Source: Patescibacteria group bacterium (lineage in GTDB: Bacteria > Patescibacteriota > Patescibacteriia > PEXW01). Taken from it: 64,000 nt of DNA. The translations under genes were made by a program, and so were the position numbers. Numbering within the stretch: the stretch's first letter is position 1; the number at the start of each line of letters is the position of its first letter. This document shows, piece after piece, positions 1 to 64,000 of this stretch. The notes below the pieces were generated by a model. It had not been told where the DNA came from. It worked only from the letters and a program-made list of their open reading frames with translations, and searched no databases. Location of the stretch: assembly GCA_041671325.1 (NCBI GenBank), contig JBAZBR010000002.1:137978-201977 (forward strand), in the 5' to 3' direction.

Positions 1-100
1 CTTCACAACAAACCAAGAAATTTTTCCTGATTTGAGAATGAAGGGAAACCTGGCCAACTTGATGCAAAACACAGAAGTTGAGTAGGTTTCCCAAAGGTAA

Positions 101-976
101 TCATATAAGATGGCGCTTGACCATCTCCACGACCGCGTCAGGCGAAAGGCTGGAGCCTATACCTTGAGGCGATCCAATTCTGGTGGAACTGCCGCCCCAA
201 TCAGGTTCATGGGCTTGCAGTTGCATAACCAATGTATCCATGCTTATGAACCCTTTGTGGTATTGGCAAATTGAAAATTTGCTTTTACCATTCGGGCCAA
301 TGGGATAGTGCACCACTACGACGGGTGCTAAATAATAAGCCAATGAAACCAGGCCTGGGTTGTCGCCAATAGCTGTGGCGATTTTGCCATTAGCCATGGT
401 TCTAAGCGGCAATTTTCCATCCCTAATGTCACGCAACATTATGTAGCTTGCCCAATAGACTTTATCACGGTAATCCGGCGGCTCTTCGGCAGTTTCAAGC
501 CAGGCTTGCATGTGTATTACCCGTTGATCAACCGAAAGGTGGTTATTATTGCAAACCGCTGACATAACCGTAAATGGGCTAGGTTCTGGATTGTTTTCAG
601 GCAATGACCGGGGACCCGGCCATTGTCCGACTTCAAACCTGTCCCTTTTGGCAACGTAAGTGACACGCGACAGGATCCCATTTTTCATTTTGGTTCCGGT
701 GGCGCGCATTTTCAACACAGCCATGGCGCCAAAAGCATCGCAGTCTGGTCGGATAGTAACCAGGATTGTGCCATCGGGCGGCAAAGGAAATTCCAGAGCG
801 GCTTCAATGGCCGCTAGGTCAATATTCTGGCCAGTGTGCTGGGGGTCGATATTCCCCAGGCCGCAGTGTCTAGCCAGCCAAGGGACTGTCACTTCAATAC
901 CCAAAGTCTTTAGACCCAGGAGGCCCTGGTTTCGATTTTCACCGGGCCGGGGATCAAGCAGGGCAAAACGATACAT
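101..976 (-). CDS. hypothetical protein, 291 aa, in the GC-richer 5' segment
   Basis: Long ORF with coding-like composition; no family recognised. Confidence 0.45.
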   Translation of the reverse strand: MYRFALLDPRPGENRNQGLLGLKTLGIEVTVPWLARHCGLGNIDPQHTGQNIDLAAIEAALEFPLPPDGTILVTIRPDCDAFGAMAVLKMRATGTKMKNGILSRVTYVAKRDRFEVGQWPGPRSLPENNPEPSPFTVMSAVCNNNHLSVDQRVIHMQAWLETAEEPPDYRDKVYWASYIMLRDIRDGKLPLRTMANGKIATAIGDNPGLVSLAYYLAPVVVVHYPIGPNGKSKFSICQYHKGFISMDTLVMQLQAHEPDWGGSSTRIGSPQGIGSSLSPDAVVEMVKRHLI

Positions 977-1102
977 TTATTCTCCTTTCCGGTGTGCCGG
1001 GGTTTTGGTTTTTATTTCACTTTTGAACCGGCAATAAAATTACAGGCTCGAAAGTGAAAGGGAAGCCAGCTTATTGATGCTGGCTTCCCTGTTCTGAAAT
1101 TG

Positions 1103-1828
1103 CTAAGCGGCGGCTGTTGCAGTCGCTTCGGTCGCCGGGGCTTGGTATGTTACATTCGCCGAAACCGTTTTTTCGTCGGCCCTGGATCGGTAAATGCCGT
1201 GGCCGCCGCGAGGCCACTCATCGGCAAAGCCGATGAATTTCACATTGTTGACGACGTGCCCTTTTTCTTCCAGGTACGGGCCCGTCACCGTAACCGTTCC
1301 GATCACTTCCACTTTGGGACGATCTTCCGACTTGCGATGGACGGTCTTGCGATACTGGTTGCCCAGTACCACGAAATCGAATTCAATCCCGCCGATCCGG
1401 AGTTTTCCTTTCTCGGCACAAACACCGTTTTTCAGTAGGTAGGACTCCACCATCTTCGTCCAGGTTGCCCTGGATTTCTTTTTGGCGGCTTCGGCTTCAG
1501 CCTTTTCCTTCCGGCAATACGACGGCCAGAATGGGGTGAATTCCTCGGAAAAGCCGAAGGGAAGACCATACCTCCCATTGCGGTTTCCCGGATGGGTCTT
1601 TTTCCACTGCTCCAACGCGCAGTAGATGCAGATGGCTTTGCCGTCGGAACCGGCCCAGAAGGCCGAGGTTTTTGTCACAACGCCAGATTCGTCGAAAACC
1701 GCCTGGGAGTTTTCAAATTCCCAATGGATTGCTCCATTGGCTTCGGAGGTGAAAGGCTTGCCTTTCTTCTCCGCCATGAAGCAGTGCTCCCCATTGGCAC
1801 AGATGATCTTGGTTCTTTCGGTGAACAT
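1103..1828 (-). CDS. hypothetical Cys-containing protein, 241 aa
   Basis: Start placed at MFTERTK, preceded by a strong SD (AAGGAGGAACTT-ATG); the 269-aa track ORF extends upstream without an RBS. Confidence 0.5.
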   Translation of the reverse strand: MFTERTKIICANGEHCFMAEKKGKPFTSEANGAIHWEFENSQAVFDESGVVTKTSAFWAGSDGKAICIYCALEQWKKTHPGNRNGRYGLPFGFSEEFTPFWPSYCRKEKAEAEAAKKKSRATWTKMVESYLLKNGVCAEKGKLRIGGIEFDFVVLGNQYRKTVHRKSEDRPKVEVIGTVTVTGPYLEEKGHVVNNVKFIGFADEWPRGGHGIYRSRADEKTVSANVTYQAPATEATATAAA

Positions 1829-1999
1829 AAGTTCCTCCTTGTTTTTGCCAAATTTTTTGGCATTTTGTGTTTGGTTTATTTCTGGTTTTCTGTTTTTTCT
1901 CTTTTTAACCAACCATTTTTTTTAATGCTTGGTTAAAAAAAGAAGAGGAGCAACGACTTGAACGTTTACTCCTTTCTTCAAGGTACGCTCACTCTGATT

Positions 2000-2353
2000 T
2001 TAGTCATTCACGATAGCCACGAAGATTATATCCTCGCGCCAGCCGTGTTCAGGTTCGGCGTTGGGGGTTTGCCATTCAGATCCTTTTTCATCCACAATCA
2101 GCGCATTGGCGTGAAGCACGCCAATTTCGACTGGCGATCCGAGGGCAACCACCACTCCGCTTGAAACGGTCTCCTTGAAAACTCCAAGTTGGCTCAGTTT
2201 AACCAACTCGGAAAATTTCATTGGCCGCATGTGCCTTTTCCACATATCCATTATCACCTCGGTAGTGGACATGTATTGATTATAGGTGATAAAGACGATC
2301 GACTGGGCAATTTCGCCCAGCATCACGTTTTCAAACATTTTCAACGTAATCAT
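2000..2353 (-). CDS. hypothetical protein, about 117 aa
   Basis: Start placed at MITLKMF with SD GGGAG; no recognisable family. Confidence 0.4.
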   Translation of the reverse strand: MITLKMFENVMLGEIAQSIVFITYNQYMSTTEVIMDMWKRHMRPMKFSELVKLSQLGVFKETVSSGVVVALGSPVEIGVLHANALIVDEKGSEWQTPNAEPEHGWREDIIFVAIVND

Positions 2354-2472
2354 CGCATCTCCCTTTTCTGTTTGTTGTTTTTTCTTCTTCCAAACCATAA
2401 TTTTCATTCTGAATTGGAAGAAGAAGAGGAGCGAATCAGGTGATCCGCTTCAATTCCTAAAGGTGCAGGCGA

Positions 2473-3054
2473 CTAGATATTCACATTGACGTTCAAACGA
2501 ACGTCATAACCCCGGTCGCCCAAATACCAACCGAGTTGGAATTTATCATATCCGATTCGGGCGCCAAACTGGGCGCTGGTCTTGCCGATCCGACAGGCTT
2601 CAACCTGCGGACCGAACCAGAAAGCCTTGTCTCCTTTGTCGGTATGAATGGTGTAGTTGATGTCCACACCCGACCAGAAATACTGCTCCGAGTGGGTGTT
2701 GAACATATTATCAACCTCCGTTGACCAGATACACCGACCGAAAGGCACGTCAGTCATGAAACCGACGAAAAAGGGATCTTTCCCTGCCCAGTTCATGGCA
2801 ATGCCACCGTCCAGAGTCAAAATCCCCTTATTGGCGCCGGCATAGCAGAACAGTTGGTTGAATCCTTTCATCGGAACACTGAAGACGCTTGCCTTCAATA
2901 AGCTGTTCCATCCACTGCCAAAGTCCAGTGGCTGGAGTTTGAAGTTGACCAGAAGCTGGCCACCTTGATTGGTGGACCAGCTCGGGGTCTGGGCGAAGGT
3001 GGTGCCGACAAAAGCCAGCACGACAACAACGGTAATCATCATTGACTTAAACAT
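2473..3054 (-). CDS. secreted beta-rich protein, possibly outer-membrane/porin-like
   Basis: N-terminal signal peptide (MFKSMMITVVVVLAFVGTTFA-QT). The body has alternating aromatic/Gly-rich strands typical of beta-barrels. Confidence 0.4.
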   Translation of the reverse strand: MFKSMMITVVVVLAFVGTTFAQTPSWSTNQGGQLLVNFKLQPLDFGSGWNSLLKASVFSVPMKGFNQLFCYAGANKGILTLDGGIAMNWAGKDPFFVGFMTDVPFGRCIWSTEVDNMFNTHSEQYFWSGVDINYTIHTDKGDKAFWFGPQVEACRIGKTSAQFGARIGYDKFQLGWYLGDRGYDVRLNVNVNI

Positions 3055-3197
3055 TTGGTTCTCCTTGCCACTTCTTGTGGCGGTTGGATTATGATTTAGT
3101 TTTTTATTTCTTTTTTCACTCTTAAGCCTGCGAAAGGTTCACAGATTTAAGAGTGAAGAGGAGCGGATCGAATTAAACGACCCGCTCCCGTGATACT

Positions 3198-3404
3198 TTA
3201 ACGCACGGCCATAACCCGGTATACCAAACGGCGGCAACCGATCGTGCCTTCGAGGGTAATGAGGGTTGCCGCACAAATGAACAGGACACCAGTAGCCAAC
3301 ATGCGCCAAGCGATCGTAGCCTCAGCCTGATTGCTTACTAAGACGAGTAGGCCACCGGTAATCGCCATGAGCGTCGCAGCAACTACATAAAACCATTGTT
3401 TCAT
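3198..3404 (-). CDS. small membrane protein, 68 aa, 2 predicted TM helices
   Basis: SD GGAGGA immediately upstream; hydrophobic helices. Confidence 0.45.
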   Translation of the reverse strand: MKQWFYVVAATLMAITGGLLVLVSNQAEATIAWRMLATGVLFICAATLITLEGTIGCRRLVYRVMAVR

Positions 3405-3559
3405 ATATCCTCCACAGTGTTTATTTTCTTCTTTCAGGCCACAATCTTGTTAATTTTGGACTAGGAGAAGTGCAGGAGGTTTTGGGGTAAGGTACTCCTG
3501 CGGAGGAACCTTCTGCTGTTTTTCAAGCACTGAGGTTTTTCTAAAAAACGTAATTTTGC

Positions 3560-3622
3560 TGTGCGGATGAGGGATCGAACCTCAACACCCCCTTTATTGG
3601 GGGGCAGCAACCATGCCCGCAC
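3560..3622 (-). pseudogene. tRNA-like 3' fragment (acceptor, anticodon arm and T arm; D arm truncated)
   Basis: Minus-strand sequence GTGCGGG...CCCCC-CAATAAA-GGGGG...TGAGG-TTCGATC-CCTCA-TCCGCAC-A. The acceptor stem pairs 7/7 and the T loop is TTCGATC. Only 11 nt lie between the acceptor and the anticodon stem, and A33 is non-canonical, so it is probably a non-functional remnant. Confidence 0.3.
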
Positions 3623-4008
3623 ATGCTTTTTGGTTTTATTCCCCTTCTTTAATCAACAAGGTTTAATGATTGTCGATTAAAGAAGAGCGGGGAGACAGGG
3701 TCTCCCCGAAAAAGAATTTAGTTCGTGGCTAGTGACTTAGTCACGTGGTTTGGCCAATTCATGCCAAACCGATGCCGAGCCACGCGTCTGGCATCGGGTT
3801 CTCTGTCGAATGGTTTTTCGACCCCATCGACTATCCACACGTTATGAGCAAAATTCGCGAGTTTCATATCATCCCCCAAGGGTTTATGGTTTATTTTAAT
3901 TTTCCACATTTCACAGGACAAATTGCTTTATCCAGTAAAATGTGGGGAAGGGCGAGTTTTGAAGTCGTCCTTCCAGAAAGCGCTTTTGCGAGGTTTTTCT
4001 AAAATAGG

Positions 4009-4203
4009 TCAGCCCCGCAGCCTGTTTATCTGGTTATTCAGGCCAAACCAGACGGGGGTAAGTACGTTTTCAAATATTGCACATGCTAACACGAAAACTA
4101 TGCCCCCGATCATGTAAATGCATGCGATACAAGCCACGAGAATAAATACATACATCGTGGCAAGCGAAATCATGTTCCATATGTTGATAATCATCGTTTC
4201 CAT
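4009..4203 (-). CDS. small hydrophobic membrane protein, 64 aa
   Basis: Start at METMIINIW with SD AGGGAG. It is preceded on its own strand by conserved structured leader copy 1. Confidence 0.45.
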   Translation of the reverse strand: METMIINIWNMISLATMYVFILVACIACIYMIGGIVFVLACAIFENVLTPVWFGLNNQINRLRG

Positions 4204-4265
4204 TTTTACTCCCTGCCTATTCACGCTTTTGCGGAATAGGACTTTGTTTTATTATTTTTCCCACT

Positions 4266-4342
4266 GATCTGGAGGTGAGAAGTTTTTTGCATGAAAGCTT
4301 TGGACCGAAGTCCGCTTTCAAATGGAAGTTAAGTAAATCTTC
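4266..4342 (-). promoter_or_regulatory. conserved structured 5' leader element, copy 1
   Basis: The minus-sense RNA has an outer stem GAAAGC/GCTTTC enclosing GGAC-UUCG-GUCC, then the conserved TCTCACCTCCAGAT (anti-SD). Stems co-vary with copy 2. Confidence 0.45.
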
Positions 4343-4526
4343 GATGAGTTCAACCCCGATACCAGAATCGCTTGCGCAATTCGGTACGGGGCAGGCCCAT
4401 CTTGATTCCTTATGACTTCCGCTTCTCCTTAAACCCTAGAGACGTTTTAAGATCTTTAGAATTTAGCCCCTCCATATCAGTAAGAAAATTCTCGTCTCGA
4501 ACGACGATCTCACTTATGTCATCGTT

Positions 4527-4584
4527 CGGGACGAAAGCAGAGTTTAAGAAAATGTGAAATTTTCAGGGTACTCTGCAAACCTTA
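4527..4584. repeat. 58-bp direct repeat just 3' of a small membrane-protein gene, copy 1
   Basis: CGGGACGAAAGCAGAGTTTAAGAAAATGTGAAATTTTCAGGGTACTCTGCAAACCTTA. A second copy lies at 4938-4995 with 2 mismatches. A GCAGAG/CTCTGC stem encloses the A/T-rich loop. Confidence 0.6.
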
Positions 4585-4596
4585 GCTTGTTTGGTG

Positions 4597-4872
4597 CTAA
4601 TGCGTCATCGGTTTGGCTAACCCCCAGCCAAACCCAAAGAAGATACTGAGAACAATGAAGTAGCCAACGATGTATTGCATGGCTAATGCCATCATTTTCT
4701 CAGCGGGTACTCCTGTAACCGCAATCAATGAGAACATCCCTGTGAAACCCAGTGAAAACCCACAAGCTTCTTTGAATCTGTTGAATTGGCGTATGCCTGA
4801 TATGCCCAGGACCACTCCAAAGATCATTTGGGCAAAGAAAACCACGGCTAAAGTGGTCATATAAAACGACAT
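4597..4872 (-). CDS. membrane protein, 91 aa
   Basis: Hydrophobic ORF followed by the 3' direct repeat. Confidence 0.45.
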   Translation of the reverse strand: MSFYMTTLAVVFFAQMIFGVVLGISGIRQFNRFKEACGFSLGFTGMFSLIAVTGVPAEKMMALAMQYIVGYFIVLSIFFGFGWGLAKPMTH

Positions 4873-4937
4873 GTTACACCCCTATACTTTAAAGTTATTT
4901 CTTTCTCATCTCGAGTAACCTTTTGATAAAGATTAAT

Positions 4938-4995
4938 CGGGACGAAAGCAGAGTTTAAGAAAATGTGAAATTTTCAGGTACTCTGCGAAACCTTA
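4938..4995. repeat. 58-bp direct repeat, copy 2
   Basis: Near-identical to 4527-4584. Confidence 0.6.
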
Positions 4996-5002
4996 TTGTC
5001 GT

Positions 5003-5206
5003 TTATCTGGCGTATGCACCGACTACCGCACTAATTACCAGAACCACGATGGATAGGCCAAGTCTTATCCATCTCTCTTTTTTATTGCCCTCAATCGCAA
5101 CCACGATTGAGATGCAGGCCATGAGGGAAGCCATGCTAAGGCCTTCCATGTAGTGGCCGACCAGAAAGCCACTAATAAACAAAGCCACCATTGATATGAT
5201 TTTCAT
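5003..5206 (-). CDS. small membrane protein, 67 aa, 2 TM helices
   Basis: SD GGAGGA; preceded by leader copy 2 and followed by 3' repeat copy 2. Confidence 0.45.
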   Translation of the reverse strand: MKIISMVALFISGFLVGHYMEGLSMASLMACISIVVAIEGNKKERWIRLGLSIVVLVISAVVGAYAR

Positions 5207-5238
5207 TTCAATCCTCCTTCAGTTTTTTCCTTTTATCA

Positions 5239-5322
5239 ATCTGGAGGTGAGACTTTTAAAGCGCTTTAGGCCGAAGCCCGCGCTTGAGCGAAAGTTAAGT
5301 ATCTTTGCAGGGAAGCTCCCTG
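5239..5322 (-). promoter_or_regulatory. conserved structured 5' leader element, copy 2
   Basis: Outer stem AGCGC/GCGCT enclosing GGC-UUCG-GCC, the conserved TCTCACCTCCAGAT, and a CAGGG-AGCTT-CCCTG hairpin. Covariation with copy 1 preserves the pairing. Confidence 0.45.
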
Positions 5323-5400
5323 CGCGATACCGCTCTTTCGGTATATTCGCCTCCAAGTTGATAAAAAGAATTGTCAAAGGTCTTATGCGTTTTGTATCCA

Positions 5401-5455
5401 CAGATTTGGAGAGTCTTTGGTGCTAAAGCTTATGGCCGAAGCCCTGCCTTAGCCA
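5401..5455 (-). promoter_or_regulatory. partial, degenerate third copy of the leader element
   Basis: Contains a GGCTTCGGCC hairpin and a degraded anti-SD-like segment. Confidence 0.25.
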
Positions 5456-6106
5456 GTTGGTCCAATTATCTTTGGCGAGTAAACCCGCCGCGATACTGTT
5501 GCCAACCTTATTGCCCTCCCCTCCAAATCACTAGATATAAATTCACCAAACCAATCTTGGAAAAAACAATTTATTCTCCGTAGCTTACTATCCTCCTTTC
5601 TTGCCTGGTCCCTAGCTTTACTAGCGGATTGCGTAGGAGAATAAAAAACGAGGTCCTCTGTTGAGAGAGCACCTTTATTGGATACCAAATAAATTGGCTT
5701 TTTCACTTGTCTGCTCTCTCTTTCAAACAAGTGACAAAACATGTAATTTATTAGTTTTTCAACCTAACAAAGCAGTATATATCAAGCAGGGAATACTGTC
5801 AAGACCAAGAATGGCTTAGATTAGCCAAAATGGCTAAGGTTAGCCAAAAAATACCCCCTCGGCCTTGGGCCACTCCCCCTTGGCAAGGGGGAGAAATCTT
5901 GCTTAAAATATGAAAGATTGCTTCGGTCGTTCCACTTCTGCGGGGCTCCCTCGCAAAGGCAGATAAAAAAAGTTTGGCCTTGTTAAATCCTACTTGAAAT
6001 AAAAATGGTCTTGAACTAAGTTAATCTTAGAAATCAAACCTTAAGTGTTCTTTTTACATTTTAAAGGTTGAGAAAACCACTAAAGCCATAATAACTGGAG
6101 GATGGT

Positions 6107-6955
6107 ATGAAATTCGTGAAGTGTTTAGCGTTTGTCGCGAGCCTTGCATTCTTAGGACTTGCTTGTTCCGAGAAAGTAATTGATCCACAGCCTATTGATT
6201 GCGATTTAGCCTGCCAGATTGCCAAGTCGCCTTTCCCAAACGCGGAGGCTGAAAACGTGGCAAGATATCTGGATGGGTGGTTGGTCGCTTCGGAAATAAC
6301 TTACAAAAAATGTTCAATGGCATTAACCCAGTGGCGGAGACAGTACACGCCAACCGATACTGCCTGGTGCGTCGATATCTCCGAAGGCGGCGGTAACCAT
6401 TATTATCTTAATCCAACCTCAGTGAAGTTTTTTGATCCAGGCACGCCAGGTAGGTTCGAATGGTATTTTTCCGCCGATTCATTCAATCTGGGTTTCCCCA
6501 ATGACACTGTCTTAACAGCCGGCCAAACGACTAATAATCCCGTTTGGGATTCGCTAAATAGTCTTTATCGACTAGATAGCCTGCGTATCAAACATTACCC
6601 GAAGATGAAAATAGTTTTCATCCGTAACTATTTTCACGGTCGGTTGGATTCCAAAATGCTATGCCAAGCATACGATGTTTTATCTGGGGTTGAAACGTGC
6701 ATATACCAGCCGGCAATTATCGGTGGCATAAGTAACCTTTACCCAGGTTTGGATTCGAATGGCCTGAAAATCTTAGTGATTATCGGCTGGGGAGATTGCC
6801 CGTCTGGATGCATGTACAATGCCTACGTCTATTTTAAACAAAAGTCTGATGGAACCTTTGATTTTCTGGGTAAGTGGATATCAAGTTCTAGCTTGCCTAA
6901 ACCCCCATGGTGGTCAGAAGCTTTTGCTTTAAGAGAGGCTTGGAGTAATTATTAA
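6107..6955 (+). CDS. secreted lipoprotein, 282 aa
   Basis: Signal peptide with lipobox LGLA-C; SD GGAGGA. Confidence 0.6.
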   Translation: MKFVKCLAFVASLAFLGLACSEKVIDPQPIDCDLACQIAKSPFPNAEAENVARYLDGWLVASEITYKKCSMALTQWRRQYTPTDTAWCVDISEGGGNHYYLNPTSVKFFDPGTPGRFEWYFSADSFNLGFPNDTVLTAGQTTNNPVWDSLNSLYRLDSLRIKHYPKMKIVFIRNYFHGRLDSKMLCQAYDVLSGVETCIYQPAIIGGISNLYPGLDSNGLKILVIIGWGDCPSGCMYNAYVYFKQKSDGTFDFLGKWISSSSLPKPPWWSEAFALREAWSNY

Positions 6956-7203
6956 GTTTTTCTATAAAACCGACTTCAAAAAAGGAGCCGGTTTTTTAAA
7001 TTTTAAAAAGGGATCGTGGCGGACCGATCCCTGGAAGCGTTTCTTGTTCATACCCTCTTTTTTGTCGCAAAGAAATATCAATTTTTCAGACAATCCTCCT
7101 TTGAAAGGATTTAGTTCATCACTGGTAGAGTGACAGCCTTTTTGTTTATCCGCCATGTTAAAAAGGCTATCTATGAGTAAGCATAGTCCAATCAAGGCAA
7201 AAA

Positions 7204-7761
7204 TTAAATAGCTTTATTTTTCCGGCTATTCTGCAGACTATAGATACAGCCGCAATAATCCTGCCGATAAAAGTCATTTTGCCGGCTGATAGCCATGGCC
7301 TTTTTAAAGCCGTCACGTTTTTTAAAATCCGCTTCCAGGTATTTTAAGCTATAAAGTTTTGCCAAATGCTTGCCAATTTCGTTAAGTTTCTTGGCATCTT
7401 TATGCGGACTGATGGAAAGGTCAGTGCCGAAAACCTCGAAGGAATGGTTTTTGGCATATTCTGCGGTCTTGGCCAGGCGCATTTCATAGCAAAGCCAACA
7501 GCGCTTGCCTCGTTCTGGTTCTTGTTCAAAACCTTTGATTTTTGCAAACCAAGCGTCTTGGTCAGGTTTTTCCTCTACAAATGGGATTTTATTAATTTGG
7601 CAATATTTCTGGATTTCTAAAAATCGTTTTTCATACTCTTCCAAAGGGTAAATATTTGGATTGTAATAATAGGCAGTCACTTCATAATTATTTTTTAACA
7701 AATCCAAAACATAGGCGCCGCAAGTGGCACAACAGACATGGAGAAGTAATTTGGGTTTCAT
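7204..7761 (-). CDS. queH: epoxyqueuosine reductase QueH (DUF208)
   Basis: Start at MKPKLLLHVCCATCG, the characteristic CCAxC motif near the N-terminus. Length about 185 aa; conserved C-terminal Cys residues. Confidence 0.75.
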   Translation of the reverse strand: MKPKLLLHVCCATCGAYVLDLLKNNYEVTAYYYNPNIYPLEEYEKRFLEIQKYCQINKIPFVEEKPDQDAWFAKIKGFEQEPERGKRCWLCYEMRLAKTAEYAKNHSFEVFGTDLSISPHKDAKKLNEIGKHLAKLYSLKYLEADFKKRDGFKKAMAISRQNDFYRQDYCGCIYSLQNSRKNKAI

Positions 7762-7992
7762 GTTTATTAATATAGTGGATATTAATAATAATGACAAAAA
7801 ATTTATATTGAAGTTTAACCACCTCTTGGGCAGGAGGTGGAAGCGGAGGAGACTCAAAAGGATTCTCCAATAATGTCGTCTTTGTCGTTATTCATTTCTT
7901 AATTCATATACCCTCAGGGGGAACAATTGACAGTGTACCTGTCCACAATTACCCTTAAGGTATACAAAAATGACCTTTGCAAAGGAGTAACT

Positions 7993-8256
7993 GTGAGTTG
8001 GAAGCGATTCTTCTTTGTTGCAAGCCTATTTTGGTCGGCATTCTTTTCTTTGGCCCTCATAGGTTCGCAATTAATCTTCGTCGTGTCACCTCTATCGTCT
8101 GGGACACCTCCTTGGTCCGTTGCGATCGGGGTCATGTGTTGGATGGCGCCCCTAAGCGGTGTCACGATTGGAGGAGTTATGACGATCCTCTTTTTCCTCT
8201 TCCCCTTTCTGGAAAAACGGTTAAACAAAACACCTCAGCTAGAGTTACCTCTTTGA
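7993..8256 (+). CDS. small membrane protein, GTG start
   Basis: AAAGGAG-N5-GTG; hydrophobic ORF followed by a hairpin terminator. Confidence 0.4.
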   Translation: MSWKRFFFVASLFWSAFFSLALIGSQLIFVVSPLSSGTPPWSVAIGVMCWMAPLSGVTIGGVMTILFFLFPFLEKRLNKTPQLELPL

Positions 8257-8263
8257 TCTTCTG

Positions 8264-8293
8264 AAAGCTCGCGAAAGATCGCGAGCTTTTGTT
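8264..8293 (+). terminator. intrinsic terminator
   Basis: AGCTCGCGA-AAGA-TCGCGAGCT (9-bp stem) followed by TTTT. Confidence 0.6.
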
Positions 8294-8525
8294 ATTGCGA
8301 GGGCCGTACTCGGCCAAAAGAAGTCATGTCTCCACCCCCCCCGCCTGCCTCCCGTCCAACCGCTTCGCGCTCGAAACGGGCGGGCCGCCTAATACTCGGT
8401 AATGGTGGGCAGGAGTATCGTTATGGTTGTAGGTTTTGGTTAAGAATTCCTCAAGGCCACGCCTCTTTACGATACAGAGATCTATGCCTAAACCTTATAG
8501 TCACAACCATTTTTTGAAGTGGGCA

Positions 8526-9323
8526 TTAGGTAGCAGTTGGAACAGCCGAGAGGGTTTTTGTTAAGTAGGCAAGGGGTGAAGCGAAGATTTCGGGTGAGGA
8601 AAATCTGACACAGAATTCACTCACGTATTCAGGAAGGTGTTGGGCTGTACTGTGATGATACATTCTACGGATGAAGGCGCGAAGATTACCGAACATGCCT
8701 TCAATTTCCGAGGTTAAGCCAAACTCAAATCGTTTGTGGATGTCCCGACGGTGCGTAACGGGCCACCAGTGTTGAATGCCTTGGTATATTGCACCCCCAT
8801 CGGTCTGTAAGCGGGAACGGGGTTGAATATTTTGGAATAGAAACTGGGCAGCATCCCGTCGATCCACCGAGGACTTAGGCAGGGTCTGGTGGACGATGTT
8901 CCGGCTGCCAACCTGCTTGGCCATGAGCAGCGACAAGGAACGAAAGTAGGCTTCGTCCATTTGCACCGTACCCTGCAGAATAGGCTGTATTTCCGGCACC
9001 TGGAGGCGGAATGCTTGGAACCATAGGCGGACGGTTTTCTCATTGACGTGACAGAGCTTCTGGGTCTGGAGAACCGGCACAGCCTGAGTCCAACACCACA
9101 GCAAGCACCACCAAGTACGAAGAGAAAGCTTCATGCCTTCGAGCCAAGTACCAGAGAACAGTGTGAAGGGAAGCCGACATTGGGCACAGCGGTATCGATC
9201 TTCGGAGACATACACCTTCCGGGAATGACACCTGGGACAGAACAGGTTTTTACCAAAGCGAAGACGACGAACAACCTTACGGATCTTGGCTTCCGAGGGA
9301 ATTTGATGCAGAAGAGAAATCAT
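8526..9323 (-). CDS. IS1595-family (ISXO2-like) DDE transposase
   Basis: CPRCHS...YRCAQC zinc ribbon plus a DEAYF motif. Confidence 0.75.
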   Translation of the reverse strand: MISLLHQIPSEAKIRKVVRRLRFGKNLFCPRCHSRKVYVSEDRYRCAQCRLPFTLFSGTWLEGMKLSLRTWWCLLWCWTQAVPVLQTQKLCHVNEKTVRLWFQAFRLQVPEIQPILQGTVQMDEAYFRSLSLLMAKQVGSRNIVHQTLPKSSVDRRDAAQFLFQNIQPRSRLQTDGGAIYQGIQHWWPVTHRRDIHKRFEFGLTSEIEGMFGNLRAFIRRMYHHSTAQHLPEYVSEFCVRFSSPEIFASPLAYLTKTLSAVPTAT

Positions 9324-9386
9324 ATGGTTACAGGTTAAGGGTGAGTGTTATTAACCCTAGTCCTGTTCCAACTGCTGGTGAATACC
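8526..9386. mobile_element. IS1595-family insertion sequence
   Basis: Single transposase ORF with an N-terminal zinc ribbon and a DDE region (QMDEAYF). Imperfect terminal inverted repeats GGTAGCAGTTGGAACAG (8529-8545) and CTGTTCCAACTGCTGGTGAATACC (9363-9386). GC-richer than the flanks. Confidence 0.7.
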
Positions 9387-9685
9387 CTTAGAAGTGGGGT
9401 TGACAAAGCCCAATAATCATGATATCTTTTAATGTTTTAAAACATCCGTGCACGAAGCATGGAGATTACAACCATCAAGGAGGTTTTATGTACATCCTCA
9501 CCGATCATGGCGAGGTCGTCCCCGTGAATGACGGGAGTGCCGAGACAATCACTGCTACAATGGTGTCATTGCGGGAGAAGTAATCTTTCAGAAGGGCGCT
9601 GATCAGGATGATCACAAAAAGCGCCCTTCTAATTTTCCTGGGTTTATAGATTAAATAATAATTAAGGAATATAATAATTAAATCA

Positions 9686-10486
9686 ATGAAAAATCCAAAA
9701 GCCATCACTATTATCGTTACAATTTTCGCCTGTCTGATGATCGGCACAGGAATCTTTGTGTTAAAAAAAGATGCGATACAAGCCAGGTTTTTTTCTGACC
9801 AGCCCACTGAATTGCCCCAAGCCATAGATGTTGCTCAATCACAGGCAGAAAATACATCAGACACTGGTCAAGTTTTAGGTGAGAAAGTGAATGTGGCCGC
9901 AACCAAACTTCCCAGCCAATTCAATTTAGCCGTGCCTTTTGTCTTGCAAGCCCCAACAGCTAATTGGGATGCAGTACACAATGAAACTTGCGAAGAAGCC
10001 GCGGCTTTGACCGTGCATTATTATTGGACCAAGGTTAAGAACCCGACTGCAAGCCAGATTGAAACCCAATTTACTAAATTAATAAAATACCAGAACAAGA
10101 AATTTGGCGATTACAAAGATACAACCGCGGCCCAAACCGCGCAATTCATTAAAGATGTTTGGGGTTATAAAAAAGTTGAAGTTTTGCCGATTAAATCCTG
10201 GAATGATATCAAAGTCCAGGTTAAAGCTGGCCGGCCGGTTATTTTACCCACGGCTGGCAAATTATTGAAAAATCCCAATTTCAAGAATGGTGGGCCAAAA
10301 TATCATAACCTAGTTGTCAGGGGCTGGTTGGCTGATGGCCGGATAATTACCAATGATCCAGGCACCCGAAAAGGCAATGGTTATGTTTATAAGCCCCAAA
10401 TTCTGTGGAATGCCATCCATGACTGGAATAGCGGCGATATTTTGAACGGCAAAAAAGTCATGATAGTGGTATATCCGAATAAATAA
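9686..10486 (+). CDS. membrane-anchored peptidase C39-like domain protein
   Basis: N-terminal TM helix; NETCEEAAALTVHYYW resembles the catalytic Cys region of Peptidase_C39_2. Confidence 0.55.
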   Translation: MKNPKAITIIVTIFACLMIGTGIFVLKKDAIQARFFSDQPTELPQAIDVAQSQAENTSDTGQVLGEKVNVAATKLPSQFNLAVPFVLQAPTANWDAVHNETCEEAAALTVHYYWTKVKNPTASQIETQFTKLIKYQNKKFGDYKDTTAAQTAQFIKDVWGYKKVEVLPIKSWNDIKVQVKAGRPVILPTAGKLLKNPNFKNGGPKYHNLVVRGWLADGRIITNDPGTRKGNGYVYKPQILWNAIHDWNSGDILNGKKVMIVVYPNK

Positions 10487-10516
10487 TTTTTATTATAGGT
10501 TAGTCTTTTTATTATT

Positions 10517-10690
10517 CCCTCTCCTGTTAGGAGAGGGTACGCGCCCGCCCGCCTTCGCAGACGAAGTACGGTGGGCAGGAAGCGAGGGCGAGGTTTCATT
10601 GCCTGTTACTGGGAAACTAATTTCTAAACTAAAAAATCCCTCACCCGGCCCCGCGGCCGCGGGGCCACCCTCTCCCAGAGGGAGAGGGGG
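10517..10690. repeat. GC-rich palindromic intergenic repeat (class 2)
   Basis: CCCTCTCC-TGTTA-GGAGAGGG, GGCCCCGCGGCCGCGGGGCC and CCCTCTCCC-AGA-GGGAGAGGG palindromes. Confidence 0.7.
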
Positions 10691-10755
10691 TTAGAAAAAT
10701 AATTAATTTCAAGCAAGTTTGATGCTCCTCCTTCGTTGCGACGAGGGATTTTGTT

Positions 10756-11481
10756 TTAGAATTTTCCAATTAGAGCGTACCAGATGGTCTTGAGTAAGCT
10801 CTTGTTTTGTTTTTGCAAACGTAAATGCAACCAATAAAGAATTCCCAAGATTGCGAAGGTTACGACTAAGGAAATTTCCCAATGGCTGACAATAAAACCT
10901 TTAAGCTCCAAGGGGTAATAACCAATGCCGAACCAAATGGCTGACCAGAGGATTTCCCCAGCCAATGCCAGCCAGAAAAAATTCCAAAATTTCATTTTTA
11001 ACATGCCTGCCGCATAATTCACAAAACCCAAGATCCCGGCAAACAAGAAGCGGGTCATAAAGACCAGTCTTTTGCCGCCGCCATGGGAAATGTAATTGTA
11101 GGCTTTTTGGTAATTCGGGTCGTGTTCGTCAATATTCAGCCATTTTAAAAAGTGGTGCCTGAACCGGCGGGTCAGGGCATAAGCAATAATATCACCTAAT
11201 AAAGAAGCAATGGTAATAATACTGATGGCTATAGTCGGGTTGTAATCGCCTTTGGCTGAAGCCATGCCAATGCCAATAGGCAAGAAGCTGGAAGGCAAGC
11301 CAGCAATGATATTAGCCAAGACAATCCAGAGGAAAACCACGGGGTAGCCAAAATGCTGGGTCCAAGCCAGAACGTGGACCTGGATAATGTCGCTAACCAA
11401 GAAACTGATTACCCAGATGACAAAGAAGACGGTTAAGACTTTAATGACGATAGGCCAATATCTGCCTTTTGGTGCTTGCAT
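10756..11481 (-). CDS. DedA/VTT-domain family membrane protein
   Basis: Multi-TM protein with DedA-like conserved Gly/Pro positions. Confidence 0.6.
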   Translation of the reverse strand: MQAPKGRYWPIVIKVLTVFFVIWVISFLVSDIIQVHVLAWTQHFGYPVVFLWIVLANIIAGLPSSFLPIGIGMASAKGDYNPTIAISIITIASLLGDIIAYALTRRFRHHFLKWLNIDEHDPNYQKAYNYISHGGGKRLVFMTRFLFAGILGFVNYAAGMLKMKFWNFFWLALAGEILWSAIWFGIGYYPLELKGFIVSHWEISLVVTFAILGILYWLHLRLQKQNKSLLKTIWYALIGKF

Positions 11482-11603
11482 TTTGTGCGGATTCCCTGGA
11501 TTAATTAATAATTTCGAATTTTCCGAAGGTTTGCCGACCTTCGGCCGGGCTTAATTTTCTGTTATAATAATTATAGAGTTTTTAAGGCTTTTTAGCTACA
11601 TTC

Positions 11604-12572
11604 ATGTTTATTAAGCGCAATTTTACCCTATCTGACGGGGAAACAATTACTTATGGCATTGCTCCGGCCGAAAATCAAAATCGGCCAGTTTTAATATTGC
11701 TGCCTGGGCAGAAAAAAATTGAACCAGGCCAGCTTTCCAAGGATTTCATCCCAGAACAATACGAATATTTGCAGGGGAAATTCCAGGTAATCATGTGGAA
11801 TTACCGTTTTAAAAATTACCCTGGCGAAAAAACCAACGTTTCCAGGATGGTTAAAGACTTGGAAGAGTTCGCTAAAGCTAAAAAAATTGAAAAACTGACA
11901 GTTTATGCCTATTCATACGGCGGTTTGATTGGTTTGGAATTTTGCCATATTAACCCAGAAAAAGTTAATGGTATTATCCTTTTAAGCACATTTGCCAGGT
12001 TCAGCTTTACCCATTTTGGTTTCAATAAGATGACCTGGAGATTTTTTTTGCATTTAATGGTCGTACCCAGTGCATCTTCTTCGCACATCCGGGAAAGCAT
12101 GTACTCAGACTTCAGGCAAAAACCCAGTGGTTATCATGGTCCGGCTGGAAAATTTTTGGATTGGATGTGGCACACTGGCTTGGACACGGTCTGGAACCAT
12201 TTTTGGAGCGAAAGGGTTTGGTCTGCGCTAAAAGCGGACTTACGGCCGATCCTGCCGGAAATTAAAACCCCAGCTTTAATTGTGGCCGGCCGGGCTGATG
12301 CATTGTGTCCAGTGGAATGGGCTGAAACTTTGCATAAAGGCTTGTCAAACAGTGAAATGGAAATCTTTGATGATGCGGGCCATTATGCGGTCCGAGTTTG
12401 GCCGGACAAATTCAACCAGAGGATCCGCAAATTTTTACAGGAAAGGTTGAGCGTGGTAGATTTTGACCAGGCTCAGGAGGTTAAATTTATACCAGAATTA
12501 TTGAAATTCTTGAGCATTACCAAAAAAATAACCATGTCATATTTTAATAAGTTCAGGAGCTTGTTCGCTTAA
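11604..12572 (+). CDS. alpha/beta hydrolase fold protein
   Basis: GxSxG-type nucleophile elbow (AYSYGG); typical length. Confidence 0.65.
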   Translation: MFIKRNFTLSDGETITYGIAPAENQNRPVLILLPGQKKIEPGQLSKDFIPEQYEYLQGKFQVIMWNYRFKNYPGEKTNVSRMVKDLEEFAKAKKIEKLTVYAYSYGGLIGLEFCHINPEKVNGIILLSTFARFSFTHFGFNKMTWRFFLHLMVVPSASSSHIRESMYSDFRQKPSGYHGPAGKFLDWMWHTGLDTVWNHFWSERVWSALKADLRPILPEIKTPALIVAGRADALCPVEWAETLHKGLSNSEMEIFDDAGHYAVRVWPDKFNQRIRKFLQERLSVVDFDQAQEVKFIPELLKFLSITKKITMSYFNKFRSLFA

Positions 12573-12576
12573 TTTT

Positions 12577-13785
12577 ATGAAAATTGGCATTGTCACTGAA
12601 TCATATTATCCCGCAGTCGGCGGCATTGCCGAACACGTCATAAATCTGGCTAAAGTTTTACGGGAGCGAGGCCATACTGTAAAAATTCTTACCTCCTCAT
12701 ACGGTGAGATGGCTGATGCGCCATTTAACAGCCCGGATGTAATTCGGCTTGGCAAAACTTTTAATTTTCAAAAGAATGGCACGCCCGGGCACATTGCTTA
12801 TGGCTGGCACTTATCCAAAAAAATCAGAAAGGTTTTAGCCGAAGAAAAGTTTGATCTTTTGCATTATCATGGGCCAGAACAGCCAACCTTACCCATGCTT
12901 GCCTTGTTGAATTCTACTACTGTTAATGTCGGGACTTTTCACGCTACCTATGACCGTTCCCTGCCGCTGGGCTTTTTAAGGCCAGTAGTTGCCAAAGCCT
13001 TAGCCAAACTTCACGCCAGGATTGTCGTCTCGCCGACTGCCAAAGAATCAATTTCAAAATATTTTTCAGAAGGTGAATACGAAATTGTTCATAACGGCAT
13101 TGAGGTTGAACGTTTTGCTTCGGGCAAAGCTTTGGAACAATACGCTGATCGGCCAAATATTGTTTTTGTAGGGAATTTTGTCTTGCGCAAGGGCTTTGTA
13201 AATTTAATGGAGGCTTTTACGCTTGTCCAAAAATCCATACCTAATGTTAGGTTGATTGCGGTTGGGGACGGGGTGTTGCGGGCTAGGTATGAAAAAAGTT
13301 TGGGTGAGGCCGTGGGCAAAGACGTTATTTTCACCGGCCGAGTTTCCACAGAAGAGCTATCGAATTATTATGCCAGTGCAGAAGTTTTCTGTTCGCCTGC
13401 AACAGGCAGGGAAAGTTTCGGGATTGTGCATTTGGAAGCCATGGCCGCCGGCCGGCCAGTGGTTGCCACCAATATTGCCGGATATAAATATGTTTTAGAA
13501 AACACGGGCGCAGCGCTTCTAGTCAATCCAAATGATATCAAAGGCTTAGCCCAGGCTTTGTTAAGGGTTTTAACTGATAAAAATTTAGCTAATCAAATGA
13601 GTGAAGCGGGCAAAAAAACCGTGGAAAAATTCCGCTGGGCAGATATTGGCTCCCAGGTTGAAGCGGTTTATGTAAAAGCCCTGGAAAGGTTTCCGCAAAC
13701 CTTGCCGGTTGTTCCGGGCTATAGGTGGCTGACTAAATTATTTAATTACAAACCCAAGGTAAAAAAAGCCTTAACCAATGAATGA
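12577..13785 (+). CDS. glycosyltransferase family 4
   Basis: N-terminal MKIGIVTESYYPAVGGIAEHV and C-terminal EAMAAGRPVVAT motifs of GT4/GT-B enzymes. Confidence 0.8.
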   Translation: MKIGIVTESYYPAVGGIAEHVINLAKVLRERGHTVKILTSSYGEMADAPFNSPDVIRLGKTFNFQKNGTPGHIAYGWHLSKKIRKVLAEEKFDLLHYHGPEQPTLPMLALLNSTTVNVGTFHATYDRSLPLGFLRPVVAKALAKLHARIVVSPTAKESISKYFSEGEYEIVHNGIEVERFASGKALEQYADRPNIVFVGNFVLRKGFVNLMEAFTLVQKSIPNVRLIAVGDGVLRARYEKSLGEAVGKDVIFTGRVSTEELSNYYASAEVFCSPATGRESFGIVHLEAMAAGRPVVATNIAGYKYVLENTGAALLVNPNDIKGLAQALLRVLTDKNLANQMSEAGKKTVEKFRWADIGSQVEAVYVKALERFPQTLPVVPGYRWLTKLFNYKPKVKKALTNE

Positions 13786-14410
13786 TGTTGCCGGCATATT
13801 TTTAGAAGCCTTTAGCCGTTTTGGCTTGTTTGGGCTTTGGTTTATGGTAGCCTTTGAGGCTTTTGAATTTGTGGCCTCAATCCCGATTGGCCCAATTATT
13901 ATTCTAGTTGGGAGTTTAGCTTCACAAGGCGTAGTTTCGATTGTTGCCTTATGGCTAACGGTTTATTCCGCTGTGGTGGCGGGAGATAATGTAGGTTTTT
14001 TAGTCGGCCGGAAATTTGGCCGGCCTATCCTGTATAAATTCGGAACAAAGATAATCAAACAACAGGCTATTGAAAAAGCTGATAAGGCTTTTGTCAAATA
14101 CGGCACAATTGCCATATTTTTCACCCGGTTTATTTTTGCCACCATAGCCGCGCCCTTGAACGTGATTGCCGGGGCTTCAGGCTTGGCCTGGAAAAAATAT
14201 TTGCCGGCAGAAATGTCCGGCCAATTGGTCTGGACCAGCATTTATACCTTGGCAGGGTATTTTTTCGGCCGGCAAGTGGAAAAGTTCATCAGGTTAATTG
14301 ACCAGGCTAATTTAATCGGCGCAGTCTTAGTTTTAACATTAACCCTGATAATTTTTGCATTTTTGGTTTATCGTCCAATTCGGCATCATTTAAGGAATAG
14401 CAAAAAATGA
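13778..14410 (+). CDS. DedA-family membrane protein
   Basis: Start overlaps the GT4 stop. VTT-domain pattern; paralogous to the next gene. Confidence 0.7.
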   Translation: MNDVAGIFLEAFSRFGLFGLWFMVAFEAFEFVASIPIGPIIILVGSLASQGVVSIVALWLTVYSAVVAGDNVGFLVGRKFGRPILYKFGTKIIKQQAIEKADKAFVKYGTIAIFFTRFIFATIAAPLNVIAGASGLAWKKYLPAEMSGQLVWTSIYTLAGYFFGRQVEKFIRLIDQANLIGAVLVLTLTLIIFAFLVYRPIRHHLRNSKK

Positions 14411-14411
14411 G

Positions 14412-15038
14412 ATGTTCATTCCTGAATCATCTTTTTTAAATTTCATCACTAGCTATGGTTATTTTGGCCTCTATGCCATAGTCGCCATTGAAACTTTTGA
14501 ATTCTTTTTTTCCATTCCGCTTGGCCCGATTTTGGCATTCTTGGGCGGATTAGCAAGACAAGGCGATTTCCATCCATTTTTACTTTGGTTAATTGCCTGG
14601 CTCGGCGCCATGACCGGGGATTTGGCCGGGTATTTTCTGGGCTTAAAAGCCGGTCGGCCGATTTTGCATAAATTATCCCGACGCTGGCTTAAACCCGAAA
14701 AGTTGGATAAGGCGGAAATGTATTTCAGCAAAAAAGGGGTTTGGGCGGTTTTCTTTGGCAGGTTCATTTTGGCTTCAATAGCGGCAGTGATTAATGTCTT
14801 GGCAGGCATTTCCAAAATGCCTTTTTGGAAATTTTGGCTGGCTGAAAGCATTGGCCAGGCCATCTGGGCTGCCAGTTATATTCTATTAGGTTATTATTTT
14901 GGTTCGCAATTTATGGACTTGATCCATAATCTTTCAGTAATCTGGTCATTCTGGATTGCGCCATTACTAATTTTAGCTCTGGTTCTAATAGTTTATTTGA
15001 TTGTCTTAAGGAAAAGGCGGAAAACCAGAAATCCTTAA
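14412..15038 (+). CDS. DedA-family membrane protein (paralog)
   Basis: Similar to 13778-14410; start follows the previous stop with a 1-nt gap. Confidence 0.7.
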   Translation: MFIPESSFLNFITSYGYFGLYAIVAIETFEFFFSIPLGPILAFLGGLARQGDFHPFLLWLIAWLGAMTGDLAGYFLGLKAGRPILHKLSRRWLKPEKLDKAEMYFSKKGVWAVFFGRFILASIAAVINVLAGISKMPFWKFWLAESIGQAIWAASYILLGYYFGSQFMDLIHNLSVIWSFWIAPLLILALVLIVYLIVLRKRRKTRNP

Positions 15039-15128
15039 TTTTTTAAAAGTTTCTGCTTAAAGAAAAGCAAGGCCCTTATTAGGAGCCTTGTTGATTAAAC
15101 TTGTCGAGAAGGAAGGGGCTAAATTAAC

Positions 15129-15317
15129 TCAAGTTGCGTCTTGCAGCATATTGGCAGAACCTGCCCGACTGATTGAAGAATTCGTTTTTGGCGTTTTGCG
15201 GCTTAACTTGTCGTAACCGCTTACGGCAAGCGCGGAACTCAGGGTGAGGCCCATGGCTATGGCCAAGATCAATGATGCGCTTATTTTTTTCAAATTCCTT
15301 GGATTTTTCTTTGGCAT
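15129..15317 (-). CDS. small secreted protein, about 62 aa
   Basis: Start at MPKKNPRNL; signal-peptide-like hydrophobic stretch; lies downstream of the sigma/anti-sigma pair. Confidence 0.3.
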   Translation of the reverse strand: MPKKNPRNLKKISASLILAIAMGLTLSSALAVSGYDKLSRKTPKTNSSISRAGSANMLQDAT

Positions 15318-15414
15318 AAATTGTAAAAAATTACTAAGGTAATTATTAATACAATAAGCCAAAGTAAATATTTCATACCCGTGGTTAAGCAGGATTTGCT
15401 TAGGTTTTTATTAT

Positions 15415-16149
15415 TTAATCGTTGATTTCAGCATGAACGTCCGCGCCAAATCCGCCTAATAAGGCCCGAATCCCTTCCGCTTCAATGTAATTAGCTTTTT
15501 GTTCGCCAATCATCATGATTTCCAAACCATTTTGCAGTTTTAAGTTGTTATTAAGTTTGGTTTCAGGCGTCAATATAACCCTGGTGGTTTGGTTTTGCCT
15601 ATTGGTCAGTAAAAAGCCGTTGCCATTCAGCTCCGAAACTTCGCCGATGTAAGTTTTCAGGGGTTCATTTTCCGGCAAATTTTTGAACATAGGACCAATT
15701 ATCGGGATCCTTGTTTCGGTATTTAATTTATGCAGGGAGGTTTGGATTGGCAGGATGACACAGAGCGCGCTAATAATCGCTATTAATAATATCGATGACA
15801 TTACGGTGTAAAAAAGCGGGAAGCGGTAAGCTTTAGTTTGTTTTTCAACCAAAATTCCCAATAAGATTGTCAATATGATACCGCTGAGCAGCCATAACCA
15901 TGGCAGGGAGAGTATTAACCTCCTTAAGCCCGAAACCCCAAAGTGGGTTAAGAATAAGCTGCCATTGTAATGCAGGGAATAAAACAAGAAACTAGTATGG
16001 AAAAGGATATACAGTGCAATAATGCTTAAAAGCAAAATAATTAACAAGCTTTTCAGGAAAAACTGCCATTTTGGTTTCATGCTTATGTGCTGAGATCGGA
16101 TTTCTCCCAGCACTTTGTCTTTCATGGATTGGGGTTTATCTTCGGTCAT
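15415..16149 (-). CDS. membrane protein, putative anti-sigma factor
   Basis: Its start overlaps the ECF sigma-factor stop by 4 nt (ATGA coupling); N-terminal cytoplasmic region followed by TM helices. Confidence 0.5.
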   Translation of the reverse strand: MTEDKPQSMKDKVLGEIRSQHISMKPKWQFFLKSLLIILLLSIIALYILFHTSFLFYSLHYNGSLFLTHFGVSGLRRLILSLPWLWLLSGIILTILLGILVEKQTKAYRFPLFYTVMSSILLIAIISALCVILPIQTSLHKLNTETRIPIIGPMFKNLPENEPLKTYIGEVSELNGNGFLLTNRQNQTTRVILTPETKLNNNLKLQNGLEIMMIGEQKANYIEAEGIRALLGGFGADVHAEIND

Positions 16150-16751
16150 AATTTATAGTCGGAGGGATTGGAATTTTTTTGGAGCATTTTCCGGCCGCGG
16201 CTGATGCGCACGCCAACAGTCGAAATGGGCAAATGCAGGATTTCCGCAATGTTTGCGTAATCCAGTTCCTGCAAGTAGAAAAGGATCAAGGGTTCTCGGT
16301 ATTTTGGCGGCAACATATTTAAAGATTTGTCTAATAGTTCCCGGACTTCTTTTTTTTCCAAATCCCGGTCCGGTCTTTCTGGGGTAATGGGGTGGGGGAA
16401 AAGCACGTCTGGATCAAAGAAAGGCAGGGGATCACGGGAACGTTTTTTTAAAGCATTGATATAGGCATTATGGGCAATCCGGTATATCCAAGGGGAAAAA
16501 CGCTTGTCTAAGTCAAAACTTTTCAAATTTTTATAGACGCTGATGAAAACTTCTTGGACAATGTCTTCAATGCCTTCAGGACTGGATAAAAACCTCCAGC
16601 CATAACGTTTAAGTTTTTCTTCATAGCGTTGGACCAGAATGCCAAAATCATCCAGCCTGCCGGCAAGGATCTCTTTAACCACCTGTTCGTCGGTTTTTTC
16701 AAGATTGCCTTCCATGACCAAAGCATACAATTTAATACATGGAATTTGCAA
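16146..16751 (-). CDS. ECF-type sigma-70 family RNA polymerase sigma factor
   Basis: Sigma-70 region 2 and region 4 signatures (DIVQEVFISVY...; ...YANIAEILHLPISTVGVRISRGRKML). The true start may be the internal MEGNLEKT. Confidence 0.75.
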   Translation of the reverse strand: MQIPCIKLYALVMEGNLEKTDEQVVKEILAGRLDDFGILVQRYEEKLKRYGWRFLSSPEGIEDIVQEVFISVYKNLKSFDLDKRFSPWIYRIAHNAYINALKKRSRDPLPFFDPDVLFPHPITPERPDRDLEKKEVRELLDKSLNMLPPKYREPLILFYLQELDYANIAEILHLPISTVGVRISRGRKMLQKNSNPSDYKL

Positions 16752-16860
16752 GCATTATTACATTATCGACTCTGTAAATGGCTTGACAAATTACAAAAGT
16801 TAATTTACAGTTGCTTATTGAAACATCGTTAATTCACAATCAAAAATAAGGAAGGTTGTA

Positions 16861-17376
16861 GTGCGATTGAAAACTGCTTTACGGAACTTGCCGGAATATA
16901 CCATCTCTTTTACTTTAATGGTTCTGGCCATAGTCGTTCTGGATTTTTTCATATCGAAATACACTTTCAGTGAGCAAATCTTGCCCATTTTTTGGCATCT
17001 GGCCATTGTAATTTTTGCGGTATCAAGCCTGATGTTTTTTGGTCTCTTTGCGGACTTCAGGTTAATCGACTTTTTTAGACCAAGGAAAAAGCTGGCCCAA
17101 AAGCTTCTCGCCTTAATCCCGATTATCTTGGGGATGATAATCGTAATCAAAATAAATTTAACGGGATTAATGCAGTTTATCCCCCCGCAGAGTGTTATGG
17201 ATTACGGCGAATTGATTTTTGCAATGGTCCAGTTTCTTGTCTTCATCCTAGTCCTTAAAATGATTGCAAACGCAATCAACCTCACCCTGCTTTTTGTGCT
17301 TTCTGCAATTCTTACACCGAATAATTTTATGGAGTACGCAAAAGAGGGCGTTGCAGGGCTAAAGCGGTATAACTGA
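16861..17376 (+). CDS. hypothetical multi-TM membrane protein, GTG start
   Basis: AAGGAAGG SD followed by GTG; highly hydrophobic. Confidence 0.45.
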   Translation: MRLKTALRNLPEYTISFTLMVLAIVVLDFFISKYTFSEQILPIFWHLAIVIFAVSSLMFFGLFADFRLIDFFRPRKKLAQKLLALIPIILGMIIVIKINLTGLMQFIPPQSVMDYGELIFAMVQFLVFILVLKMIANAINLTLLFVLSAILTPNNFMEYAKEGVAGLKRYN

Positions 17377-17391
17377 TCTTTTCAAGGTTAT

Positions 17392-17430
17392 AAACCGGAG
17401 CGTCATTAAGCGCCCCGGTTTTTCTTATTT
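17392..17430 (+). terminator. intrinsic terminator
   Basis: ACCGG(A)GCG...CGC(C)CCGGT hairpin followed by TTTTT. Confidence 0.5.
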
Positions 17431-17491
17431 TTATAAAAGAAAAACCGCCTCAACCTTTAAGGTATATTGGCGGTTATTCACCAAAAATGAA

Positions 17492-17731
17492 TCATTTTTT
17501 ACTTCGTTTTTTGGGGGCATCACTGAAAAGGACCGAATTGAAAGCTATTTCCGGGAACTCCTTAAGATAAACATTAGTGCGGGATTGATCCACATCAGTG
17601 ACTGAAACAGTGTAAGTCTTGCCGACCTCAAGGTGCTCTTTGGCAAGTTTTTGGTCTGACGGATAGCCTGCTTTTGGATTTGAAAAAACAACTTTTGCCC
17701 CAGGCTTTGCGTGAATGTTCATGCTATCCAT
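17492..17731 (-). CDS. hypothetical small protein, 79 aa
   Basis: Strong SD GGAGGA; a hairpin plus T-run terminator lies downstream on the minus strand (17440-17475). Confidence 0.5.
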   Translation of the reverse strand: MDSMNIHAKPGAKVVFSNPKAGYPSDQKLAKEHLEVGKTYTVSVTDVDQSRTNVYLKEFPEIAFNSVLFSDAPKKRSKK

Positions 17732-18010
17732 TGGTCAATCCTCCTTTTTATGTTTTTTTAGGAACTGTCTGACAATTTACAAGATTTCGAATTAGCTTAG
17801 TAAAAGGTTTTTTCTTTGTCAAGGTGAATTATTCAGCACCTCGGTTTTTCTTTACAAGCATAAATAAGTGTGGTTAGATTGGTGAAAGAAGTTCTTTGTC
17901 AACCAGTTTGCCTTGTAAAATCAGGGTAAATTTTGAATCAACCACCAACCCAATGCTGAATGCGTGTCCAAAGCTTACTAAGGGATGAATGCATGGCAGA
18001 AGGAGGAAAG

Positions 18011-18598
18011 ATGTCAAGGTTTTATAATCAACCAGCAGTATTTGTACCAGTAGAGTTTACTCCACACACAAAATTGTTTGATGAATCGTGTGATGTTTAT
18101 GTTAACCACCATACGATTATTCAGCCTAACGAAGGACGGCATAGTGAACTGCCAGTTTTTATACCCTCAAAATACCCCGCCACACTACGCATTGCCAAGT
18201 TAGATCAATTATCTTTAACTTGCTCAGTAGATGGGGTTTTGTTTGATAAAAACAAGATCAAGCGAGGCTTTTTCTGGAAAAAGCAGGAAATGATACACCA
18301 TGCTTTAAGCCTATGGATAATCAGCGGGTATTTTGGTGTTGATGACAAGACCGTCAATACCTATTTTACCAAATTCAGGCTAGACGGAAGCGAAGACATA
18401 ATAGAAGCAGCTTGTTTTCCACTTGGCATTGAATATGATGGTCATCCCGTGTTACTTGCATTAGTGTCAAAAATGCATCTTGAACAACACGTGATCATTG
18501 GCCTAAGAGACCTGTTAAATCAAACCTATAAAGTAACCCTCAATGCTTCCCGGGAGATTGCCTCTATCAAAGGTTTTCGCAACTTACTTGATTATTGA
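18011..18598 (+). CDS. hypothetical protein, about 195 aa
   Basis: Start at MSRFYNQ with SD GAAGGAGGA; followed by a terminator. Confidence 0.5.
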   Translation: MSRFYNQPAVFVPVEFTPHTKLFDESCDVYVNHHTIIQPNEGRHSELPVFIPSKYPATLRIAKLDQLSLTCSVDGVLFDKNKIKRGFFWKKQEMIHHALSLWIISGYFGVDDKTVNTYFTKFRLDGSEDIIEAACFPLGIEYDGHPVLLALVSKMHLEQHVIIGLRDLLNQTYKVTLNASREIASIKGFRNLLDY

Positions 18599-18604
18599 TC
18601 ATAC

Positions 18605-18638
18605 TGGCCTCTCCAAACCCTTGGAGAGGCCTTTTGTT
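18605..18638 (+). terminator. intrinsic terminator
   Basis: GGCCTCTCC-AAACCCTT-GGAGAGGCC followed by TTTT. Confidence 0.7.
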
Positions 18639-18668
18639 AATCGGGGATGGCAGGTTTGAAATATTTGA

Positions 18669-18770
18669 TCCCGCACCACTTTCCAAAAATAAACTTGAAA
18701 TTAATTGAGGATATTTTTTGTAATAAATATCTATATATTTAAATAATGTTTTTATGGAAAGCGGTGCGGG
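18669..18770. repeat. inverted-repeat-bounded AT-rich element, copy 1
   Basis: TCCCGCACCACTTTCC (18669-18684) and GGAAAGCGGTGCGGG (18756-18770) flank about 70 bp of AT-rich DNA. A second copy lies at 57486-57591. Confidence 0.55.
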
Positions 18771-18772
18771 AT

Positions 18773-19728
18773 GTACAGTTAACAGTCAAGGGTAACACTT
18801 TGGAGTAGTTTTTCCTGTGGGGTTAAACCATTAAGGGACAAATGGATTCTTTTAAAGTTGTAATAGTAAAGCCACTCATAAGGCGTCTGCCAAACTCGTT
18901 TAGGGTTTTGGTAGTAATCATCATCAATAGTCTTGTGAACCCTTTCCACATTGGCGTTCCACCAAGGTGATTTCTTGGGAATAAAGTAATGCGGGATATT
19001 GTTGGCAGTCAGCCAAAGGTGGAATTCACCCCTAAACTCGCCGCCATTGTCAGTCTGGACAGAGGCGATCTTAAAGCCAAAATACCTTTGGGCATATTTG
19101 AATGCTTCAATAGCGTTTCGGCTAGTTCTATTTGGAAAGACCGTAAAATGGTGCTTTTTGGTAAAAGGGTCAAAGACTGAGAATTGGAATTCCCTTTTGC
19201 CGTTTGGATAAACATACTTAACATCCATTTGCACGCCTTGGCCTGGTTTTTCAACCTTTAAAGCCTGCGTCATAGGCTCATACCAAGGCAACTTCTTTTG
19301 GGGTTTCCTAATCAATCTTTTCCTTTGGTAATAACGGTAAATGATAGTTGAGGAAATATCCAAACCTAAACTCTTCTTAACTAGAAGCTTCATTTTTAAA
19401 GGTCCGTAATTTGAAATTAGCTTGTGATGTTCGATAAAGACTTTAAGTTCATAGGTTAATTTCAAATTAGGCTGATTCTTAGCCGGGTAGTATCTGTTAC
19501 CCCTTTGGCCAAAATCCCTGGTCAGCCATTTGTAGTAGCACTTCCTGGAAATGCCAAATATCCTGCAGACTTCCTTAACGGATTTGCGGTATTTATTTAC
19601 CTGCAAATACCACTTAGCCCTTTGAGAATGGTCATATTTGGGGGTTTGCATATAGGTCATATGGTTAAGAGTTAACAGGTGTCACCCCAGAACCATACCA
19701 AGTGTCACCTCTAGGTGTTAACTGTAGA
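18773..19728. mobile_element. IS481-family insertion sequence
   Basis: One ORF with an HTH and an rve integrase core (TDNGGEF...E). Terminal inverted repeats TGTACAGTTAACAG (18773-18786) and GTGTTAACTGTAGA (19715-19728). Confidence 0.7.
18779..19660 (-). CDS. IS481-family transposase (integrase core domain)
   Basis: DDE motif with DNGGEF, typical of rve-domain IS3/IS481 transposases. Confidence 0.8.
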   Translation of the reverse strand: MTYMQTPKYDHSQRAKWYLQVNKYRKSVKEVCRIFGISRKCYYKWLTRDFGQRGNRYYPAKNQPNLKLTYELKVFIEHHKLISNYGPLKMKLLVKKSLGLDISSTIIYRYYQRKRLIRKPQKKLPWYEPMTQALKVEKPGQGVQMDVKYVYPNGKREFQFSVFDPFTKKHHFTVFPNRTSRNAIEAFKYAQRYFGFKIASVQTDNGGEFRGEFHLWLTANNIPHYFIPKKSPWWNANVERVHKTIDDDYYQNPKRVWQTPYEWLYYYNFKRIHLSLNGLTPQEKLLQSVTLDC

Positions 19729-19765
19729 CGGGATTGACAGTTTTTAGGGGTAATATTATTATGAA

Positions 19766-19792
19766 TTAGCACTCTTTAAGTTAGAGTGCTAA
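19766..19792 (+). promoter_or_regulatory. CIRCE operator (HrcA binding site)
   Basis: Perfect TTAGCACTC-N9-GAGTGCTAA, 15 bp upstream of hrcA. Confidence 0.9.
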
Positions 19793-19807
19793 ACAGTAAA
19801 ATACCCT

Positions 19808-20488
19808 ATGTTAAGCCGGAAAGAACAACTTTTCAAAACTATTGTCAGGCAACACATTGCCCTGGGTGAACCCGTAGGCAGTAAATTCTTGGTGGATAAG
19901 GCGCATTTTGACATATCCCCAGCCACTTGCCGCAATGACATGGCAGAACTGGAAAATGAAGGCTATTTGACCCACCCCCACACTTCAGCCGGCCGGGTGC
20001 CTACGGAAAAAGGCTGGCGCTGGTATTTGCAGACTTTTATGGAAGAAATGCCAATTGCTAAAAAAAACCAAGAAGCCATTACTAAAGCCATGGACTCTGA
20101 AGTTGGCGAACAGGGCATCAAGCAAGTCGCCAAAGTCTTGGCCGAGCTTTCCAAGCAAACCGCGATTGTCGGGTTTTCGGCTGATGATATGTATTACACA
20201 GGGCTCTCCAACCTTTTTGCCAAACCTGAATTCAATGAATTGGATTTGCTCCAACATCTTTCCGAAGTGGTTGACCATTTAGACCAAGTTATGCGCAAAT
20301 TTTTCAAATCCAGCCAAGCCGAAGTGGAAGTCTTGATCGGCAAGGACAATCCTATTGACGAACATTGTAGTCTCTTGGTCACCCGTTTGGAAAACAAAAC
20401 CGGAACCTTAGTGGCTTTGCTGGGGCCTATGCGCATGGATTATGACCGGTTATTGCCTTTAATAAAATTCACCCGCACGATAATTTAA
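19808..20488 (+). CDS. hrcA: heat-inducible transcription repressor HrcA (short form, 226 aa)
   Basis: N-terminal winged-helix pattern (RQHIALGEPVGSKFL); position between CIRCE and grpE. Confidence 0.75.
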   Translation: MLSRKEQLFKTIVRQHIALGEPVGSKFLVDKAHFDISPATCRNDMAELENEGYLTHPHTSAGRVPTEKGWRWYLQTFMEEMPIAKKNQEAITKAMDSEVGEQGIKQVAKVLAELSKQTAIVGFSADDMYYTGLSNLFAKPEFNELDLLQHLSEVVDHLDQVMRKFFKSSQAEVEVLIGKDNPIDEHCSLLVTRLENKTGTLVALLGPMRMDYDRLLPLIKFTRTII

Positions 20489-20493
20489 AAAAT

Positions 20494-20988
20494 ATGGCAG
20501 ATGAAAATACTAAGATTGAAGAATCCGCAGAAAAAGTTAAGGTCGATTTAGAAAGGCTGCAAAAGTTGAATGAAGAATATTTGGACGGCTGGAAACGGGC
20601 CAAAGCGGATTACATAAATTTCAAGCGTGAATCGGAAAAGGAAAAAATGCAGATTGTGCAATTTGCCAATGCCGGTTTGCTCCTGGAATTAATGCCTATT
20701 GTCGACAATATCAAAACCGCACTCAAGCATGTGCCAGAAGAAAACCAGAAAGCCGAATGGGTTAAAGGCTTTGAACACATTTTGAAACAATTTTTGAATG
20801 TTTTGAAGGAAATGGGCGTGGAACAAATTCCGGCTAGGGGCGAAAAGTTTGACCCGGAAAAGCATGACGCCGTCAGTAAAGAAAAAAAAGAGGGGACTGA
20901 ACCCGGAATCATTTTGGAGGAAATTGCTACGGGTTATACCTTGCAAGGCAAAGTCATCAAGCATTCCAAGGTTAAAGTCAGCGAATAA
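20494..20988 (+). CDS. grpE: nucleotide exchange factor GrpE
   Basis: GrpE fold signature and operon context. Confidence 0.85.
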   Translation: MADENTKIEESAEKVKVDLERLQKLNEEYLDGWKRAKADYINFKRESEKEKMQIVQFANAGLLLELMPIVDNIKTALKHVPEENQKAEWVKGFEHILKQFLNVLKEMGVEQIPARGEKFDPEKHDAVSKEKKEGTEPGIILEEIATGYTLQGKVIKHSKVKVSE

Positions 20989-20990
20989 TC

Positions 20991-21166
20991 CCCCTACATA
21001 CCGCCTCTCCTATATAGGAGAGGATGGCCCCGCGGCCGCGGGGCCAGGTGAGGTGGACGAATAAACAAATTCCTTATTTCCGAATTCCCTCCCGCCTGCC
21101 TTCGCCGGAGCGAAGTACGGCGGGCAGGCACCCCGACCCTCTCCTAGATGGAGAGGGGATAAAAAC
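20991..21166. repeat. GC-rich palindromic intergenic repeat (class 2)
   Basis: CCTCTCCTATATAGGAGAGG, GGCCCCGCGGCCGCGGGGCC, and CCTGCC...GGCGGGCAGG / CCCTCTCC-TAGAT-GGAGAGGG. Confidence 0.7.
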
Positions 21167-21203
21167 TTAATAATTAGTCATTAATTAAAAGGAGAATAAA
21201 TTT

Positions 21204-21623
21204 ATGCCAATTATAAAATGGACACCAGCTGGAAATATGTTCGATGATATGGACCATATGATGGAAGACGCTTGGTTACCAGTCATGCGCTCCCACTTTG
21301 CCCCGGCCGTGGATGTTTATGAAGAAAAAGATAATGTGGTGGCGGAAATGCCTTTGGCTGGCATGGATCCAGAAAAAGTGGAAATTACCGTGGAAGACAA
21401 TGTCTTGACCGTGGCAGGCAAAAATGAGCACAAGAGTGAAGTTGATGAAAAGAATTATTACCGCAAAGAAGTCCGCTATGGCGCTTTCAGCCGTTCCGTG
21501 GCCCTGCCCAAGGCAGTCAAAGGCGAACAAGCCGAAGCCACTTTTGATAAAGGTATTTTGAAAATCGTCATGCCCAAGGCCGAAGAGGCGAAGCCAAAGA
21601 CCATCAAGGTCAAGGCGAAATAA
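21204..21623 (+). CDS. Hsp20/alpha-crystallin family small heat-shock protein
   Basis: ACD-domain pattern (AVDVYEE...VEITVEDNVLTVAGK...GAFSRSVALP). Confidence 0.85.
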   Translation: MPIIKWTPAGNMFDDMDHMMEDAWLPVMRSHFAPAVDVYEEKDNVVAEMPLAGMDPEKVEITVEDNVLTVAGKNEHKSEVDEKNYYRKEVRYGAFSRSVALPKAVKGEQAEATFDKGILKIVMPKAEEAKPKTIKVKAK

Positions 21624-21630
21624 TCACATT

Positions 21631-21875
21631 ACCTCCTCTCCTATATAGGAGAGGATGCCCACAGGGCAGGTGAGGTGGGCGAATAAACTTATTCTTAATT
21701 TTCCAAGTAACCCTCACCCCCGCTTCGCGTACCCTCTCCCAGAGGGAGAGGGGGTAAAAATGCAAAGGATTACCACTTCTTTGCACTTCAGCCCACCCTC
21801 TGTCATTCCGACCGAAGCCCCGCTTGGCGGGGCGTAGTGGACCTGCCCGCCGAACTGGCAAGGCAGGTGGGGGAA
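21631..21875. repeat. GC-rich palindromic intergenic repeat cluster (class 2)
   Basis: CCTCTCCTATATAGGAGAGG, CCCTCTCCC-AGA-GGGAGAGGG and CCTGCCCGCC...GGCAGG. ORFs in this span are artefacts. Confidence 0.7.
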
Positions 21876-22014
21876 TCTCATATGATGCAGTCGAGATCCC
21901 TCGGCTAAGCTCGGGATGACAAAAGAAAGAAATTGACTTCGCGGAGTTTATCCCGCTTATCGGCGGGAGTCGCTCGCAATGACAGATAGTAACTAATCAA
22001 ACTCTAGAAACAAT

Positions 22015-22359
22015 ATGCCCCAATTCGCTTTACCAAATTTTTCACCAAACCAAAACGGCAAACCCGACAGCTTGCGCATGGATGGGCATTGCCCGAATTG
22101 CGGCAATCTCTTTGACTTCCGCAAGACCCAAGTCTTGGCTGAAGAATCAGGTTCCACCTTGCTGTATTTGAAATGCTCCAATTGCGGTATGGCCGCCGTG
22201 GCCACTATGACCATGTCACCCCAAGGCTTGCTCTTCCGCGGCATGATCACGGACCTTACCCCTCAGGATATTTTGAAATTCAAGGATGCCAATGATATAG
22301 ACAGCGAAGATATCATGACCCTCCACCAAAATTTAAATTCTAATTCTTTAACTAATTAA
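22015..22359 (+). CDS. small zinc-ribbon protein (two CxxCG pairs)
   Basis: CPNCG...CSNCG; immediately upstream of dnaK. Confidence 0.45.
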   Translation: MPQFALPNFSPNQNGKPDSLRMDGHCPNCGNLFDFRKTQVLAEESGSTLLYLKCSNCGMAAVATMTMSPQGLLFRGMITDLTPQDILKFKDANDIDSEDIMTLHQNLNSNSLTN

Positions 22360-22374
22360 TTTTTTAATAAACAT

Positions 22375-24291
22375 ATGCCAAAGATACTCGGAATCGATTT
22401 AGGGACAACCAACTCTTGCATGGCCGTCATTGAAGGCGGCGAACCCAAGGTGTTGGAAAATAAAGAAGGCAATCGTACTACGCCCTCTGTTGTTGCGGTT
22501 TCCAAAACCGGCGAAAGGTTAGTCGGCCAAGTGGCCAAGCGCCAAGCCGTGGTTAACCCGGAAAACACTTTGTATTCCATCAAACGCCTTATTGGCCGAA
22601 GATGGGATGATGAAGAAATCCAAAGGGATTTGAAAGTCCTACCCTTCAAAATGGTCCAAGCTGGCGTGGGCGTGAAAATCATCATGTCTGGCAAGGAATA
22701 TACCCCGCAAGAAGTTTCCGCCATGATTTTGCAGAAAATGAAAGAAGATGCGGAAACCAAATTGGGTGAAAAAATTGAAGAAGCCGTGATCACGGTCCCA
22801 GCATATTTTGACGATAGCCAAAGACAAGCCACCAAAGACGCGGGTGAAATCGCAGGGCTAAAAGTCCGCCGCATAATCAATGAACCCACAGCTGCGGCTT
22901 TAGCCTATGGTTTTAATAAGAAGAAGGATGAAAAAATCGCAGTCTATGATTTGGGCGGCGGCACTTTTGATATTTCCATCTTGGAAGTCAGCAATGACAC
23001 GGTGGAAGTGAAAGCCACTAATGGCGACACCCACTTAGGCGGTGATGATTTTGACCAAAGGATTATCCATTGGATAATTGATGAATTTAAAAAAGACCAA
23101 GGCATTGATCTTTCCAAAGACCAAATGGCTTTGCAGCGCCTGAAAGAATCCGCGGAAAAAGCCAAGCATGAACTTTCCACCACCACGGAAACGGAAATCA
23201 ACCAGCCTTTCATTACCACAGACGCTTCGGGTCCCAAACATTTGGTTTTGAAAATGTCCAGATCCAAATTGGAACAATTAGTCGGCGATTTAGTCGAGAA
23301 GACTTTAGAACCAACCAAAAAAGCTTTGGATGACGCGGGCTTGAAAACTTCAGACATCAACGAAGTGGTCATGGTTGGCGGTATGACCCGCATGCCTTTG
23401 GTCCAAGCCACAGTTGAAAAATTCTTTGGTAAAAAGCCTCACTTGGGTGTTAACCCGGATGAAGTGGTAGCCATTGGCGCGGCCGTCCAAGCCGGAGTTT
23501 TGCAAGGCGAAGTTAGGGATGTCTTATTGCTGGATGTCACGCCATTATCTTTGGGCTTGGAAACTTTAGGCAGTGTCATGACACCTTTGATCGAACGCAA
23601 CACCACTATTCCAACATCCAAATCCCAAGTCTTTTCCACGGCCGCTGATAACCAAACCAGCGTGGAAATCCACGTGCTCCAAGGCGAAAGGCCCATGGCC
23701 AATGACAACAAGTCTTTGGGCCGCTTTATCCTTTCTGGCATTCCGCCAGCGCCCCGCGGCGTGCCGCAAGTGGAAGTGACTTTTGACATTGATGCCAACG
23801 GCATTTTGAATGTCAAAGCCAAAGATAAAGCCACCAGCAAAGAGCAAAGCATTACCATTACCGCTTCCACGGGTCTTTCCAAAGACGAAGTGGAAAGGAT
23901 GAAGCAGGAAGCCCAGGCCAATGCCGAAGTGGACAAGAAGAAAAAGGAATTGATTGACACCCGCAACCTGGCCGAGAACTTGGTCTTTACCGCGGAAAAA
24001 TCCCTGAAAGACGCAGGCGACAAAGTCCCCAAGGACGTGAAAAAAGAAATTGAGGAAAAGATTGAAGCCGTGAAAAAGGTTAAGGACAGTGATGACAAAG
24101 ACGCCATTAAAAAAGCTTCTGATGACTTAGGTCAGACTATCCAGAAGATTGGGCAGGCGATGTATAAGGACCAACAACCACCTCAAGGAACCCCCTCGGC
24201 AAGCTCGGGGCCTGCGGCAGGAGCGAATGGCGAAGAGCCTAAAAATGATAAAGGTCCAGTGGATGCGGCTTATACTGAAGTTAAGAAGTAA
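22375..24291 (+). CDS. dnaK: molecular chaperone DnaK (Hsp70)
   Basis: Canonical Hsp70 motifs IDLGTTNS and DLGGGTFD; 638 aa. Confidence 0.97.
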
Positions 24292-24296
24292 CAAAA

Positions 24297-24625
24297 TGGC
24301 TAGAATTCCTTTTAATGCAGAACAACACCCCCATCCAAGTAGACTGGATGCAATTGACTCGATACGAATTCACCCGAGGAGCTATGGCGTATTGAATGCT
24401 GGTCAGCATTCTTTGAAGACCAAACCCAGCATTCAAGTACACATTCTTTCGGACCAAGTGGGTAATCGAGGGGTTGATTATAAGGAGGTTATGCTTGGGA
24501 GTCCGGAAAAGTTCACATTAACCTACAGAATTGAAAACAGGACTGACGCTATAGCTTTCGCATATATTACTAAGGAAAATGGTGACAGAGCGGCAGGTGC
24601 CAAGCATGAGGAGGTTAAGAAATAA
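24297..24625 (+). CDS. hypothetical protein, 109 aa
   Basis: ORF immediately after the dnaK stop; the track ORF extends back into dnaK. Confidence 0.35.
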
Positions 24626-24660
24626 TTAATTTTTGCCCTAGGGAAACCCAGGAAAAGCTT

Positions 24661-25302
24661 ATGGAAGAATTACCAAAAGACCAACCAAATGTGTCAATAT
24701 CCCCAAACGTTACAAATGGTACTGCTTATCCGAAACCTGTTGATCTAATTTTTGAAGAATCCGAGAAGCAATTTCTTTCAAGATTACGAAATCTTGGTGT
24801 AATTCCAGATGACTTAGTTGCATTGCAAGAAGTCCGACCCGAAGCATTGGATATTCATGAACGTGAACTTTTAAGCCAGTTAACTGATGTTGAGCAAGAA
24901 ATTTTTAAGCAGTCTTTACTGGCTTATGGTTGGTTGTCTTACACTTTGGCAACCATGGGCTTGATGAGGGTGCTCGAGAGTTGTGTAGAGCTATTATTTA
25001 ACAAAGAACAAATTGAGAATCCGAAGCGACCTAACCCACCTAATCAGGCAGACCCTGAAATTTGCAAAAAATGCGAAATTTGCCAAACGTATTTTTCAGG
25101 ACTAAAGGCAAAGATTGAAAAATTATCAGAACAAACAAAAAATGAACAAGTAAAAAATTACCTATTACCAGTTATCGAGTTTTTAAAACGACTTGGGCAA
25201 TCTAAAAAACATATAAATTCTGAACTAGCTGATAAAACTGTGGCCCGTCAATTAATAGCTTCAATAATCTCATTATTAAAAAGTATAAAAAATGAAACCT
25301 GA
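24661..25302 (+). CDS. hypothetical protein, 213 aa, with a CxxCxxC cluster
   Basis: Coding-like ORF; no family recognised. Confidence 0.45.
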   Translation: MEELPKDQPNVSISPNVTNGTAYPKPVDLIFEESEKQFLSRLRNLGVIPDDLVALQEVRPEALDIHERELLSQLTDVEQEIFKQSLLAYGWLSYTLATMGLMRVLESCVELLFNKEQIENPKRPNPPNQADPEICKKCEICQTYFSGLKAKIEKLSEQTKNEQVKNYLLPVIEFLKRLGQSKKHINSELADKTVARQLIASIISLLKSIKNET

Positions 25303-25579
25303 TCAAATTTCAATTAAGATTGATGATGCAACCATGAAAGGCGTTTATGCCAATATGATGAGCGTTTCCCATTCCAAAGAGGAATTTCTCTTGGATTTTT
25401 TGAATATCTACCCCTTACAACAAGCGGGGATTGCCACCTCTCGGGTAATTGTCTCGCCTGGGCATATGAAAAGGATAGTGAATGCCCTGCAGGACAATTT
25501 GAAAAAATACGAAGGCAGTTTTGGTAAAATTCAAGAAGCTGATGCGCCCACCAGCGGGGAAGTTGGTTTCCAGGGTTAA
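25292..25579 (+). CDS. DUF3467-like small conserved protein, copy A
   Basis: KGVYANMMSVSHSKEEFLLDF pattern. It is 88% nt identical to 33511-33801. The DUF assignment is from memory. Confidence 0.6.
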   Translation: MKPDQISIKIDDATMKGVYANMMSVSHSKEEFLLDFLNIYPLQQAGIATSRVIVSPGHMKRIVNALQDNLKKYEGSFGKIQEADAPTSGEVGFQG

Positions 25580-25600
25580 TAATAATTTAAAACATTTTAT

Positions 25601-25837
25601 ATGAAGAACAAATTAAATTCTCAACTAAAGAAGAAAATGTTGAGGTATATAAGGTACGACAGATTTTTACGCGAGTATCGAAATCAATTCATTTCCAGTT
25701 TTAAGAACGGTATAAAAACTCAAACCGCAAAAAAATTATTAACTAGCGATGAATTAACTAGAATTTCAGTCATGAATAAGCATTTAAAGAAATTAGAGCA
25801 ACAGTATATAATTTCTGTTCGTAAATTTATATTTTAA
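25601..25837 (+). CDS. hypothetical basic protein, 78 aa
   Basis: Short Lys/Arg-rich ORF. Confidence 0.35.
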   Translation: MKNKLNSQLKKKMLRYIRYDRFLREYRNQFISSFKNGIKTQTAKKLLTSDELTRISVMNKHLKKLEQQYIISVRKFIF

Positions 25838-25849
25838 TTATCTAATTTT

Positions 25850-26188
25850 ATGACTTGCCAAAACTGCGGGCATTTAAATCAAGAAGATGCAAAATTTTGT
25901 ATAAATTGCGGAAAAGTATTAGTAAAATCTATCGAACAAAAAGTAAATGCACAAACAGTGGTAACAGTTAATGATAGTAAGAACAAAAAAGTAAAAAAGA
26001 AACATTATGGTCAACTGGCGTTTATTTTTATTGTTTTTGCAACATTAATGCAGAATTCAACACCGGAACCGGACACCACAGGAAGGATTACTTTTTTTGT
26101 AATCCAAATATTATTAGCATTTTTTGGTATGTATTTCTTGGTACGTTGGATAATGTATTTATTTAAGAAAAAAGATTCAAAGAAATAG
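25850..26188 (+). CDS. zinc-ribbon domain membrane protein
   Basis: N-terminal CQNCG...CINCG and two C-terminal TM helices. Confidence 0.5.
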   Translation: MTCQNCGHLNQEDAKFCINCGKVLVKSIEQKVNAQTVVTVNDSKNKKVKKKHYGQLAFIFIVFATLMQNSTPEPDTTGRITFFVIQILLAFFGMYFLVRWIMYLFKKKDSKK

Positions 26189-26200
26189 AAAAGTTTTATT

Positions 26201-26290
26201 TCCTCCGCTTCCACCTTTACCTGCCGATGAGGCAGGTCCCGCCCGCCTCGCTCCGTGAAACGGAGCAGGTCGCCCACGGGGTGGGGTTTT
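26201..26290. repeat. array-module GC-rich repeat (class 1), left-most copy
   Basis: TCCTCCGCTTCCACC...CGGGGTGGGGTTTTT; shares its core with the other copies. Confidence 0.7.
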
Positions 26291-26295
26291 TAGCA

Positions 26296-26330
26296 AAAAG
26301 ATAAACCAGCACCTTGTGCTGGTTTGTAGA
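26296..26330 (-). terminator. terminator of cassette gene 1
   Basis: ACCAGCAC-AAGG-TGCTGGT hairpin, with a T-run on the minus strand. Confidence 0.55.
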
Positions 26331-26345
26331 TTTTGATAAGTCGAC

Positions 26346-26570
26346 TTAATGTGCCTGGCAGAGCGAAAGGCTTTGTTTTAGTTTTGCAACATCACCCTCA
26401 GTACCCCCGACAATTTCATAAATTACAGTACTGGTTGCTTGTTCTGTTTGTACAAGCCGTACGGGTAAAGGGGTAAGAGCATTTAATGACCCAACTGTTA
26501 GTTTAACTAACTTGTCCCATTCTTCGGGGGTTTCGACGTCACTTGAGTTCAATTGAGCGATCATTTTCAT
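26346..26570 (-). CDS. cassette gene 1: hypothetical protein, 74 aa
   Basis: GGAG SD; own promoter and terminator. Confidence 0.5.
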   Translation of the reverse strand: MKMIAQLNSSDVETPEEWDKLVKLTVGSLNALTPLPVRLVQTEQATSTVIYEIVGGTEGDVAKLKQSLSLCQAH

Positions 26571-26596
26571 TATCTCTTCTCCTGTGTTTTCGTTTT

Positions 26597-26640
26597 ATTT
26601 GACTTGATGTTAATTCGAAGTCTTTACCCTGTCAATCCTC
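26597..26640 (-). promoter_or_regulatory. sigma70-type promoter of cassette gene 1, fused to a class-1 repeat
   Basis: Minus-strand TTGACA-17-TAACAT. The -35 is the reverse complement of the repeat-initial TGTCAA. Confidence 0.55.
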
Positions 26641-26675
26641 CTCCGCTTCCACCTTAGGTAGGCGAGGGGTTTTTA
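26631..26675. repeat. class-1 repeat, short copy
   Basis: TGTCAATCCTCCTCCGCTTCCACC...GGGGTTTTT. Confidence 0.65.
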
Positions 26676-26678
26676 GAT

Positions 26679-26707
26679 TTGACATTTATAACTACCGATT
26701 GTAAAGT
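26679..26707 (+). promoter_or_regulatory. sigma70-type promoter of the GNAT gene
   Basis: TTGACA-17-TAAAGT. Confidence 0.5.
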
Positions 26708-26748
26708 ATTCCATTAAACATAAAAATAATTAGCTGTGGAGGTTTACA

Positions 26749-27165
26749 ATGCAATTTAGGTTTTACACTGAACAAGACTACGAAACCGTAGCGGGATTCT
26801 TCAAACAATCTGGCCAGTATGATCCAACTTGGGATACGGCCGAGAACCTTAAGGAAAAGATTACCCGGTTTCCGACCTCAATCATTGTTTGCATAGAGGG
26901 CGGCGAGGTAGTGGCAAGCGTCTTTACCATGGAAGACGGCTGGGGGACTTTCATTTATCGACTAGTTGTTCGGCCAGACATGCAAAAACAGGGCATAGGC
27001 AGGGCGCTGATGGCATTCGCGGAAATGACCTTGAAGCAAAAAGGCAAGAAAGAAGTCGCGATATTTGTCCATGACACCCGCCAAGACCTGCTCGAGTGGT
27101 ATGCGGACCAGGGTTATCTTTTTGATGACCCCAAGAGCTACCGCTCATTGTTCAAAAAACTTTAA
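26749..27165 (+). CDS. GNAT family N-acetyltransferase
   Basis: Acetyl-CoA binding motif (Q/RxxGxG/A: QKQGIGRALM). Confidence 0.8.
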   Translation: MQFRFYTEQDYETVAGFFKQSGQYDPTWDTAENLKEKITRFPTSIIVCIEGGEVVASVFTMEDGWGTFIYRLVVRPDMQKQGIGRALMAFAEMTLKQKGKKEVAIFVHDTRQDLLEWYADQGYLFDDPKSYRSLFKKL

Positions 27166-27189
27166 ATTGATTTGGGCGACCCTTATCCG

Positions 27190-27262
27190 GCCGCCCTTTT
27201 TTGTATTTCTTTTCCACTTTCACCTTCTCCTTGCCTCGTCCGCGGGGTATGGTTTTGAGAAT
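27190..27262. repeat. class-1 repeat, degenerate copy (TTGTAT replaces TTGTCA)
   Basis: TTGTATTTCTTTTCCACTTTCACC...CCGCGGGGTATGGTTTTG. Confidence 0.55.
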
Positions 27263-27278
27263 ATGGTAAAATAAAAAT

Positions 27279-27794
27279 ATGAAAGTTATTCTTTACATGG
27301 CAATTACCGCGAATGGCATGATCGCGAAACGCAATAATGACACGAGTTGGGTTTCCAAGGAGGAATGGAAAAGTTACAACGCAACCGTACTTCACGCGGG
27401 CTGTTTGGTCGTAGGCCGAAAAACCTATGACATCATGGTAAAGGAAGGTGAGTTTGCGAAGTTGAAAGAGGTCTTTGTCGTGGTTGTTAGCCATCAGGAA
27501 GTTGAAATGGTGGACCCGCTGCATCAGGTGGCTCATACACCACAAGAGGCATTGCAATTGCTTAAAGATTATCCAGAGGTTATTATTGGCGGTGGCGGGA
27601 ACATAAATAGTGAGTTTTTGAAAGAGAAGCTCGTTGACGAAATGTATTTAGATATTGAACCGAAACTTATTGGCAAAGGTATTCGATTATTTGAAAATCT
27701 TGATTTGGATTTTAATTTGGTTCTTCTTGATACAAAAGCCATTTCACCAAATGTGGTTCAGTTGCATTATAAAGTGATTAAGTCGGTTTCGTAA
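27279..27794 (+). CDS. dihydrofolate reductase-like protein (RibD C-terminal domain family)
   Basis: MKVILYMAITANGMIA N-terminus and VIIGGG motif, typical of the bacterial YwjB/DHFR-like family. Confidence 0.7.
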   Translation: MKVILYMAITANGMIAKRNNDTSWVSKEEWKSYNATVLHAGCLVVGRKTYDIMVKEGEFAKLKEVFVVVVSHQEVEMVDPLHQVAHTPQEALQLLKDYPEVIIGGGGNINSEFLKEKLVDEMYLDIEPKLIGKGIRLFENLDLDFNLVLLDTKAISPNVVQLHYKVIKSVS

Positions 27795-27836
27795 TTCTTC
27801 GCTTCCCCCTTCCTACGCCCGCGGGGTGGGATTTTG
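27795..27836. repeat. class-1 repeat, truncated copy
   Basis: CGCTTCCCCCTTCC...CCCGCGGGGTGGGATTTTGG. Confidence 0.55.
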
Positions 27837-27837
27837 G

Positions 27838-27975
27838 ATAAATGAATACATCCTCTCCTATATAGGAGAGGATGGCCGAAGGCCAGGTGAGGTTCACAAA
27901 AAACTAATTTCAAACTTTCCGAGTTCCCTCACTCGCCTACGGCACCCTCTCCCAGAGGGAGAGGGGATTTTTGGT
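27838..27975. repeat. class-2 palindromic repeat, copy A of a near-identical ~180-bp direct repeat (with terminator)
   Basis: CCTCTCCTATATAGGAGAGG...CCCTCTCCC-AGA-GGGAGAGGG; near-identical to 28549-28690. Confidence 0.75.
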
Positions 27976-27980
27976 AAAGC

Positions 27981-28012
27981 AAAAACCCCGAGGAAAATCC
28001 ACGGGGTTTTGC
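27981..28012 (-). terminator. conserved hairpin terminator of cassette gene 2
   Basis: CCCCGAGGAAAATCCACGGGG with a T-run on the minus strand; about 4 near-identical copies in the array. Confidence 0.65.
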
Positions 28013-28031
28013 AAAGAGTGTGTTCGGATAT

Positions 28032-28397
28032 TTATTCCGGTTGGTTACGCTTTACCATTTCGACCGGAACCCATTTTCCGCTGGCGAGTACCGCCTCTTC
28101 CAAACGTGCCGCTTCAGCCAGGCATTCGTCAAGTTTGGTGTAGGGCTTGTCGAGAGGATTGACCCTACAGCCAGAATAGGCCGAATGGGCCGTGCTGGGG
28201 TCAAGGTAATTGTAAAGGTGGAATACGGGATAAAGCGTCCCGTCTCCCAGTCCATCGCCTTTCCCATTGATATTGAGCCAGATCTCTTTCCGTATGAAAA
28301 TCGATGAGGCTTGAGTACCATCGGGTTTCCACAAAAAGCAACAACAGTGCTGATCGGCTACGAGCTGAGATGCAAAGTTTTCAGGAGGTTGGTACAT
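28032..28397 (-). CDS. cassette gene 2: hypothetical protein, 121 aa
   Basis: Own promoter and terminator. Confidence 0.5.
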   Translation of the reverse strand: MYQPPENFASQLVADQHCCCFLWKPDGTQASSIFIRKEIWLNINGKGDGLGDGTLYPVFHLYNYLDPSTAHSAYSGCRVNPLDKPYTKLDECLAEAARLEEAVLASGKWVPVEMVKRNQPE

Positions 28398-28453
28398 CTG
28401 TATTCTCCTTTTCTCCTAAAAATGTTTTTACTATTTGTAATTTGACTAAACAG

Positions 28454-28480
28454 ATTATCACAAAATAGTTTTATTGTCAA
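28454..28480 (-). promoter_or_regulatory. sigma70 promoter of cassette gene 2
   Basis: TTGACA-16-ATAATC with a TGTG extended -10. Confidence 0.6.
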
Positions 28481-28545
28481 CCCTATCCGCTTCCACCTCC
28501 TCGCCAAAAAGGCGGGCAAGCCCTCCGCCCGCGGGGTTGGGTGTT
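28474..28545. repeat. class-1 repeat
   Basis: TTGTCAACCCTATCCGCTTCCACCTCC...AAAAAGGCGGGCAAGCCCTCCGCCCGCGGGG. Confidence 0.7.
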
Positions 28546-28548
28546 GGA

Positions 28549-28690
28549 TAAATGAATACATCCTCTCCTATATAGGAGAGGATGGCCGAAGGCCAGGTGA
28601 GGTTCACAAAAAACTAATTTCAAACTTTCCGAGTTCCCTCACTCGCCTACGGCACCCTCTCCCAGAGGGAGAGGGGATTTTTGGTAAAGC
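28549..28690. repeat. class-2 palindromic repeat, copy B
   Basis: Near-identical to 27838-27975. Confidence 0.75.
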
Positions 28691-28725
28691 AAAAACCCCG
28701 AGGAAAATCCACGGGGTTTTTACAA
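28691..28725 (-). terminator. conserved hairpin terminator of cassette gene 3
   Basis: CCCCGAGGAAAATCCACGGGG plus a T-run. Confidence 0.65.
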
Positions 28726-28748
28726 AGAGAGTAGCTTAGTCGGAACAA

Positions 28749-29288
28749 TTATTCCGACCAGTAACGAGCGAAGCAGTCGCGGAAGTATTGGTTGTTACTG
28801 ATTTTGGCGATCCGCGTCGCTGCTTCAGAAGTCATCCACTGCATACGAACGGCCAGGGCGAGCATAAGGGCTTCGTCGGCCAGTTCGGGTAAGCCCGAAA
28901 AGGAGATTGCGAAGGGACCGTAATGATCGCAGACGATCATATTGCACAGTATGGCACCGGCGTACTTCTCGTTTTCGACGCGGGTCTGCCAGCTGCTCAC
29001 GGCCTCTTTCCCTCGCTTAACGAAATCAGCGATTAAGCGATCGGCTTTTTCGGTCGCAATGTTTGCGTACTTTAGCGTACCAATTGGCAGTTCGCCGATC
29101 GGTACTGTCAGAAGAGCCGGATTGTTGCTTATGTATTGCGGGCGATTGCTTGGGGTGAGCTTCATTACGAAGAATCCACCTCGCCGGTCTTTACGGTCGT
29201 AGGCTGCCGAGTTGCACATTTCAAGCAAGAGCTCTTCAACTGCTTCAACTACATTGTTGCGAAAGTTCTTGTCAACGATCTCGTTCAT
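28749..29288 (-). CDS. cassette gene 3: hypothetical protein, 179 aa, possibly GlcG/HbpS (DUF336)-like
   Basis: C-terminal GPFAISFSGLPELADEALMLALA resembles the GxxGVSGGxxxQDxxxAxAA motif; weak. Confidence 0.5.
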   Translation of the reverse strand: MNEIVDKNFRNNVVEAVEELLLEMCNSAAYDRKDRRGGFFVMKLTPSNRPQYISNNPALLTVPIGELPIGTLKYANIATEKADRLIADFVKRGKEAVSSWQTRVENEKYAGAILCNMIVCDHYGPFAISFSGLPELADEALMLALAVRMQWMTSEAATRIAKISNNQYFRDCFARYWSE

Positions 29289-29338
29289 GAAAAACCTCCA
29301 GTTTATCTTTCGTTTCTTGGTTTCTTTCTAAGTCACTT

Positions 29339-29367
29339 AATCTAGCAAAAAAGTTTATTGCTGTCAA
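29339..29367 (-). promoter_or_regulatory. sigma70 promoter of cassette gene 3
   Basis: TTGACA-17-TAGATT. Confidence 0.6.
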
Positions 29368-29437
29368 TCCTCCTCCGCTCTCCCTCCCCGCCCAAAAGGC
29401 GGGCAAGCCTTCCGCCCCTGCCCGCGGGGTAGAGAGG
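29362..29437. repeat. class-1 repeat
   Basis: TGTCAATCCTCCTCCGCTC...CCCAAAAGGCGGGCAAGCC...CCCGCGGGG. Confidence 0.7.
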
Positions 29438-29531
29438 TTAGGGTAAGGAATAACGTGTTTGACAGATTAGTAGCGCCATATTAAAGTTGTTCAACAAAGA
29501 AATCATTTGATCTTTATATCTTGGAGGTAGT

Positions 29532-29768
29532 ATGAAAGTGATTGTCAGTGAAAGAGAAGTAACCGGAGATAGGGGTTGCTATGCTAACCCACCGGTTGGC
29601 GCTTCAGTAATCGAAGGTGAGGAAATCCATTTTGCAAATGTTGACTTAACCGCGGATGGGGATAGTCTAAAAATCCGCATTGACAATGACCGGATGTGCT
29701 ATCTTTTTATTCAACGGGATGGAGATACCTTACGTATCAGCAATATCGGTTACGATGTTAAATCGTAA
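29532..29768 (+). CDS. plus-strand gene inside the array: hypothetical protein, 78 aa
   Basis: SD GGAGGTAGT; followed by its own terminator. Confidence 0.5.
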   Translation: MKVIVSEREVTGDRGCYANPPVGASVIEGEEIHFANVDLTADGDSLKIRIDNDRMCYLFIQRDGDTLRISNIGYDVKS

Positions 29769-29774
29769 ATTCAA

Positions 29775-29806
29775 GCGGGATTTCTCCTCCCGCTTTTTAT
29801 TAACGG
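29775..29806 (+). terminator. intrinsic terminator
   Basis: AGCGGGA-TTTCTCC-TCCCGCT followed by TTTT. Confidence 0.6.
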
Positions 29807-29823
29807 TCGGTAAATAATTCTAT

Positions 29824-29898
29824 GCTTCCACTTCCACGGCTTACGCCGTTCCCGCCCAAAGGGCGGGCAAGCCCTCCGCTAGCGGGGTGGGGTTTTTG
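29824..29898. repeat. class-1 repeat without an attached minus-strand promoter
   Basis: GCTTCCACTTCCACGG...CCCGCCC-AAA-GGGCGGG...GGGGTGGGGTTTTTGG. Confidence 0.65.
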
Positions 29899-29908
29899 GA
29901 TAATACAA

Positions 29909-29935
29909 AAACCGCTGGGCGAACCATACGGTTTT
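29909..29935 (-). terminator. terminator of cassette gene 4
   Basis: AACCG...CGGTT hairpin plus a T-run. Confidence 0.5.
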
Positions 29936-29957
29936 TAAAGATGTTGGCGTTGAAGGT

Positions 29958-30233
29958 CTATCGCGTTTCCACGAAGGTAAGCGTTCCTTCAAACACCCCG
30001 AACGAGCTGCTTTCCTGGAATAAGTAATTTTCGGGTTTTTCGTCCGCACGCATGGTACGGGTGAGAACCCACAGGTCGTCTTCTTTCCAGGTGGCGTTTA
30101 CCAGCTTCGTTCCTGCCGGTAATGCAATGGTTTCTTCGCCACCAAAATTGCGGACTCGCTGTTGCTTGGTACAACCACTGAAGCAACCGAAGATCAGCAA
30201 TACGGCCAGGGAAAGAATCAATGTCTTTTTCAA
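29958..30233 (-). CDS. cassette gene 4: small lipoprotein, 91 aa
   Basis: Signal peptide with lipobox FSG-C. Confidence 0.55.
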   Translation of the reverse strand: MKKTLILSLAVLLIFGCFSGCTKQQRVRNFGGEETIALPAGTKLVNATWKEDDLWVLTRTMRADEKPENYLFQESSSFGVFEGTLTFVETR

Positions 30234-30259
30234 AATACCTCCCGACTTTCTCGATGGTT

Positions 30260-30302
30260 TAATTTAATTTCGTGTAACCATAGATGATAGCATAAATAGA
30301 TA
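30260..30302 (-). promoter_or_regulatory. sigma70 promoter of cassette gene 4
   Basis: TTGACA-16/17-TATCAT. The -35 sits in one arm of a 19-bp inverted duplication. Confidence 0.5.
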
Positions 30303-30384
30303 TTTTGTCAACCCCGTTAGAGTTTAGTTTTAATGACTCTAATATATGGGGTAATTAATCATAATAACTCTAACGGGGTCAACC
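30297..30384. repeat. 19-bp perfect inverted repeat duplicating the repeat/-35 junction
   Basis: GTCAACCCCGTTAGAGTT (30297-30315) and AACTCTAACGGGGTCAACC (30366-30384). Confidence 0.6.
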
Positions 30385-30440
30385 CTCCTCCGCTTCCATC
30401 TCCCGCCCAAAGGGCGGGCAAGCCTCGCCCGCGGGGTGAG
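30378..30440. repeat. class-1 repeat
   Basis: CCTCCTCCGCTTCCATCTCCCGCCCAAAGGGCGGGCAAGCCTCGCCCGCGGGG. Confidence 0.7.
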
Positions 30441-30532
30441 GGAAAGATTGCTTCGCAAAACCTCGCAATGACGTAGAAAAAGAAAACCGACCCGCTCTAA
30501 GTGAGGGATCGGTAGAAATTAAACGGCGTCAG

Positions 30533-30850
30533 TTAGAATCTGGGTGGAAGTTCACCTTTGCGTAATCGGGAATATATTGCCGGTATCTGGGATGGCTTCG
30601 CATAGAATTCGATGCCATATGTCCCGACGTAGTCGCCGTCGTACTTGATAACCCACACATCTTCCATGGTGAGTTTGGCTTTTGGAAAGTCCTTTTTCGC
30701 CTCTTTAAAGAGGCGAAAGATATAGTCTAGGTAGCCATGCTGGAGGGAGGTCCTGATTATGACTAGCAGAGTTCCCTTTGGCCGGCCATTATATGGATAG
30801 CACTCTTTGATGAGCTCTACATCCTTCTGTTTCAACAAATCAGTTGCCAT
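30533..30850 (-). CDS. cassette gene 5: hypothetical protein, 105 aa
   Basis: SD AAGGAG; own promoter. Confidence 0.5.
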   Translation of the reverse strand: MATDLLKQKDVELIKECYPYNGRPKGTLLVIIRTSLQHGYLDYIFRLFKEAKKDFPKAKLTMEDVWVIKYDGDYVGTYGIEFYAKPSQIPAIYSRLRKGELPPRF

Positions 30851-30894
30851 ATCTAATTACTCCTTTTTGTTTTTGACAGTTTTGTTATAGAAGA

Positions 30895-30922
30895 ATCTAA
30901 CAAACCATCTGAAATGTGTCAA
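30895..30922 (-). promoter_or_regulatory. sigma70 promoter of cassette gene 5
   Basis: TTGACA-16-TAGATT. Confidence 0.6.
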
Positions 30923-31050
30923 TCCTTTCCGCTTCCACCTCCCCTCCTTCGCCCTTCGGCTTCCGCCTACGCCAAATGCTTCGGCGGACAAGTCGGAGGG
31001 CGGGTCGCCCAAAAGGCGGGCAAGCCCTCCGCCCGCGGGGTGTATTTTTT
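30917..31050. repeat. class-1 repeat, long form (about 134 bp)
   Basis: Adds CTTCGCCCTTCGGCTTCCGCCTACGCCAAATGCTTCGGCGGACAAGTCGGAGGGCGGGTCG before the common 3' half. Plus-strand UUCG tetraloop hairpins. Almost identical to 32400-32510. Confidence 0.75.
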
Positions 31051-31055
31051 AGCAA

Positions 31056-31092
31056 AACAAAAACCCCGGGAAGAATCCACGGGGTTTTGCAA
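31056..31092 (-). terminator. conserved hairpin terminator of cassette gene 6
   Basis: CCCCGGGAAGAATCCACGGGG plus a T-run. Confidence 0.65.
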
Positions 31093-31107
31093 AGGTCATC
31101 TTTTGAT

Positions 31108-31398
31108 TTAAAACTTCATGTAGAAACCCTGGAGGAGCATATACTCTACGTCGACATGTTCTGTGCCGACAGTGATTTTTTGGAGTATATCCAGGATTTC
31201 AGCATTGTAGTCGTTCGGCGTAGACACGAGCCTGATGTACGGTTGGCGTGCACCCCTGACGTCAATCACGTAACTTCCAGGGAATACCGTGATAACGTAT
31301 TCGACTTCGTAATCCTTGCCCCTGAAGGCATTTTGAATCTGAGACGTTAACTCCTCGATCTCGTTTTGTTCAAACCCGATAATTTCAATATTCGGCAT
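31108..31398 (-). CDS. cassette gene 6: hypothetical protein, 96 aa, possible tautomerase-superfamily member
   Basis: Start at MPNIEII with SD AAGGAGG; the N-terminal Met-Pro-x-I-x-I resembles 4-OT/MIF tautomerases. The longer track ORF runs through the promoter. Confidence 0.5.
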   Translation of the reverse strand: MPNIEIIGFEQNEIEELTSQIQNAFRGKDYEVEYVITVFPGSYVIDVRGARQPYIRLVSTPNDYNAEILDILQKITVGTEHVDVEYMLLQGFYMKF

Positions 31399-31444
31399 TT
31401 GAACCTCCTTTTCAAGTAAAATGTTCATGTTTGAATAACGAAAA

Positions 31445-31473
31445 AGTATAGCGTAAATTTTTATTTTTGTCAA
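31445..31473 (-). promoter_or_regulatory. sigma70 promoter of cassette gene 6
   Basis: TTGACA-17-TATACT. Confidence 0.6.
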
Positions 31474-31509
31474 TCCTTTTCCGCTTTTACTATTGATTTT
31501 TGGAATAAG

Positions 31510-31540
31510 AAAAACCCATCCATAGAGGACGGGTTTTCCA
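31510..31540 (-). terminator. terminator of cassette gene 7
   Basis: AACCCGTCC...GGATGGGTT hairpin plus a T-run. Confidence 0.5.
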
Positions 31541-31556
31541 ATGAGATATTTTGGTG

Positions 31557-31898
31557 TTAGGCGGTCACCGGATGATTTTTGAAGTAATCCGGATCGACGA
31601 GCAGCAGAATTTGCTCGCACGCACCAGCGAAGCTCTGCTCATCCACGATGCAACCCCATTTCCTCACGTACAGCCGGGAGAAATCCCAGGTGTTTATTTT
31701 GTTTTTCTCCAGGAGTTCTTCCAGGAGAAGGATGATCGCGTTATGGGTCGTGAACATTTCAGGGGCAGAGTAAACGTGCTCGGCTTTTTTCTGCTCGAGG
31801 CTCTGCTTTGTTCTTTCGAGCAGTTCCTGCAGGGCTCTGCGTAGCTCGTCGTTTTCAGGCAGAATAATATCAATTCCGCCCTTTGCCAGCTCTGTCAT
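31557..31898 (-). CDS. cassette gene 7: hypothetical protein, 113 aa
   Basis: Start at MTELAKGG with SD GAGGAGG, downstream of the promoter. Confidence 0.5.
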   Translation of the reverse strand: MTELAKGGIDIILPENDELRRALQELLERTKQSLEQKKAEHVYSAPEMFTTHNAIILLLEELLEKNKINTWDFSRLYVRKWGCIVDEQSFAGACEQILLLVDPDYFKNHPVTA

Positions 31899-31934
31899 GT
31901 GTACCTCCTCGTTTTTGTTTTCGTAATTTATAAC

Positions 31935-31968
31935 AGCAAAGTATTGCATAGTAAATAAATTTTGTCAA
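31935..31968 (-). promoter_or_regulatory. sigma70 promoter of cassette gene 7
   Basis: TTGACA-17-AATACT. Confidence 0.5.
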
Positions 31969-32027
31969 TCCTTTCCGCTTCCTCCTTTTGCCCTCTACGC
32001 TAGCGTGGTGTATTTTTTATCAAAGCA
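31963..32027. repeat. class-1 repeat, short variant
   Basis: TGTCAATCCTTTCCGCTTCCTCC...GCTAGCGTGGTGTATTTTTT. Confidence 0.65.
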
Positions 32028-32028
32028 A

Positions 32029-32058
32029 AAACCCCGGGAAGAATCCACGTGGTTTTTA
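32029..32058 (-). terminator. conserved hairpin terminator of cassette gene 8
   Basis: CCCCGGGAAGAATCCACGTGG plus a T-run. Confidence 0.6.
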
Positions 32059-32069
32059 GTAAAGAGGGT

Positions 32070-32330
32070 TTAGACAACATTGAGTGCTCGCTTGATGATG
32101 TCAACGGTAATTTCCAAGCTCATTATATTAATCCGAAGCAACAATTCAGTTTTCGGTAAGGCGTCTATGGCCGCGCACCATTCCGGATGCGTGTTCATTA
32201 GCGTTGCCCGCCCACCCTTATCCTTGTCAGCGGTTTTCCAAAAGAGATCTTTAATGTCTTGGATTTCTGCTGGCGTGCGTGCTTGTAAAAGTTTTGTTAT
32301 TTCATCAAGAGCTTTTTCAAAATCTGTCAT
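32070..32330 (-). CDS. cassette gene 8: hypothetical protein, 86 aa
   Basis: SD AAGGAAGG; own promoter. Confidence 0.5.
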   Translation of the reverse strand: MTDFEKALDEITKLLQARTPAEIQDIKDLFWKTADKDKGGRATLMNTHPEWCAAIDALPKTELLLRINIMSLEITVDIIKRALNVV

Positions 32331-32376
32331 TTATTGCCTTCCTTTGTTTTTGTAAATTTCACTTATTTAATAAGGG

Positions 32377-32405
32377 AACTTAACAAATAATAAAATTCTT
32401 GTCAA
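32377..32405 (-). promoter_or_regulatory. sigma70 promoter of cassette gene 8
   Basis: TTGACA-17-TAAGTT. Confidence 0.6.
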
Positions 32406-32510
32406 TCCTTTCCGCTTCCACCTCCCCTCCTTCGCCCTTCGGCTTCCGCCTACGCCAAATGCTTCGGCGGACAAGTCGGAGGGCGGGTCGTCCGCCCGCG
32501 GGATCCCGTG
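32400..32510. repeat. class-1 repeat, long form, second copy
   Basis: About 95% identical to 30917-31050 over the shared part. Confidence 0.75.
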
Positions 32511-32522
32511 GAATATTAAATC

Positions 32523-32553
32523 AGACCTCACAATTGTGAAGTCTGATCGAAAC
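32523..32553 (-). terminator. long perfect hairpin 3' of cassette gene 9
   Basis: ATCAGAC-CTCACAATTGTGAAG-GTCTGAT. The loop is itself palindromic; the T-tract is weak. Confidence 0.35.
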
Positions 32554-32574
32554 AGCAGTTTGTTTTGTTGATCC

Positions 32575-33072
32575 TCAGAATGAAACATGCTCCCGAATTA
32601 CCCGTACAATCTGTTTGGTCATCTCATCGAACCCAAACACGGGCGACCAACATGCCCAGATTTCATAGGGTTCAAGGTGAACACTCTTTATGCCTTGGAT
32701 TCCAAAGAGTGCTTTCACCAAACTGGTTTGCTTGTCCGGTTGGGCACCAGGATAGTGGAAAGAAAGGCGCTGTGCTTCAGTAATTGGCTCAGAAACATCG
32801 AAGTAGCAGTCGCTACGCCCTCCGTTCTTGCTCGTCAGAGCGATACGTAGATTTGGGTCCCAGTTCGTCCGTCGATTCATCGGAACCTCGCCGAGTTTAA
32901 GCATCCAGGTACCGGCCCTGACGAAAAATTTTCGTCCTGGGCAGCAAAGAAGCAGGTGCTTCAATAGGTTTGAAACGTACAACATAGTTACCCCATGCCT
33001 TGCGCTGTTGTTTGTTGGCTGTCTTTTGACGCAAGGCTGCGTATTGGGCAAGACAGATAATCCCAAACGCAT
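32575..33072 (-). CDS. cassette gene 9: hypothetical protein, 165 aa
   Basis: Start ambiguous: MRLGL at 33072 has a short leader and no SD; MLYVSN at 32985 has a weak SD. The track ORF runs upstream through the promoter. Confidence 0.4.
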   Translation of the reverse strand: MRLGLSVLPNTQPCVKRQPTNNSARHGVTMLYVSNLLKHLLLCCPGRKFFVRAGTWMLKLGEVPMNRRTNWDPNLRIALTSKNGGRSDCYFDVSEPITEAQRLSFHYPGAQPDKQTSLVKALFGIQGIKSVHLEPYEIWACWSPVFGFDEMTKQIVRVIREHVSF

Positions 33073-33088
33073 ATTTTTGTAACTGAGT

Positions 33089-33117
33089 ATAGTACCGTAC
33101 TTTTTGTTTTTTGTCAA
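33089..33117 (-). promoter_or_regulatory. sigma70 promoter of cassette gene 9
   Basis: TTGACA-17-TACTAT. Confidence 0.55.
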
Positions 33118-33150
33118 CCCTTTTCCACTTGAGCCCTTTACCCTAAAAAC
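33112..33150. repeat. class-1 repeat, degenerate right-most copy
   Basis: TGTCAACCCTTTTCCACTTGAGCCC. Confidence 0.5.
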
Positions 33151-33156
33151 AACGGG

Positions 33157-33190
33157 AAAAAATAGCCCCGAACCGGTGTTCGGGGCTTTC
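33157..33190 (-). terminator. intrinsic terminator on the minus strand
   Basis: GCCCCGAAC-ACCG-GTTCGGGGC plus a T-run. Confidence 0.6.
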
Positions 33191-33251
33191 AAGGAGGGAT
33201 ATAACTCACCAAGTGGTTATCCTTGGCGAAATCATTATAAGAAAAACGAAA

Positions 33252-33288
33252 TATTTGTCAAAAAAAAGGAGCCCCAAGGATGTCTTGG
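33252..33288 (-). terminator. intrinsic terminator on the minus strand
   Basis: GAGCCCCAAG-ACATCC-TTGGGGCTC followed by an 8-T run. Confidence 0.6.
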
Positions 33289-33510
33289 GGCTCACAAGGA
33301 AAGGAGGTCAGAATGAAAACACTGAAGTAGTACCGGAACTGCTAAGAAAGGAACCCGAGATCCGCGAACGAGAGAAGGAAGTATTTGTTTTAGCTATATA
33401 AAATATAATATAATCCTTTAAAGCCGTCAAATCACTTATAAAATCGTTAAGATTGTTAATAAGGCCCAATTAAACTAAAATGTATTTATCTCTTAATTAT
33501 TAAAAAACAT

Positions 33511-33801
33511 ATGAACCAACAACAGCAAATTCAAATTAAAATTGACGACACCATCATGAAAGGCGTTTATGCCAATATGATGAGCGTATCCCATTCCAAG
33601 GAGGAATTCCTTTTGGATTTTTTGAATATTTACCCGCTCCAGCAGGCTGGGATTGCCACCGCCAGGGTGATTGTCTCCCCAGGCCATATGAAAAGGATTG
33701 TGAATGCCCTGCAGGATAATCTGAAAAAATACGAGAGCAGTTTTGGCGCGATTAAGGAAGCTGATGCGCCCACCAGCGGGGAAGTGGGATTTAAGGGGTA
33801 A
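33511..33801 (+). CDS. DUF3467-like small conserved protein, copy B
   Basis: Paralog of 25292-25579. Differences are mostly synonymous. Confidence 0.6.
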   Translation: MNQQQQIQIKIDDTIMKGVYANMMSVSHSKEEFLLDFLNIYPLQQAGIATARVIVSPGHMKRIVNALQDNLKKYESSFGAIKEADAPTSGEVGFKG

Positions 33802-33915
33802 GTCTTATATCATCCTGAACCTGAGCTTGTCGAAGGTGAAGGATCTTCATAAAGTATGATATTTATTGAGATTCTTCACCCCGCGGTTGCGGGGTTCAGA
33901 ATGACAGAATAAAAC

Positions 33916-35097
33916 ATGCCAGAACCAAAACCTAATATTCCAAATTCAAAATTTACGCCAAAACACCATATCAAATGGAAGGTGATTTTTATTGCTTTGG
34001 TGACTTTTATTTTCGCCGGAGTTTTTTGGTGGACTTTGGATATGGCCTTAAGGGTTAAATTAGTGGGCTTGCCAGCCATAACCCAGCTTTGGCAATTATT
34101 GATTGCCATTGCTTTCTTTTGCCTATTCCTGGCTTTGTTCGGGGTATTTGCCATGACCCGTGGCCGGAAAAGTTTTTGGCAAACCGCTTTGGTGGCTTTA
34201 ACATCTGCAGCTGTCCTAATTCCTTTTTTCCCAACCCGTTATGCCACCCTTGGCGCAGCCGGGATTTTTTTAATCGGCCTGGTCTTGTGGGCTTATAACG
34301 TGGCAGGGGATGTGAATTCCAGGAAAAAATTCCAGCCGCATTACACCATTCATGCGGGCTTTGGCACGGGCTTGGTTTTACTTTTGATTGGCATATCTTT
34401 GTGTTATTACACTTCTTTAGGCGATTCCAAAAAAACCACGGAAGAAGTCAGGCAAAATATTGTGGTGGCTGCCAGGAACAGTATGAATTTAATTCTTAGC
34501 GCCCAAGTCAAGGATTATCGGGGCACCATGACTCTGGATGAATTCTTAAGTTTGATTGCAACTGATAAATTCGGGGAAATTGTGGTGCCGGAATTGACTA
34601 AGACTTTGGGTTCAGATGCGCAAAAAGAATCGGCTTACAAGGAAATCATCAGCCAGCTAAGGAAAGTCAACCCGGTTTTTGAAAATCAGAAAACCACCGA
34701 TGAAATCGAGCAAAAACTTGATGCCCAAATCCAGGCCGAGCAGGAAATTTTGCAAAAAGCGGCCTTAGCCCAGTTGTCAGCGGTCCAAAAGCAGCTTTTG
34801 GAAGAAGCCCGGCGGGAATTTTTGCTAACTTTCAAGATTGAAGCCACCGGTGCCGAACCCATGAATGAAATAATTGATAAAATCATCAATCGCCGCGTTA
34901 TCCAGTATGTGGATCCTTATGAAAAGACCATCCCGCCCATTTTGGCATTATCTTTCTTCTTTATCATTGAATTGATAAGTTTTGTCTACCGTTATGTGAT
35001 TTTTGCTTTGGCGCCGATCATTGCCTGGGTTTACAAAAAACTAGGATTGATTAAGATAAGCAAAGCCCAAGAAGAAGTTGAAAGGGTGGAATTATAA
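33916..35097 (+). CDS. hypothetical membrane protein with a C-terminal coiled-coil region, 393 aa
   Basis: Four or more N-terminal TM helices, then a charged helical region. Confidence 0.5.
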
Positions 35098-35102
35098 ACC
35101 AT

Positions 35103-36209
35103 ATGGCCAAAGATTATTATGATATTTTAGGCGTTAGCAAAAGCGCCAGCGAGGATGAAATCAAGAAAGCTTTCCGCAAAAAAGCCCATGAGCTGCATCC
35201 TGATAAAGCGCATGGTGACGAGGCAAAATTTAAGGAAGCTAATGAGGCTTACCAAGTTTTATCAAATAAAGAAAAACGCAACCAGTATGACCAATACGGC
35301 CAGACTTTTGACCAAGCCAGCAGGCAAGGCGGGGCGCCTGCTGGCGGCTTTGGCGGTTTCGATCCCAGCGGTTTTCAGCAAGGCAATGTGGATTTTGGCG
35401 ACCTAGGCGATATCTTTGGCGACATTTTTGGTTTTGGCGGCGGCCGTTCAAAAAGAAGCCGGGCAAAAGGTGGCAGAGATATTCAGGCAGATTTGAATTT
35501 AAGTTTTCGCGAAGCGGTTTTTGGCGCGGAAAAATCTTTTGAAATGTATAAAAGCGTAATTTGCGGCCATTGCAGTGGTACAGGCGCAGAACCAGGCTCG
35601 AAAATGCACACCTGCCAGACTTGTAAAGGCCAAGGTCAAGTCCAAAGAATAGTCAATTCTTTTTTTGGCCAGATTGCGCAAAATTCCATTTGCCCGACTT
35701 GCGAAGGCGCTGGCCAGATACCCAGCCAAAAATGCCGGCAATGCAATGGTAATGGCAGGATAAAAAAGAACCAGGTCATAAAAGTCTCAGTACCGGCTGG
35801 CATTGACGATGGTGAAACCTTGCGTTTGTCTAATCAGGGTGAAGCTGGCGAGAAAGGCGGCAGTGCTGGAGATTTGTATTTGCGCATCAGGGTCCAACCA
35901 GATTCTAGGTTTGTCCGTAAAAATGCGGATATCTTAAGCCAAGTGGATATTAATTTTCCTGCTGCAGCTTTGGGTACAAAATTAGAAATTGAAACAATAG
36001 ACGGAGCAATCTCAATGAAAATTCCTGCGGGCACCCAGTCGGGCAAAGTGTTCAGGTTGAAAGACAAAGGTATTCCTTATTTGCGCAAGCGCGGCCGGGG
36101 CGACCATTTAATTACTGTGAATGTGGTCACGCCCACCAGGCTGCATGGCAAAAAGAAAAAACTTTTGGAAGAATTGGCGGAAATGGAAGGGGATGAAATC
36201 TCAGAATAA
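35103..36209 (+). CDS. dnaJ: molecular chaperone DnaJ
   Basis: J-domain HPD motif, Gly-rich linker, and four CxxCxGxG zinc-finger repeats. Confidence 0.95.
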
Positions 36210-36270
36210 AGCAAAATAAAATCTCTCTCCCGCGCACTTGTGCGGTACCATGAATCGGGCTTGGCTTGGA

Positions 36271-36305
36271 TATAATCAAGTAGCCCGATTTTTATTTTTC
36301 CCCTC
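36271..36305 (+). terminator. intrinsic terminator after dnaJ
   Basis: ATCGGGCT...AGCCCGAT followed by TTTTTATTTTT. Confidence 0.65.
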
Positions 36306-36445
36306 ACCCCCTTCCCCTCTCCCTGCCTACCGGCAGGCAGGCCGCTAAGGGAAGAGGGAGGTAATAGTAACTCTGACTAATTACAAAATAACATTCCTTT
36401 CTTTTTCCTCCCCCCTCACGGGGGAGGAACTAAAGGAGAGGAGGA
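36300..36445. repeat. GC-rich palindromic intergenic repeat (class 2 variant)
   Basis: CCCTCACCCCC...CCCTCTCCC...GGGAAGAGGGAGG and CCTCCCCCCTCACGGGGGAGG. Confidence 0.6.
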
Positions 36446-36541
36446 ACAGTAATTAAGCTTTTGGTTTATTATTTTATTCTTGTATTTAATTAAAAAAAGT
36501 GGTATAATTCAGGCATAACAAAATAAATAACCCATAAATTA

Positions 36542-37105
36542 ATGGATATTAACGCCGCAACCACTTCGGTCCAAGGCTTATTCGCTGGCTTTAACTGGTC
36601 GCAACCCAGTTGGGATTTGTTTATTATCATGTTTTTTGTGATTGCGGCTTTTTTGTATGGCTTGTCTTTGGGCCGGGACCGGATAATTGTCATTATGGTT
36701 TCCATTTATATGGGATTGGCCATAGTTAACACGGCTCCGTTCTTATCCAGCACAGTCATTACCATCCAAACGCCCTTTATGGTTAAGGTCAGCGTATTCT
36801 TAGGCGTGTTTGTGGCTTTATTTTTTCTGCTTTCCCGTTCAGCGCTTTTGCGCACTATTGCCGCTTCTGATGCCCAAGGCAAGTGGTGGCAAGTTTTGAT
36901 TTACTCTATTTTACATGTGGGACTTTTAGTCAGCGTGACTTTGAATTATTTGAATCCCGAAGCCGTGGCCAAATTGGCGCCCTTAACCCAGAAAATATTT
37001 GCTACGCCTAATGCCAGGTTCATCTGGATCATCGCCCCGATCGTAGCCATGATTTTATTCGGCGGCGGCGCGGCTGAAAAGAAGAAATATAAGTACGAGA
37101 TTTAG
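36542..37105 (+). CDS. hypothetical membrane protein, 187 aa
   Basis: Five predicted TM helices. Confidence 0.5.
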   Translation: MDINAATTSVQGLFAGFNWSQPSWDLFIIMFFVIAAFLYGLSLGRDRIIVIMVSIYMGLAIVNTAPFLSSTVITIQTPFMVKVSVFLGVFVALFFLLSRSALLRTIAASDAQGKWWQVLIYSILHVGLLVSVTLNYLNPEAVAKLAPLTQKIFATPNARFIWIIAPIVAMILFGGGAAEKKKYKYEI

Positions 37106-37327
37106 GGTTTTAAATCAATTTTCACGTATTTGCAGTATCGTGCTTAACTTTTTTCTGGTTCTTATCTTCACTCACGAATAATTACCCTTTCTGGTTTCAG
37201 AAAGGGTAAAGCCCAAAGAAAATTGGGGATTTTTGATTCGCTCAAAACTAGCAATCCAAGTTGTTTTCGGGGAATGGCTCAGCAAAAATCCCCAAACCCC
37301 TAACGCTAACGATATTTTTACAATCTA

Positions 37328-37380
37328 ACCCCTCACCCCCAACCCCTCTCCCTAAAGGGAGAGGGGCGTCAGAAGGGGTT
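37328..37380. repeat. GC-rich palindromic repeat (class 2, short)
   Basis: CCCCTCACCCCCAACCCCTCTCCC-TAAA-GGGAGAGGGG. Confidence 0.6.
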
Positions 37381-37400
37381 AAATTTGATACAATTCAATT

Positions 37401-38771
37401 ATGTTAAAGTTATTCAATACCCTTTCTAGAAAAGTTGAAGAATTCCAGCCGCTTAACCCGCCTCAGGTGGGATTTTACGCTTGCGGACCCACGGTTTATG
37501 ACCAGGCGCATATTGGCAATTTGCGGTCTTATATTTTTGCTGACATTTTACACCGCACCTTAATCCATAATGGCTATAAGGTTAAATTTGTCATGAATAT
37601 TACTGATGTCGGGCATTTGACTTCTGATGCAGACGAAGGCGAGGATAAACTGGAAAAAGGCGCCAAGCGCGAGCATATCAGTGTTTGGGATGTGGCGGAA
37701 AAATATATAAGACTATTCAAGCGAGATTTGAAAGCTTTGAATATTACCGAACCAGATGTATGGATGAAGGCAACCGATAATATCCAAGAACAAATCGGGT
37801 TAATAAAAAAATTGGAAGCTAAAGGTTTTACTTACAAAACTTCAGACGGGATTTATTATGACACCAGCAAATTCCCAAGTTATGGTGATTTGGCTAAATT
37901 GAATTTACCAGGCCAGAAAGAAGGCGCCAGGGTTGAGGCAAATAAAGAAAAAAGAAATCCCACAGACTTTGCCTTGTGGAAGTTTTCGCCTAAAAACGAA
38001 AAAAGGCAAATGGAATGGGAAAGTCCTTGGGGCATAGGTTTTCCAGGTTGGCATATTGAATGTTCAGCCATGAGTATGAAAGCTTTGGGTGAAACTTTTG
38101 ACATCCACACTGGCGGCGTTGATCACATCCCCGTGCACCACACCAATGAAATTGCGCAAAGCGAAGGTGCCACCGGCAAGCCATTTGTGAAATATTGGTT
38201 GCACAATGAGTTTTTACAAGTTGATGGCGGTAAAATGGCCAAGTCAGCTGGAACTTTTTATACGCTTGATACTTTAAAAGAGAAAGGTTCCCCCCCGATG
38301 GCTTATCGTTATTTAGTTTTGGGTGCGCATTACCGCAGTAAATTAAATTTTACCTTTGAAGCATTAAAAGCCAGTCAAAATGCTTATGATGAATTAGTCA
38401 ATCGTTTAGCGAATATGGCTGATGGGCCTAAAATCGGATGTGCGGAATTTGAAAGTAAGTTTTTTGACGCCATTGACAATGATTTAAATACGCCCCAAGC
38501 TTTGGCGATTATGTGGGAGATGTTAAAGAGTAGTAACCCTGATTCTGCAAAAAAAGCCAGCTTGCTTAAGATAGATGAAATACTTGGTTTAGGTTTGTCT
38601 AAAATAAAAACCATTAAAGTTCCAAAAGAAATTAAAGAATTAGTTGAGCAAAGGGAATCAGCAAGAAAGGATAAGGATTTTAAATTGAGCGACGAGTTAA
38701 GATCGCAGATTAATAAATCAGGTTTTCAGGTTGAGGATACAGAAAGTGGGCCAATCATTAAAGCAAAATAA
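37401..38771 (+). CDS. cysS: cysteine--tRNA ligase
   Basis: HIGH-type (HIGN) and KMSKS-type (KMAKS) class I motifs; a CysRS zinc-binding Cys is present. Confidence 0.9.
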
Positions 38772-38774
38772 ATA

Positions 38775-39731
38775 ATGGATAATTTCTGGCAAAAACTAAA
38801 AAAGCCGATTTTGGCATTGGCGCCAATGGCCGGGGTAACAGATTCGGCTTTTCGGCTGATGTGTAAACTTGGCGGGGCAGACGTCTTATATACGGAATTT
38901 GTTTCCACCGATGCCATTGTTTATGAAAGCCAGAAGACTTTTAAGATGCTGAAATTTTCTAAAAAGGAAAAACCCTTGGTTGTGCAAATCTTTGGCAAAA
39001 ACCCAGAACATTATTTTAAGAGCGTAAAAGTTTTGAGTGAACTTGGCTATGATGGCATAGATATTAACTTTGGTTGTCCTGCAAATAAAGTGGTGAAAAG
39101 CGGCGGGGGAGTTAAATTAATGCATAATTTATCTTTAGTCAGGGAATTAGTCCAAGCCGCTTGCGAAGGCGGTCAAGTACCAATTTCCTTAAAAGTCAGG
39201 GCCAGTATTGAAGATAAAAAAACCAAGATTAAAGTTACGGCTTTGGACTTGGTGGAAAAGGTCAAAGACCTGCCAATAGCTGCAATAATGGTGCATGGCC
39301 GATCGTATGAACAGCCTTTTGATGGTGAACTTGATGTGTCAGCCATAACTCAGGTAAAAAGGGCTTTTCAGGGTATTGTCTTGGCAAACGGGGGCATTTA
39401 CCGGCCTGAAGACGCCAAAACGCTCCTAGAGCAAACTGGGGCTGATGGGGTGGGTATTGCCAGGGGTGCATGGGGGAAAACCTGGCTTTTTAGCCAAATT
39501 AAGGACTATTTAAAGACTGGGAAATATGAAGAATTTAGCTGGGAAAAGGTTAAAAAACAGATGCTGGAGCATGCTAAATATGCGCTAACAAACAAGGGCG
39601 AACATGGCTTGGTTGAATTAAGAAAGCAATTGGCTTGGTACGTGAAAGGCATGCCGAACGCGGCTAGCCTAAGGTCGCTCTTAGTCAAAACTAGTTCCAT
39701 TGAAGAAATTGAAGCAGTTTTAAAGAATTAA
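38775..39731 (+). CDS. tRNA-dihydrouridine synthase (Dus family)
   Basis: LAPMAGVTD N-terminal motif and TIM-barrel length. Confidence 0.85.
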   Translation: MDNFWQKLKKPILALAPMAGVTDSAFRLMCKLGGADVLYTEFVSTDAIVYESQKTFKMLKFSKKEKPLVVQIFGKNPEHYFKSVKVLSELGYDGIDINFGCPANKVVKSGGGVKLMHNLSLVRELVQAACEGGQVPISLKVRASIEDKKTKIKVTALDLVEKVKDLPIAAIMVHGRSYEQPFDGELDVSAITQVKRAFQGIVLANGGIYRPEDAKTLLEQTGADGVGIARGAWGKTWLFSQIKDYLKTGKYEEFSWEKVKKQMLEHAKYALTNKGEHGLVELRKQLAWYVKGMPNAASLRSLLVKTSSIEEIEAVLKN

Positions 39732-39824
39732 ATTATTTGTTCGAGCAATTTAAACAAAAAATACCAGCCAAATAATAAGCCGGTATTTTTAACAACGTGT
39801 TTTGGTTTATTCAATCAACTGGTT

Positions 39825-40085
39825 TCAACGGATTAATTCATCAGGATCAAAATCAGGATTGCACATTTGACTGTCCCACGTGCTTGGAAGTAATCGGGGA
39901 TAGGGCATGGATTGGTTCTTTTTCCGCCGCCGGTAATATAAACCAAAGACAGAAGCGTTAATTGGGATCAGCATCAGCGACCACCAGTCAGAAATTCCTA
40001 TCACAGGGAGTATAAGTAATGCAATAAAGATTAGACTTGCATTTGCGCTCGCTCCTAACAGCAGGAGTGTTTTAAACTTAAGCAT
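39825..40085 (-). CDS. small membrane protein, 86 aa
   Basis: Two TM helices. Confidence 0.4.
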   Translation of the reverse strand: MLKFKTLLLLGASANASLIFIALLILPVIGISDWWSLMLIPINASVFGLYYRRRKKNQSMPYPRLLPSTWDSQMCNPDFDPDELIR

Positions 40086-40207
40086 TTTTTACTCCTTGCT
40101 CTTGAGTCTGGTTTAATGAACAACGGTAATAATCTATATTAAACCCTGCAAAAAAGCAAGGTATAGCCAATAATCTAATAGAAATTTAAGAAATCTTAAA
40201 AAAACAA

Positions 40208-40735
40208 TCAGCCATTTTTTTGTCCGAAGATATATTTATAGATAGGAATGGATTTTTCCGTGGGTTTGTCTTTGGCTTCTAATTTCCAATCGGGGATAGA
40301 AAAAGTGTAAGAAACAATTCGGGTGCCTGGCTGGCACTCTTTTTCAAATTTTATTTTAAGTTTTTTCATGGCTGGAGCTGTGAGAAAACAAAAAATAACA
40401 TTGGCTTGGGAAAAGTCGGCTTTATAAAAATCCTTAAACTTAAATTTCACCCTGGGTTTAAGTTTTCTAACCCTAAACCAACCAAAAATATAAGGCAGGA
40501 CAGAAATTTCAAAACCAATAATGCTTTTGGCTTTGGTCTTGGCAAATTCGGGTAAGAGCCTGGCATCACCTGCGCCCAGTTCAAAGATGGTTTCATCCTC
40601 CTTTAAATCAACAAAGTCCAAAATTCGTTGGTAATCATATTGCCATGTGGGAACCCAAGGTGCACCCTTGAATACTGCCCAAGCCGCACTGCCAACGATA
40701 ATTATGAAAATAACAATAAATAGGTAAAGCAGCAT
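40208..40735 (-). CDS. class I SAM-dependent methyltransferase, membrane-anchored
   Basis: N-terminal TM helix and motif I ELGAGDA. Confidence 0.65.
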   Translation of the reverse strand: MLLYLFIVIFIIIVGSAAWAVFKGAPWVPTWQYDYQRILDFVDLKEDETIFELGAGDARLLPEFAKTKAKSIIGFEISVLPYIFGWFRVRKLKPRVKFKFKDFYKADFSQANVIFCFLTAPAMKKLKIKFEKECQPGTRIVSYTFSIPDWKLEAKDKPTEKSIPIYKYIFGQKNG

Positions 40736-40757
40736 GTGAGAATTTTAGCATATATTT

Positions 40758-40996
40758 TCCCCTCACCCTCCAACCCCTCTCCGACAAAGGTGAGAGGGAG
40801 GTAAGTAGTTTTTTCTGTCATTGCGAAGGAGTGCCTGCCCGCCATCGTTTGTCTCAGGCGTTGCAGGCGGGAAACGATCGACCTGTCCGCCGTACTCGCT
40901 TGTCGAGGCAGGCGGGAGCAATCTGGTCTTCAATAAAACGAAAGATTGCCACGTCGTCCCGCCCCCGCGGCCGCGGGGGCGGGACTCCTCGCACTG
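40758..40996. repeat. GC-rich palindromic repeat cluster (class 2)
   Basis: CCCCTCACCCTCCAACCCCTCTCC...GGTGAGAGGGAGG, CCTGCCCGCC...GGCGGG, and CCCGCCCCCGCGGCCGCGGGGGCGGG. ORFs here are artefacts. Confidence 0.7.
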
Positions 40997-41183
40997 ACAA
41001 ATGTGAAAATTTACATTGTGCGGAAAAAAAGGGAACCATCCAAGGTTCCTTTAATAAAAAACCATCACAAGGAAGCTCGAACATCAAGCTTGGCTTGTGT
41101 GAGAGCTGACGAAGTGAGTCTTTGATGGGAAAGGGGGAGTACGGGAGGGGGAAACCGAAGGTGTCCCACCCCGAGATAATCAA

Positions 41184-41218
41184 AAACTTGACTCCCTATT
41201 TGAAGTCAAGTTTTTGGG
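41184..41218. terminator. bidirectional intrinsic terminator
   Basis: AAAAACTTGACT...AGTCAAGTTTTT, with A/T runs on both sides. Confidence 0.6.
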
Positions 41219-41268
41219 TTAACCTCTTAATTAAGTTATTAGCTTTTAAAAGCTTTTGAGGTTTGTTT

Positions 41269-41721
41269 TTATTTTACTAACGCATTAGCGACGCCTTCGA
41301 CGCTAAAGTCTCCTGAACCAGCTGTTTTGGTGATATTAACATATATCGCTCCGCCCCAGCTTGCTGGAATGCTCTTGCCAGCGCAAGTTGAAACCTTGCT
41401 GTTCAAGTCCTGTAATTTTGTGGCATCATATTTAGCTACAATGTCAGTGACTTTTTGAGTAGCAGTCTTTTTAGCATCGGCTAAAACGCTGATGTTATCA
41501 GATTGGACAAAAGCGGTTAAGCAGCCATTGCTTGCAGCCCAGGCGCCATTGGTATAAATGGAAGCGGTCATCTCCTTGTCTTTTTTAGTAAAAGAGGCAA
41601 GATTTTGGCCATAACCATCCGTAGCATTGCCTATTGTCCAGACAAAAAAGATGCCAAGGAAAAATACAAAGATAAAGGTCAAAACTAAGGCAACCGGCGT
41701 TCCATATTGCATTTTTTCCAT
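41269..41721 (-). CDS. membrane-anchored secreted protein, about 150 aa
   Basis: Start at MEKMQYG with SD AGGAGGTG; N-terminal TM helix. Confidence 0.5.
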   Translation of the reverse strand: MEKMQYGTPVALVLTFIFVFFLGIFFVWTIGNATDGYGQNLASFTKKDKEMTASIYTNGAWAASNGCLTAFVQSDNISVLADAKKTATQKVTDIVAKYDATKLQDLNSKVSTCAGKSIPASWGGAIYVNITKTAGSGDFSVEGVANALVK

Positions 41722-41759
41722 AATTCTCACCTCCTTTCTTAGATTAAAACAAATAGTTA

Positions 41760-42731
41760 TTATTTTTGCTTTTGTTTGGCTTCTTGTTCAGGAAGCTCAA
41801 CTAGATTATCGACAATTATCCGTAAATCTTCAAGCATGACTTCAGACACGCTATCATCGCCTTTGCCGGCCTCTACTTGCGTCAGGTGGACCCGCGAACC
41901 AGCTTCATCCATGATATCAATTGCCTTATCGGGGAAAACCCTTTCTCTTAGGTGTTTGTGGGCCAGCAAGACAATTGCTTCGAGAATTTCATCGGAATAT
42001 TTTACGTGATGATAGCTTTCGTATTTGGGCCTTAAGCCCTTCAAAATTTCTAAAGTCTGGTTGGTGTCCGGTTCTTCAATAATTACCGGTTGAAAACGCC
42101 TTTCCAAGGTTTGATCTTTTTCAACATACTTTTGGTATTCTTCCATGGTCGTGGCGCCAACGACCTGGAGTTCGCCGCGGGCTAAAGCTGGCTTTAAAAT
42201 ATCAGCGGCATCAATTGCGCCGGTGGCTTCGCCGGCTTCGGCTAAAGTGTGGATCTCATCAATAAAGAGGATGATATGCCTTTGGGCGGCAATGATTTCA
42301 TCAACTAAAGCTTTCAGCCTTTTTTCAAATTCCCCGCGATATTTCGTGCCAGCCACCAAGCCAGATAGATCCAAAGCTAAAACCCTTTTATTCTTTAAAT
42401 TTTCCGGGACGTTACTATTGGCTAATTCATTAGCCAGTTCTTCCACTATTGCAGTTTTGCCGACTCCCGATTTGCCAATCAGGACAGGATTGTTTTTTGT
42501 CCGGCGAGATAAAATTTCAATGACTCGGTAGATTTCATGCTTACGGCCAATGACAGGATCCAGTTTTCCGCTTTTTGCCAAGGCTGTTAAATCTTTGGAA
42601 TAAAGCTCCAGGATTTTTCCAGAGCTAATCATACTGCCTTCATTTTGTTTTTTTAGCAGAACTATTGTCACCGCGATGACTGCGGCAACAATAACGCCGA
42701 TGATCGTGGTATTCATGTTTTTATTTTCCAA
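41760..42731 (-). CDS. membrane-anchored AAA+ ATPase resembling the Clp D1 module only
   Basis: N-terminal TM helix, then [39 protein letters not shown], Walker B ILFIDEIH, and RGEFEKRLK, as in ClpA/B/C NBD1. No second AAA domain. Confidence 0.6.
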
Positions 42732-42868
42732 ACCATGGAAAAAACCGTGAAAGCCAATACACCGCTGCTCATAATAACTATAACGGCAATTTTATAACCA
42801 GTTGCCAGTCTTAGCTCGTAATCAGTCCTAGTTTTTACTTTGGTTTTAAACTTTGACATATATTAATA

Positions 42869-43804
42869 TTATATCCAACGCATTTTTTTAAAGATAGCCA
42901 CTGCGCCAGCGCCAATTATGGCCAGGACAGCAAGTAAAGCGTAGAAACCATATGGGGTTTCAACTAAAGGCGTATGCGGTAGGCGGGCGGTAAAAATGCC
43001 TACCGCCAAAGTCAGAGTGAAAATTATGACAGAAATAGTGGTGTAGGTTTTCATAATGTCGTTCAAGCGGAAAGAGATCAGTGATTCATTAGTGGCTTGC
43101 AAAGCTTCTATGGCCTCCCGAAAAGCTTCCAAGTTGTCCCAAATTTCCTTGGACTTTTCTACGGCATTGTTAATCACTTCATCGCTTTGCGGATCTTGAC
43201 TGATTTTTAATAAGCGGTTGGCAACATTTAGCTTTTTAATGCTGTTTTTGTGGGCTTGCATGGTTTTCCGGAAATCCACAATATTCCTGCGGGTTATCAG
43301 AATTTCCTGGACCATTTCCTTTTCCCGACCGCGGAAAATCAGCTTTTCAATGGAATGCAAATCCATGGAAACATGGTCTAACATTGGCATGCAGGCATTC
43401 AATTGCTGGGTAATTACTTCGATGAGCATGCTTAAGATGTTGCATTTGCCGTTTGAGCCTGAGTGATTGTGGGCTTTAAAATCATTGAAAATTTTATCGA
43501 CAATCGGCAGGCGGTTATCATGGACGGTAATTAAATAATCCTGGCTGATGAAAAAATCAATTTCCGAAGATTCAATTTCCCTGGTTTTGCGGTTGTAGAT
43601 TGGGAAAAGCAAAACCAAAAAAGCATAGCGATCATAAATCTCGAGCTTGGGTCTTTGGCCAGTATTAATGCACTCCTTGATATCCAAAGCGTGGAAGTAC
43701 GGAAAATTTTCCCTTAAGAATTTTACCTCTTGGGTATCTTCAGCGGTTGCACCAGTAATATTGAGCCATCGGCAAGATGGAGTCTTAGCTTCAGTTATGG
43801 GCAT
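42869..43804 (-). CDS. CorA-like divalent cation transporter family protein (divergent)
   Basis: Large cytoplasmic N-domain plus two C-terminal TM helices; the GMN motif is not conserved. Confidence 0.4.
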   Translation of the reverse strand: MPITEAKTPSCRWLNITGATAEDTQEVKFLRENFPYFHALDIKECINTGQRPKLEIYDRYAFLVLLFPIYNRKTREIESSEIDFFISQDYLITVHDNRLPIVDKIFNDFKAHNHSGSNGKCNILSMLIEVITQQLNACMPMLDHVSMDLHSIEKLIFRGREKEMVQEILITRRNIVDFRKTMQAHKNSIKKLNVANRLLKISQDPQSDEVINNAVEKSKEIWDNLEAFREAIEALQATNESLISFRLNDIMKTYTTISVIIFTLTLAVGIFTARLPHTPLVETPYGFYALLAVLAIIGAGAVAIFKKMRWI

Positions 43805-44090
43805 ATTGGATAGTTTTTATTTTCTTTGATTTTTGCTTATTTGATTATATTCTAGCACGATTTGGGATTTTATGCAAGTTTTTGTCTTAATAAAGTATTT
43901 CCCAAGGACAAGCCTTGAAAATATCAGTTTACGCCGAGATATTTATTAGAAGGCAAGGCAATGTGCGTTAACTTTTGTTGCCTGTGTCGCTCTAATTCTA
44001 AACAACGAAACGAGATTCGAATTCTTGCTATCCTCGGCAATAAAAAACTCCGGCGCTTTCGCAACCGGAGTTTCAAAGAAATAGGGATTT

Positions 44091-44600
44091 TCAGGAATTT
44101 AACCAGGAATCCCCCCATAGATTTAGCAAAGGATTAAACCAGGAATCCAGTAGGTTATTAAACCAGGAATCCCGGTAGGTTCTGACAATCACCTTGATAG
44201 TATCAGCTCCAGCGAATTGATTATCACCGGTCCAGGCCCAGCTTGTGATGCATGAAATTTCATAAGTTCCGTTCGCTGGGTTTCCGAAGTTAAAAATATA
44301 CATGGACCCGTCGTAAGATATTGGTTTACCATCAACCAACCAAGATACGCTTGCTACACGGGTGTCGTATCGCCGCGGTGAATCGTATCGCAGGGTCAGA
44401 CCGCCTCCTGAGCTAGGCAGATTAATGACGTCATTATTATCAAGAGCCTGAACCGTCCCGTTGGTTAAGACTCGATACAGTCCACCACTAGTCGGCTGGT
44501 TGCTATTTTCCCAGACATTACTGCTGTGGAAATGAAAGCTACCACAGCCGGCAAAAGCCATCAGGCAGATTGCCGCCAAGAGTATGCTTAACGTTTTCAT
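44091..44600 (-). CDS. lipoprotein with C-terminal DSWFNxLL repeats
   Basis: Start at MKTLSILL with SD GGAGG and lipobox FAG-C. The C-terminus is encoded by 3 tandem ~27-bp repeats. Confidence 0.5.
   Translation of the reverse strand: MKTLSILLAAICLMAFAGCGSFHFHSSNVWENSNQPTSGGLYRVLTNGTVQALDNNDVINLPSSGGGLTLRYDSPRRYDTRVASVSWLVDGKPISYDGSMYIFNFGNPANGTYEISCITSWAWTGDNQFAGADTIKVIVRTYRDSWFNNLLDSWFNPLLNLWGDSWLNS
44098..44180. repeat. tandem ~27-bp repeat x3 (coding)
   Basis: TTAAACCAGGAATCC... x3. Confidence 0.6.
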
Positions 44601-44601
44601 T

Positions 44602-45012
44602 TCAACAACCTCCTGAAATATCCACCACAATCGTGGTATCATTTTTTCCAACCAGATATGGCCCAAAAGAAAACGGGCCATAAGCGATTAAGATATCAAC
44701 AGTTTCAACCCGATCTGGCACCCTGAGCAAGAGGGCGCTGTTGACTATATCTTGTGGGTACGAAGCCGGCTGTCCCACCGAAGAATTAGCATGAATAGTA
44801 GCTATTCCACCGCACAGATTCTTACCAGATTTGGTTTCAAAGGTGACTGTAAACCAGGTATAGGTTGTTTCACCCACGCCCTTGCCGCGGATATCGATAT
44901 CCGCACTGACTCGGCTGATGATATTTTCTGGTTGCTTAAGATAGCCGTTTCCACAGCTATTCAAAAAGCCCAGGGCAAAAACGCCTATCAAAATGACAAA
45001 GATCGCTTTCAT
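44602..45012 (-). CDS. lipoprotein, 136 aa
   Basis: Lipobox LNS-C. Confidence 0.5.
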   Translation of the reverse strand: MKAIFVILIGVFALGFLNSCGNGYLKQPENIISRVSADIDIRGKGVGETTYTWFTVTFETKSGKNLCGGIATIHANSSVGQPASYPQDIVNSALLLRVPDRVETVDILIAYGPFSFGPYLVGKNDTTIVVDISGGC

Positions 45013-45158
45013 GTTTTATATCCTTTGTTTTTGGTTTTGTTCTTGTTTAACAGCGTTGAAACTTAACAAAAGCCAGTCTTTTTGTCAACCCCCGCTTGAC
45101 CTATTTTTGTTGAAATGTTAATTTAAACCCATCAAACAAACCGTTTAATTAAACAAAT

Positions 45159-45833
45159 ATGACAGACCAAAACACAGACCCAATTTTGCAAGTTAGACAA
45201 TTGCTGGCCGAGGCCAAAGCCTCAATCCAATCCGCCGAGCAGATTTTAGGCGAGAATTCGGAATTGCCAGGCAAAAAAATTAACCTTAATGCCCAGGCCC
45301 GGAAAGAAGGCTCGGTTTCGGTTGACGGCGAGAACCGGGTGATTGAAGGAATTTTTGACGGCCAACACATGGTTGGGCCAGATGGCAAGCAATATTCTGT
45401 GCCGGCCAATTACGCTTCCAAATCAAAACTTATTGAAGGCGATAAATTAAAACTCACCATTACTCCGGATGGCGCCTTTATCTATAAACAAATCGGCCCA
45501 ATTGACAGGGTCAGGGTGGTTGGCAAATTAGTCAGGGATGATCAAACTGATGAATTCCAGGTTGTTGCCAATGGTGTGCCTTACCGGGTGCTGTTAGCCA
45601 GCATAACTTATTTCAAGGGCGAAGCTGGTGATGACGTGGTCATAATGCTGCCGAAAGACAGCCAAGCGAAATTTGCGGCAGTTGAAAACATAATCAAAAA
45701 AGTCCCAGGCCAAGAACCGGTTGAGGCAGTCCAAACTGAAATCGTTGAAGGCGAGACGGGTGATATTTTGCCAAATATTAATGCTGATCAGGTTGAAACG
45801 CCCGAAGTCCAGGATAAAATTGACGAAATTTAA
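45159..45833 (+). CDS. hypothetical protein, 224 aa
   Basis: Coding-like ORF. Confidence 0.5.
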   Translation: MTDQNTDPILQVRQLLAEAKASIQSAEQILGENSELPGKKINLNAQARKEGSVSVDGENRVIEGIFDGQHMVGPDGKQYSVPANYASKSKLIEGDKLKLTITPDGAFIYKQIGPIDRVRVVGKLVRDDQTDEFQVVANGVPYRVLLASITYFKGEAGDDVVIMLPKDSQAKFAAVENIIKKVPGQEPVEAVQTEIVEGETGDILPNINADQVETPEVQDKIDEI

Positions 45834-45836
45834 CGC

Positions 45837-46223
45837 TTATTGTTTTTTTTTCCGGCGGCTTTTCACCCGTTCGGTAATTAGCCAGAAAATTAAAACTGTG
45901 CCGCTGATAATCGGTAAGTCTTGTGGTATATGATAGCCATGGCCATTTCCCCAAAAAGAAGCTACACAGGTTATAATTATTAAAGTCAAAAGCCATAATA
46001 AGACAAACAATTCACCCCGTTGATTGCGGCTGGTGTATTTTTGGTTAAGCCGTAAAATTTCCTTGTCGCCCACATATGCGCCGACTAGGGTTATATAAAG
46101 AGTGGATGCTAAAACTGAAACCTTGAATTGGCCTTTAGAAAAGAATTCAGCCGCCATCCATACCCAAACAAAAAAGGTGTAGATGTCTAAAAGTAGGATA
46201 AAGGCTTTAACTCGGTGTAACAT
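45837..46223 (-). CDS. hypothetical membrane protein, 128 aa
   Basis: Four TM helices. Confidence 0.45.
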   Translation of the reverse strand: MLHRVKAFILLLDIYTFFVWVWMAAEFFSKGQFKVSVLASTLYITLVGAYVGDKEILRLNQKYTSRNQRGELFVLLWLLTLIIITCVASFWGNGHGYHIPQDLPIISGTVLIFWLITERVKSRRKKKQ

Positions 46224-46356
46224 AGTGAGTGTTTAAGGTTATTTAAATTATAGCAGATTTGTATGAGAATCTAATAAACTAATACCAATTTGACATGAGT
46301 TTGTAAGATATTTATAATAGTTTTGTATTAATATTAAAGCTTTAATCATTAAACAT

Positions 46357-46971
46357 ATGCCAAAAACCTTTATTACCCCGCCACTTCCTTATGACTATAA
46401 TGCCTTAGAGCCTTATATTGATGAAGAAACCATGCATTTTCACCATGATAAGCACCATGTGGCTTATACCACAAAATTCAATCTGGCTCTGGAAAAACAC
46501 CCAGATTGGTTGAAAAAAGATGCTGAGGATATTTTAAAGAAACTTGATGAAGTTCCAGAAAGCATCAGGCCGCAAGTCCGGAATTTTGGCGGCGGGCACG
46601 TAAACCATTCCATGTTTTGGGAAATCATTGGTCCAAATGCGGGCGGCAAACCAGAAGCAGAACTTTTAGAAGTGATCGAAAAAAGCTTTGGGAGCTTTGA
46701 AAAATTCCAGGCAGAGTTTGAAAATGCGGCTAATACCCAATTTGGCTCGGGCTGGGCCTGGTTAAGTTATTTCAATGGCAAATTAATCGTTGAAAAAACC
46801 GCAAATCAAGACTCGCCCTTATCAATGGGCCATACACCCTTATTATTACTGGATGTTTGGGAACATGCTTATTATTTGAAGTACAAGAATATGCGCCAAG
46901 ATTACGTCCACAATTTCTGGCAAGTGGTGAACTGGAAAAAGGTTGAAGAAAAATTCTTAAAAATTAGCTAA
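46357..46971 (+). CDS. sodA: Fe/Mn superoxide dismutase
   Basis: HHDKHH and DVWEHAYY metal-ligand motifs. Confidence 0.92.
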   Translation: MPKTFITPPLPYDYNALEPYIDEETMHFHHDKHHVAYTTKFNLALEKHPDWLKKDAEDILKKLDEVPESIRPQVRNFGGGHVNHSMFWEIIGPNAGGKPEAELLEVIEKSFGSFEKFQAEFENAANTQFGSGWAWLSYFNGKLIVEKTANQDSPLSMGHTPLLLLDVWEHAYYLKYKNMRQDYVHNFWQVVNWKKVEEKFLKIS

Positions 46972-46996
46972 TTCGCTCTTTTCAGAAAAAAGCAAA

Positions 46997-47030
46997 AGGC
47001 CTCGTAGTACAACGGGGCTTTTTGCCTCTA
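46997..47030 (+). terminator. intrinsic terminator after sodA
   Basis: GCCTCG...CGGGGC followed by TTTTT. Confidence 0.5.
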
Positions 47031-47055
47031 TTTAAAGTTATCCACAAATTCATTA

Positions 47056-47337
47056 TTGACAGCATTATTAAACTTGATAATATATTTTCATTCTCTTTAC
47101 AAAGTTGCTGAATATCTCCGGAGAAATAGGGGGAGGCCATAAAGGTTGGATTCGGCGGGAAACGACGGTAATTAGCTAGCGGCAGGGGCAACATATGGCC
47201 TCTTTGCGCAAACCGTTGGTTGAAAGGCCGTATACTCCATTGCATTGGGGGAATGTGCCGATTCATGCGAACCTGGCGACGCCTATTTTTTCAGCAACAA
47301 CATTGGCCGATTGGATTAAATCCTTTCGGCCTTTTTT
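47056..47337 (+). ncRNA. candidate unclassified small RNA: promoter, about 240-nt structured GC-richer transcript, terminator
   Basis: TTGACA-16-TAATAT at 47056-47083, a long-range stem GAGGCCATA...TATGGCCTC, and a terminator GGCCGATTGGATTAAATCCTTTCGGCC plus T7 at 47304-47337. No convincing ORF. Confidence 0.35.
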
Positions 47338-47849
47338 TAATTAGAAAATAATTTGATGGTCTTAAGAATTTCTTCCGGAATACCCTTGATGCATTTATGG
47401 TTTTTCAGTTCCTCGGCGTTGACCCAGGCAAAATCCGTAAATGAGCCAGGTTCGGGCTTAACTTCACCAGATTTATATTTAGCGGCAAACTTAATAAAAG
47501 CCACGGGGATTTCATCAGGCCTGATAAAAACCATGCTGTTGATGTATCGCAAGCCACCCTGAATTTCAATGCCGGCCTCCTCTTTAACTTCACGTTGCAA
47601 TAAATTTTCTATGGCATTTTCAAAATCTAAGACTTCGCCGTTTAATCTGGTTGGCTTGGCTAAGTCAAAATCAGCCCATTCCAATTTTCCGCCTGGCACG
47701 GCATAAACGCCGGGGTGGACTTTTTCCCTTTCATCCCTTTTTAAAATCAGACAGCGCTTATCCGATTCCCGGAATATGACCACATTGGCCACGAAATAAA
47801 ACAGCTTTTCAATTTTTGCGTTTTCAATACTGATTTTTTTAGCAGGCAT
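47337..47849 (-). CDS. NUDIX hydrolase
   Basis: Nudix box GGKLEW...REVKEEAGIE. Confidence 0.8.
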   Translation of the reverse strand: MPAKKISIENAKIEKLFYFVANVVIFRESDKRCLILKRDEREKVHPGVYAVPGGKLEWADFDLAKPTRLNGEVLDFENAIENLLQREVKEEAGIEIQGGLRYINSMVFIRPDEIPVAFIKFAAKYKSGEVKPEPGSFTDFAWVNAEELKNHKCIKGIPEEILKTIKLFSN

Positions 47850-47861
47850 ATAATTATTTAA

Positions 47862-48587
47862 TTATTTATGAAAAATTGAAATTAAGTTATAACCTTTTAT
47901 CCAGCTAGTTTGTTTGCCTTTGATATTTGTGAACTGTTTTATGGTTTGTAAACCACAAAAATCGCCTAGTTTTTTTAATTCAGGATAAGTAAAAGCATGA
48001 AGAAACCTTTTTCCCATAACTTCTTCTTTGCTATTGCGCCAAGGTCGGAAAATATCCCTGTAATCTATTGGCAAACCCACAAAGATTTTTTTCAAAGCAA
48101 TTTTAATATGTAGCCTCCACCAGGAGTATTGCCACAGGTTCCAATTTAACATTAACAAATAACCATTGGGTTTTAAAACCCTGGACATTTCTTGCATAGC
48201 CTTTAATCGAAATTCCTTGGAGGGAATGTGGTGCAAGGTAGCAATGCAAACCACAACTTCAAAAGTCTGGTCAGGATAGGGTAAATCCAAAATTGTTCCA
48301 ACCTGGAAATTCTGGCCAGGATTTTTTTGCTTGGCGATTTTGATTAGTTCTTCACTGAAGTCTATGCCTTGATATTGAATATTTTTATTAGGCAGTGCTT
48401 CATAAAATCGGCCATTACCGCAGCCCGCATCTAAGACCTGATCATATTCTTTGATATATTTCAAAAAAACTTCAACATCCAGCCAATTAAATTTTCGGGT
48501 TTCGGAAAATTGTTGGGCAATAAGGTTGTAGACCTGATGATTTGATGCTATGGTTTTTTCAGCGAAATTTTTATCCATGAATACCAA
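47862..48587 (-). CDS. class I SAM-dependent methyltransferase
   Basis: Motif I VLDAGCGNGRF. Confidence 0.8.
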   Translation of the reverse strand: MVFMDKNFAEKTIASNHQVYNLIAQQFSETRKFNWLDVEVFLKYIKEYDQVLDAGCGNGRFYEALPNKNIQYQGIDFSEELIKIAKQKNPGQNFQVGTILDLPYPDQTFEVVVCIATLHHIPSKEFRLKAMQEMSRVLKPNGYLLMLNWNLWQYSWWRLHIKIALKKIFVGLPIDYRDIFRPWRNSKEEVMGKRFLHAFTYPELKKLGDFCGLQTIKQFTNIKGKQTSWIKGYNLISIFHK

Positions 48588-50202
48588 ACAAAATAATAAA
48601 ATAATTAAACGGCTTTTAAAACTGGCTCCAGTTGATGAAGCTGGTCTTCACCAGTTTAAGCGGGCAATTGCATCGGATTTCAAATTAACGCTTACTCCGA
48701 ATGCTGACTTGCTTAAAGTCTATCGGCAATATGTAAAACAGACAAATACCAAGCCTGATTTGGCTTTGCTTAAACTGTTAAAACGCCGGGCCATCCGAAC
48801 TTTGTCTGGCGTCGCGCCGATTACGGTTTTGACCAAGGCTTATCCTTGCCCAGGGCGGTGTATTTATTGTCCAAGCGAAATCCGCATGCCTAAAAGTTAC
48901 TTATCATCTGAGCCGGCAGCCCAAAGGGCAGTGGTTAATAGATTTGATCCTTTTAAACAAGTTAAAAGTCGGATTACACAATTGGAAAAAAATGGTCACT
49001 CGGCTGATAAGATCGAATTGATTGTATTGGGTGGCACTTGGTCATTCTATCCGGAAACTTACCAGACTTGGTTTATTAAAAGATGTTTTGAAGCGGCTAA
49101 TGGCCGAGCCAGCAAGACTTTGGCTGTAGCCCAAAAAATCAATGAAAAGGTCAAGCACCGCATCATCGGTTTGACTTTGGAAACCCGGCCAGATTATGTG
49201 ACCGCTAAAGAATGTTGGCGCATGCGGGAATTGGGCTGCACCCATGTGCAAATTGGCGTGCAAACTTTGGACCAAAAGGTTTTGGATTTGAACCAACGGG
49301 ATGATTCCATAGAAAATATTGCAAGGGCGACAAACCTCTTGAGGAATTTTGGTTTTAAAATCACTTACCATATCATGCCTGGTTTACCCGGAGCAAACCC
49401 GAAATCAGATTTACAGACTTTCAAACTACTTTTTCATGATCAGCGTTTCCAACCAGATATGCTGAAGATTTACCCGACCGTAGTTTTAAAAAATTCATTA
49501 CTATATCATCATTGGAAAGCTGGCAAGTACAAGTCTTATTCTGATAAAGTTTTATATAATCTTTTAGTGAAAATTAAGAAAACTATTCCGCCTTATGTCC
49601 GCATTAACCGTTTGATCCGGGATATTCCAGGGCCAGATATTATCGATGGCAACCTAATCACTAACTTGCGCCAAAAAATGCAGCAAGAGGGAGTAATTTG
49701 CCAGTGCATTAGGTGTAGGGAAGTCAGGGACGAAAAATTTTCTGAAAAAGATTTGCGCCTGGTTAAAAGGGTTTATCCGGCAGGAACTGGGCAAGAAGTC
49801 TTTTTGAGTTTTGAAAGCCGGGACAAGAAGAAACTTTTTGCTTTTATTAGGTTGCGTTTACCCAGTAAAGTCCAAGTCAAAACCGAACCAGTCAAATTGA
49901 CCAGGTTTTTTGATAAAAAAGAAATTACAGCCGAAACTAATGCTTGGGCTTTTGATAATTCCACAGCTTTAATCCGGGAATTGCATACTTACGGCGAATT
50001 AATCCCAGTTGGTTCTAAAAGCGAAGCCGTCCAGCATATTGGTTTAGGCAAGCGCTTAATGGCTGAAGCGGAAAAAATTGCCAAAGCTAAGGGTTATAAA
50101 AAAATCGCGGTAATAGCCGGAATTGGGGTCAGGGAGTATTACAGGAAACTTGGGTATAAGGACGAAATGACTTATTTAATAAAAAGTTCAAAAATAAAAT
50201 AA
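48577..50202 (+). CDS. Elp3-like radical SAM protein with a C-terminal GNAT domain
   Basis: CPGRCIYCP radical-SAM Cys triad and a C-terminal acetyltransferase-like region. Start at MNTKQNN assumed. Confidence 0.8.
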   Translation: MNTKQNNKIIKRLLKLAPVDEAGLHQFKRAIASDFKLTLTPNADLLKVYRQYVKQTNTKPDLALLKLLKRRAIRTLSGVAPITVLTKAYPCPGRCIYCPSEIRMPKSYLSSEPAAQRAVVNRFDPFKQVKSRITQLEKNGHSADKIELIVLGGTWSFYPETYQTWFIKRCFEAANGRASKTLAVAQKINEKVKHRIIGLTLETRPDYVTAKECWRMRELGCTHVQIGVQTLDQKVLDLNQRDDSIENIARATNLLRNFGFKITYHIMPGLPGANPKSDLQTFKLLFHDQRFQPDMLKIYPTVVLKNSLLYHHWKAGKYKSYSDKVLYNLLVKIKKTIPPYVRINRLIRDIPGPDIIDGNLITNLRQKMQQEGVICQCIRCREVRDEKFSEKDLRLVKRVYPAGTGQEVFLSFESRDKKKLFAFIRLRLPSKVQVKTEPVKLTRFFDKKEITAETNAWAFDNSTALIRELHTYGELIPVGSKSEAVQHIGLGKRLMAEAEKIAKAKGYKKIAVIAGIGVREYYRKLGYKDEMTYLIKSSKIK

Positions 50203-50270
50203 TCGGGAAAAACGATTTAATATTTGGAGAATTTTGTTTTTAAATGCCTTGATAGTATAATGAAAATAAT

Positions 50271-51437
50271 ATGCAATTTAAAAACGTTTCTCGTGATGTG
50301 CGCTGGTTAAGCCTCGGGTTCTTGCTGCTATTCTTCGGTTTTAATGGCGTACAGCAATATATTACTATCTATTTTAAAAACATTGGCCACTCGCAAGTTG
50401 GTTTTGTTTCGTTAATTTTAGTTTATGCCGCTTTTATGGGGGCAAATATACTTAGTCCGGTAATTATTAGTCATATCGGCGCAAGGAAAACCATATTAGC
50501 CGTATATGGGGTATATGCTTTATATTGTTTGGCTTTACTCTCAGGCTCAATAATTCTTATTTATATTTTGTCATTAATACTTGGATGTGCAGCGGCATTA
50601 TTATGGACAGGGCAAAATTCCTATCTTATCCGCGCAAGCGCAAAAACGGTTTATGGTGAAAATGCTGGTTTTTTTGGAACCTTATTTGCTATCGGTTCAG
50701 CATTTGGTATTTTACTGATGGGATTTATATTACCAAAGCTTGGTTATAATATGGCTTTTATTTTATTCGTTGCGGTTATCGTTACGTCATTAATTTGTTT
50801 TTTAAAGATGTCTGATATACGTAGCGATCAACAACCCAAAGGCTTGACTTGGGAAGCTTTTCGTAGCAGCACGGCAATCCGCTTCAGTATGCTGTGGCTA
50901 GCGTTTAATTTCATTCAGGGCTTAGTCCTTGGTACAGTACCTTTAAAGATTCAAAGCGTTATTAGCATTTCCGCAGTAGGCCCTCTTATCGCGATTTTTT
51001 ACATTATGCCGATGTTATTTTCTTACTTAACCGGTAAAAAATCTGATATGACAGGGCGGCGAATTTGGATTTACCTTATGTTGATATTAAGTGTTATTGG
51101 GCTGTTTCTTATCATGTTTGGGACTAAACCATTAATTTTAATAATTGGGGTTGTTGTCCTGGCGTGTAATTTTGGAATTTCCAGGACAATTGCCTTTGCT
51201 CTGGTCGGCGATGTAACCGACGAAAAAAACACGGAAGCTTTTTCAGCATTGGTTTGGGCTATACAAGCCGGCTCCACGTTACTTGCATTAGTACTTTCCA
51301 CATTACTTCGGGATAATAATCTTTACATTGTCGGAATAATAATAGTCGTTATAACGATTCTGCCTGTCCTTCCGTTACTTCGATTACCCCTTGAAGTTAT
51401 TCGAAATCGAATAACCAAAGAAACAATCAAATCCTAA
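50271..51437 (+). CDS. MFS transporter
   Basis: About 12 TM helices with 6+6 architecture. Confidence 0.7.
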   Translation: MQFKNVSRDVRWLSLGFLLLFFGFNGVQQYITIYFKNIGHSQVGFVSLILVYAAFMGANILSPVIISHIGARKTILAVYGVYALYCLALLSGSIILIYILSLILGCAAALLWTGQNSYLIRASAKTVYGENAGFFGTLFAIGSAFGILLMGFILPKLGYNMAFILFVAVIVTSLICFLKMSDIRSDQQPKGLTWEAFRSSTAIRFSMLWLAFNFIQGLVLGTVPLKIQSVISISAVGPLIAIFYIMPMLFSYLTGKKSDMTGRRIWIYLMLILSVIGLFLIMFGTKPLILIIGVVVLACNFGISRTIAFALVGDVTDEKNTEAFSALVWAIQAGSTLLALVLSTLLRDNNLYIVGIIIVVITILPVLPLLRLPLEVIRNRITKETIKS

Positions 51438-51532
51438 AAGGGTGCTTTGGTAGCTTTGACAGGCGGCGAAAGATTTGATAAGCTGGCCTGTTTCTTAATG
51501 TTCGTTTAAATCACAAAAGGAGGCCTAAAAGC

Positions 51533-52000
51533 GTGGTTACTAAAGACCATTTACGGCAGTTTCTTGCCTTAATTGACAGACATAATAATCCAATAAGCTT
51601 CTTGTTTGAAGTGATATTAGGTGAGCCGAACGCCGATACTGTCTTCGGCGAAAAGGCAATCTTGATGATGGTTCGAAACCGTAAGCCAGAGCAACTTAAA
51701 GGTGCCTTAAAGATTGAATTTCTTTTTCAGGTTAAGGTAATTCTCTGGATCTTGGGGCCTGTCTGGCTGGCAAATGATCGCCGCTTGCCTAGGGTTACCG
51801 GTTTCGAGTGGGCGCAAGCCATGTCAAACGAGCCGCGTATAGACTGGGACGGGTATTTTCGACAGTTTGGTCGGGCTGAAGAAATCTGGCAGAAAATAAT
51901 TGACGATTGCCTAACAGACCTTAAAAATCCATGCTCCCGATTAATTATCGGCAGGATTACCAGGATGTTTCTGGTAAAACTGCCAGGGTTTAAAGCTTAA
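51533..52000 (+). CDS. hypothetical protein, GTG start
   Basis: AAGGAGG SD followed by GTG; followed by a terminator. Confidence 0.45.
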   Translation: MVTKDHLRQFLALIDRHNNPISFLFEVILGEPNADTVFGEKAILMMVRNRKPEQLKGALKIEFLFQVKVILWILGPVWLANDRRLPRVTGFEWAQAMSNEPRIDWDGYFRQFGRAEEIWQKIIDDCLTDLKNPCSRLIIGRITRMFLVKLPGFKA

Positions 52001-52007
52001 GCTTTTT

Positions 52008-52040
52008 ATCAGAAGCATGCGCCCCGCGATTCAGTGGGGC
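52008..52040 (+). terminator. intrinsic terminator
   Basis: GCGCCCC...GGGGCGC followed by TTTTT. Confidence 0.65.
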
Positions 52041-52211
52041 GCTTTTTCTATTCCAAAGAATTCCAGATTCTACTAAACAAAACCTAGGAAGTAGGTTATC
52101 GTATGATTTATATTTCATTTTGACAAATGCATCTTAAAGTTTTAAATTTAAATTAATAGCGGTCTTTTACAAAACAAAAGAAATCTAACCAACCATAATA
52201 GGAGGTGGCAT

Positions 52212-52949
52212 ATGAGCAGTCAAAGTGTAGTACTGCCATATGGCGCGTTTGAATTGAAGCGCTATTATCAAAGAAACATGATTCGGGGGATTGGATTTGC
52301 GGCAGCCTTGACCGTTTTTTGCATCCTGTCGATATGGCTCTATCAAGTCATTACCTTTGACGAAGCGGGTGAGTCCAGTAATTTCATCCGCATCAAGACC
52401 ATTGCCGATTTGGGTCAGCCGCCGGGCATTGCCCAAAAACCGCCACAAATCGACATTGCCAAGCCGGAAATGGCTATGCCCAAAGTAGGCATCCCAACTC
52501 CAGTGGCCGACGAAGAAGTGTCTGATGAAGATGTTGTTATGGCTACGAGGGATGAGCTGAAGGAAATTACTGCTCCAGCAGTTGTCCCAACCGAAGCTTC
52601 TGGCAGTCAATTAGTGATTGATATACCAGAAGAAGATTACATGCCCCCGCCTGATGCATTTGTTGCGGTTGAAGTGGATCCGGTGCAGGTCTATGAAGAA
52701 ACGCCGGAGTATCCGCGGTTAGCCCGAGACGGTGGTTTCACCGGTTATGTCATTGTTCAGGCTTTCGTGGATAAGAATGGCTTTGTCAAAAAAGCCCAAG
52801 CGGTTAAATGCACTCGCCCGGGGATGGGGTTCGAGGAAGCCGCAGTAAAAGCGGCCTACAAGTGCCAGTGGAAACCAGCAATCCAAAATGGCAACCCAAT
52901 CGGTGTTTGGGTGGCTTATAAGGTGGATTTCGTTTTTGAGAATCAGTAG
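52212..52949 (+). CDS. TonB-family energy transducer
   Basis: N-terminal TM anchor, Pro/Glu-rich spacer, and a TonB C-terminal domain (PEYPRLARDGGFTGYVIV...). Confidence 0.7.
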   Translation: MSSQSVVLPYGAFELKRYYQRNMIRGIGFAAALTVFCILSIWLYQVITFDEAGESSNFIRIKTIADLGQPPGIAQKPPQIDIAKPEMAMPKVGIPTPVADEEVSDEDVVMATRDELKEITAPAVVPTEASGSQLVIDIPEEDYMPPPDAFVAVEVDPVQVYEETPEYPRLARDGGFTGYVIVQAFVDKNGFVKKAQAVKCTRPGMGFEEAAVKAAYKCQWKPAIQNGNPIGVWVAYKVDFVFENQ

Positions 52950-53056
52950 TATTTCCCGGGGAAGAGAGATTTAATTCTTTTCTCCGGGTTTTTTAAATTC
53001 TTTAATAATTCAAAAACTGTCTGCCTTCGGCAGACAGTTTTTGAATACTAGTTATT

Positions 53057-53809
53057 TTAAAATGATTTTGCACCAGAAATATCACCAGTACCCAAGGAAT
53101 CCTTTTTTAATTCTCTCATCGTGCCATAGCCATACATGGTCAGGTCACGGTCCGTGCTGGAATAAAGGTCATTCAAGCCAACTTGGTGACCGAATTCATG
53201 GGTGGCTATATTTTGGACGTCATAGGTGTTTGCTGCGCCGCCACAATCGCCAGCTGATGGGCTGGTGATTGACCAGGCTAAACTGGAAGAGAAAATCATG
53301 TCTGATTCAGCAACTTCACCAGTGCCAGTCCAATACCAAGTTCGGGTCACGGCAATCCCGCCCGAAGCACTGCCAAAGGCAACCAAGTTTACGCCATCTT
53401 TGGCAGACCTTTTAATATTCGTGGTTCCACCATAAGTCCATTGGGAGCTTGAATTAGCTTCCCAGGTTGAGGTAGAGTTAGCTATTGCGTTTCGAAAATC
53501 TACGAGGCTGATATTTGAAGGTAAAGTTGAGGTGCTGATTTTGTAAGTCAAACCAGAAGCAGGCATGTACCAACCGGTTAGTCCAAAATCGTTTACATTT
53601 TCATTGGTAGATTGTGTGCATTGGGCAACTGGCTTGCCTTTTTTTTGAAAATCAGGCAGGTCATCATAACGGTAATATATTTTTACCACTTCTTTTAATT
53701 GGCCTTTATCTTTGGCTTGGCTGGCAAAAGGAGTAACAGAAATCAGCGTCAAAAGAGCGAATATCATCAGTGAATATGTGGATTTTTGCCAAATTTTCAT
53801 GCTTTTCAC
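53057..53809 (-). CDS. secreted zinc metalloprotease (metzincin-like HExxHxxGxxD)
   Basis: Signal peptide; HEFGHQVGLND followed by a Met-turn candidate. Confidence 0.7.
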   Translation of the reverse strand: MKSMKIWQKSTYSLMIFALLTLISVTPFASQAKDKGQLKEVVKIYYRYDDLPDFQKKGKPVAQCTQSTNENVNDFGLTGWYMPASGLTYKISTSTLPSNISLVDFRNAIANSTSTWEANSSSQWTYGGTTNIKRSAKDGVNLVAFGSASGGIAVTRTWYWTGTGEVAESDMIFSSSLAWSITSPSAGDCGGAANTYDVQNIATHEFGHQVGLNDLYSSTDRDLTMYGYGTMRELKKDSLGTGDISGAKSF

Positions 53810-53958
53810 CCCCTTTCAAATTTAAGTTTGATATAAACAGGATACACCTATTTATTTTTATTAGGCAAATCACAAATTTTCATAAAATATTGGCGGTTGT
53901 GGTTATTCTTAGTTTTTCGTATACTAAATACAACATTTAACATTAACAGAAAACGCTT

Positions 53959-55668
53959 ATGCGAAAATTTCTAATCCTACTCGCGGTTTGCGGGTTTTTT
54001 GGCATAGCCAAAGTGGCTTTTGCTGCTGATGGTACAATCAGCGGAACCGTAACCCATGCAGCTGATGGTACGGCAATAGCCAGCCTGACAGTCTTTGTCC
54101 AAAACGTTGATACTAAGGCCTTCTCTTACCCTTACACAGATGCAGCTGGGGCATATAGCGTTAGCCTGGCGCCAGGGACTTATGATGTTTCACCATACAC
54201 TTCCACTTCAGCTGAAGCGAACGTAACATTCATTAAAAAAACATCAACTATCACTATCGCTAGTGGTGAAACTAAATCCGGACAAAATTTTGTCTTAACC
54301 CGCCGCGGTTCTTTTACTGGCCATGTTTATGCAGCTGATGGCGTGACTCCGATTAACAGTGTGAGCCTTTCATTTGTTAATGCAAGCGGCAGTACGTATG
54401 GCTTTTCTTATCCAACGACAGTTTCAAATGGGAGCTATACGAGCAGTCCAAGTCCTTCTGATACTACCCAATCCGCTGTGGGCACCTATACCCTTACGAT
54501 ATCTAAGTTCGGTTATTTTTCTGCACAGATAACCGGAGTGGTCTTGACTGGAGACGAAACTTCAATAACCCAAAATGTAACATTAACACCGGCAAGCACC
54601 ATAACTGGTACGATTGTTGATCAAAATGGAGCTGCATTGGCTGGTGCAACCGTAACCATAGCCAAGAGTTCGGGGGCTAGCTTATATTCCGGAACTTATA
54701 CGGCCACCACTAACGCCGCAGGCGCCTACACAGTAAGCATATTTGATATCAGCACGTATAATGGCTCTGCCGTTTCGGATTACAATGTGACAGTCAGCAA
54801 GAGCGGGTATATTTCAAAAACCTCGACACTTTCAATTACCGCTGATGGCACTGCGCTTACTGGAAAAAATTATACTTTGACTCTGGGTAAAACCTACAGT
54901 GGTACAGTTGTGGCAAAAAGTGGAAATACGCCCCTATCAACCGCTTATGTTTATCTATACAAACGAAATAAAGTCCGCAGCGAGATTCCTGACTATACGG
55001 CAACTACCAATAGTAGCGGAGTTTTTTCTATAACAGGAATCCAGACGGGTAAATACCGGGTCAAAGTTGTGAAGAATACCTACGTCAATATTGTCATTGA
55101 TTCACTGAACATCAAGGCGGATATTAGCGGCGCTACGCACAAGCTTGAATTAGGCGGGACAATTAGTGGGTCAGTGTATACTGGAAACCATGTCGGCATT
55201 GATGGCGCAAGTATTGCAATTTATGCTTTAAAAAACGGTAAGCAAGTTTCATACACTTCAACTATTGCAGATGAAGATGGTAACTATACGGTATCAGGAT
55301 TAAAAGCTGGTACTTACCGTTTAAAAATAACTACCACGGATTACGTTACCCAGTTAGCTAATGTTACGGTAAAAACTGGCCTAACAGCCACAAAAAATCT
55401 AAAATTAACAGCTGCTGGAACGATTGAGGGTTATATTACAGATAAGGATACTGGTTTGCCAGTAAGTGCAACTATCAGGGTTGTGGGCACTTCTATTGTT
55501 ACTTCCTCTGATGCCAATGGTTACTATATTCTTGATGGTATTGCGCCTGGCAAACGTAAAATTAGCGTAATTAGTTATATGTATGATGTTGCTGGCCGGA
55601 ATAATATAACCGTAAAATCAGGGAAGATTGCTTCGGGAATAAACTTTACGTTAAAACCCAAACAATAA
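53959..55668 (+). CDS. secreted protein with repeated carboxypeptidase-regulatory-like (Ig-like) domains
   Basis: Signal peptide and about 6 repeats of the G(T/S)(I/V)xGxV...G motif. Confidence 0.6.
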   Translation: MRKFLILLAVCGFFGIAKVAFAADGTISGTVTHAADGTAIASLTVFVQNVDTKAFSYPYTDAAGAYSVSLAPGTYDVSPYTSTSAEANVTFIKKTSTITIASGETKSGQNFVLTRRGSFTGHVYAADGVTPINSVSLSFVNASGSTYGFSYPTTVSNGSYTSSPSPSDTTQSAVGTYTLTISKFGYFSAQITGVVLTGDETSITQNVTLTPASTITGTIVDQNGAALAGATVTIAKSSGASLYSGTYTATTNAAGAYTVSIFDISTYNGSAVSDYNVTVSKSGYISKTSTLSITADGTALTGKNYTLTLGKTYSGTVVAKSGNTPLSTAYVYLYKRNKVRSEIPDYTATTNSSGVFSITGIQTGKYRVKVVKNTYVNIVIDSLNIKADISGATHKLELGGTISGSVYTGNHVGIDGASIAIYALKNGKQVSYTSTIADEDGNYTVSGLKAGTYRLKITTTDYVTQLANVTVKTGLTATKNLKLTAAGTIEGYITDKDTGLPVSATIRVVGTSIVTSSDANGYYILDGIAPGKRKISVISYMYDVAGRNNITVKSGKIASGINFTLKPKQ

Positions 55669-55688
55669 ATTGGCTTAAGCATAATATC

Positions 55689-55722
55689 CAAAACACCCGT
55701 CGTATTAAAGGCGGGTGTTTTG
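55689..55722 (+). terminator. intrinsic terminator
   Basis: ACACCCG...CGGGTGT followed by TTTTGTTTT. Confidence 0.65.
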
Positions 55723-55839
55723 TTTTATCTAGGGGTCCCCACGCGGCGGAACTGGCGCGTGGGGAAAGGGGCACACGAACGGAATCCGAAGCAAGCTCGC
55801 GAAAGCGAGTGTGCGGAGGGTGGAGTTCGTGATGACCCG

Positions 55840-55913
55840 TGGCTCCGAGACTTGGACTCGAACCAAGATACCTGCCTCCAGAGGGCAGTGTCCTACCATT
55901 AGACGATCTCGGA
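55840..55913 (-). tRNA. tRNA-Gln (anticodon CUG), CCA encoded
   Basis: Manual fold: acceptor TCCGAGA/TCTCGGA (7/7), anticodon stem CTGCC/GGCAG with loop CTCTGGA, T-arm CTTGG-TTCGAGT-CCAAG, discriminator G, CCA. Confidence 0.85.
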
Positions 55914-55917
55914 ATAA

Positions 55918-57447
55918 TTATCCCTCAAAAGCATTTACAATCTGGTCCCATAGCTGGTCACCGGATGCTAGCTTTTTAGATTTTTCAGAAAGCAATTTAT
56001 CAGCCGGATTGGTATTTTCGATTTTCTGTTCGGCTTTGTCAAGCTTTAAATTAGGGTCTAATTCAACTTTGTATGTAACTTTTTTACCCATAACTCTCTT
56101 GATCACGGAATCTAGAACTTCCCTAGCTTTAGGCGTCGAAAGCCTTTCGACATGTAAAGTAAATGGGCAAGTGATAGTTAAAACATCATCTATCACTCCA
56201 GAAGACCTAACCATTTTTAGTGACATGGCCAGCATTGGAGCTTCATTATTCACTTCTTCAACTATTTTCAACCATGGATCTGGAAAGCCAGCATTAGATT
56301 TTTTTTGTAATGGCTCTTCTGCTTTTTTTTCAATTACTGTAGTGCTTGGGTTTGTTTGCTGAATTGCCGGTTCAAACTGATCAGAGGTTGATTCAATAAT
56401 TGCAATTTCCAAAGGTACTTGTGGCAAGGGGCTAATGGAAATATATTGCTGGATCATTAAAAAGTTTTCAAGAATTTTTACAATCCGGCCGGCAGTAAAA
56501 GCCGCGAGTTTTTCTTGCAAGACATTTTGGATTTGTGGACGGATATTTGGCGCAACCACCCGAAAAAGCAAGCAATCCCGCAAACTCCGGATAATATCAT
56601 TTCGATAAGCTTCCAAATCAATACCATTTTCAATTTGATCGTCAATATTTTGAATGGCTTCAGCGCGATTGTTATTTAAAATAGCTAAAATCAATTGGAC
56701 TACGGCGGCTTGATTTGAGCGGGGCAAGACCAAGTCCGCTTGTTCCAAAGTAATCTTTTTTTCACCCAAGGAAAAAACTTGGCCCAGGATGCTTTCGGCA
56801 TCTCGGCTGGAACCATCAGCCAACCTGACGATTTCTTCAATCACATTTTCGTCAACTGACATGTCTTCTTGTTTGGCAATCCACCTTAGTTTTTTGCCTA
56901 TTACCTCTGGATTAATCCGGTGGAAGTCAAATTTTTGGCAACGGGACTGGATGGTTTCAGGGACCTTATGGATTTCCGTAGTGGCCAGGATGAACATGGC
57001 ATGGGCTGGCGGTTCTTCCAAAGTTTTTAAAAGCGCATTAAAAGCTGCGGTTGAGAGCATGTGGACTTCGTCAACTATAAAAACTTTAAATTTCAAGCTT
57101 GAAGGCGTAAAGCGGCTATGTTCAATAACTTCCCTAATATTATCAACGCCGGTATATGAAGCCGCGTCAATTTCAATGACGTCCAAAGCCCGTGCTTCAG
57201 TTATGCTTCTGCAAGCCTCGCAGATATTATCCGGTTCTCCATTTTTTGGGTTTTGGCAGTTTACCGCTTTGGCTAAAAGTCTGGCGGTGGTGGTTTTACC
57301 GATACCCCGGGGGCCGGAAAAAAGATAGGCATGGGCTACTTGGCTTTTTTGCAGTTCATTCAAAAGCGTGTGGGCAACGTGTTCTTGGCCAATAAGGTCG
57401 GCAAAAGTTTGCGGACGGTATTTCCGGTATAAGGTTTGGGAGCTCAT
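55918..57447 (-). CDS. dnaX: DNA polymerase III subunit gamma/tau
   Basis: Walker A GPRGIGKTT, clamp-loader Zn motif C..C...C, SRC motif. Confidence 0.9.
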   Translation of the reverse strand: MSSQTLYRKYRPQTFADLIGQEHVAHTLLNELQKSQVAHAYLFSGPRGIGKTTTARLLAKAVNCQNPKNGEPDNICEACRSITEARALDVIEIDAASYTGVDNIREVIEHSRFTPSSLKFKVFIVDEVHMLSTAAFNALLKTLEEPPAHAMFILATTEIHKVPETIQSRCQKFDFHRINPEVIGKKLRWIAKQEDMSVDENVIEEIVRLADGSSRDAESILGQVFSLGEKKITLEQADLVLPRSNQAAVVQLILAILNNNRAEAIQNIDDQIENGIDLEAYRNDIIRSLRDCLLFRVVAPNIRPQIQNVLQEKLAAFTAGRIVKILENFLMIQQYISISPLPQVPLEIAIIESTSDQFEPAIQQTNPSTTVIEKKAEEPLQKKSNAGFPDPWLKIVEEVNNEAPMLAMSLKMVRSSGVIDDVLTITCPFTLHVERLSTPKAREVLDSVIKRVMGKKVTYKVELDPNLKLDKAEQKIENTNPADKLLSEKSKKLASGDQLWDQIVNAFEG

Positions 57448-57485
57448 AGTAGGCTTATTTTACCCCACCTATGACCGATAGTAAA

Positions 57486-57591
57486 CCCCGCACCACTTTC
57501 CAAAAAAAATTCTAAATTTGCTTTAATAGAAATTTTTTTGAGAATGATATTATAGGTTTAAGTAGGGTTTTGATGGGAAAGTGGTGCGGGG
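57486..57591. repeat. inverted-repeat-bounded AT-rich element, copy 2
   Basis: CCCCGCACCACTTTCC (57486-57501) and GGAAAGTGGTGCGGGG (57576-57591). Confidence 0.55.
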
Positions 57592-57642
57592 TGATTCCCG
57601 GTTTTTGGCGGATTTTTTCAAGTATGTTAGCCTAAGAAAGCT

Positions 57643-58644
57643 ATGGAAATAATATTAGCCAAACCTAGGGGTTTTTGCGCTGGTGTTGACCGGGCGGTTG
57701 ATACCGTCGAACTTGCGCTTCGGGTTTTTGGCAGGCCTATTTATGTTAAACATGAGATTGTCCATAATACGCATGTGGTAGAAAAACTGAAAAACCAAGG
57801 CGCAATCTTTGTAGAGGATATAATGGTAATCCCCCAAAATGCCAGGGTAATTTTTAGCGCTCATGGAGTTTCGCCGCAAGTTTGGACTGATGCGAAAGCA
57901 AAAAGTTTGAAGATAATTGACGCTACTTGCCCTTTAGTCAATCGAGTGCATTTTGAAGTGAAAAATTTTGCCAAAAATGGTTATGAAATATTGTTAATTG
58001 GCCATCGTGGGCATATTGAAGTGGAAGGCACTCTGGGTGAGGCGCCGGACAAAGTGATTCTTGTCACTGACTTGGAAGAAGCTAAAAATGTAAAGGTTAT
58101 GAATCCAGAAAAAGTGGCAGTAGTTTCACAGACCACTTTGAGTTTGGATGATACATCAAATATCATGAAAATTTTGAAAAAACGTTTTCCAAAATTGGCC
58201 ACTCCGCCTAAAAGTGATATTTGTTATGCCACTACGAACCGGCAAAGTGCAGTCAAACAACTGGCAAAATTAGTTGAATTGATAATAGTTGTTGGTTCAA
58301 TCCAAAGCTCCAATGCCAATCGCTTGCGGGAAGTATCAGAAGCTTATGGAGCAAAAGCGTATTTAGTTGACAGTTCGGAAGAAATTAATGAAAAATGGTT
58401 TAATGGCATAACAAATATTGGCATAACTTCCGGAGCCTCTACGCCTGAAAATATATTTAATCAAATAGTTAAGTTCATCCAATCAATTACAGGAGCAGAT
58501 GTAAAAGAACTAGATAATATTTCCGAAGAAGTTTGGTTTGCCTTGCCTGAGGAGATTGTAAAAGAGGCGAAATCAAATCCCCAAGGCCAAGAACTCCTGC
58601 AAAAACATAATATTTCCAAAGACGTAAAAATGTCCATCAACTAG
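57643..58644 (+). CDS. ispH: 4-hydroxy-3-methylbut-2-enyl diphosphate reductase
   Basis: GFCAGVDRAV N-terminal motif and three conserved Cys. Confidence 0.9.
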   Translation: MEIILAKPRGFCAGVDRAVDTVELALRVFGRPIYVKHEIVHNTHVVEKLKNQGAIFVEDIMVIPQNARVIFSAHGVSPQVWTDAKAKSLKIIDATCPLVNRVHFEVKNFAKNGYEILLIGHRGHIEVEGTLGEAPDKVILVTDLEEAKNVKVMNPEKVAVVSQTTLSLDDTSNIMKILKKRFPKLATPPKSDICYATTNRQSAVKQLAKLVELIIVVGSIQSSNANRLREVSEAYGAKAYLVDSSEEINEKWFNGITNIGITSGASTPENIFNQIVKFIQSITGADVKELDNISEEVWFALPEEIVKEAKSNPQGQELLQKHNISKDVKMSIN

Positions 58645-58645
58645 C

Positions 58646-58945
58646 ATGCTCAGCAAGGCAGAAGTCATTAAAGTCTTAAAAACCTGCGATGATCCAGAAC
58701 TAGGGATTAACATTGTTGATTTAGGCTTGATTTACGATATAAATATTTCCAAAGATAAAATAGTCAAAGTCAAAATGACCTTGACTACGCCCGGCTGCCC
58801 GCTTTTGGATTATTTTGTGGATATGACGTCCAGCAAAATCAGGGGATTAAAAGAAGTAAAAGATGCCCTGGTTGAGATTACCTTTGACCCGCCTTGGGAC
58901 AAGAGTAAAATGAGCGAAGCAGCCAGGAACCAATTGAATATATAA
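58646..58945 (+). CDS. DUF59/MIP18-family Fe-S cluster assembly protein
   Basis: DPELGINIVDLGLIY motif. Confidence 0.8.
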   Translation: MLSKAEVIKVLKTCDDPELGINIVDLGLIYDINISKDKIVKVKMTLTTPGCPLLDYFVDMTSSKIRGLKEVKDALVEITFDPPWDKSKMSEAARNQLNI

Positions 58946-58951
58946 AAAAAT

Positions 58952-58985
58952 GCCCGCTCAAAGATTTTAAGCGGGCATCTAGGAT
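58952..58985 (+). terminator. intrinsic terminator
   Basis: ATGCCCGCT...AGCGGGCAT with flanking T-run. Confidence 0.6.
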
Positions 58986-58996
58986 ATTTTTATTTT

Positions 58997-59200
58997 CTAA
59001 GAATCTACCGGAGTAGGGAAGAAATAACTCATAGACACAGTGGACGTGGCCGATCCTGTTGAATAAGCATCGGAAGTATTTTCCGTTTGATTTTCAGGAG
59101 ATTGCCCCAGCTTTTCGGTTTTGACCCGTATTGGTCGTTGATCTCCCCGGCGTATTTGCCTGCGTCTTTCATTGTCTTTTGCATTGCCAGATAATGCCAT
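58997..59200 (-). CDS. hypothetical small protein, 67 aa
   Basis: GC-richer ORF with a weak SD. Confidence 0.3.
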   Translation of the reverse strand: MALSGNAKDNERRRQIRRGDQRPIRVKTEKLGQSPENQTENTSDAYSTGSATSTVSMSYFFPTPVDS

Positions 59201-59228
59201 TCTTTACCCCATGTTGAAGGTTGAAAGT

Positions 59229-59489
59229 TCAGCTATCTAACTTAAACTTGATTAATTGAGCAGGTTGGACTTTTCCAGAATTATCAAAAGCCCTTCGTGT
59301 CCGATTCGCGGCTTCGCCATCCCATATCGTGGTTGGGTTGATAATTGTTTTATCAGTTTTCGGGCTTGATTGCTGAGGGGGGAGCTGAGACGCACAGGCA
59401 AGCGTATAAGCGTCGTTATGCCCGACAGAATCAGGCTCAAAAACTGAAACAGGTTTGGCTCGGTGTCTCCATAGCCACCAAAAATCCAT
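59229..59489 (-). CDS. hypothetical small protein, 86 aa
   Basis: Strong SD AAGGAGGATAAC. Confidence 0.45.
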   Translation of the reverse strand: MDFWWLWRHRAKPVSVFEPDSVGHNDAYTLACASQLPPQQSSPKTDKTIINPTTIWDGEAANRTRRAFDNSGKVQPAQLIKFKLDS

Positions 59490-59623
59490 GTTATCCTCCT
59501 TGAAATAATGTCAAAAAAGCGTTAAACGTTTTATTTTATCTAAATTCAGGATATAACAATCTAAACCTTTAAAAAACATATGTCAAGGGTAAGTTCACCG
59601 AATATCCATGCTATAATTATCGT

Positions 59624-60373
59624 ATGAACAAAGCTTGGATTTTTTCCATCATCAGTGTTTTAGCAGTTAGTCTGGTTTCATTGATCGGGGTTTTTACCTT
59701 AAGCATGCAGGGGAATAAACTGAAGAAGTGGATTTTATATATGGTAAGTTTTGCCGCTGGCGCCATGTTAGGCGATGCTTTTATCCATTTATTGCCCGAA
59801 AGCGTTAAGGAAAATTCCTCAATTGAAACCGTGGCTTTTTCCATCTTAACCGGCATTGTTATTTTTTTCGTACTGGAAAAGATAATTTTCTGGCGCCACT
59901 GCCACCAGCCAACCAGTAAAAATCATATTCACGCCGTTGGCCCCATCAATTTAATTGGCGATGGCTTCCATAATTTTATTGATGGCATCATCATTGGCGC
60001 CAGCTATTTAGTCAGTATTCCCTTGGGCATCGCGACTACTGTGGCGGTTCTAATCCATGAGATCCCCCAGGAAATTGGTGATTTTGGCGTTTTGCTTCAC
60101 GCGGGTTATACCAGGAAACAAGCAATTGGTTTTAATTTCCTTTCGGCTTCAGCGGCTATGCTTGGCACGATATTAACTTTAATCATCGGACAGAGGGCGG
60201 AGGGTTTGGTGCATTTTTTACTGCCCTTTACCATCGGCGGATTTATTTATATTTCCGCAGCTGACTTGATGCCGGAATTGCACGGCGAAAAACATACTAA
60301 AGAATCTTTCCTCCAGCTGTTCTATTTTTTACTGGGAATTGGCCTAATGGCGCTAATGCTGTTGTTGGACTAA
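59624..60373 (+). CDS. ZIP family metal (zinc) transporter
   Basis: HEIPQEIGDFGVLL motif and 8 TM helices. Confidence 0.85.
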   Translation: MNKAWIFSIISVLAVSLVSLIGVFTLSMQGNKLKKWILYMVSFAAGAMLGDAFIHLLPESVKENSSIETVAFSILTGIVIFFVLEKIIFWRHCHQPTSKNHIHAVGPINLIGDGFHNFIDGIIIGASYLVSIPLGIATTVAVLIHEIPQEIGDFGVLLHAGYTRKQAIGFNFLSASAAMLGTILTLIIGQRAEGLVHFLLPFTIGGFIYISAADLMPELHGEKHTKESFLQLFYFLLGIGLMALMLLLD

Positions 60374-60389
60374 AATTTCCAGAAAATAA

Positions 60390-61736
60390 TTATTTGGCCA
60401 CACCTTGAATAAAGCCAACGACTTTTTTGTGTTGAGCCAGCATGATTTCTTTAGTATCGCCTTCAACGGTAATCCTAAGCAGCGGTTCAGTGTTGGAAGC
60501 CCGGACATTGACCCACCAATCTTTGTATTCAATGGTTACCCCATCAAGTTCATCTTGCTTAGCATCGGCAAAGTGGTTTTTAACCGCCTGGATGACTTCT
60601 GGGATATTATTTACCGTAATATTCGTTTCATCAGCTCTTGAATAAGGGTTTAAGCCCTCAACCGCTTCTGAAAGTTTCTGATTTTTTTCGGAAATAAGCA
60701 TTAATAAAATTAAAACCGCAATGAAGCCTGAATCGCCAAAGTAATTTTTTCGGAAGCAATAATGGGCGGAAACCTCGCCACCCATGACGCCATTGTTATC
60801 CCGGATGGCTTTGGAAACATTTACAAAACCAACTGGGGTACGGATTGGCTTGCCGCCCCATTCTGTGATCCTTTGGGGGACGGCTTTGCTGCAAATGGCA
60901 TTATAAGAGATGACTGCCCCAGGTTCCCGTTCTAAAAAATATTTAGCTAAAAGTAAAAGGGTTGTGTCGGCCCGGACAAAATCGCCATTTTCCGTGACAA
61001 AAAACAGGCGGTCGGTATCACCATCCATAATAATCCCGAAATCCGCTTTTTCCTCAACTACCATTTTTTTGATTTGAACCTGGGATTCTGGAAGCAGTGG
61101 ATTGGAAGGGTGGGCTGGAAAGTTTCCGTCAAGTTTAAAGTTTAATGGGATTAATTGGCACGGGAGTTTTTCAAAAATCATAGGCATGACTTTACCGGCC
61201 ATGCCATTGCCGGCGTCAACTACAATTTTAAATGGTTTGATTTTGTCCTTATCGATAAAGGAAAAAATATGCTCAATGTACTCTTTCCAAATATTTTTTT
61301 CAGCTAATATGCCAGGTTTTTTTGTTGGAGTAAAGGTTTTGCCTTTAATGAATTCATAAACTTCTTGGCCTCTGACCATTCTAATGCCATTATCTAGTAC
61401 TGTCATTTTAAAGCCATTATATTCCTTAGGGTTATGAGAAGCGGTAGTCATTACGCCCCCGCCATATTTAAAGTGACCAGTCGAAAAATAAACCGCGTCA
61501 ATTGGGACTAAGCCAATATCATCAACATCCACGCCCTGGCTAAGGACGCCAGCAATAAACTGTTTTGTTAATTCTGGCGAGCCAAGCCGCATATCCCTGC
61601 CTACAAAGATTTTTTTAACCTTGGTCATTTGGGCATAGGCTTGGCCAACTACATAAGCGGTTTCTTCATTAAGTTCAGTTGGGTAAATGCCCCGGATGTC
61701 ATAAGCTTTGAAAACTTTTGGATTTAGATTATTCAT
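60390..61736 (-). CDS. phosphoglucomutase/phosphomannomutase family protein
   Basis: Active-site TASHNP plus sugar-binding loops. Confidence 0.9.
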   Translation of the reverse strand: MNNLNPKVFKAYDIRGIYPTELNEETAYVVGQAYAQMTKVKKIFVGRDMRLGSPELTKQFIAGVLSQGVDVDDIGLVPIDAVYFSTGHFKYGGGVMTTASHNPKEYNGFKMTVLDNGIRMVRGQEVYEFIKGKTFTPTKKPGILAEKNIWKEYIEHIFSFIDKDKIKPFKIVVDAGNGMAGKVMPMIFEKLPCQLIPLNFKLDGNFPAHPSNPLLPESQVQIKKMVVEEKADFGIIMDGDTDRLFFVTENGDFVRADTTLLLLAKYFLEREPGAVISYNAICSKAVPQRITEWGGKPIRTPVGFVNVSKAIRDNNGVMGGEVSAHYCFRKNYFGDSGFIAVLILLMLISEKNQKLSEAVEGLNPYSRADETNITVNNIPEVIQAVKNHFADAKQDELDGVTIEYKDWWVNVRASNTEPLLRITVEGDTKEIMLAQHKKVVGFIQGVAK

Positions 61737-61980
61737 AAAATAAGTTTAAATAGCAATGGGATTATTGTAACACTAGAAAAAATATTGCGGAAGTAATTTG
61801 CCAAGCGTTTAAATCATTGATTGAAAATACCATTAAAATCGCGCATTATTTGAAAGAAATCCAAAAACCTTATGTAGTAATAATGTATTTTAAGAGTCAA
61901 TTTATCCAACCTGTTTTAGTGGCTTTAGGTATTGCGGGTTTTTATTTACTGCTTTTATATTATCAACCTCGCTTTATACC

Positions 61981-62211
61981 ATGACTAAACACCCGCGATT
62001 TTGGCGGATTGTCCATTACTTGGGTTTTCCTATGTTTGTTTTATTATTTTTACACGGAATACTTTTAGGTACGGATACCAAACAAATTTGGATGCAAATA
62101 ATCTATTGGGCGACTGGTAGTGCCGTGGGGCTAGCTGTAATTTATCGCATCCTTTGGCGATATTATCATCGGCAAATACCAGTTTTGAATATACCAGAAA
62201 GCAAGGTTTGA
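61981..62211 (+). CDS. small membrane protein, 76 aa
   Basis: Two TM helices. Confidence 0.4.
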   Translation: MTKHPRFWRIVHYLGFPMFVLLFLHGILLGTDTKQIWMQIIYWATGSAVGLAVIYRILWRYYHRQIPVLNIPESKV

Positions 62212-62280
62212 GGTTTTATTGCCAAAATTAGACTTATGTCATAAACTAAGTAAGCTTTATTTTGAAAGGAGAGGCGAAGT

Positions 62281-62406
62281 ATGCACTTTCATTTTTCTGA
62301 TGCCACAAAAGGCGTCCTATGGGAAACCGCTAGATGGGGTGCCCAACGATTAGGAGTCATTCTCGGCATCCTATTCGTTGGGGGTATTCTCGCTCTTTTC
62401 GATTGA
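62281..62406 (+). CDS. unannotated small membrane protein, 41 aa
   Basis: GAAAGGAGAGG SD 6 nt before the ATG. MHFHFSDATKGVLWETARWGAQRLGVILGILFVGGILALFD, followed by a hairpin terminator. Confidence 0.35.
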   Translation: MHFHFSDATKGVLWETARWGAQRLGVILGILFVGGILALFD

Positions 62407-62479
62407 CACGATTAACTACTTTAACAGACTCCTCGCACCAGCGGGGAGTTTTTAAATTAAAATACCCAATTACTAATTT

Positions 62480-62760
62480 TGATTCTTGTATCAAAAGGGG
62501 GTCCCCAAATTTTCCATCAGAAAATTTGGGGAGAGAGGCAAAAAAATTCAAATTCGACAAGCTAGTGCAAACGTGGAGCGCATCCCGAGCTTGTCGAGGG
62601 AGAGCACGCGTTTGCACTAAAAAGCGAGGCTTCGCACAGAGGCCGAAGCGGGGCGTGTCAAAGAAACGCCACGCGCAGGTCGACGTGCGAAACGAGCTGG
62701 TCGGGGATCCGGGACTTGCCCGGCATAGCCGGGTCCGGCTCTGCCGGAAACCCAAATAGT
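62480..62760. other. GC-rich highly structured non-coding segment adjacent to tRNA-Pro (candidate ncRNA, unclassified)
   Basis: Nested perfect stems: CCCCAAATTTT/AAAATTTGGGG, GACAAGCT/AGCTTGTC, GTGCAAACG/CGTTTGCAC, GCTTCG/CGAAGC, CCCGGC-ATA-GCCGGG. Overlapping ORFs on both strands are artefacts. Confidence 0.3.
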
Positions 62761-62784
62761 TAAGAAATTTTGATTAAATAAATT

Positions 62785-62860
62785 TGGTCGGGGTGGTGGG
62801 ACTTGAACCCACGGCCTCAGCGACCCGAACGCTGCGCGCTACCAACTGCGCTACACCCCG
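62785..62860 (-). tRNA. tRNA-Pro (anticodon CGG), CCA encoded
   Basis: Acceptor CGGGGTG/CACCCCG (7/7), anticodon stem CAGCG/CGCTG with loop TTCGGGT, T-arm GTGGG-TTCAAGT-CCCAC. Confidence 0.85.
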
Positions 62861-62922
62861 AAAACTTATTCGAGATTACCTGGATATTGACGAAATGTCA
62901 AAGAAAAGGTAATTTAAGACTT

Positions 62923-63624
62923 ATGTCAGATAATCAATCAATGGCCATCCCTAATCATATTGGTTTTATTATGGATGGGAATCGTCGGTGGGCCAAAGAA
63001 CATGGCCTTTCAACCTTTGAAGGTCATCAAAATGGGTATAAAAAAATTCGATCAGTTCTTGACTGGTGTATAAATCGTGGAATTTATGTTGTAACGGTTT
63101 TTGCTTTTTCAACCGAGAATTGGAATCGTGCAAAAGACGAAGTGTCTTATTTGATGGAGTTGATGCACTGGGCTATTAAGAATGAATTGCAGGAATTGCA
63201 AAAACAGAAAGTGAAAGTTAATTTCCTCGGCAGGCTTGATGGACTACCTATTAAACTGCAAAAAGCAATGACTGATCTTGTTGAAAAGACTAAGAATAAT
63301 TCCAGGGCAGTATTGAATTTAGCAGTTAATTACGGTGGCAGGGCGGAGATAATTGATGCGGTAAAAAAAATTGCTATAGATAATCCTAAACTAACAGATG
63401 TTCAAGAGCGTGATATTAATAAGTTTTTATACGCGAGCTCTGTCCCTGATCCAGATTTAATAATAAGAACCTCAGGTGAAAAAAGACTTTCTGGTTTTTT
63501 ATTGTGGGAGGCGGCATATGCAGAGCTATTTTTCACAAAAAAGAAATGGCCAGAGTTTTCTGAATTGGATTTAGACGAAGCCGTAAAAGACTTTGGCAAG
63601 CGAAAAAGGAATTTCGGCGTTTAA
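62923..63624 (+). CDS. uppS: isoprenyl transferase (undecaprenyl diphosphate synthase)
   Basis: IMDGNRRWA motif. The track ORF extends upstream over the tRNA; start set at MSDNQSM. Confidence 0.85.
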   Translation: MSDNQSMAIPNHIGFIMDGNRRWAKEHGLSTFEGHQNGYKKIRSVLDWCINRGIYVVTVFAFSTENWNRAKDEVSYLMELMHWAIKNELQELQKQKVKVNFLGRLDGLPIKLQKAMTDLVEKTKNNSRAVLNLAVNYGGRAEIIDAVKKIAIDNPKLTDVQERDINKFLYASSVPDPDLIIRTSGEKRLSGFLLWEAAYAELFFTKKKWPEFSELDLDEAVKDFGKRKRNFGV

Positions 63625-63693
63625 AATTAGCTTAAACTAATAATCCAAGTTTGGACAAAACCAGGCTTTTGTTATAATTTTAAGTCATCACTT

Positions 63694-64000
63694 ATGATTT
63701 TCCACCCATTATTACAGCCTAAAAAAACTAATTTGGAGACAAAGATAAGCAACTTTGCCAATGACATGGCTACCCGTGAACCCGAGGAGCTTAATAAGCC
63801 AATTAGTGTTTATAACAAGGGCTGGGTGATGGTAATGACGATTTACGCACTATTGGCGGTTTTGGCTTTTATGCTGGTCCCGGTAATAACTTTGACTTTT
63901 GGCGAATCAACCACGAATTTTTTAGAAAACGTCAAGGATTTGGTAAATTTTGGCGCGCCAACGCTTTTAATTGTCGCTATTCTTGTTGGCATAACTGGTT
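63694..64000 (+). CDS. cdsA: phosphatidate cytidylyltransferase, N-terminal part (runs off the window)
   Basis: Hydrophobic N-terminus; typical uppS-cdsA arrangement. Confidence 0.5.
   Translation, partial: MIFHPLLQPKKTNLETKISNFANDMATREPEELNKPISVYNKGWVMVMTIYALLAVLAFMLVPVITLTFGESTTNFLENVKDLVNFGAPTLLIVAILVGITG

Follow-up and report, generated by a model that had tools for sequence, protein, structure and literature searches.

We found that the minus strand of the 64-kb window (the whole stretch of patescibacterial DNA analyzed) contains three complete RNA domains of 144–235 nt, C, A, and B, which are members of a previously uncatalogued structured-RNA family of 140–235 nt that we named E elements. 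The repeats flagged in an earlier sequence-only reading of this DNA are the 3′ tails of these three full copies of a conserved folded domain. The E elements are encoded on the sense strand of one promoter-driven transcript, in which an attenuator-like leader, the E domains, R hairpins (corresponding to a 58-nt repeat), and a tRNA-like end frame a set of small ORFs (Table 1). We found homologs at a minimum of nine further Patescibacteria loci, where a DUF4012 gene of a polysaccharide cluster usually lies immediately upstream.

Table 1. Features of the E-element transcript in the window, in order of transcription
Feature	Position	Strand	Details
Promoter of the unit	5774..5802	-	TTGACA-17 nt-TATACT; 11/12 consensus positions
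Attenuator-like leader	5640..5738	-	Hairpin 5738-5699 with invariant loop GAAAGAGAGAGC
Leader terminator-like hairpin	5673-5652	-	Followed by U-run 5651-5640
E element C	5392..5540	-	P1 arms 5537-5519 and 5413-5395; 3′ arm CUCUCCAAAUC
TTGACAAYT box (TTGACAATT)	5369..5377	-	Between C and A
E element A (E2 type)	5227..5370	-	P1 arms 5369-5347 (..AUCAACUUGGAGGCGA) and 5250-5228 (UCACCUCCAGAUUGAU..)
Inner helices of A		-	P2/P2a/P2b 5340-5289; P3 5285-5259
SD and ORF1	5003..5219	-	SD AAGGAGG (5219-5213); ORF1 (5206-5003), 67 aa, 2 TM-like segments; called in ENA record
R module 1	4893..4998	-	Contains one direct-repeat copy (4937-4995) and the conserved box UCGAGAUGAG (4914-4905)
ORF2	4597..4872	-	91 aa; 3 TM-like segments
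R module 2	4480..4592	-	Repeat 4526-4590; box UCGAGACGAG at 4500-4491; inner hairpin, then AAUUUUCUU
E element B	4255..4489	-	P1 arms 4488-4469 and 4276-4256; extra P1a hairpin, enlarged P2b
ORF3	4009..4203	-	64 aa; SD AGGGAG; 2 TM-like segments; missed by ENA gene caller
Two 3′ hairpins closing the small-ORF block	3904..3974	-	Both conserved in L002 and L017
tRNA-like terminal module	3560..3623	-	Acceptor-like stem and GGUUCGAUCC T-arm

A degenerate pattern derived from the three copies matched the whole 64 kb only at 4267–4341, 5239–5305, and 5404–5472, and matched none of 100 shuffled sequences; TCTCACCTCCAGAT is exact at 4267–4280 and 5239–5252. The sequence-only reading had described two full copies and one partial copy. 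All three are present on the minus strand, but only the 3′ part or half of each had been seen: the claimed spans were too short because the long closing helix of each element has its 5′ arm 100–200 nt upstream. The supposed partial copy at 5401–5455 is in fact the P3 helix and 3′ arm of the complete element C, which scored 53 bits with the covariance model (E = 3e-12), folded on its own with z = -5.2 relative to shuffles, and has an ortholog in locus L002 (961–1109) with compensatory changes in P1, P2, and P2b. Element A folds at -69.7 kcal/mol (z = -6.8; 115 bits) and element B at -113.5 kcal/mol (z = -8.6; 66.7 bits), with orthologs of B in L002 (1129–1325) and L017 (7828–8026). The three copies in the 64 kb share one locus and one orientation, and their mutual identity is 49–61%, versus 77–84% to orthologs in other genomes. 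We therefore rejected a MITE or IS-derived repeat, in which many dispersed near-identical copies with terminal inverted repeats would be expected rather than three that are closer to orthologs than to each other.

The E element is a multi-helix junction closed by P1, a nearly perfect helix of 20–25 bp (18 modeled pairs plus 2–7 further pairs, P1b). P2 contains two conserved internal loops, P3 carries a UUCG cap and an AAA bulge, and the P1a and P4 hairpins are optional. The internal-loop nucleotides GAGCGGUAUCGCG / CAAAGACACUUAACC and the P3 bulge are conserved, and the peripheral stems vary in length. The outer stem and UUCG-capped inner stem reported earlier, with their compensatory differences, are real and together form P3. 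When 17 copies from nine loci were folded one by one, each gave the same architecture. In a 16-sequence alignment, 93.9% of cells were paired, compared with 73.4% in shuffles and 36–51% in slid controls, and 46 of 63 pairs changed on both sides, values reached by none of 500 shuffles; the covariance-model alignment is biased toward the modeled structure, a bias partly offset by the separate folds of the copies and by a MAFFT-only alignment, which gave the same picture (94.4% versus 84.6%, with 20 double-sided pairs). G-U cells outnumbered A-C cells 88 to 16, which places the fold on the sense strand, and covariance model scores were 115–185 bits for the sense strand versus 20–31 bits for the antisense strand. 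Thus, the earlier proposal of selection on the structure of a sense-strand RNA upstream of small, mostly hydrophobic ORFs has held up, since the covariation persists as homologs are added. The idea that the repeat encodes a plus-strand small protein was rejected, because its SD overlaps the start codon, the ORF that runs through E1-E2 in L005 is not conserved, and the G-U covariation fits the minus strand.

A scan against Rfam, which the sequence-only reading had proposed as a check, matched the E elements to no family in release 15. At the gathering threshold, no family was found for the element in the window or in the homologous loci, the only matches being a tRNA in L003 and two tRNAs in other parts of the window. 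Permissive searches gave no plausible match at E ≤ 10 (window 3400–6100) or E ≤ 5 (L013, 5400–7200). The viral contigs scanned with E patterns contained no matches, and a first, stricter metagenome pattern recovered only one close relative, L002. We found no description of the element in the literature on structured or noncoding RNA, riboswitches, or small membrane proteins of Patescibacteria/CPR or on DUF4012. The RNA is more conserved than the neighboring protein gene: E1 shares 86% identity across genomes in which the neighboring DUF4012 genes have a nucleotide identity of 67%. DUF4012 anchors in L015, L021, L024, L025, and L026 lack E elements; the lipoprotein neighbor, used as a synteny anchor, has its sole homolog in L014, where no E element is found.

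The promoter of the unit is the best promoter-like site within 3300–6200, the only strong one, and oriented in the sense direction; the same promoter is present in L002 and L017. In the leader, the loop GAAAGAGAGAGC and the 5′ half of the terminator stem are complementary, and this loop box is conserved in L002, L005, L009, L012, L013, L017, and L018; we infer a switching function for the leader. A boxA-like antitermination site there was rejected, since the resemblance is not conserved across loci. The TTGACAAYT box is found in all E-bearing loci, once per locus, on the sense strand, right after the first E element or the first cassette. It was rejected as an internal promoter, as no locus has a -10 hexamer at workable spacing. 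The direct repeat of 58 bp noted earlier is present at 4526–4567 and 4937–4978 (42 identical nucleotides, extending to ~58 nt) and turns out to be a conserved sense-strand hairpin module, with no evident antisense gene. The terminal module has a cloverleaf-like MFE fold (z = -3.0) and analogs in L002, L012, L013, and L017. Neither ARAGORN nor Rfam detected it, and ARAGORN reported only two unrelated tRNAs in the window.

The three small ORFs are hydrophobic, as had been claimed, with two or three TM-like segments each. ORF1 and ORF2 are orphans: among 1.84 billion representatives, ORF1 found itself alone, and the sole database match of ORF2 was the same MAG protein. Pfam, NCBIfam, and PHROGs gave no family for ORF1–3, for their neighbors, or for the cargo ORFs of other loci. 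Of 18 cargo ORFs, 13 are hydrophobic and 5 are soluble and basic, and those in other loci are 40–119 aa long. The ribosome-binding site (RBS) context of ORF3, CAGGGAG-N-AAAAAUG, is kept in L017.

The most constrained part of the fold is the core of P1, where an SD-identical hexamer, UGGAGG, in the 5′ arm pairs with a 3′-arm strand identical to the 16S 3′ end (CACCUCCA). This pairing is present in all 15 full-length homologs, the sole departure being G-U for G-C at the last pair in two of them, and no predicted fold leaves UGGAGG unpaired. In contrast to these near-invariant pairs, the outer pairs of P1 covary. The arm sequence is kept even where the interior has been replaced (L007 561–649, the E2 of L009, and the C element of L017). 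The box is flanked by a conserved 1×1 mismatch on one side and a bulged A on the other; against the clamp model set out below, these features may just as well be a site recognized by a protein or an RNase.

The sequence-only reading had assigned the CACCUCCAGAU block as an anti-SD that pairs with the downstream RBS. It is really the 3′ strand of P1, and its partner in 15 of 15 sequences is the upstream UGGAGG. Cognate P1 arm duplexes reach -24 to -31 kcal/mol versus -7 to -15 kcal/mol for the block paired with a real SD, to which its complementarity is a core of only 4–5 nt; the P1 clamp is thus 2–4 times more stable than the anti-SD:SD pairing. Predicted accessibilities of the SD span 0.07 to 0.92, and deleting the 5′ arm shifts them in no consistent way. 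The last E element was followed by an SD and a small ORF in each of the 11 series examined, with 8 to 171 nt between E and SD. No ORF follows the first element of any series; copies C and E1, likewise without an ORF, carry the same anti-SD block. These results do not support SD sequestration by the block. The arrangement is like that of the Bacillus STAB-SD stabilizers (e.g., cryIIIA) in placing a perfect SD-like GGAGG in the 5′ UTR far upstream of the start codon. Unlike theirs, the GGAGG of the E element is locked in a duplex of ~-27 kcal/mol and predicted to be unavailable to 30S subunits and their 16S 3′ end.

Our best reading, put forward tentatively, is that the E element is a new cis-acting post-transcriptional element built on this clamp of SD mimic and anti-SD; we infer each of its functional steps. 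The element would act in cis on the small ORF behind the last E element of the series. With the clamp closed, the anti-SD strand would be neutralized, and the A-rich RBS 8–45 nt downstream would remain available; the E domain may also insulate or stabilize the message. If the 5′ arm were removed, occupied, or still unpaired, the freed CACCUCC could pair with the RBS or with the UGGAGG of the next element. The conserved interior may be a binding platform for a putative factor that sets the state of the clamp. The excess stability of the clamp over anti-SD:SD pairing, the inconsistent SD accessibility, the variable distance between E and SD, and the ORF-less first elements all weaken this model.

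A close rival, which we consider possible, is that the E elements punctuate the transcript for processing or stability. P1 would then be a double-strand-specific, RNase III-type stalk, at which cleavage would split the polycistronic message into stable single-cistron mRNAs and free the E interior as a stable RNA of its own. The R and 3′ hairpins and the tRNA-like end would serve as additional signals for processing or stability. As in the stems around 16S and 23S rRNA in rRNA operons and in phage T7 early-mRNA sites, a helix of about two turns forms from distant complementary flanks, encloses structured RNA, and punctuates a polycistronic transcript, here from both leader and intercistronic positions and with a tRNA-like unit on the same RNA. 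The length and near perfection of P1 across 100–200 nt, its retention when the interior is replaced, the tandem placement of E elements and their location between cistrons, and the other conserved hairpin modules all agree with such a role, and the strongly conserved interior would suit a functional excised RNA. Unlike known stalks, the E helix has a sequence-invariant core and encloses a unit of only 100–190 nt. Processing leaves unexplained why that core is an exact SD/anti-SD pair. The sequence rules of RNase III are also weak.

It is unlikely that the E elements are classical ligand-sensing riboswitches, possibly in tandem, with the interior as aptamer and P1 with the anti-SD as expression platform. 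Like riboswitches and other structured 5′-UTR cis-regulators, they present a strongly covarying, aptamer-like multi-helix domain on the sense strand upstream of an RBS, with a complex junction, highly conserved junction and internal-loop nucleotides, and peripheral stems of variable length; they also occur in tandem, an arrangement known for riboswitches. What sets them apart is the very long, stable P1 with its invariant SD/anti-SD core; this helix, of ~20 bp and about -27 kcal/mol, can form without any ligand and looks non-switching. No competing terminator follows P1, and we found neither an alternative expression-platform fold nor one that consistently sequesters the SD. The downstream genes form no coherent family, being often orphans and sometimes soluble, and copies that have lost the interior retain the arms. 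The riboswitch proposal in the sequence-only reading is doubtful.

We give still less weight to a DNA-level explanation, in which the E, R, and TTGACAAYT modules are homology or recombination sites that swap small-ORF cassettes in a variable island. The block A-ORF1-R1-ORF2-R2 (5370–4490) is absent from the closest relatives, L002 and L017, which also lack R modules; its junctions are at ..AAUU. Element A shares 77% identity with E2 of L005 and L013, from another clade, but only 49–61% with B and C, its companions in the window. DUF4012 and MurJ, neighbors in other lineages, flank the island. As in integron cassette arrays (attC), variable and often orphan small ORFs lie between imperfect inverted repeats, structure is conserved over sequence, and cassette content differs between close relatives. 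Unlike attC, the E elements lie upstream of the ORFs, have conserved interiors, and show RNA-type covariation on one strand, rich in G-U, which argues that selection acts on the folded RNA and not on a DNA site. We rejected attC because the arms end in ..AUCAACUUGGAGG / CCUCCAGAUUGAU.. and ..CGAUAUGGAGG / CCUCCAGAUCG.. and not in the integron core sites R″ (RYYYAAC) and R′ (GTTRRRY); a single ACUUAAC is located inside P2, not at the arm ends. No integrase accompanies the elements, and the genes called within ±10 kb include no recombinase gene and encode no recombinase Pfam domain. Mobile elements are represented there by a single gene, for an IS1595 transposase ~3 kb away, which is confined to the window. 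The lack of E patterns in viral contigs also counts against this explanation.

A new class of self-cleaving ribozyme that processes the transcript is very unlikely. The compact multi-stem junction, covariation, invariant unpaired nucleotides, tandem copies, and neighbor genes of unknown function are similar to the features through which the twister-sister, pistol, and hatchet ribozymes were found, but the E element has no similarity to any Rfam ribozyme family, and copies without an interior have been retained.

Least probable of all are the tandem type I toxin–antitoxin loci that the sequence-only reading had offered as its second interpretation. Small hydrophobic ORFs behind long structured leaders with CCUCC-type sequences, long-range pairing, and local, repeated flanking RNA elements do recall the leaders of hok, AapA1, TisB, and Fst, but the anti-SD of E pairs with an upstream SD mimic and not with the true SD, which is not consistently sequestered; the unit is polycistronic from a single strong promoter, and we detected no antisense gene in it; the repeat forms a conserved hairpin on the sense strand; the ORFs, at 64–91 aa with two or three TM-like segments, are larger than the typical type I toxin of under 60 aa with one TM; and 5 of the 18 cargo ORFs are soluble and basic. 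We found no promoter-like site on the plus strand within 3900–5500, including antisense to the ORFs, leaders, and repeats, a search that weak or noncanonical promoters could escape.

The ultrasmall Patescibacteria (CPR) account for a large part of the diversity of bacteria, and to our knowledge, almost nothing is known about their RNA-based regulation. The E RNA is a new family with no Rfam entry, and its covariance model is a ready search tool. Its design is unusual: the helix that closes a complex fold has an exact SD:anti-SD duplex fixed within it, and the element is repeated in tandem. A translational gate, a processing stalk, and a ribosome-mimic binding site are candidate roles. On a broader and more speculative reading, which we think rather improbable, the locus would be an "RNA-framed" variable island, in which conserved RNA modules (the attenuator leader, the SD/anti-SD-clamped E domains, the R hairpins, and the tRNA-like terminus) punctuate and control fast-turnover cassettes of orphan small proteins, with E as a new functional RNA class that may be a ribozyme, an excised RNP RNA, or a switch that binds a factor or a ligand. 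If true, this would be a new kind of genetic organization in Patescibacteria. The orphan small membrane proteins and the adjoining cell-envelope polysaccharide cluster suggest a rapidly evolving role at the surface or membrane, which may bear on how these bacteria live as epibionts.

The repeated leaders that the sequence-only reading had placed before the small genes proved to be real: their pattern matches those three places only in the 64 kb and none of 100 shuffled sequences. However, they are only the tails of larger domains, here called E elements (a family of structured RNA domains; copies A, B, and C in the window). A repeat finder matched the proposed "anti-SD block" of A (5227-5250) to its 24-nt complement at 5347-5370, 96 nt upstream, and the block of C likewise to a complementary upstream stretch; C, taken earlier for a partial copy, is a complete element. 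All three fold alike: P1, a long helix, closes the domain, the long arm P2 contains an internal hairpin, and P3, capped by UUCG, corresponds to the two stems already described. Fold energies were -69.7 (A), -113.5 (B), and -62.0 kcal/mol (C), with z-scores of -6.8, -8.6, and -5.2, and two additional insertions are present in B. No further copies turned up when the window was scanned for long helices anchored by GGAG...CUCC. Every relevant feature of the locus lies on the minus strand.

Layout of the E locus in the window, listed 5' to 3' along the minus strand
Feature	Position	Strand	Basis
Near-consensus promoter TTGACA-17-TATACT	5802-5774	-	promoter scan
Leader hairpin, loop GAAAGAGAGAGC	5738-5699	-	
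Terminator-like hairpin and U-run	5673-5640	-	
Element C	5540-5392	-	fold and covariance model
TTGACAATT box	5377-5369	-	
Element A	5370-5227	-	fold and covariance model
SD and ORF1, 67 aa	5219-5003	-	
Repeat module R1	4998-4893	-	
ORF2, 91 aa	4872-4597	-	
Repeat module R2	4592-4480	-	
Element B	4489-4255	-	fold and covariance model
ORF3, 64 aa	4203-4009	-	
Two 3' hairpins	3974-3904	-	
Terminator-like site	3708-3688	-	
tRNA-like module	3623-3560	-	fold

We identified homologs in other genomes and metagenomes. Both the lipoprotein neighbor and ORF2 have matches in a MAG listed at NCBI as "Patescibacteria group bacterium", the window itself being a metagenome contig. A DNA-pattern scan of metagenomes gave a close relative, L002, and a scan of GTDB species genomes gave true homologs in seven loci: L003, L004 (Kerfeldbacteria), L005, L007, L009, L012, and L013. 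Four other GTDB matches were chance matches. In L004, L005, L009, L012, and L013, the gene upstream is a DUF4012-type protein of 718-743 aa (backed by Pfam for L012 and L004), preceded by glycosyltransferase and Wzz-like genes. Using DUF4012 as a synteny anchor, we found more E-bearing loci, L017/L018 (Kerfeldbacteria CG08), L019/L020, and L022/L023, and no E elements in the relatives L015, L021, L024, L025, and L026.

The structure of these elements is selected on the mRNA-sense strand (minus in the window). Each of 17 copies from nine loci folds individually to P1/(P1a)/P2/P3/(P4), and a covariance model, for which seven copies were aligned with MAFFT, scored A, B, and C at 115, 66.7, and 53 bits, with sense far above antisense (for example, 185 vs. 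20 bits). In a 16-sequence alignment, standard pairs filled 93.9% of pair cells, compared with 73.4% after shuffling and 36-51% with partners slid; double-sided changes occurred in 46 of 63 pairs, the covariation score was 0.465 (0.151 shuffled), and none of 500 shuffles matched any observed measure. Because this alignment was fitted to the covariance model, we redid the count on a MAFFT-only alignment, where pairing was 94.4% vs. 84.6%, with slid controls at 38-48% and 20 double-sided pairs. Covariation thus holds across the added homologs, as the earlier claim of selection on structure had anticipated. G-U/U-G cells outnumbered A-C/C-A cells by 88 to 16, and therefore, the fold is that of the mRNA-sense strand.

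Six P1 pairs, UGGAGG/CCUCCA, are essentially invariant across all 15 full-length sequences, the sole exception being that two of these have G-U instead of G-C as the last pair, whereas the outer pairs covary freely. Just outside this box lies a 1x1 mismatch, either A·G or, in the second-type copies (E2), C·A, and a bulged A sits immediately before CCUCC. Inside the domain, internal loops, GAGCGGUAUCGCG ... CAAAGACACUUAACC, and a P3 motif, GGGCUUCGGUCCAAAGC, are conserved. Three copies (L007 561-649, 89 nt; L009 E2; and L017 C-type) have a replaced or reduced interior but keep the sequence of the arms, so P1 serves a function independent of the interior, which resembles an accessory or regulatory domain.

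First-type (E1) copies are 86% identical between genomes, compared with 67% (nucleotide) for their adjacent DUF4012 genes. A is 77% identical to the E2 copies of L005 and L013 and only 49-61% to B and C; the copies are therefore old paralog types rather than recent duplicates. The distant relatives L024 and L025 have DUF4012 followed directly by MurJ and LepA, whereas in L018 DUF4012 and MurJ are separated by the E locus together with several small genes of unknown type, so that the locus behaves as an island of variable content whose site is fixed. An A-ORF1-R1-ORF2-R2 block (4490-5370, minus strand) is missing from the otherwise collinear L002 and L017, with ..AAUU junctions; it resembles the E2-ORF-R units of another clade in architecture and sequence, which suggests cassette gain or loss. 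An IS1595-family transposase (8526-9323, minus) and a Peptidase_C39_2 protein (9686-10486, plus) lie ∼3-5 kb from the locus, QueH lies at 7204-7857 (minus), and a long inverted repeat of CCCTCTCC/GGAGAGGG units, unrelated to E elements, occupies 10530-10675. Downstream of the locus, 101-3404 (also on the minus strand) encodes a series of small proteins, secreted or membrane-bound, that resist annotation (68, 193, 135, 269, and 291 aa), and an S26 signal peptidase follows; similar runs of unknown small genes lie behind the E locus in L017 and L022.

Other modules accompany the E elements. The leader (5640-5738) is attenuator-like, its loop being complementary to the 5' half of the downstream terminator-like hairpin. 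This loop box is invariant (kept in L002, L005, L009, L012, L013, L017, and L018), and the long-range pairing, favored by RNAalifold, shows no covariation because its sequence is invariant. Each E-bearing locus has one sense-strand TTGACAAYT box, directly 3' of either its first E element or its first cassette; the box resembles a -35 hexamer, but no -10 follows it. The 58-nt direct repeat noted earlier is present (repeat finder) and forms part of a conserved sense-strand intercistronic hairpin module, R, with lower stem CUYAUCUCGR/YUCGAGAUGAG and box UCGAGAYGAG. R also occurs in L005, L007 (twice), L009, L012, and L013 and is absent from the window's closest relatives, L002 and L017. A hairpin module, H (CUUCCC..[hairpin]..GGGUGAGGGAAG), recurs between E1 and E2 or behind the last small ORF, in L012 (reverse, ∼7290-7400), L009 (reverse, ∼6700-6750 and 7395-7445), and L003 (2105-2160 and 2830-2890). 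The locus ends in a tRNA-like module, its stem acceptor-like and its T-arm of the GGUUCGAUCC type, also seen in L002 (1765-1865, terminal sequence CCAGCCACCA), L017 (∼8240-8335), L012 (reverse, ∼7900-7995), and L013 (6967-7060); neither ARAGORN nor the Rfam tRNA/tmRNA models call it. The gene caller of the ENA record missed the hydrophobic ORF3 and called instead a 63-aa soluble ORF at 3718-3909 (minus), starting within a 3' hairpin.

We then considered function. The proposed sequestration of the SD by the block is, at equilibrium, not supported by duplex energies and accessibility. Pairing between block and RBS is confined to a 4- to 5-nt core, and cognate arms form duplexes of -24 to -31 kcal/mol compared with -7 to -15 for block:SD and -10 to -13 for "slipped" duplexes between a 3' arm and the next element's 5' arm. 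Across 14 E-to-ORF junctions in full context, SD unpaired probability ranged from 0.07 to 0.92, and deleting the 5' arm lowered it in some and raised it in others. E-to-SD distances span 8-171 nt, and the first element of each series (C in the window and E1 elsewhere) carries the same block with no ORF behind it. Sequestration could occur only with the 5' arm removed or occupied.

The most specific clue to mechanism is that the only invariant part of the freely covarying P1 is an exact SD paired with an exact 16S 3'-end sequence, which is hard to see as coincidence. This suggests that one or both strands act single stranded at some stage, and we tentatively favor a translational gate or insulator whose state would depend on whether the 5' arm is intact or occupied. 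The main rival, only somewhat less probable, is that P1 serves as a processing stalk of the RNase III type, cutting the transcript into segments and setting E RNAs free; this would account for why P1 is so long and independent of the interior, why the elements stand in tandem and between cistrons, and why other hairpin and tRNA-like modules accompany them, but it leaves the invariant box unexplained. Less probable still is a classical riboswitch, as suggested earlier: fold and conservation fit, but P1 is very stable, an expression platform is absent, and the cargo (the small ORFs behind E elements) is incoherent. Among the 18 cargo ORFs, 13 hydrophobic ones have one to four TM-like segments, and the other five are soluble and basic; none of the 18 matches Pfam, NCBIfam, or PHROGs, and ORF1 and ORF2 have no homologs outside their own MAG. 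Cassette-boundary and ribozyme readings are also of lower probability. The type I toxin-antitoxin reading is improbable too, as the sense promoter is the only strong one, the unit is polycistronic, the repeat is a sense-strand hairpin module, and the promoter scan found no promoter-like sites antisense to ORFs, leaders, or repeats.

We class the E element as a structured mRNA element that acts in cis. It matches no Rfam 15 family, full-text literature searches yielded no description of it, and pattern scans of viral contigs turned up no copies. There is a real, though minor, chance of the E domain, or the whole RNA-framed cassette island, being categorically new. It is well supported that E elements constitute a new and widespread family of sense-strand structured RNA domains, set in a modular, highly structured small-ORF transcript.

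Follow-up and report, generated by a model that had tools for sequence, protein, structure and literature searches.

The 64,000-nt stretch of DNA analysed here (the window) belongs to a Candidatus Kerfeldbacteria MAG and carries the heat-shock genes hrcA, grpE, hsp20 and dnaK, together with dnaJ, cysS and an array of small genes. Between these genes lie GC-rich palindromic blocks, which an earlier note had reported at eight loci within 10517-40996 and had read as one dispersed, REP/MITE-like repeat family. A motif census found all eight loci as listed and with every quoted motif: CCCTCTCC-N2-8-GGAGAGGG occurs at 10517, 10668, 21137, 21732, 27945, 28655 and 37344, CCTCTCCTATATAGGAGAGG at 21004, 21635, 27852 and 28562, GGCCCCGCGGCCGCGGGGCC at 10647 and 21026 with a variant at 40961, CCTGCCCGCC at 21842 and 40834, and GGCGGGCAGG at 21119. 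This lies far above chance, as a regular expression for the triplex-type unit matched nine times in the window and not once in 200 local-composition shuffles, and the CCTCTCC..GGAGAGG hairpin was found 12 times against a mean of 0.005 in shuffles. According to Pfam and the gene calls of the source contig every locus falls between plausible genes; hsp20 has elements on either side, and the blocks create spurious open reading frames (for example 27826-28143(+), 21610-21861(-), 40831-41109(+) and 40854-41183(-)), both of which the note had already recognised. The elements span about 1.4 kb in total, or 2.2% of the window, and have a GC content of 44-68% (window: 42.7%). The locus 21631-21875 reaches on to 21925 and is followed by an extra solo unit at 21929-21985; additional copies are present at 30445-30472 and 33808-33907 and possibly at 8290-8420. 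Position 18608 was rejected as a member because it is an ordinary terminator.

Three kinds of small hairpin unit, nested in one another, make up the blocks, which are non-coding DNA repeats prone to form structures. Instead of a single family we find at least three unit types that are mixed but unrelated, and a promoter-bearing array repeat, so that four kinds can be told apart: class A, class B, small GC hairpin modules and the array repeat. In class A, two CCCTCTCC-loop-GGAGAGGG-loop2-GGTGAGG units form an inverted pair that encloses an AT-rich spacer, with a total length of ~125-175 nt and arms of ~45 nt as terminal inverted repeats; copies at unrelated sites share 74-89% identity, the AT-rich spacer included. 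Class B is a hairpin unit of ~30-55 nt, TGTCATTSCGAG...CTCGCAATGACA, i.e. (A)GATTGC...CTCGCAATGACA, that has subtypes and TGTCATTGCGAGG...CCTCGCAATGACA ends as terminal inverted repeats, occurs solo or in inverted pairs and is present across phyla. The GC mini-hairpin modules (20-45 nt; CCTGCC..GGCAGG and CCCCGCGG..CCGCGGGG) are nested in loops and arms of A and B, and the array repeat has such modules in common with the A and B elements. Submotifs shared with the array repeat, as the note had proposed, are indeed concentrated there: eight of ten occurrences of GGCGGGCA and 13 of 14 of CCGCGGGG lie in these elements or in array repeats. In the pyrimidine/purine (Y/R) hairpins the C-rich arm is always 5', and the reverse type was encountered in 0 cases in 564 kb.

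The first class A composite (10517-10690, minus strand, assigned by motif census and sequence) is located between the convergent genes Peptidase_C39_2 (9686-10486, plus) and VTT (10756-11481, minus). In one arm, loop 2 carries GGCCCCGCGGCCGCGGGGCC (10647-10666); the other arm carries CCCGCCCGCC..GGTGGGCAGG (10543-10580). The reverse complement of this composite is identical at 114 of 143 positions to the copy at 20996. The latter (20996-21158, plus strand; fold -47.2 kcal/mol, z -6.7) begins a few bases past the grpE stop codon, with the GGCCCCGCGGCCGCGGGGCC module in its left arm and CCCGCCTGCC..GGCGGGCAGG in its right arm. Directly past the hsp20 stop codon follows the composite at 21630-21754 (plus; z -5.6), the loop 2 of which holds the mini-hairpins GCCC-aca-GGGC and CGC-ttc-GCG. 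Within the small-gene array, a class A composite at 27847-27966 (plus; z -6.9; loop-2 mini-hairpin GGCC-gaa-GGCC) coincides with the place where the independent assembly L001 stops, at window position 27974; the array repeats at 29877, 31030 and 31998 lack the element. The composite at 28557-28676 (plus) is identical to it at 120 of 120 positions and, since it is contained in a segmental duplication of 199 nt and 98% identity, the two are not independent copies.

Class B is represented by the full element 21798-21925 (plus; z -4.2), an inverted pair TGTCATTCCGACC...GGGATGACA that contains a GCCCCGC-ttg-GCGGGGC hairpin and the 30-nt CCTGCC..GGCAGG module at ~21841-21870, and by the neighbouring solo unit ..TCCCGCTTATCGGCGGGA..GCTCGCAATGACAG at 21929-21985 (plus), which is kept at the same place in the related locus L090 as GGATTGCCAGGTCATCCCGCGGTCGCGGGACTCCTCGCAATGACAG. 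Another solo unit, AGATTGCTTCGCAAAACCTCGCAATGAC at 30445-30472 (plus), has the form seen in matches to viral contigs. The full element at 33808-33907 (plus) is of the subtype TCATCCTGA...TTCAGAATGACAG and includes an ACCCCGC-ggtt-GCGGGGT hairpin; the same subtype also flanks hsp20 in the relative L096. A further full element, TGTCATTGCGAAGGAGT...ACTCCTCGCACTGACA, is located at 40816-40999 (plus; fold -54.2 kcal/mol, z -6.3); its left arm contains two CCTG(C/T)CCGCC..GGCGGG modules, its right arm GTCCCGCCCCCGCGGCCGCGGGGGCGGGAC. A candidate copy at 8290-8420 (plus) combines a class-B-like end, GTTATTGCGAGGG, with a subsequent CCGCCTGCC...GGTGGGCAGG module. Three further copies are of the triplex type. 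A reverse-order pair directly past the dnaJ terminator (36300-36444, plus) has the order third strand, pyrimidine arm, purine arm, then a spacer, then pyrimidine arm, purine arm, third strand, with a CTGCCTACCGGCAGGCAG module in loop 1. A solo unit, CCCCTCTCCC-TTTA-GGGAGAGGGG-TT-GGGGGTGAGGGG, lies ~35 nt upstream of the cysS start codon (37329-37366, minus). The unit CCCCTCACCC..CCCCTCTCC-gacaaag-GTGAGAGGG at 40759-40801 (minus) is degenerate and folds no better than shuffles (z -0.02), which indicates a decayed copy. Predicted folds of the elements, which consider Watson-Crick pairing only, have z-scores of -4 to -7 against shuffles. A scan of the window with Rfam 15 at gathering thresholds returned only two tRNAs and no family that matches the elements, and a permissive scan of 8000-42000 gave no credible match.

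BoxC/PIT (potential intrastrand triplex) elements were reportedly described by Bachellier and coworkers in the 1990s and by Hoyne and Maher in 2000. To our knowledge, neither function nor mode of spread has been established in the ~30 years for which BoxC/PIT/TM has been known in E. coli. Judged by its sequence, class A, the main type, is not new and closely resembles BoxC/PIT/TM_ECO, a motif known from E. coli and other bacteria (PMC4666352). Both have the unit CCCTCTCCC-loop-GGGAGAGGG-loop2-GGGTGAGGG in common, including the odd T in the third segment, as well as the order of pyrimidine arm, purine arm and G-rich third segment and frequent inverted pairs; the E. coli BoxC between hrpB and mrcB (L089, 144-238) features the inverted-pair layout with the part order of class A. 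Both are strictly intergenic, multi-copy, often located right past a stop codon and variable between strains, and in E. coli BoxC one strand alone is able to fold into a hairpin together with an intrastrand purine-motif triplex. The solo unit at 37329-37366 shares 31 of 34 positions with TM_ECO units of E. coli.

The published TM_ECO pattern is 5'-CCCTCNCCC N3-6 GGGNGAGGG N3 GGGNGAGGG (Holder et al. 2015, PMC4666352). In its exact form, with a loop 2 of 3 nt, it has no match in the window, compared with two in the E. coli BoxC control and one in Saccharibacteria L004; with a loop 2 of 2-6 nt there is one window match (37365, minus strand) and with 2-50 nt there are three. Loop 2 accounts for the lack of an exact match, as it is longer or contains a hairpin: the solo copy has 5 nt there, and the pairs have 11-47 nt that include a nested GC hairpin. 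Class A also differs from BoxC in its left arms, which have only 7-nt stems with a TATATA loop, in its AT-rich and longer spacer, and in its host, a member of the Patescibacteria (CPR) and not a proteobacterium. A published census found the strict motif only in Proteobacteria (PMC4666352). The Saccharibacteria MAG contains complete inverted pairs as well as an exact TM_ECO 'A mm' unit, and the BoxC-type unit also occurs in contigs with the labels Dehalococcoidales and FCPU426 and in numerous contigs of viruses. Across the latter (37-70% GC) each of the two unit types is common and accounts for at least 120 stretches. The presence of the unit in Patescibacteria and other phyla argues for either a wide horizontal spread or a universal structural constraint.

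Comparison of orthologous insertion sites in related strains revealed gain, loss, exchange or inversion of class A, class B and the 30-nt module, which change as discrete units and at identical positions just past stop codons. The note had named amino-acid conservation of the motifs as an observation that would contradict its reading; we find different elements, or none, at the orthologous sites. In L096, the Hsp20 protein of which is identical to that of the window at 137 of 139 residues, class B stands in place of class A past both the grpE and the hsp20 stop codons, with near-identical flanks. The same strain has the element 21798-21925 without its 30-nt module, a clean indel with the direct repeat GTGG on either side. 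At the grpE site, L097 shows a class A copy with a different mini-hairpin, added beside a pair of the L009 type, and L009, L010 and L090 have other Y/R hairpin pairs. The element at the dnaJ site is the reverse complement of its L103 counterpart (104 of 136 identities; score 141.5 reverse-complemented versus 103.75 in the same orientation) and is absent from this site in L098. The density of Y/R hairpins per 10 kb amounts to 2.3 in the window, 0 in L098 (a 91% relative) and 0.05 in distant bacteria; for class B ends the values are 0.9, 4.4 and 0.16. Since close strains carry different repeats at the same spots, the repeats behave in the manner of tiny mobile elements. The coding flanks of the more distant relatives are only 77-85% identical, and some of these differences could represent old polymorphism exchanged via homologous recombination and not transposition.

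The positions of the elements also suggest cis-acting RNA or DNA signals selected in place, for instance 3'-end or intercistronic hairpins that shield the upstream mRNA from 3' exonucleases. They start right past the dnaJ terminator or 3-30 nt beyond the stop codon of a gene (grpE, hsp20, C39 peptidase), stable folds are predicted for them, some structured element is retained at these sites in every relative examined, and class B units reside between genes in phage operons. Such signals could in addition modulate translation termination near the stop codon, as has been shown for REP sequences of E. coli, and would be compatible with mobility. The heat-shock genes appear to form a single transcription unit in which the only CIRCE operator (the HrcA binding site) and the only strong promoter are found upstream of hrcA, and no terminator-like site was seen between grpE and dnaK. 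None of the elements in 19600-25400 was flagged as an intrinsic terminator; the hairpins mostly lack a U-tract, most right ends are followed by A-runs, and the array copies adjoin separate true terminators. As the elements are tolerated inside the hrcA-grpE-hsp20-dnaK transcript, they are presumably not strong terminators. The unrelated A, B and other Y/R pairs replace one another, their orientation flips, and L098 has one site without any element. The same motif in E. coli showed neither promoter nor terminator activity and no link to a gene class (PMC4666352). We therefore regard selection for a local signal as possible but rather doubtful.

Both hsp20 and the array ORF 28032-28397 lie between direct class A copies (630 and 710 nt apart, respectively), an arrangement that recalls gene cassettes with recombination sites like the attC of integrons. 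Two near-identical class B copies likewise bracket hsp20 in L096, the array cargo (GNAT and a DHFR-like gene) is typical of cassettes, and the small-gene arrays of relatives are found at different intergenic sites. Such a cassette function is nevertheless most improbable. No integrase is present among the annotated window ORFs, and the sole recombinase seen among them is an rve transposase with unrelated terminal repeats. The array repeat lacks the attC core sites (R'' RYYYAAC, R' GTTRRRY): half of the repeats read GTCAAT, which on the other strand is the -35 box of a TTGACA-N17-TAnnnT promoter, the conserved part of the array repeat. Class A is present on only one side of hsp20 in L097, all relatives have hsp20 between grpE and dnaK irrespective of the element beside it, and most copies bound no cassette-like gene.

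REP/BIME elements and the REP-associated tyrosine transposase (RAYT) that mobilises them are said to have been characterised by Nunvar (2010) and Ton-Hoang (2012). The REP likeness proposed in the earlier note holds for size and architecture, i.e. for short imperfect palindromes that occur solo, in tandem or as inverted pairs in intergenic or intercistronic positions with a lineage-specific load. It does not extend to the defining features, as the conserved GT[AG]G head is absent from A and B units, neither a RAYT nor a GIY-YIG gene is present in the window, and A and B sequences are common to several phyla, whereas REPs are normally species-specific. A RAYT-like gene of the Y1 type does occupy, in L101-L103, the intergenic site of the class B copy 33808-33907 (NCBIfam REP_Tyr_transpos 6e-19, with a score of 68 below the cut-off of 80; Pfam Y1_Tnp 1.7e-12). 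GTAG heads, however, are found only on the two hairpins that flank this gene in L103, GTAGCCGCAGAGCTTGCTCTGC and its inverted partner, which are unlike both A and B and are not scattered over the loci compared. The RAYT-like and GIY-YIG genes of relatives are located at element hot spots, and neither is linked to the repeats. Classical REP/BIME elements moved by a RAYT are thus very unlikely.

Other known elements of this kind are the Correia/NEMIS, RUP, ERIC and Rickettsia palindromic elements and the GC clusters and double-hairpin elements of fungal mitochondria. The repeats share with such MITEs and nested palindromes the terminal inverted repeats, a length of 100-200 nt, presence/absence polymorphism, GC-richness in an AT-richer background and mutual nesting, and differ in that their modules target the loops of other hairpins. 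The ends thus agree with the MITE part of the earlier description. No consistent target-site duplication emerged from the AT-rich flanks, which show a possible TA/TTA, a 13-15-nt imperfect repeat beside the array copies and, as the only duplication seen, the 4-nt GTGG around a single GC module. A parent IS with matching ends is absent from the window, the one IS of which (rve, 18764-19737) ends in TACAGTTAACA.

On balance we consider it rather probable that the blocks are selfish, non-autonomous hairpin repeats with rapid turnover. Among closely related strains, complete units appear, disappear, replace one another or change orientation at shared intergenic positions, a few bases past a stop codon or terminator. 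Movement may proceed via a single-stranded hairpin intermediate that is handled in trans by a nuclease or transposase; alternatively, template switching or gene conversion between copies could account for it. For selfish repeats it is unusual that short units persist across phyla, which may instead hint at a conserved function, and the E. coli motif was reported without association to mobile elements (PMC4666352).

A broader and speculative version, which we think unlikely at present, is that BoxC/PIT and class B units are pan-bacterial, phage-carried hairpin elements that are now active in Kerfeldbacteria. These would have common insertion sites past stop codons, accept GC hairpins in their loops and be moved in trans by nucleases of the hot spots, either RAYT-like Y1 enzymes or those of the GIY-YIG genes, which in relatives are enclosed by class B units. 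In practical terms, the repeats break assemblies and yield false ORFs in CPR MAGs. The Kerfeldbacteria strains represent a natural experiment from which insertion boundaries and candidate enzymes could be derived and, if the pan-bacterial version is true, they would provide the first handle on the spread of BoxC.

The GC-rich blocks of this stretch (42.7% GC in the window) belong to several types of unit. An earlier note had described one REP/MITE-like family of palindromes at eight loci between 10517 and 40996. The motifs quoted for these loci are present in all eight, at the positions assigned to them, and all eight are intergenic according to Pfam annotation and the gene calls of an independent assembly, with spurious ORFs running across the repeats as had been proposed. 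A regular expression for the triplex-type hairpin unit (pyrimidine arm, purine arm, G-rich third segment) gave nine matches against none across 200 local-composition shuffles, and the CCTCTCC..GGAGAGG hairpin gave 12 against a mean of 0.005 in such shuffles. We counted 34 perfect GC-rich hairpins of 7 bp or more, the majority within 10.5-41 kb; the hairpin at 18608 was rejected as a family member, being an ordinary terminator. Additional copies were found at 21929-21985, 30445-30472 and 33808-33907, and possibly at 8290-8420. The single family itself could not be upheld: it resolves into two kinds of larger unit, here called class A and class B, and small GC modules. Beyond the range of the eight loci lie short tandem repeats with periods of 19 and 24 (5805-5849 and 44133-44181) and an isolated hairpin, CTCCCCCT-tggca-AGGGGGAG (5873-5893).

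Class A is an inverted pair of triplex-type units, found at 10517-10690 (reversed), 20996-21158, 21630-21754, 27847-27966 and 28557-28676. Its left half reads (CCTCTCC-TATATA-GGAGAGG)-AT-(mini GC hairpin)-AGGTGAGG and is followed by an AT-rich spacer of ~40 nt, past which the right half, CCCTCAC-(mini GC hairpin)-(CCCTCTCC-CAGAG-GGAGAGGG), is an inverted copy of the left. Between unrelated sites the copies agree at 74-89% of positions with the spacer included, so the whole element is the repeated unit; the copies at 27847-27966 and 28557-28676, both in the small-gene array, are identical and lie within a 199-nt duplication. Solo half-units are found at 37329-37366 and 40759-40801, and a pair of class A type in reversed order at 36300-36444. 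The hairpin in loop 2 differs from copy to copy through compensating changes (GGCC-gaa-GGCC, GCCC-aca-GGGC, GGCCCCGCG-gc-CGCGGGGCC and a 38-nt CCCGCCTGCC...GGCGGGCAGG hairpin). Class B is built on the hairpin (A)GATTGC...CTCGCAATGACA, with subtypes ..GGGATGACA and ..TCAGAATGACA, and occurs solo (21929-21985; 30445-30472) or as an inverted pair, with full elements at 21798-21925, 33808-33907 and 40816-40999; its arms hold nested GC hairpins. The GC modules CCTGCC..GGCAGG and CCCCGCGG..CCGCGGGG, which correspond to the perfect palindromes of the earlier note, are nested within class A, class B and the repeat of a small-gene array alike, and because of these nested modules the copies differ strongly in length. 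Predicted single-strand folds are far more stable than those of shuffles (z-scores of -4 to -7), with the exception of the decayed copy at 40759. Rfam returned no family for class A or class B in gathering and permissive scans.

The main repeat type represents a variant of elements already known as BoxC/PIT/TM, and the REP/MITE-like designation holds for the kind of repeat, not for one family. A literature search with sequence words brought up Holder et al. 2015 (PMC4666352), where the E. coli 'BoxC' repeat, renamed first PIT element and afterwards TM_ECO, is given the consensus CCCTCNCCC N3-6 GGGNGAGGG N3 GGGNGAGGG. E. coli K-12 carries 23 copies, all intergenic and five of them inverted pairs, and across 262 proteobacterial genomes 3610 copies were counted; when isolated, the strand folds into a triplex in vitro, neither promoter nor terminator activity was found, and loci bearing the element show greater variability between strains (PMC4666352). 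The BoxC element between hrpB and mrcB of K-12 reads CCCTCTCCC-tgtg-GGAGAGGG-ccg-GGGTGAGGG and, past its spacer, CCCTCACCC-taa-CCCTCTCCC-tcaa-GGGAGAGGG, with its parts in the same order as in class A. Of 34 positions in the solo unit at 37329-37366, 31 agree with the E. coli units, whereas the exact published TM_ECO pattern has no match in the window; one appears when loop 2 is relaxed to 2-6 nt and three at 2-50 nt. Because part order and these 31 positions are shared and the exact pattern is without a match, we file class A, by its sequence, as a BoxC-like variant and not as a strict member of TM_ECO. A class A copy used as BLAST query on E. coli genomes (E<=0.01) gave no match; the shared part amounts to only ~34 nt.

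The most informative result came from the strain comparison. Orthologous loci of relatives were chosen via the Hsp20 90% cluster and via homologues, named Candidatus Kerfeldbacteria, of the 36542-37105 membrane protein. In NCBI, the window's own proteins carry the annotation of a 'Patescibacteria group bacterium' MAG. Comparing insertion sites in related strains, as the earlier note had advised, revealed whole units that differ at identical positions. Past the grpE stop codon the window holds a class A element with two large modules, and the relative L096, whose Hsp20 is identical at 137 of 139 positions, a class B element; L097 has class A with another mini-hairpin, adjoining a different pair of pyrimidine-arm/purine-arm (Y/R) hairpins, and L009, L010 and L090 have solely this other pair. 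Between the element on the grpE side and hsp20, a 74-aa ORF is present in L010 (588-812) and L090 and absent in L009. At exactly the same place past the hsp20 stop codon, the window carries class A and L096 class B between near-identical flanks, the ~70 nt downstream being perfectly so; in the downstream class B element that both share, the window adds a clean 30-nt CCTGCC..GGCAGG module bounded by a direct repeat, GTGG. At the site past the dnaJ terminator, the elements of the window and of L103 are reverse complements of one another (104/136 identity; score 141.5 reverse-complemented versus 103.75 in the same orientation), with an additional module in loop 1 of the window copy, and L098 lacks the element. 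The site upstream of cysS is taken by a solo unit in the window, by nested class B elements in L098 and, in L103, by a giant class A whose loops 1 and 2 both hold nested modules. Element loads likewise vary with lineage: per 10 kb, Y/R hairpins and class B ends number 2.3 and 0.9 in the window, 0 and 4.4 in L098 (a 91% relative), and 0.05 and 0.16 in distant bacteria. Because whole units are gained, lost, swapped or inverted discretely among strains, we take this turnover as pointing to mobility or copy-and-paste recombination. Coding DNA of the more distant relatives is only 77-85% identical, and old polymorphism therefore contributes to some of the differences. Repeats of these types also break assemblies: an independent one (L001; ENA ERZ27249449 k141_1366455) stops exactly at a class A copy, at window position 27974, and in one NCBI MAG DnaK and DnaJ lie on separate contigs.

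Consistent target-site duplications were not found, and none of the three candidate enzymes considered could be assigned to the repeats. The only transposase of the window (rve, DDE type; 18779-19660) belongs to an IS at 18764-19737, just upstream of the hrcA promoter, with terminal inverted repeats TACAGTTAACA...; it was rejected as parent element, its ends being unlike class A or class B. At the same position L090 has a different transposase (HTH_38). Adjoining the IS end is a long inverted repeat with an AT-rich loop (CCCGCACCACTTTCC ... GGAAAGCGGTGCGGG; 18668-18775), which gives weak, chance-level matches to miRNA models in Rfam. A RAYT-like Y1 transposase gene (L103 710-1264; also L101 and L102) lies between DUF3467 and a 393-aa gene, at the site that in the window holds the class B copy 33808-33907; its protein matches Pfam Y1_Tnp (1.7e-12) and, below the cut-off of 80, NCBIfam REP_Tyr_transpos (6e-19, 68 bits). 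The gene is flanked by a 20-nt tandem duplication and by GTAG-headed hairpins in inverted arrangement. These hairpins argue against a link, being neither similar to class A or B nor dispersed, and no RAYT gene was found in the window. Small UPF0213-like GIY-YIG genes (81-105 aa) have class B units as their immediate flanks in all four copies of the relatives (L104 1512-1829 and 17193-17895; L098 3697-3993; L091 3980-4225), and one pseudogene sits between left and right class B arms with nested triplex-type and class B units. As a general partner of class B this gene was rejected, and the link is local at best, because it is absent from the window and from 1.09 Mb of class-B-rich viral loci; a literature search on GIY-YIG plus repeats returned fungal mitochondrial papers only. 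The hot spots thus gather several kinds of selfish DNA, and a tie to the RAYT-like or the GIY-YIG enzyme is a lead only.

The island at 25600-33500 is bounded by two DUF3467 copies (25292-25579 and 33511-33801; 85% nucleotide identity) and holds ~12 small monocistronic ORFs, among them a GNAT and a DHFR/RibD_C-like gene and others without Pfam match. Every one of them is equipped with a TTGACA-N17-TAnnnT promoter and a bidirectional terminator of its own, and the genes are set apart by a GC-rich repeat in constant orientation. The conserved left part of this repeat is a promoter on the minus strand, and its variable part is composed of the same GC modules as are found in classes A and B; the common origin suggested earlier is therefore limited to those modules. 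An integron attC site was rejected, as core sites are lacking and the conserved part is a promoter, and the island is not an integron. A comparable small-gene array occupies another site in L104 (10792-13200); the island is variable.

Both unit types extend far beyond this lineage. A search of 185,579 species genomes for exact matches to the 20-mer CCTCTCCTATATAGGAGAGG turned up only six stretches, to which the window's own genome contributed none. Two are Saccharibacteria contigs with full inverted pairs in which loop 2 is 3 nt, one of these contigs having an exact TM_ECO 'A mm' unit; the others belong to MAGs with the labels Gammaproteobacteria, FCPU426 and Dehalococcoidales. Among viral contigs, at least 120 match the strict triplex-type unit and at least 120 the class B unit; in the matches listed, the contigs range from 37 to 70% GC and the units are mostly solo, with some tandem arrays. 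Class B units are also present in three GenBank phage records and, in unrelated bacteria, in the vicinity of grpE, and searching the literature by the class B sequence yielded no published description. Y/R hairpins invariably run from a C-rich 5' arm to a G-rich 3' arm (no opposite case in 564 kb of loci), the polarity that a triplex model needs. GC-rich hairpins in general share this bias (22:6 in the window, 24:3 in the relatives L090-L104), and ordinary terminators of other bacteria show a weaker version (55:27). Some pyrimidine/purine arms (CCTCCTT / AAGGAGG) resemble anti-Shine-Dalgarno / Shine-Dalgarno pairs.

The heat-shock operon has the order hrcA-grpE-hsp20-Zn-ribbon-dnaK, with dnaJ ~11 kb further, past the island. 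Upstream of hrcA lie the sole CIRCE operator of the window and the sole strong promoter; the operator, a perfect TTAGCACTC-N9-GAGTGCTAA (19734-19792), sits behind a TTGACA-17-TATTAT promoter. No terminator-like site was found between grpE and dnaK. For these reasons the elements inside the operon are probably transcribed and are probably not strong terminators. By analogy, they may be intercistronic hairpins with a role comparable to that of REP sequences.

What is new is a CPR bacterium as host of BoxC-like repeats, the nesting of GC modules in such repeats, the sharing of their sites with a second pan-bacterial hairpin unit that is apparently undescribed, and a clear record of repeat turnover at the strain level.

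Follow-up and report, generated by a model that had tools for sequence, protein, structure and literature searches.

The 64,000-nt stretch of DNA analyzed here, referred to as the window, is from an uncultured Patescibacteria group bacterium and contains a heat-shock locus in which hrcA, grpE and hsp20 were identified by Pfam. The CIRCE operator at the start of the locus is a perfect match to TTAGCACTC-N9-GAGTGCTAA, with 0 occurrences in 100 shuffles. The locus has two copies, A and B, of a gene for a DUF3467 protein, in direct orientation and with a spacing of 8.2 kb. The features that frame them are as follows.

19766-19792, plus strand: CIRCE operator upstream of hrcA; the heat-shock locus containing the two DUF3467 genes begins here
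22375-24291, plus strand: dnaK, an ORF of 638 aa, conserved and bordering the variable region on the left
24596-24625, plus strand: relic of a dnaK 3′ terminus (..GAKHEEVKK*), closing a 109-aa ORF 36 nt before p213
24661-25302, plus strand: p213, an orphan gene and marker of the A slot, its stop overlapping the start of copy A; GC 0.35
25292-25579, plus strand: DUF3467 copy A, the dnaK-proximal paralogue, 95 aa; PF11950, E 1.2e-23
25601-25837, plus strand: ORF for a basic 78-aa protein just inside copy A, pI 10.6; GC 0.27
25850-26188, plus strand: zinc-ribbon protein, 112 aa; Zn_Ribbon_1, E 4.9e-08; GC 0.30
33453-33481, plus strand: promoter-like site TTGTTA-17-TAAAAT upstream of copy B, from a consensus scan, its function putative
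33511-33801, plus strand: DUF3467 copy B, 96 aa; PF11950, E 4.5e-24
33916-35097, plus strand: ORF for a 393-aa membrane protein, mem393, conserved right-flank partner of copy B
35103-36209, plus strand: dnaJ, the conserved right flank

The window's dnaK is 72-93% identical to the dnaK of relatives, with the HSP70 Pfam family found on the identical gene in locus L002, and DnaJ, DnaJ_C and DnaJ_CXXCXGXG are recorded for the L001 gene that is identical to the window's dnaJ. Both DUF3467 ORFs are exactly where the original prediction had put them, on the plus strand, and both are full-length members of PF11950 (curated cut-off 25 bits), matching the profile almost end to end. A repeat search matches 25304-25579 to 33526-33801 (85% identity), and alignment has the similarity starting at about codon 5 or 6 and stopping at the stop codon, with no similarity in either flank; the doubt that had been attached to the prediction, that proper alignment might not show the copies to be homologous, is thus answered by homology across the coding body and nothing outside it. 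The copies were taken to be about 90% identical in protein and about 88% in DNA. They are indeed close relatives, though the values are lower: 87.5% for protein (84/96), and for DNA 83.5% over aligned codons or 84.8% over the ungapped 276-nt tract. The changes are mostly synonymous, as had been proposed (31.5 synonymous differences against 15.5 non-synonymous), and with dS 0.95, dN 0.072 and dN/dS (omega) 0.075 the idea of an old duplication under purifying selection is upheld. Uninterrupted identity extends over 33 nt at most, with a next-longest run of 29 nt, and neither length is clearly beyond chance. Pairs in the two other two-copy genomes described below have omega values of 0.048 (L007) and 0.042 (L025), and since dS for all three within-genome pairs is near saturation (0.95-2.2), none of the pairs is recent.

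Patescibacteria normally have one DUF3467 gene, located between dnaK and dnaJ. Among 80 genome loci surveyed, dnaK is upstream of it in 38 and dnaJ downstream in 40, with both in 33 (L104 being an example), and the ancestral layout is hrcA-grpE-(hsp20)-dnaK-DUF3467-(membrane protein)-dnaJ. Homologues of mem393, for which Pfam gave no match, are 26-77% identical to it and directly follow DUF3467 in 15 related loci. Copy B, followed by mem393 and dnaJ in the same order as in L003-L014, is the positional orthologue of the single-copy DUF3467 gene of other Patescibacteria. The 58 nt upstream of it (33453-33510) align as conserved with the sister species L083-L093, and B-slot copies have the N-terminus MNQQQQIQIK.

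The A slot has a different neighborhood. The relic ahead of p213 matches the dnaK 3′ end of relatives (DAKYEEVKK*) at 25 of 30 nt, and in a second organism, L101, the dnaK stop is 17 nt ahead of the p213 homologue. p213 itself has no Pfam or NCBIfam match and, among 5.8 billion proteins, a single homologue family (P0126, 56% identity), which is known from one locus, represented by three short contigs (2.1-2.4 kb). In L101 the homologue comes directly after dnaK and is followed by an overlapping 95-aa DUF3467 gene, whose product starts MKPNQVSVK as the counterpart of the A-slot-specific MKPDQISIK of copy A. After the L101 A-slot gene come DUF6941 and a membrane protein, and these two neighbors follow the A-slot copy in L007 as well (PF22091, E 5.7e-10, for the DUF6941 match in L007); orthology of the A slots is thus based on one p213 homologue family and one shared DUF6941 neighbor. 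The L025 A-slot copy has no marker gene in common with the other A-slot copies, and its duplication may be independent of theirs. The two small proteins that had been described as lying just inside copy A, one basic and one a zinc-ribbon membrane protein, fit that description, the second having an N-terminal zinc ribbon and a hydrophobic C-terminal half (segment at about residues 78-105). For the 78-aa protein there was neither a family match nor a homologue in any related locus.

Between these genes and copy B is the array, with the following features.

26190-33400: variable array, about 13 small transcription units, with repeat families D2 and D4-D10
26749-27165, plus strand: GNAT gene (Pfam)
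27279-27794, plus strand: RibD_C/DHFR-like gene (Pfam)
27812-28010, plus strand: 199-nt direct repeat, first copy (family D3, 98% identity)
28522-28720, plus strand: 199-nt direct repeat, second copy (family D3)
26205, 26643, 27214, 27799, 28487, 29375, 29824, 30390, 30929, 31481, 31975, 32412 and 33123: anchors of the junction units

The remaining array genes are ten orphan ORFs, mostly on the minus strand, and the 199-nt repeats flank one cassette (28032-28397, minus strand). Separating the units are imperfect palindromes, C-rich/G-rich, whose consensus is (TTGTCAAYCC)-CCGCTTCCACCT ... CGCCCGCGGGGTGGGG-TTTTT; the motif has 21 matches against 3.1 expected, 12 of the 21 being inside the array. 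These 13 junction units have conserved arms and variable interiors of 53-145 nt. Unit 30929 is a mosaic, with the left arm of unit 32412 and the right arm of unit 31975 (families D7 and D4), switching at CGCCCGCGGGGT. A consensus scan found ten perfect TTGACA -35 boxes at unit edges, each with a -10 box 16-17 nt away, and so the junction palindromes carry predicted promoters. At least one junction unit is outside the array, at 7820-7860. Similar units bound cassettes in related species, namely a DHFR-like cassette in L095 and three units in L009, and the cassettes of relatives include toxin-antitoxin and Fic genes. The array genes had no defense-system match, and a search of them against phage families gave only p91m as a clear hit (phrog_12728), with p78b marginal.

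Two DUF3467 copies are present in 3 of 11 loci where the gap from dnaK to the B position exceeds 1 kb, as against none of 28 tight loci (Fisher P about 0.018, the count adding the window to the surveyed loci). The other two such genomes, L007 and L025, have the same layout on single long contigs, and in all three the genes between the copies are variable and mostly unrelated. The bracketing of a variable array by the copies, proposed for the window, therefore recurs, and the relatives with both paralogues are not ones that lack intervening genes. In L004, L006, L009, L014 and L017 there is a variable region between dnaK and a single B-position copy, with no second copy. The copies are homology arms of long standing on either side of a hotspot by which the heat-shock operon is split.

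Synteny clusters the copies by slot, whereas their gene bodies cluster by genome. From residue 11 onward, identity is 0.91 between the window's A and B and 0.89 between those of L007, as against 0.61 between the A copies of the window and L101; L101 A and L005 B are at 0.85. The pairing of A with B has bootstrap values of 99.7% in L007 and 100% in L025, and window A groups with window B, L083 and L093 at 89%, the branching order within that last group being poorly resolved (59% for A with B at the nucleotide level). At synonymous sites A and B differ less from each other (pS 0.54) than either does from the sister species (0.70). From the conflict between gene tree and slot we infer past gene conversion as its probable cause, although the alignment has no discrete conversion tract and sites of A and B type are mixed throughout the gene. 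Recombination between the copies, one of the roles originally suggested for the repeat, is thereby supported indirectly and in the form of conversion.

The reading we favor, and regard as rather probable, is that both copies are ancient paralogues of a resident gene of the heat-shock locus, kept alike by occasional gene conversion. The gene would have duplicated long ago in a lineage that includes this genome, copy A staying by dnaK and becoming translationally coupled to p213 and copy B staying by mem393-dnaJ with its own promoter-like upstream region. Accessory DNA would then have accumulated and turned over between them as small independent transcription units, every one equipped with a TTGACA-type promoter and a terminator, so splitting the old heat-shock operon in two. 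Occasional non-reciprocal homologous recombination across the array would copy one gene body onto the other, making A and B more alike than either is to its true slot orthologues elsewhere; the first 5-10 codons, which in copy A overlap the end of p213, would escape. Separate regulation, as read from consensus promoter and terminator scans, may be what retains both copies, A with the CIRCE/HrcA-controlled dnaK side and B with dnaJ. The 276-nt homology could also delete the array or permit its exchange by recombination, which is how the expansion or contraction of the original prediction might come about.

The repeat had also been put forward as a possible boundary of an inserted island. That the copies are att-type boundaries is not supported, given that there is no integrase or other recombinase among window ORFs of at least 110 aa, no canonical attC in the window and no DNA match of the A-to-B interval to phages or plasmids. 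Direct repeats do flank heterogeneous DNA here (GC 0.27 to 0.50), IS elements are present in the sister species just upstream of the copy-B orthologue, 159 nt before the ATG, and the dnaK relic marks a past rearrangement at the left edge; yet a mobile island that carried its own DUF3467 or duplicated its target, leaving the copies as att-like boundaries, is very improbable. Each repeat is a whole gene under purifying selection, and with about 15% divergence the two are not short near-identical cores; there is no tRNA within the interval or close to it, phage and plasmid records contain almost no DUF3467, one-copy relatives still have a variable stretch at this position, and copy A with GC 0.42 is host-like, differing from its AT-rich neighbors. 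The copies are better read as resident heat-shock-locus genes than as cargo. Still more remote is an assembly artifact, two related populations joined via the 199-nt repeat so that the copies would be alleles of different genomes. One public assembly of the same sample (ENA ERZ27249449) is broken between the copies, with contigs ending inside the two 199-nt repeat copies, and at least one relative in that sample, L101, carries an A-type module of its own. However, the join is credible because it restores the universal dnaK...dnaJ order, because the species-specific junction motif CCGCTTCCACCT is on both sides of the break and elsewhere among the genome loci at only one unrelated site, because a second MAG, at NCBI, numbers the two proteins 13 accessions apart, and because L007 and L025 have the two-copy layout on single contigs.

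Independent and fairly recent duplication in each lineage, for instance by unequal crossing-over, with later insertions and no gene conversion, would make within-genome similarity simply the age of each duplication. It accords with the within-genome pairs being sisters in every tree, with the unshared neighbors of the L025 A-slot copy and with the lack of clear conversion tracts. It is nevertheless unlikely: such duplications would have to recreate the neighborhoods common to the window and L101 (p213 after dnaK, its overlap with the DUF3467 start, the unusual N-terminus) and to L101 and L007 (DUF6941 and a membrane protein), and the dS values leave no pair recent. Also quite unlikely is that site-specific or single-strand recombination at the junction palindromes built the array as an integron-like or REP/RAYT-like platform, the DUF3467 copies being merely genes beside which it grew. 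The conserved arms and variable interiors of the units, their mosaicism, their presence at cassettes of L095 and L009, a gene content that resembles integron cargo (GNAT, DHFR-like and orphan genes here, toxin-antitoxin and Fic genes in relatives) and a Y1 (HUH) transposase gene adjoining the copy-B orthologue in sister species all favor it. Set against these are the absence of IntI or another recombinase among ORFs of at least 110 aa, and of a Y1 transposase, in the 64-kb window, of RYYYAAC...GTTRRRY pairs at the junction units and of any Rfam match, the predicted promoters of the cassettes themselves, which face both ways, and the unit at 7820-7860, as expected of ordinary dispersed intergenic repeats; the restriction of two copies to expanded gaps would also go unexplained. 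Resident paralogues subject to conversion remain the preferred reading.

The array resembles integron arrays and CALINs in its small, mostly orphan genes, in imperfect palindromes of variable length with conserved repeat ends, and in having GNAT and DHFR-like genes. It differs from them in lacking IntI and R″/R′ (AAC/GTT) cores, in the sequence conservation of its repeat arms (left arm C-rich, right arm G-rich) and in cassettes with their own predicted promoters and terminators, most being opposite to the flanking operon. Among REP/BIME and MITE-like intergenic palindromes some have outward promoters, Neisseria Correia elements being an example. The units here are likewise GC-rich, imperfect and intergenic, clustered as well as dispersed, with some giving neighbors a -35 box, and a Y1 transposase gene is at the locus in sister species; the window, however, has no RAYT gene, no target-site duplications were identified, and the units are strongly clustered, 12 of the 13 clear copies being in a single array.

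The tufA and tufB genes of enterobacteria are the textbook case of concerted evolution of duplicated genes by gene conversion. As with DUF3467 here, same-chromosome paralogues are closer than orthologues, are under purifying selection, and group by genome in trees and by slot in synteny. The window copies differ in being only 8.2 kb apart in direct orientation, in encoding a 95-aa DUF3467 protein and bracketing a variable array, and in a putative conversion that dates far back (dS about 1) and leaves the first 5-10 codons untouched. Hypervariable loci with conserved flanks serving as recombination arms are known from the pneumococcal capsule (dexB/aliA) and O-antigen clusters (galF/gnd); these too have a fixed address between conserved genes, different gene sets and no need of a dedicated integrase, but the variable region here is flanked by chaperone genes and a small duplicated gene, and it contains many unrelated single-gene units in place of a biosynthetic pathway. 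Small accessory proteins are encoded in dnaK operons, an example being DafA of Thermus thermophilus. DUF3467 has no characterized member that we found, its AlphaFold model (pLDDT 73.6, moderate confidence) has no significant PDB match, and the comparison is one of gene position: in both cases a lineage conserves a protein of about 10 kDa whose gene adjoins dnaK and dnaJ or separates them, which by analogy suggests a chaperone-linked role for DUF3467.

Both ORFs lie exactly where the original prediction had placed them, on the + strand, and both are members of the DUF3467 family (Pfam PF11950): copy A scores 83.3 bits (E 1.2e-23, profile positions 12-91 of 92) and copy B 84.8 bits (E 4.5e-24, positions 11-91 of 92) against a curated cut-off of 25 bits. 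There are 370 homologues at E <= 1e-5, and 120 of 120 among the matches listed carry PF11950. The setting of the two genes is as follows.

Features of the locus
8526-9323, - strand: IS1595-family transposase gene, 17 kb left of the array
19766-19792: CIRCE, followed by hrcA, grpE, hsp20, a zinc-finger ORF and dnaK
22375-24291: dnaK, followed by p213 (an orphan gene), copy A, p78, the zinc-ribbon protein gene and the array
25292-25579, + strand: copy A, 95 aa
33511-33801, + strand: copy B, 96 aa
35103-36209: dnaJ, preceded by copy B and the gene for a 393-aa membrane protein; cysS and dus are farther downstream

A repeat finder paired 25304-25579 with 33526-33801 at 85% identity, and when flanks are included in the alignment the similarity begins at about codon 5/6 and ends at the stop codon, with none on either side of the coding body. 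The proteins are identical at 84 of 96 positions (87.5%) and the DNA at 83.5% across aligned codons, or 84.8% across the ungapped 276-nt tract, so the homology claimed initially stands while the figures given for it, about 90% for protein and about 88% for nucleotides, were a little too high. Nei-Gojobori counts of 31.5 synonymous and 15.5 non-synonymous differences agree with the description of the changes as mostly synonymous, and a dS of 0.95 with a dN of 0.072 (dN/dS 0.075) bears out an old duplication under purifying selection. The genes just inside copy A were also correctly described, p78 being a basic 78-aa protein (pI 10.6) and the product of the next gene combining a zinc ribbon with a hydrophobic C-terminal half. 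A larger duplicated block is ruled out, as p213, p78 and the zinc-ribbon protein do not resemble the 393-aa membrane protein; what the two sides have in common is the DUF3467 coding body alone.

A scan of one genome per species gave 80 loci with a DUF3467 relative, onto which the window proteins were mapped to read synteny. dnaK is upstream of the DUF3467 gene in 38 of the 80, dnaJ is downstream in 40 and both are present in 33, and because of these neighbor counts DUF3467 is regarded as resident in the dnaK-dnaJ locus of Patescibacteria. Every locus with this layout is from a Patescibacteria-type genome; the DUF3467 homologues of Desulfobacterota, Nitrospirota, Dehalococcoidia and one Aquicultorales genome lack it. 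The conserved order (L004-L080 and L104 among the fetched loci) is hrcA-grpE-(hsp20)-dnaK-DUF3467-(membrane protein)-dnaJ, with the gene mostly single-copy and often just 10-150 nt ahead of dnaJ. The closest relative, from Candidatus Kerfeldbacteria CG08_land_8_20_14_0_20_43_14, has 93% protein identity. A full-text literature search found no functional study of DUF3467, and no sequence-related solved structure was found; an AlphaFold model (50 homologues; pLDDT 73.6) has three strands and a long helix, and has no significant match in the PDB. The sole functional lead is the conserved place between dnaK and dnaJ, from which DUF3467 is a candidate lineage-specific co-chaperone of Patescibacteria. 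Its near-universal slot there provides a first functional context for the family and makes that candidacy testable.

Directly 3′ of dnaK is a 109-aa ORF (24296-24625) that terminates ..GAKHEEVKK*. Of its last 30 nt (24596-24625), 25 agree with the dnaK 3′ terminus in relatives (DAKYEEVKK*), and the actual C-terminus of the window's DnaK is DAAYTEVKK*; the ORF is either a rearrangement scar at the dnaK end or a small DnaK-tail mimic. An IS3-like, rve-type transposase gene (18779-19660, - strand) lies directly upstream of the CIRCE/hrcA promoter region, and the 114 nt just past its 3′ end (18665-18778) match DNA just upstream of the copy-B orthologue of one sister-species locus, L093.

Of the two, copy B is the orthologue by position. 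The gene for the 393-aa membrane protein and dnaJ come after it, matching L003-L014, and the 58 nt upstream of it, including a promoter-like TTGTTA-17-TAAAAT, are common to the sister species. The upstream sequence and first few codons of copy A are unique among the loci first examined, and its start overlaps the p213 stop. In a search of 5.8 billion proteins p213 has exactly one homologue family, P0126 (56% identity), carried by three short contigs that all read dnaK 3′ end, p213 homologue, DUF3467, DUF6941, membrane protein. The DUF3467 protein on these contigs is 95 aa, its gene overlaps that of the p213 homologue, and its N-terminus is MKPNQVSVK; that of copy A is MKPDQISIK and B-slot copies everywhere have MNQQQQIQIK. 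L101, one of the three contigs, derives from the same sample as the window but from another organism. Downstream of the dnaK-proximal copy of L007 come genes for a DUF6941 protein (PF22091, E 5.7e-10) and a small membrane protein. These p213/DUF6941 neighborhoods make the dnaK-proximal place, the A slot, common to at least three lineages, in which DUF3467 is just 51-67% identical. A metagenome scan with a p213 alignment for further A-slot modules gave only the already-known contig, and when all fetched loci were searched with an HMM for DUF6941, L007 and L101-L103 were the only ones to match (L108 being the contig of L102). A suspected second DUF3467 copy in L009 was rejected: its 59-nt similarity falls within an HD-domain-like ORF (cf. 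the HD_4 genes of L007 and L095). Across 24661-26188 the GC content is 0.35 for p213, 0.27 for p78 and 0.30 for the zinc-ribbon gene, with GC3 of 0.26-0.32 for the three, and most of the window is at about 0.37-0.50. Since copy A is at 0.42 and its neighbors at 0.27-0.35, copy A looks native and the neighbors foreign or fast-evolving.

The gene bodies cluster by genome or clade rather than by slot, despite the shared A-slot neighborhood.

Body identity, computed from residue 11 onward
Copy A to copy B of the window: 0.91
Copy A of the window to the A-slot copy of L101: 0.61
Copy A of the window to the A-slot copy of L007: 0.67
A-slot copy of L101 to the B-slot copy of L005: 0.85
A-slot to B-slot copy of L007: 0.89

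Bootstrapped neighbor-joining groups the L007 pair at 99.7%, the L025 pair at 100%, copy A with copy B, L083 and L093 at 89%, and the A-slot copy of L101 with the B-slot copy of L005 at 75%. With slot orthology assigned from p213, DUF6941 and the N-terminal motif, copies within a genome are more alike than positional orthologues, as in concerted evolution. Between A and B, pS is 0.54, below that of either copy versus the sister species (0.70); non-synonymous divergence is 0.072, above that of either versus the sister species (0.045-0.050). On inspection of the alignment A-like and B-like informative sites are interspersed and no discrete conversion tracts are visible, the longest identical A/B runs being 33 and 29 nt within 276 nt at 85% identity. 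Clean chimeric (Campbell-type) copies are ruled out by this interspersion and the absence of a single switch point. The simplest reading, from few A-slot examples, would be that the gene was duplicated long ago and that its coding body has occasionally undergone gene conversion since, probably without reaching the 5′ end (the part of copy A that overlaps p213). Independent duplications in the several lineages could also give pairs that cluster by genome, with no conversion at all, and that explanation is weakened by the p213, DUF6941 and N-terminal markers common to those lineages. Of the recombination between copies that had been envisaged, it is past exchange that the contrast of bodies and trees by genome with synteny by slot supports.

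The copies are separated by 8.2 kb in the window, 5.0 kb in L007 and 2.7 kb in L025, and the intervening genes are small and mostly unrelated. The original prediction that the pair brackets variable DNA thus holds in all three, and where relatives have both paralogues, in L007 and L025, the gap is occupied by genes. Counting the window together with the 38 loci in which dnaK is visible, the distance from dnaK to the B slot (the place before the membrane-protein gene and dnaJ) exceeds 1 kb in 11; two copies are found in three of these 11 versus none of the 28 tight loci (Fisher P ~0.018, hand calculation). In the single-copy loci L095 and L096 the same place holds DHFR-like, HD_4, MazE-Fic and Trypco2 genes, and in L009, also single-copy, SEC-C-like, HD-domain-like and Fic-like ORFs as read from the sequence. 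The CG08 sister species has either of two IS elements, IS3-like or IS1595, beginning 159 nt upstream of the copy-B orthologue. There is, then, a long-lived hotspot between dnaK and the B slot, flanked by the paralogues wherever the A slot survives, and the heat-shock operon of small-genome bacteria is host to it and its accessory genes. The copy-B orthologue is separated from the membrane-protein gene by an inserted Y1 (HUH) transposase gene (PF01797; for example L083, 879-1433) in the loci L083-L093, which come from Kerfeldbacteria CG08 and a relative.

In the ENA assembly ERZ27249449 the copies are on separate contigs, which could be taken to mean that the window is an assembly chimera. One contig (L002, 140 kb) ends at window position 27974 and the other (L001, 618 kb) begins at 28580, both ends being inside a 199-nt direct repeat of 98% identity (27812-28010, 28522-28720), and k-mer assemblers break at such repeats. 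A chimera is unlikely because the join in the window restores the dnaK...dnaJ order found everywhere else; because the species-specific junction motif CCGCTTCCACCT, which elsewhere among the 80 fetched genome loci has one unrelated site only, is present on both sides of the break; because in one NCBI MAG the accessions of the two proteins are 13 apart (MFA6953603, MFA6953616); and because two other genomes have both copies on single long contigs. For annotators the warning is that paralogue-flanked arrays break short-read assemblies and can pass for mobile islands. The 199-nt repeat flanks one cassette (28032-28397, - strand) and includes two perfect palindromes, one at 27849-27874 and the other at 27945-27965. 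Its appearance suggests recent duplication or the insertion of a MITE-like element.

The array consists of ~13 one-gene units, comprising a GNAT, a RibD_C/DHFR-like gene and ten orphans, the majority of its ORFs on the - strand, and none had a significant match to the PADLOC defense models. Between the units lie imperfect palindromes, 53-145 nt long, whose left arm is C-rich (CCGCTTCCACCT) and whose right arm is G-rich (CGCCCGCGGGGTGGGG, then a T run). The edges of these junction units have ten perfect TTGACA boxes, paired with -10 boxes at a distance of 16-17 nt, that face individual ORFs on both strands. The junction units are mosaics: one of them (repeat families D7 and D4) has its left arm in common with another unit and its right arm in common with yet another, with the switch at CGCCCGCGGGGT. 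Cassettes in L095 and L009 are bounded by similar units. An isolated unit (TCTCCTCCGCTTCCACCTCCTGCCCAAGAGGTGG) is outside the array, at 7820-7860 (- strand) upstream of queH (7204-7857), and the repeat family is therefore not strictly array-confined. The single viral match to the junction motif, L100, was set aside as chance since it falls within coding sequence on a phage-like contig of high GC. The array gene at 29958-30233 (- strand) encodes a 91-aa protein, p91m, with a lipoprotein-type signal (MKKTLILSLAVLLIFGCFSGC); it matches phrog_12728, a function-unknown family (E 1.8e-26), and is the sole cassette clearly linked to a family seen in phages, another product, p78b, having a marginal PHROG match. 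Just left of copy B (33150-33430, - strand) are two promoter-to-terminator units without a convincing ORF, which have sub-threshold Rfam matches only and may be small RNAs.

Units left of copy B
33261-33234, - strand: TTGACA-16-TATAAT, leading to a terminator at 33187-33164
33430-33402, - strand: TTGACG-17-TATATT, leading to a terminator at 33293-33269

Very small membrane-protein ORFs are also clustered at ~3400-5500 (- strand), with repeated flanking modules of a sequence family other than that of the main array (4526-4567 equals 4937-4978 at 100%, and 4297-4335 resembles 5263-5301).

That the direct repeat could mark the boundary of an inserted island is not sustained. The repeats of an att-bounded island are short and near-identical, with one a partial copy of the target, whereas here there are two complete genes at 85% identity; no tRNA gene is within 22 kb, and window ORFs of at least 110 aa include no site-specific recombinase, Phage_integrase and IntI among them. 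The only transposases in that ORF set are IS1595 and rve-type (IS3-like), 6-17 kb away. With blastn the interval 25580-33510 has no match in 50,697 phage or 72,556 plasmid records, and DUF3467 is almost absent from phage and plasmid collections. The att-bounded island fails on every defining feature tested; a prophage, plasmid or defense island is rejected with no DNA match, no significant PADLOC match and, in p91m, one clear PHROG match of unknown function. CALINs do not require IntI. A regex search of both strands for attC-type RYYYAAC...GTTRRRY pairs 50-150 nt apart found none at junction units, its three matches all being inside one coding region (29644-29763) at a density like that of the rest of the window. 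A canonical integron was dismissed on the lack of IntI in the window, of R''/R' pairs at the units and of an Rfam match for them. A REP/RAYT system would have a Y1 (HUH) RAYT gene flanked by the repeats, and repeats dispersed genome-wide. In the 64-kb window there is one unit outside the array and no Y1_Tnp; the Y1_Tnp by the copy-B orthologue of sister species has different flanks.

The account that we favor, with reasonable though far from full confidence, is that both genes would be resident paralogues of a heat-shock-locus gene between which a hotspot has grown, splitting the operon, with gene conversion keeping the copies alike and selection retaining both. Retention may reflect copy A serving with the CIRCE-controlled dnaK side and copy B with dnaJ. 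A quite improbable alternative is a new, Patescibacteria-specific cassette-capture platform. Its junction palindromes, with -35 boxes at their ends, would be recombination sites that switch partners at the CGCCCGCGGGGT core under an enzyme encoded away from the array, perhaps a Y1/HUH transposase like that of the sister species, and the DUF3467 copies would be homology arms by which RecA-dependent recombination between related cells exchanges or deletes whole arrays. Mosaic units are of the kind that such switching would give; the low probability reflects the lack of any enzyme in view and the unit located outside the array.

On the favored account of resident paralogues the locus would show, naturally and in compact form, paralogues evolving in concert on either side of a variable insert, with 276-nt arms indicating the scale at which homologous recombination still works in organisms so far beyond cultivation and manipulation. 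From the perspective of known cassette systems, integron cassettes are mostly promoterless and co-oriented behind a common promoter, whereas the array ORFs have their own promoters and mixed orientation, and the cassette junctions are a more novel thread than the paralogue pair. The pair and its insert are an instance of two known phenomena in an unusual place: probable concerted evolution between paralogues, and a hotspot with conserved genes on either side.
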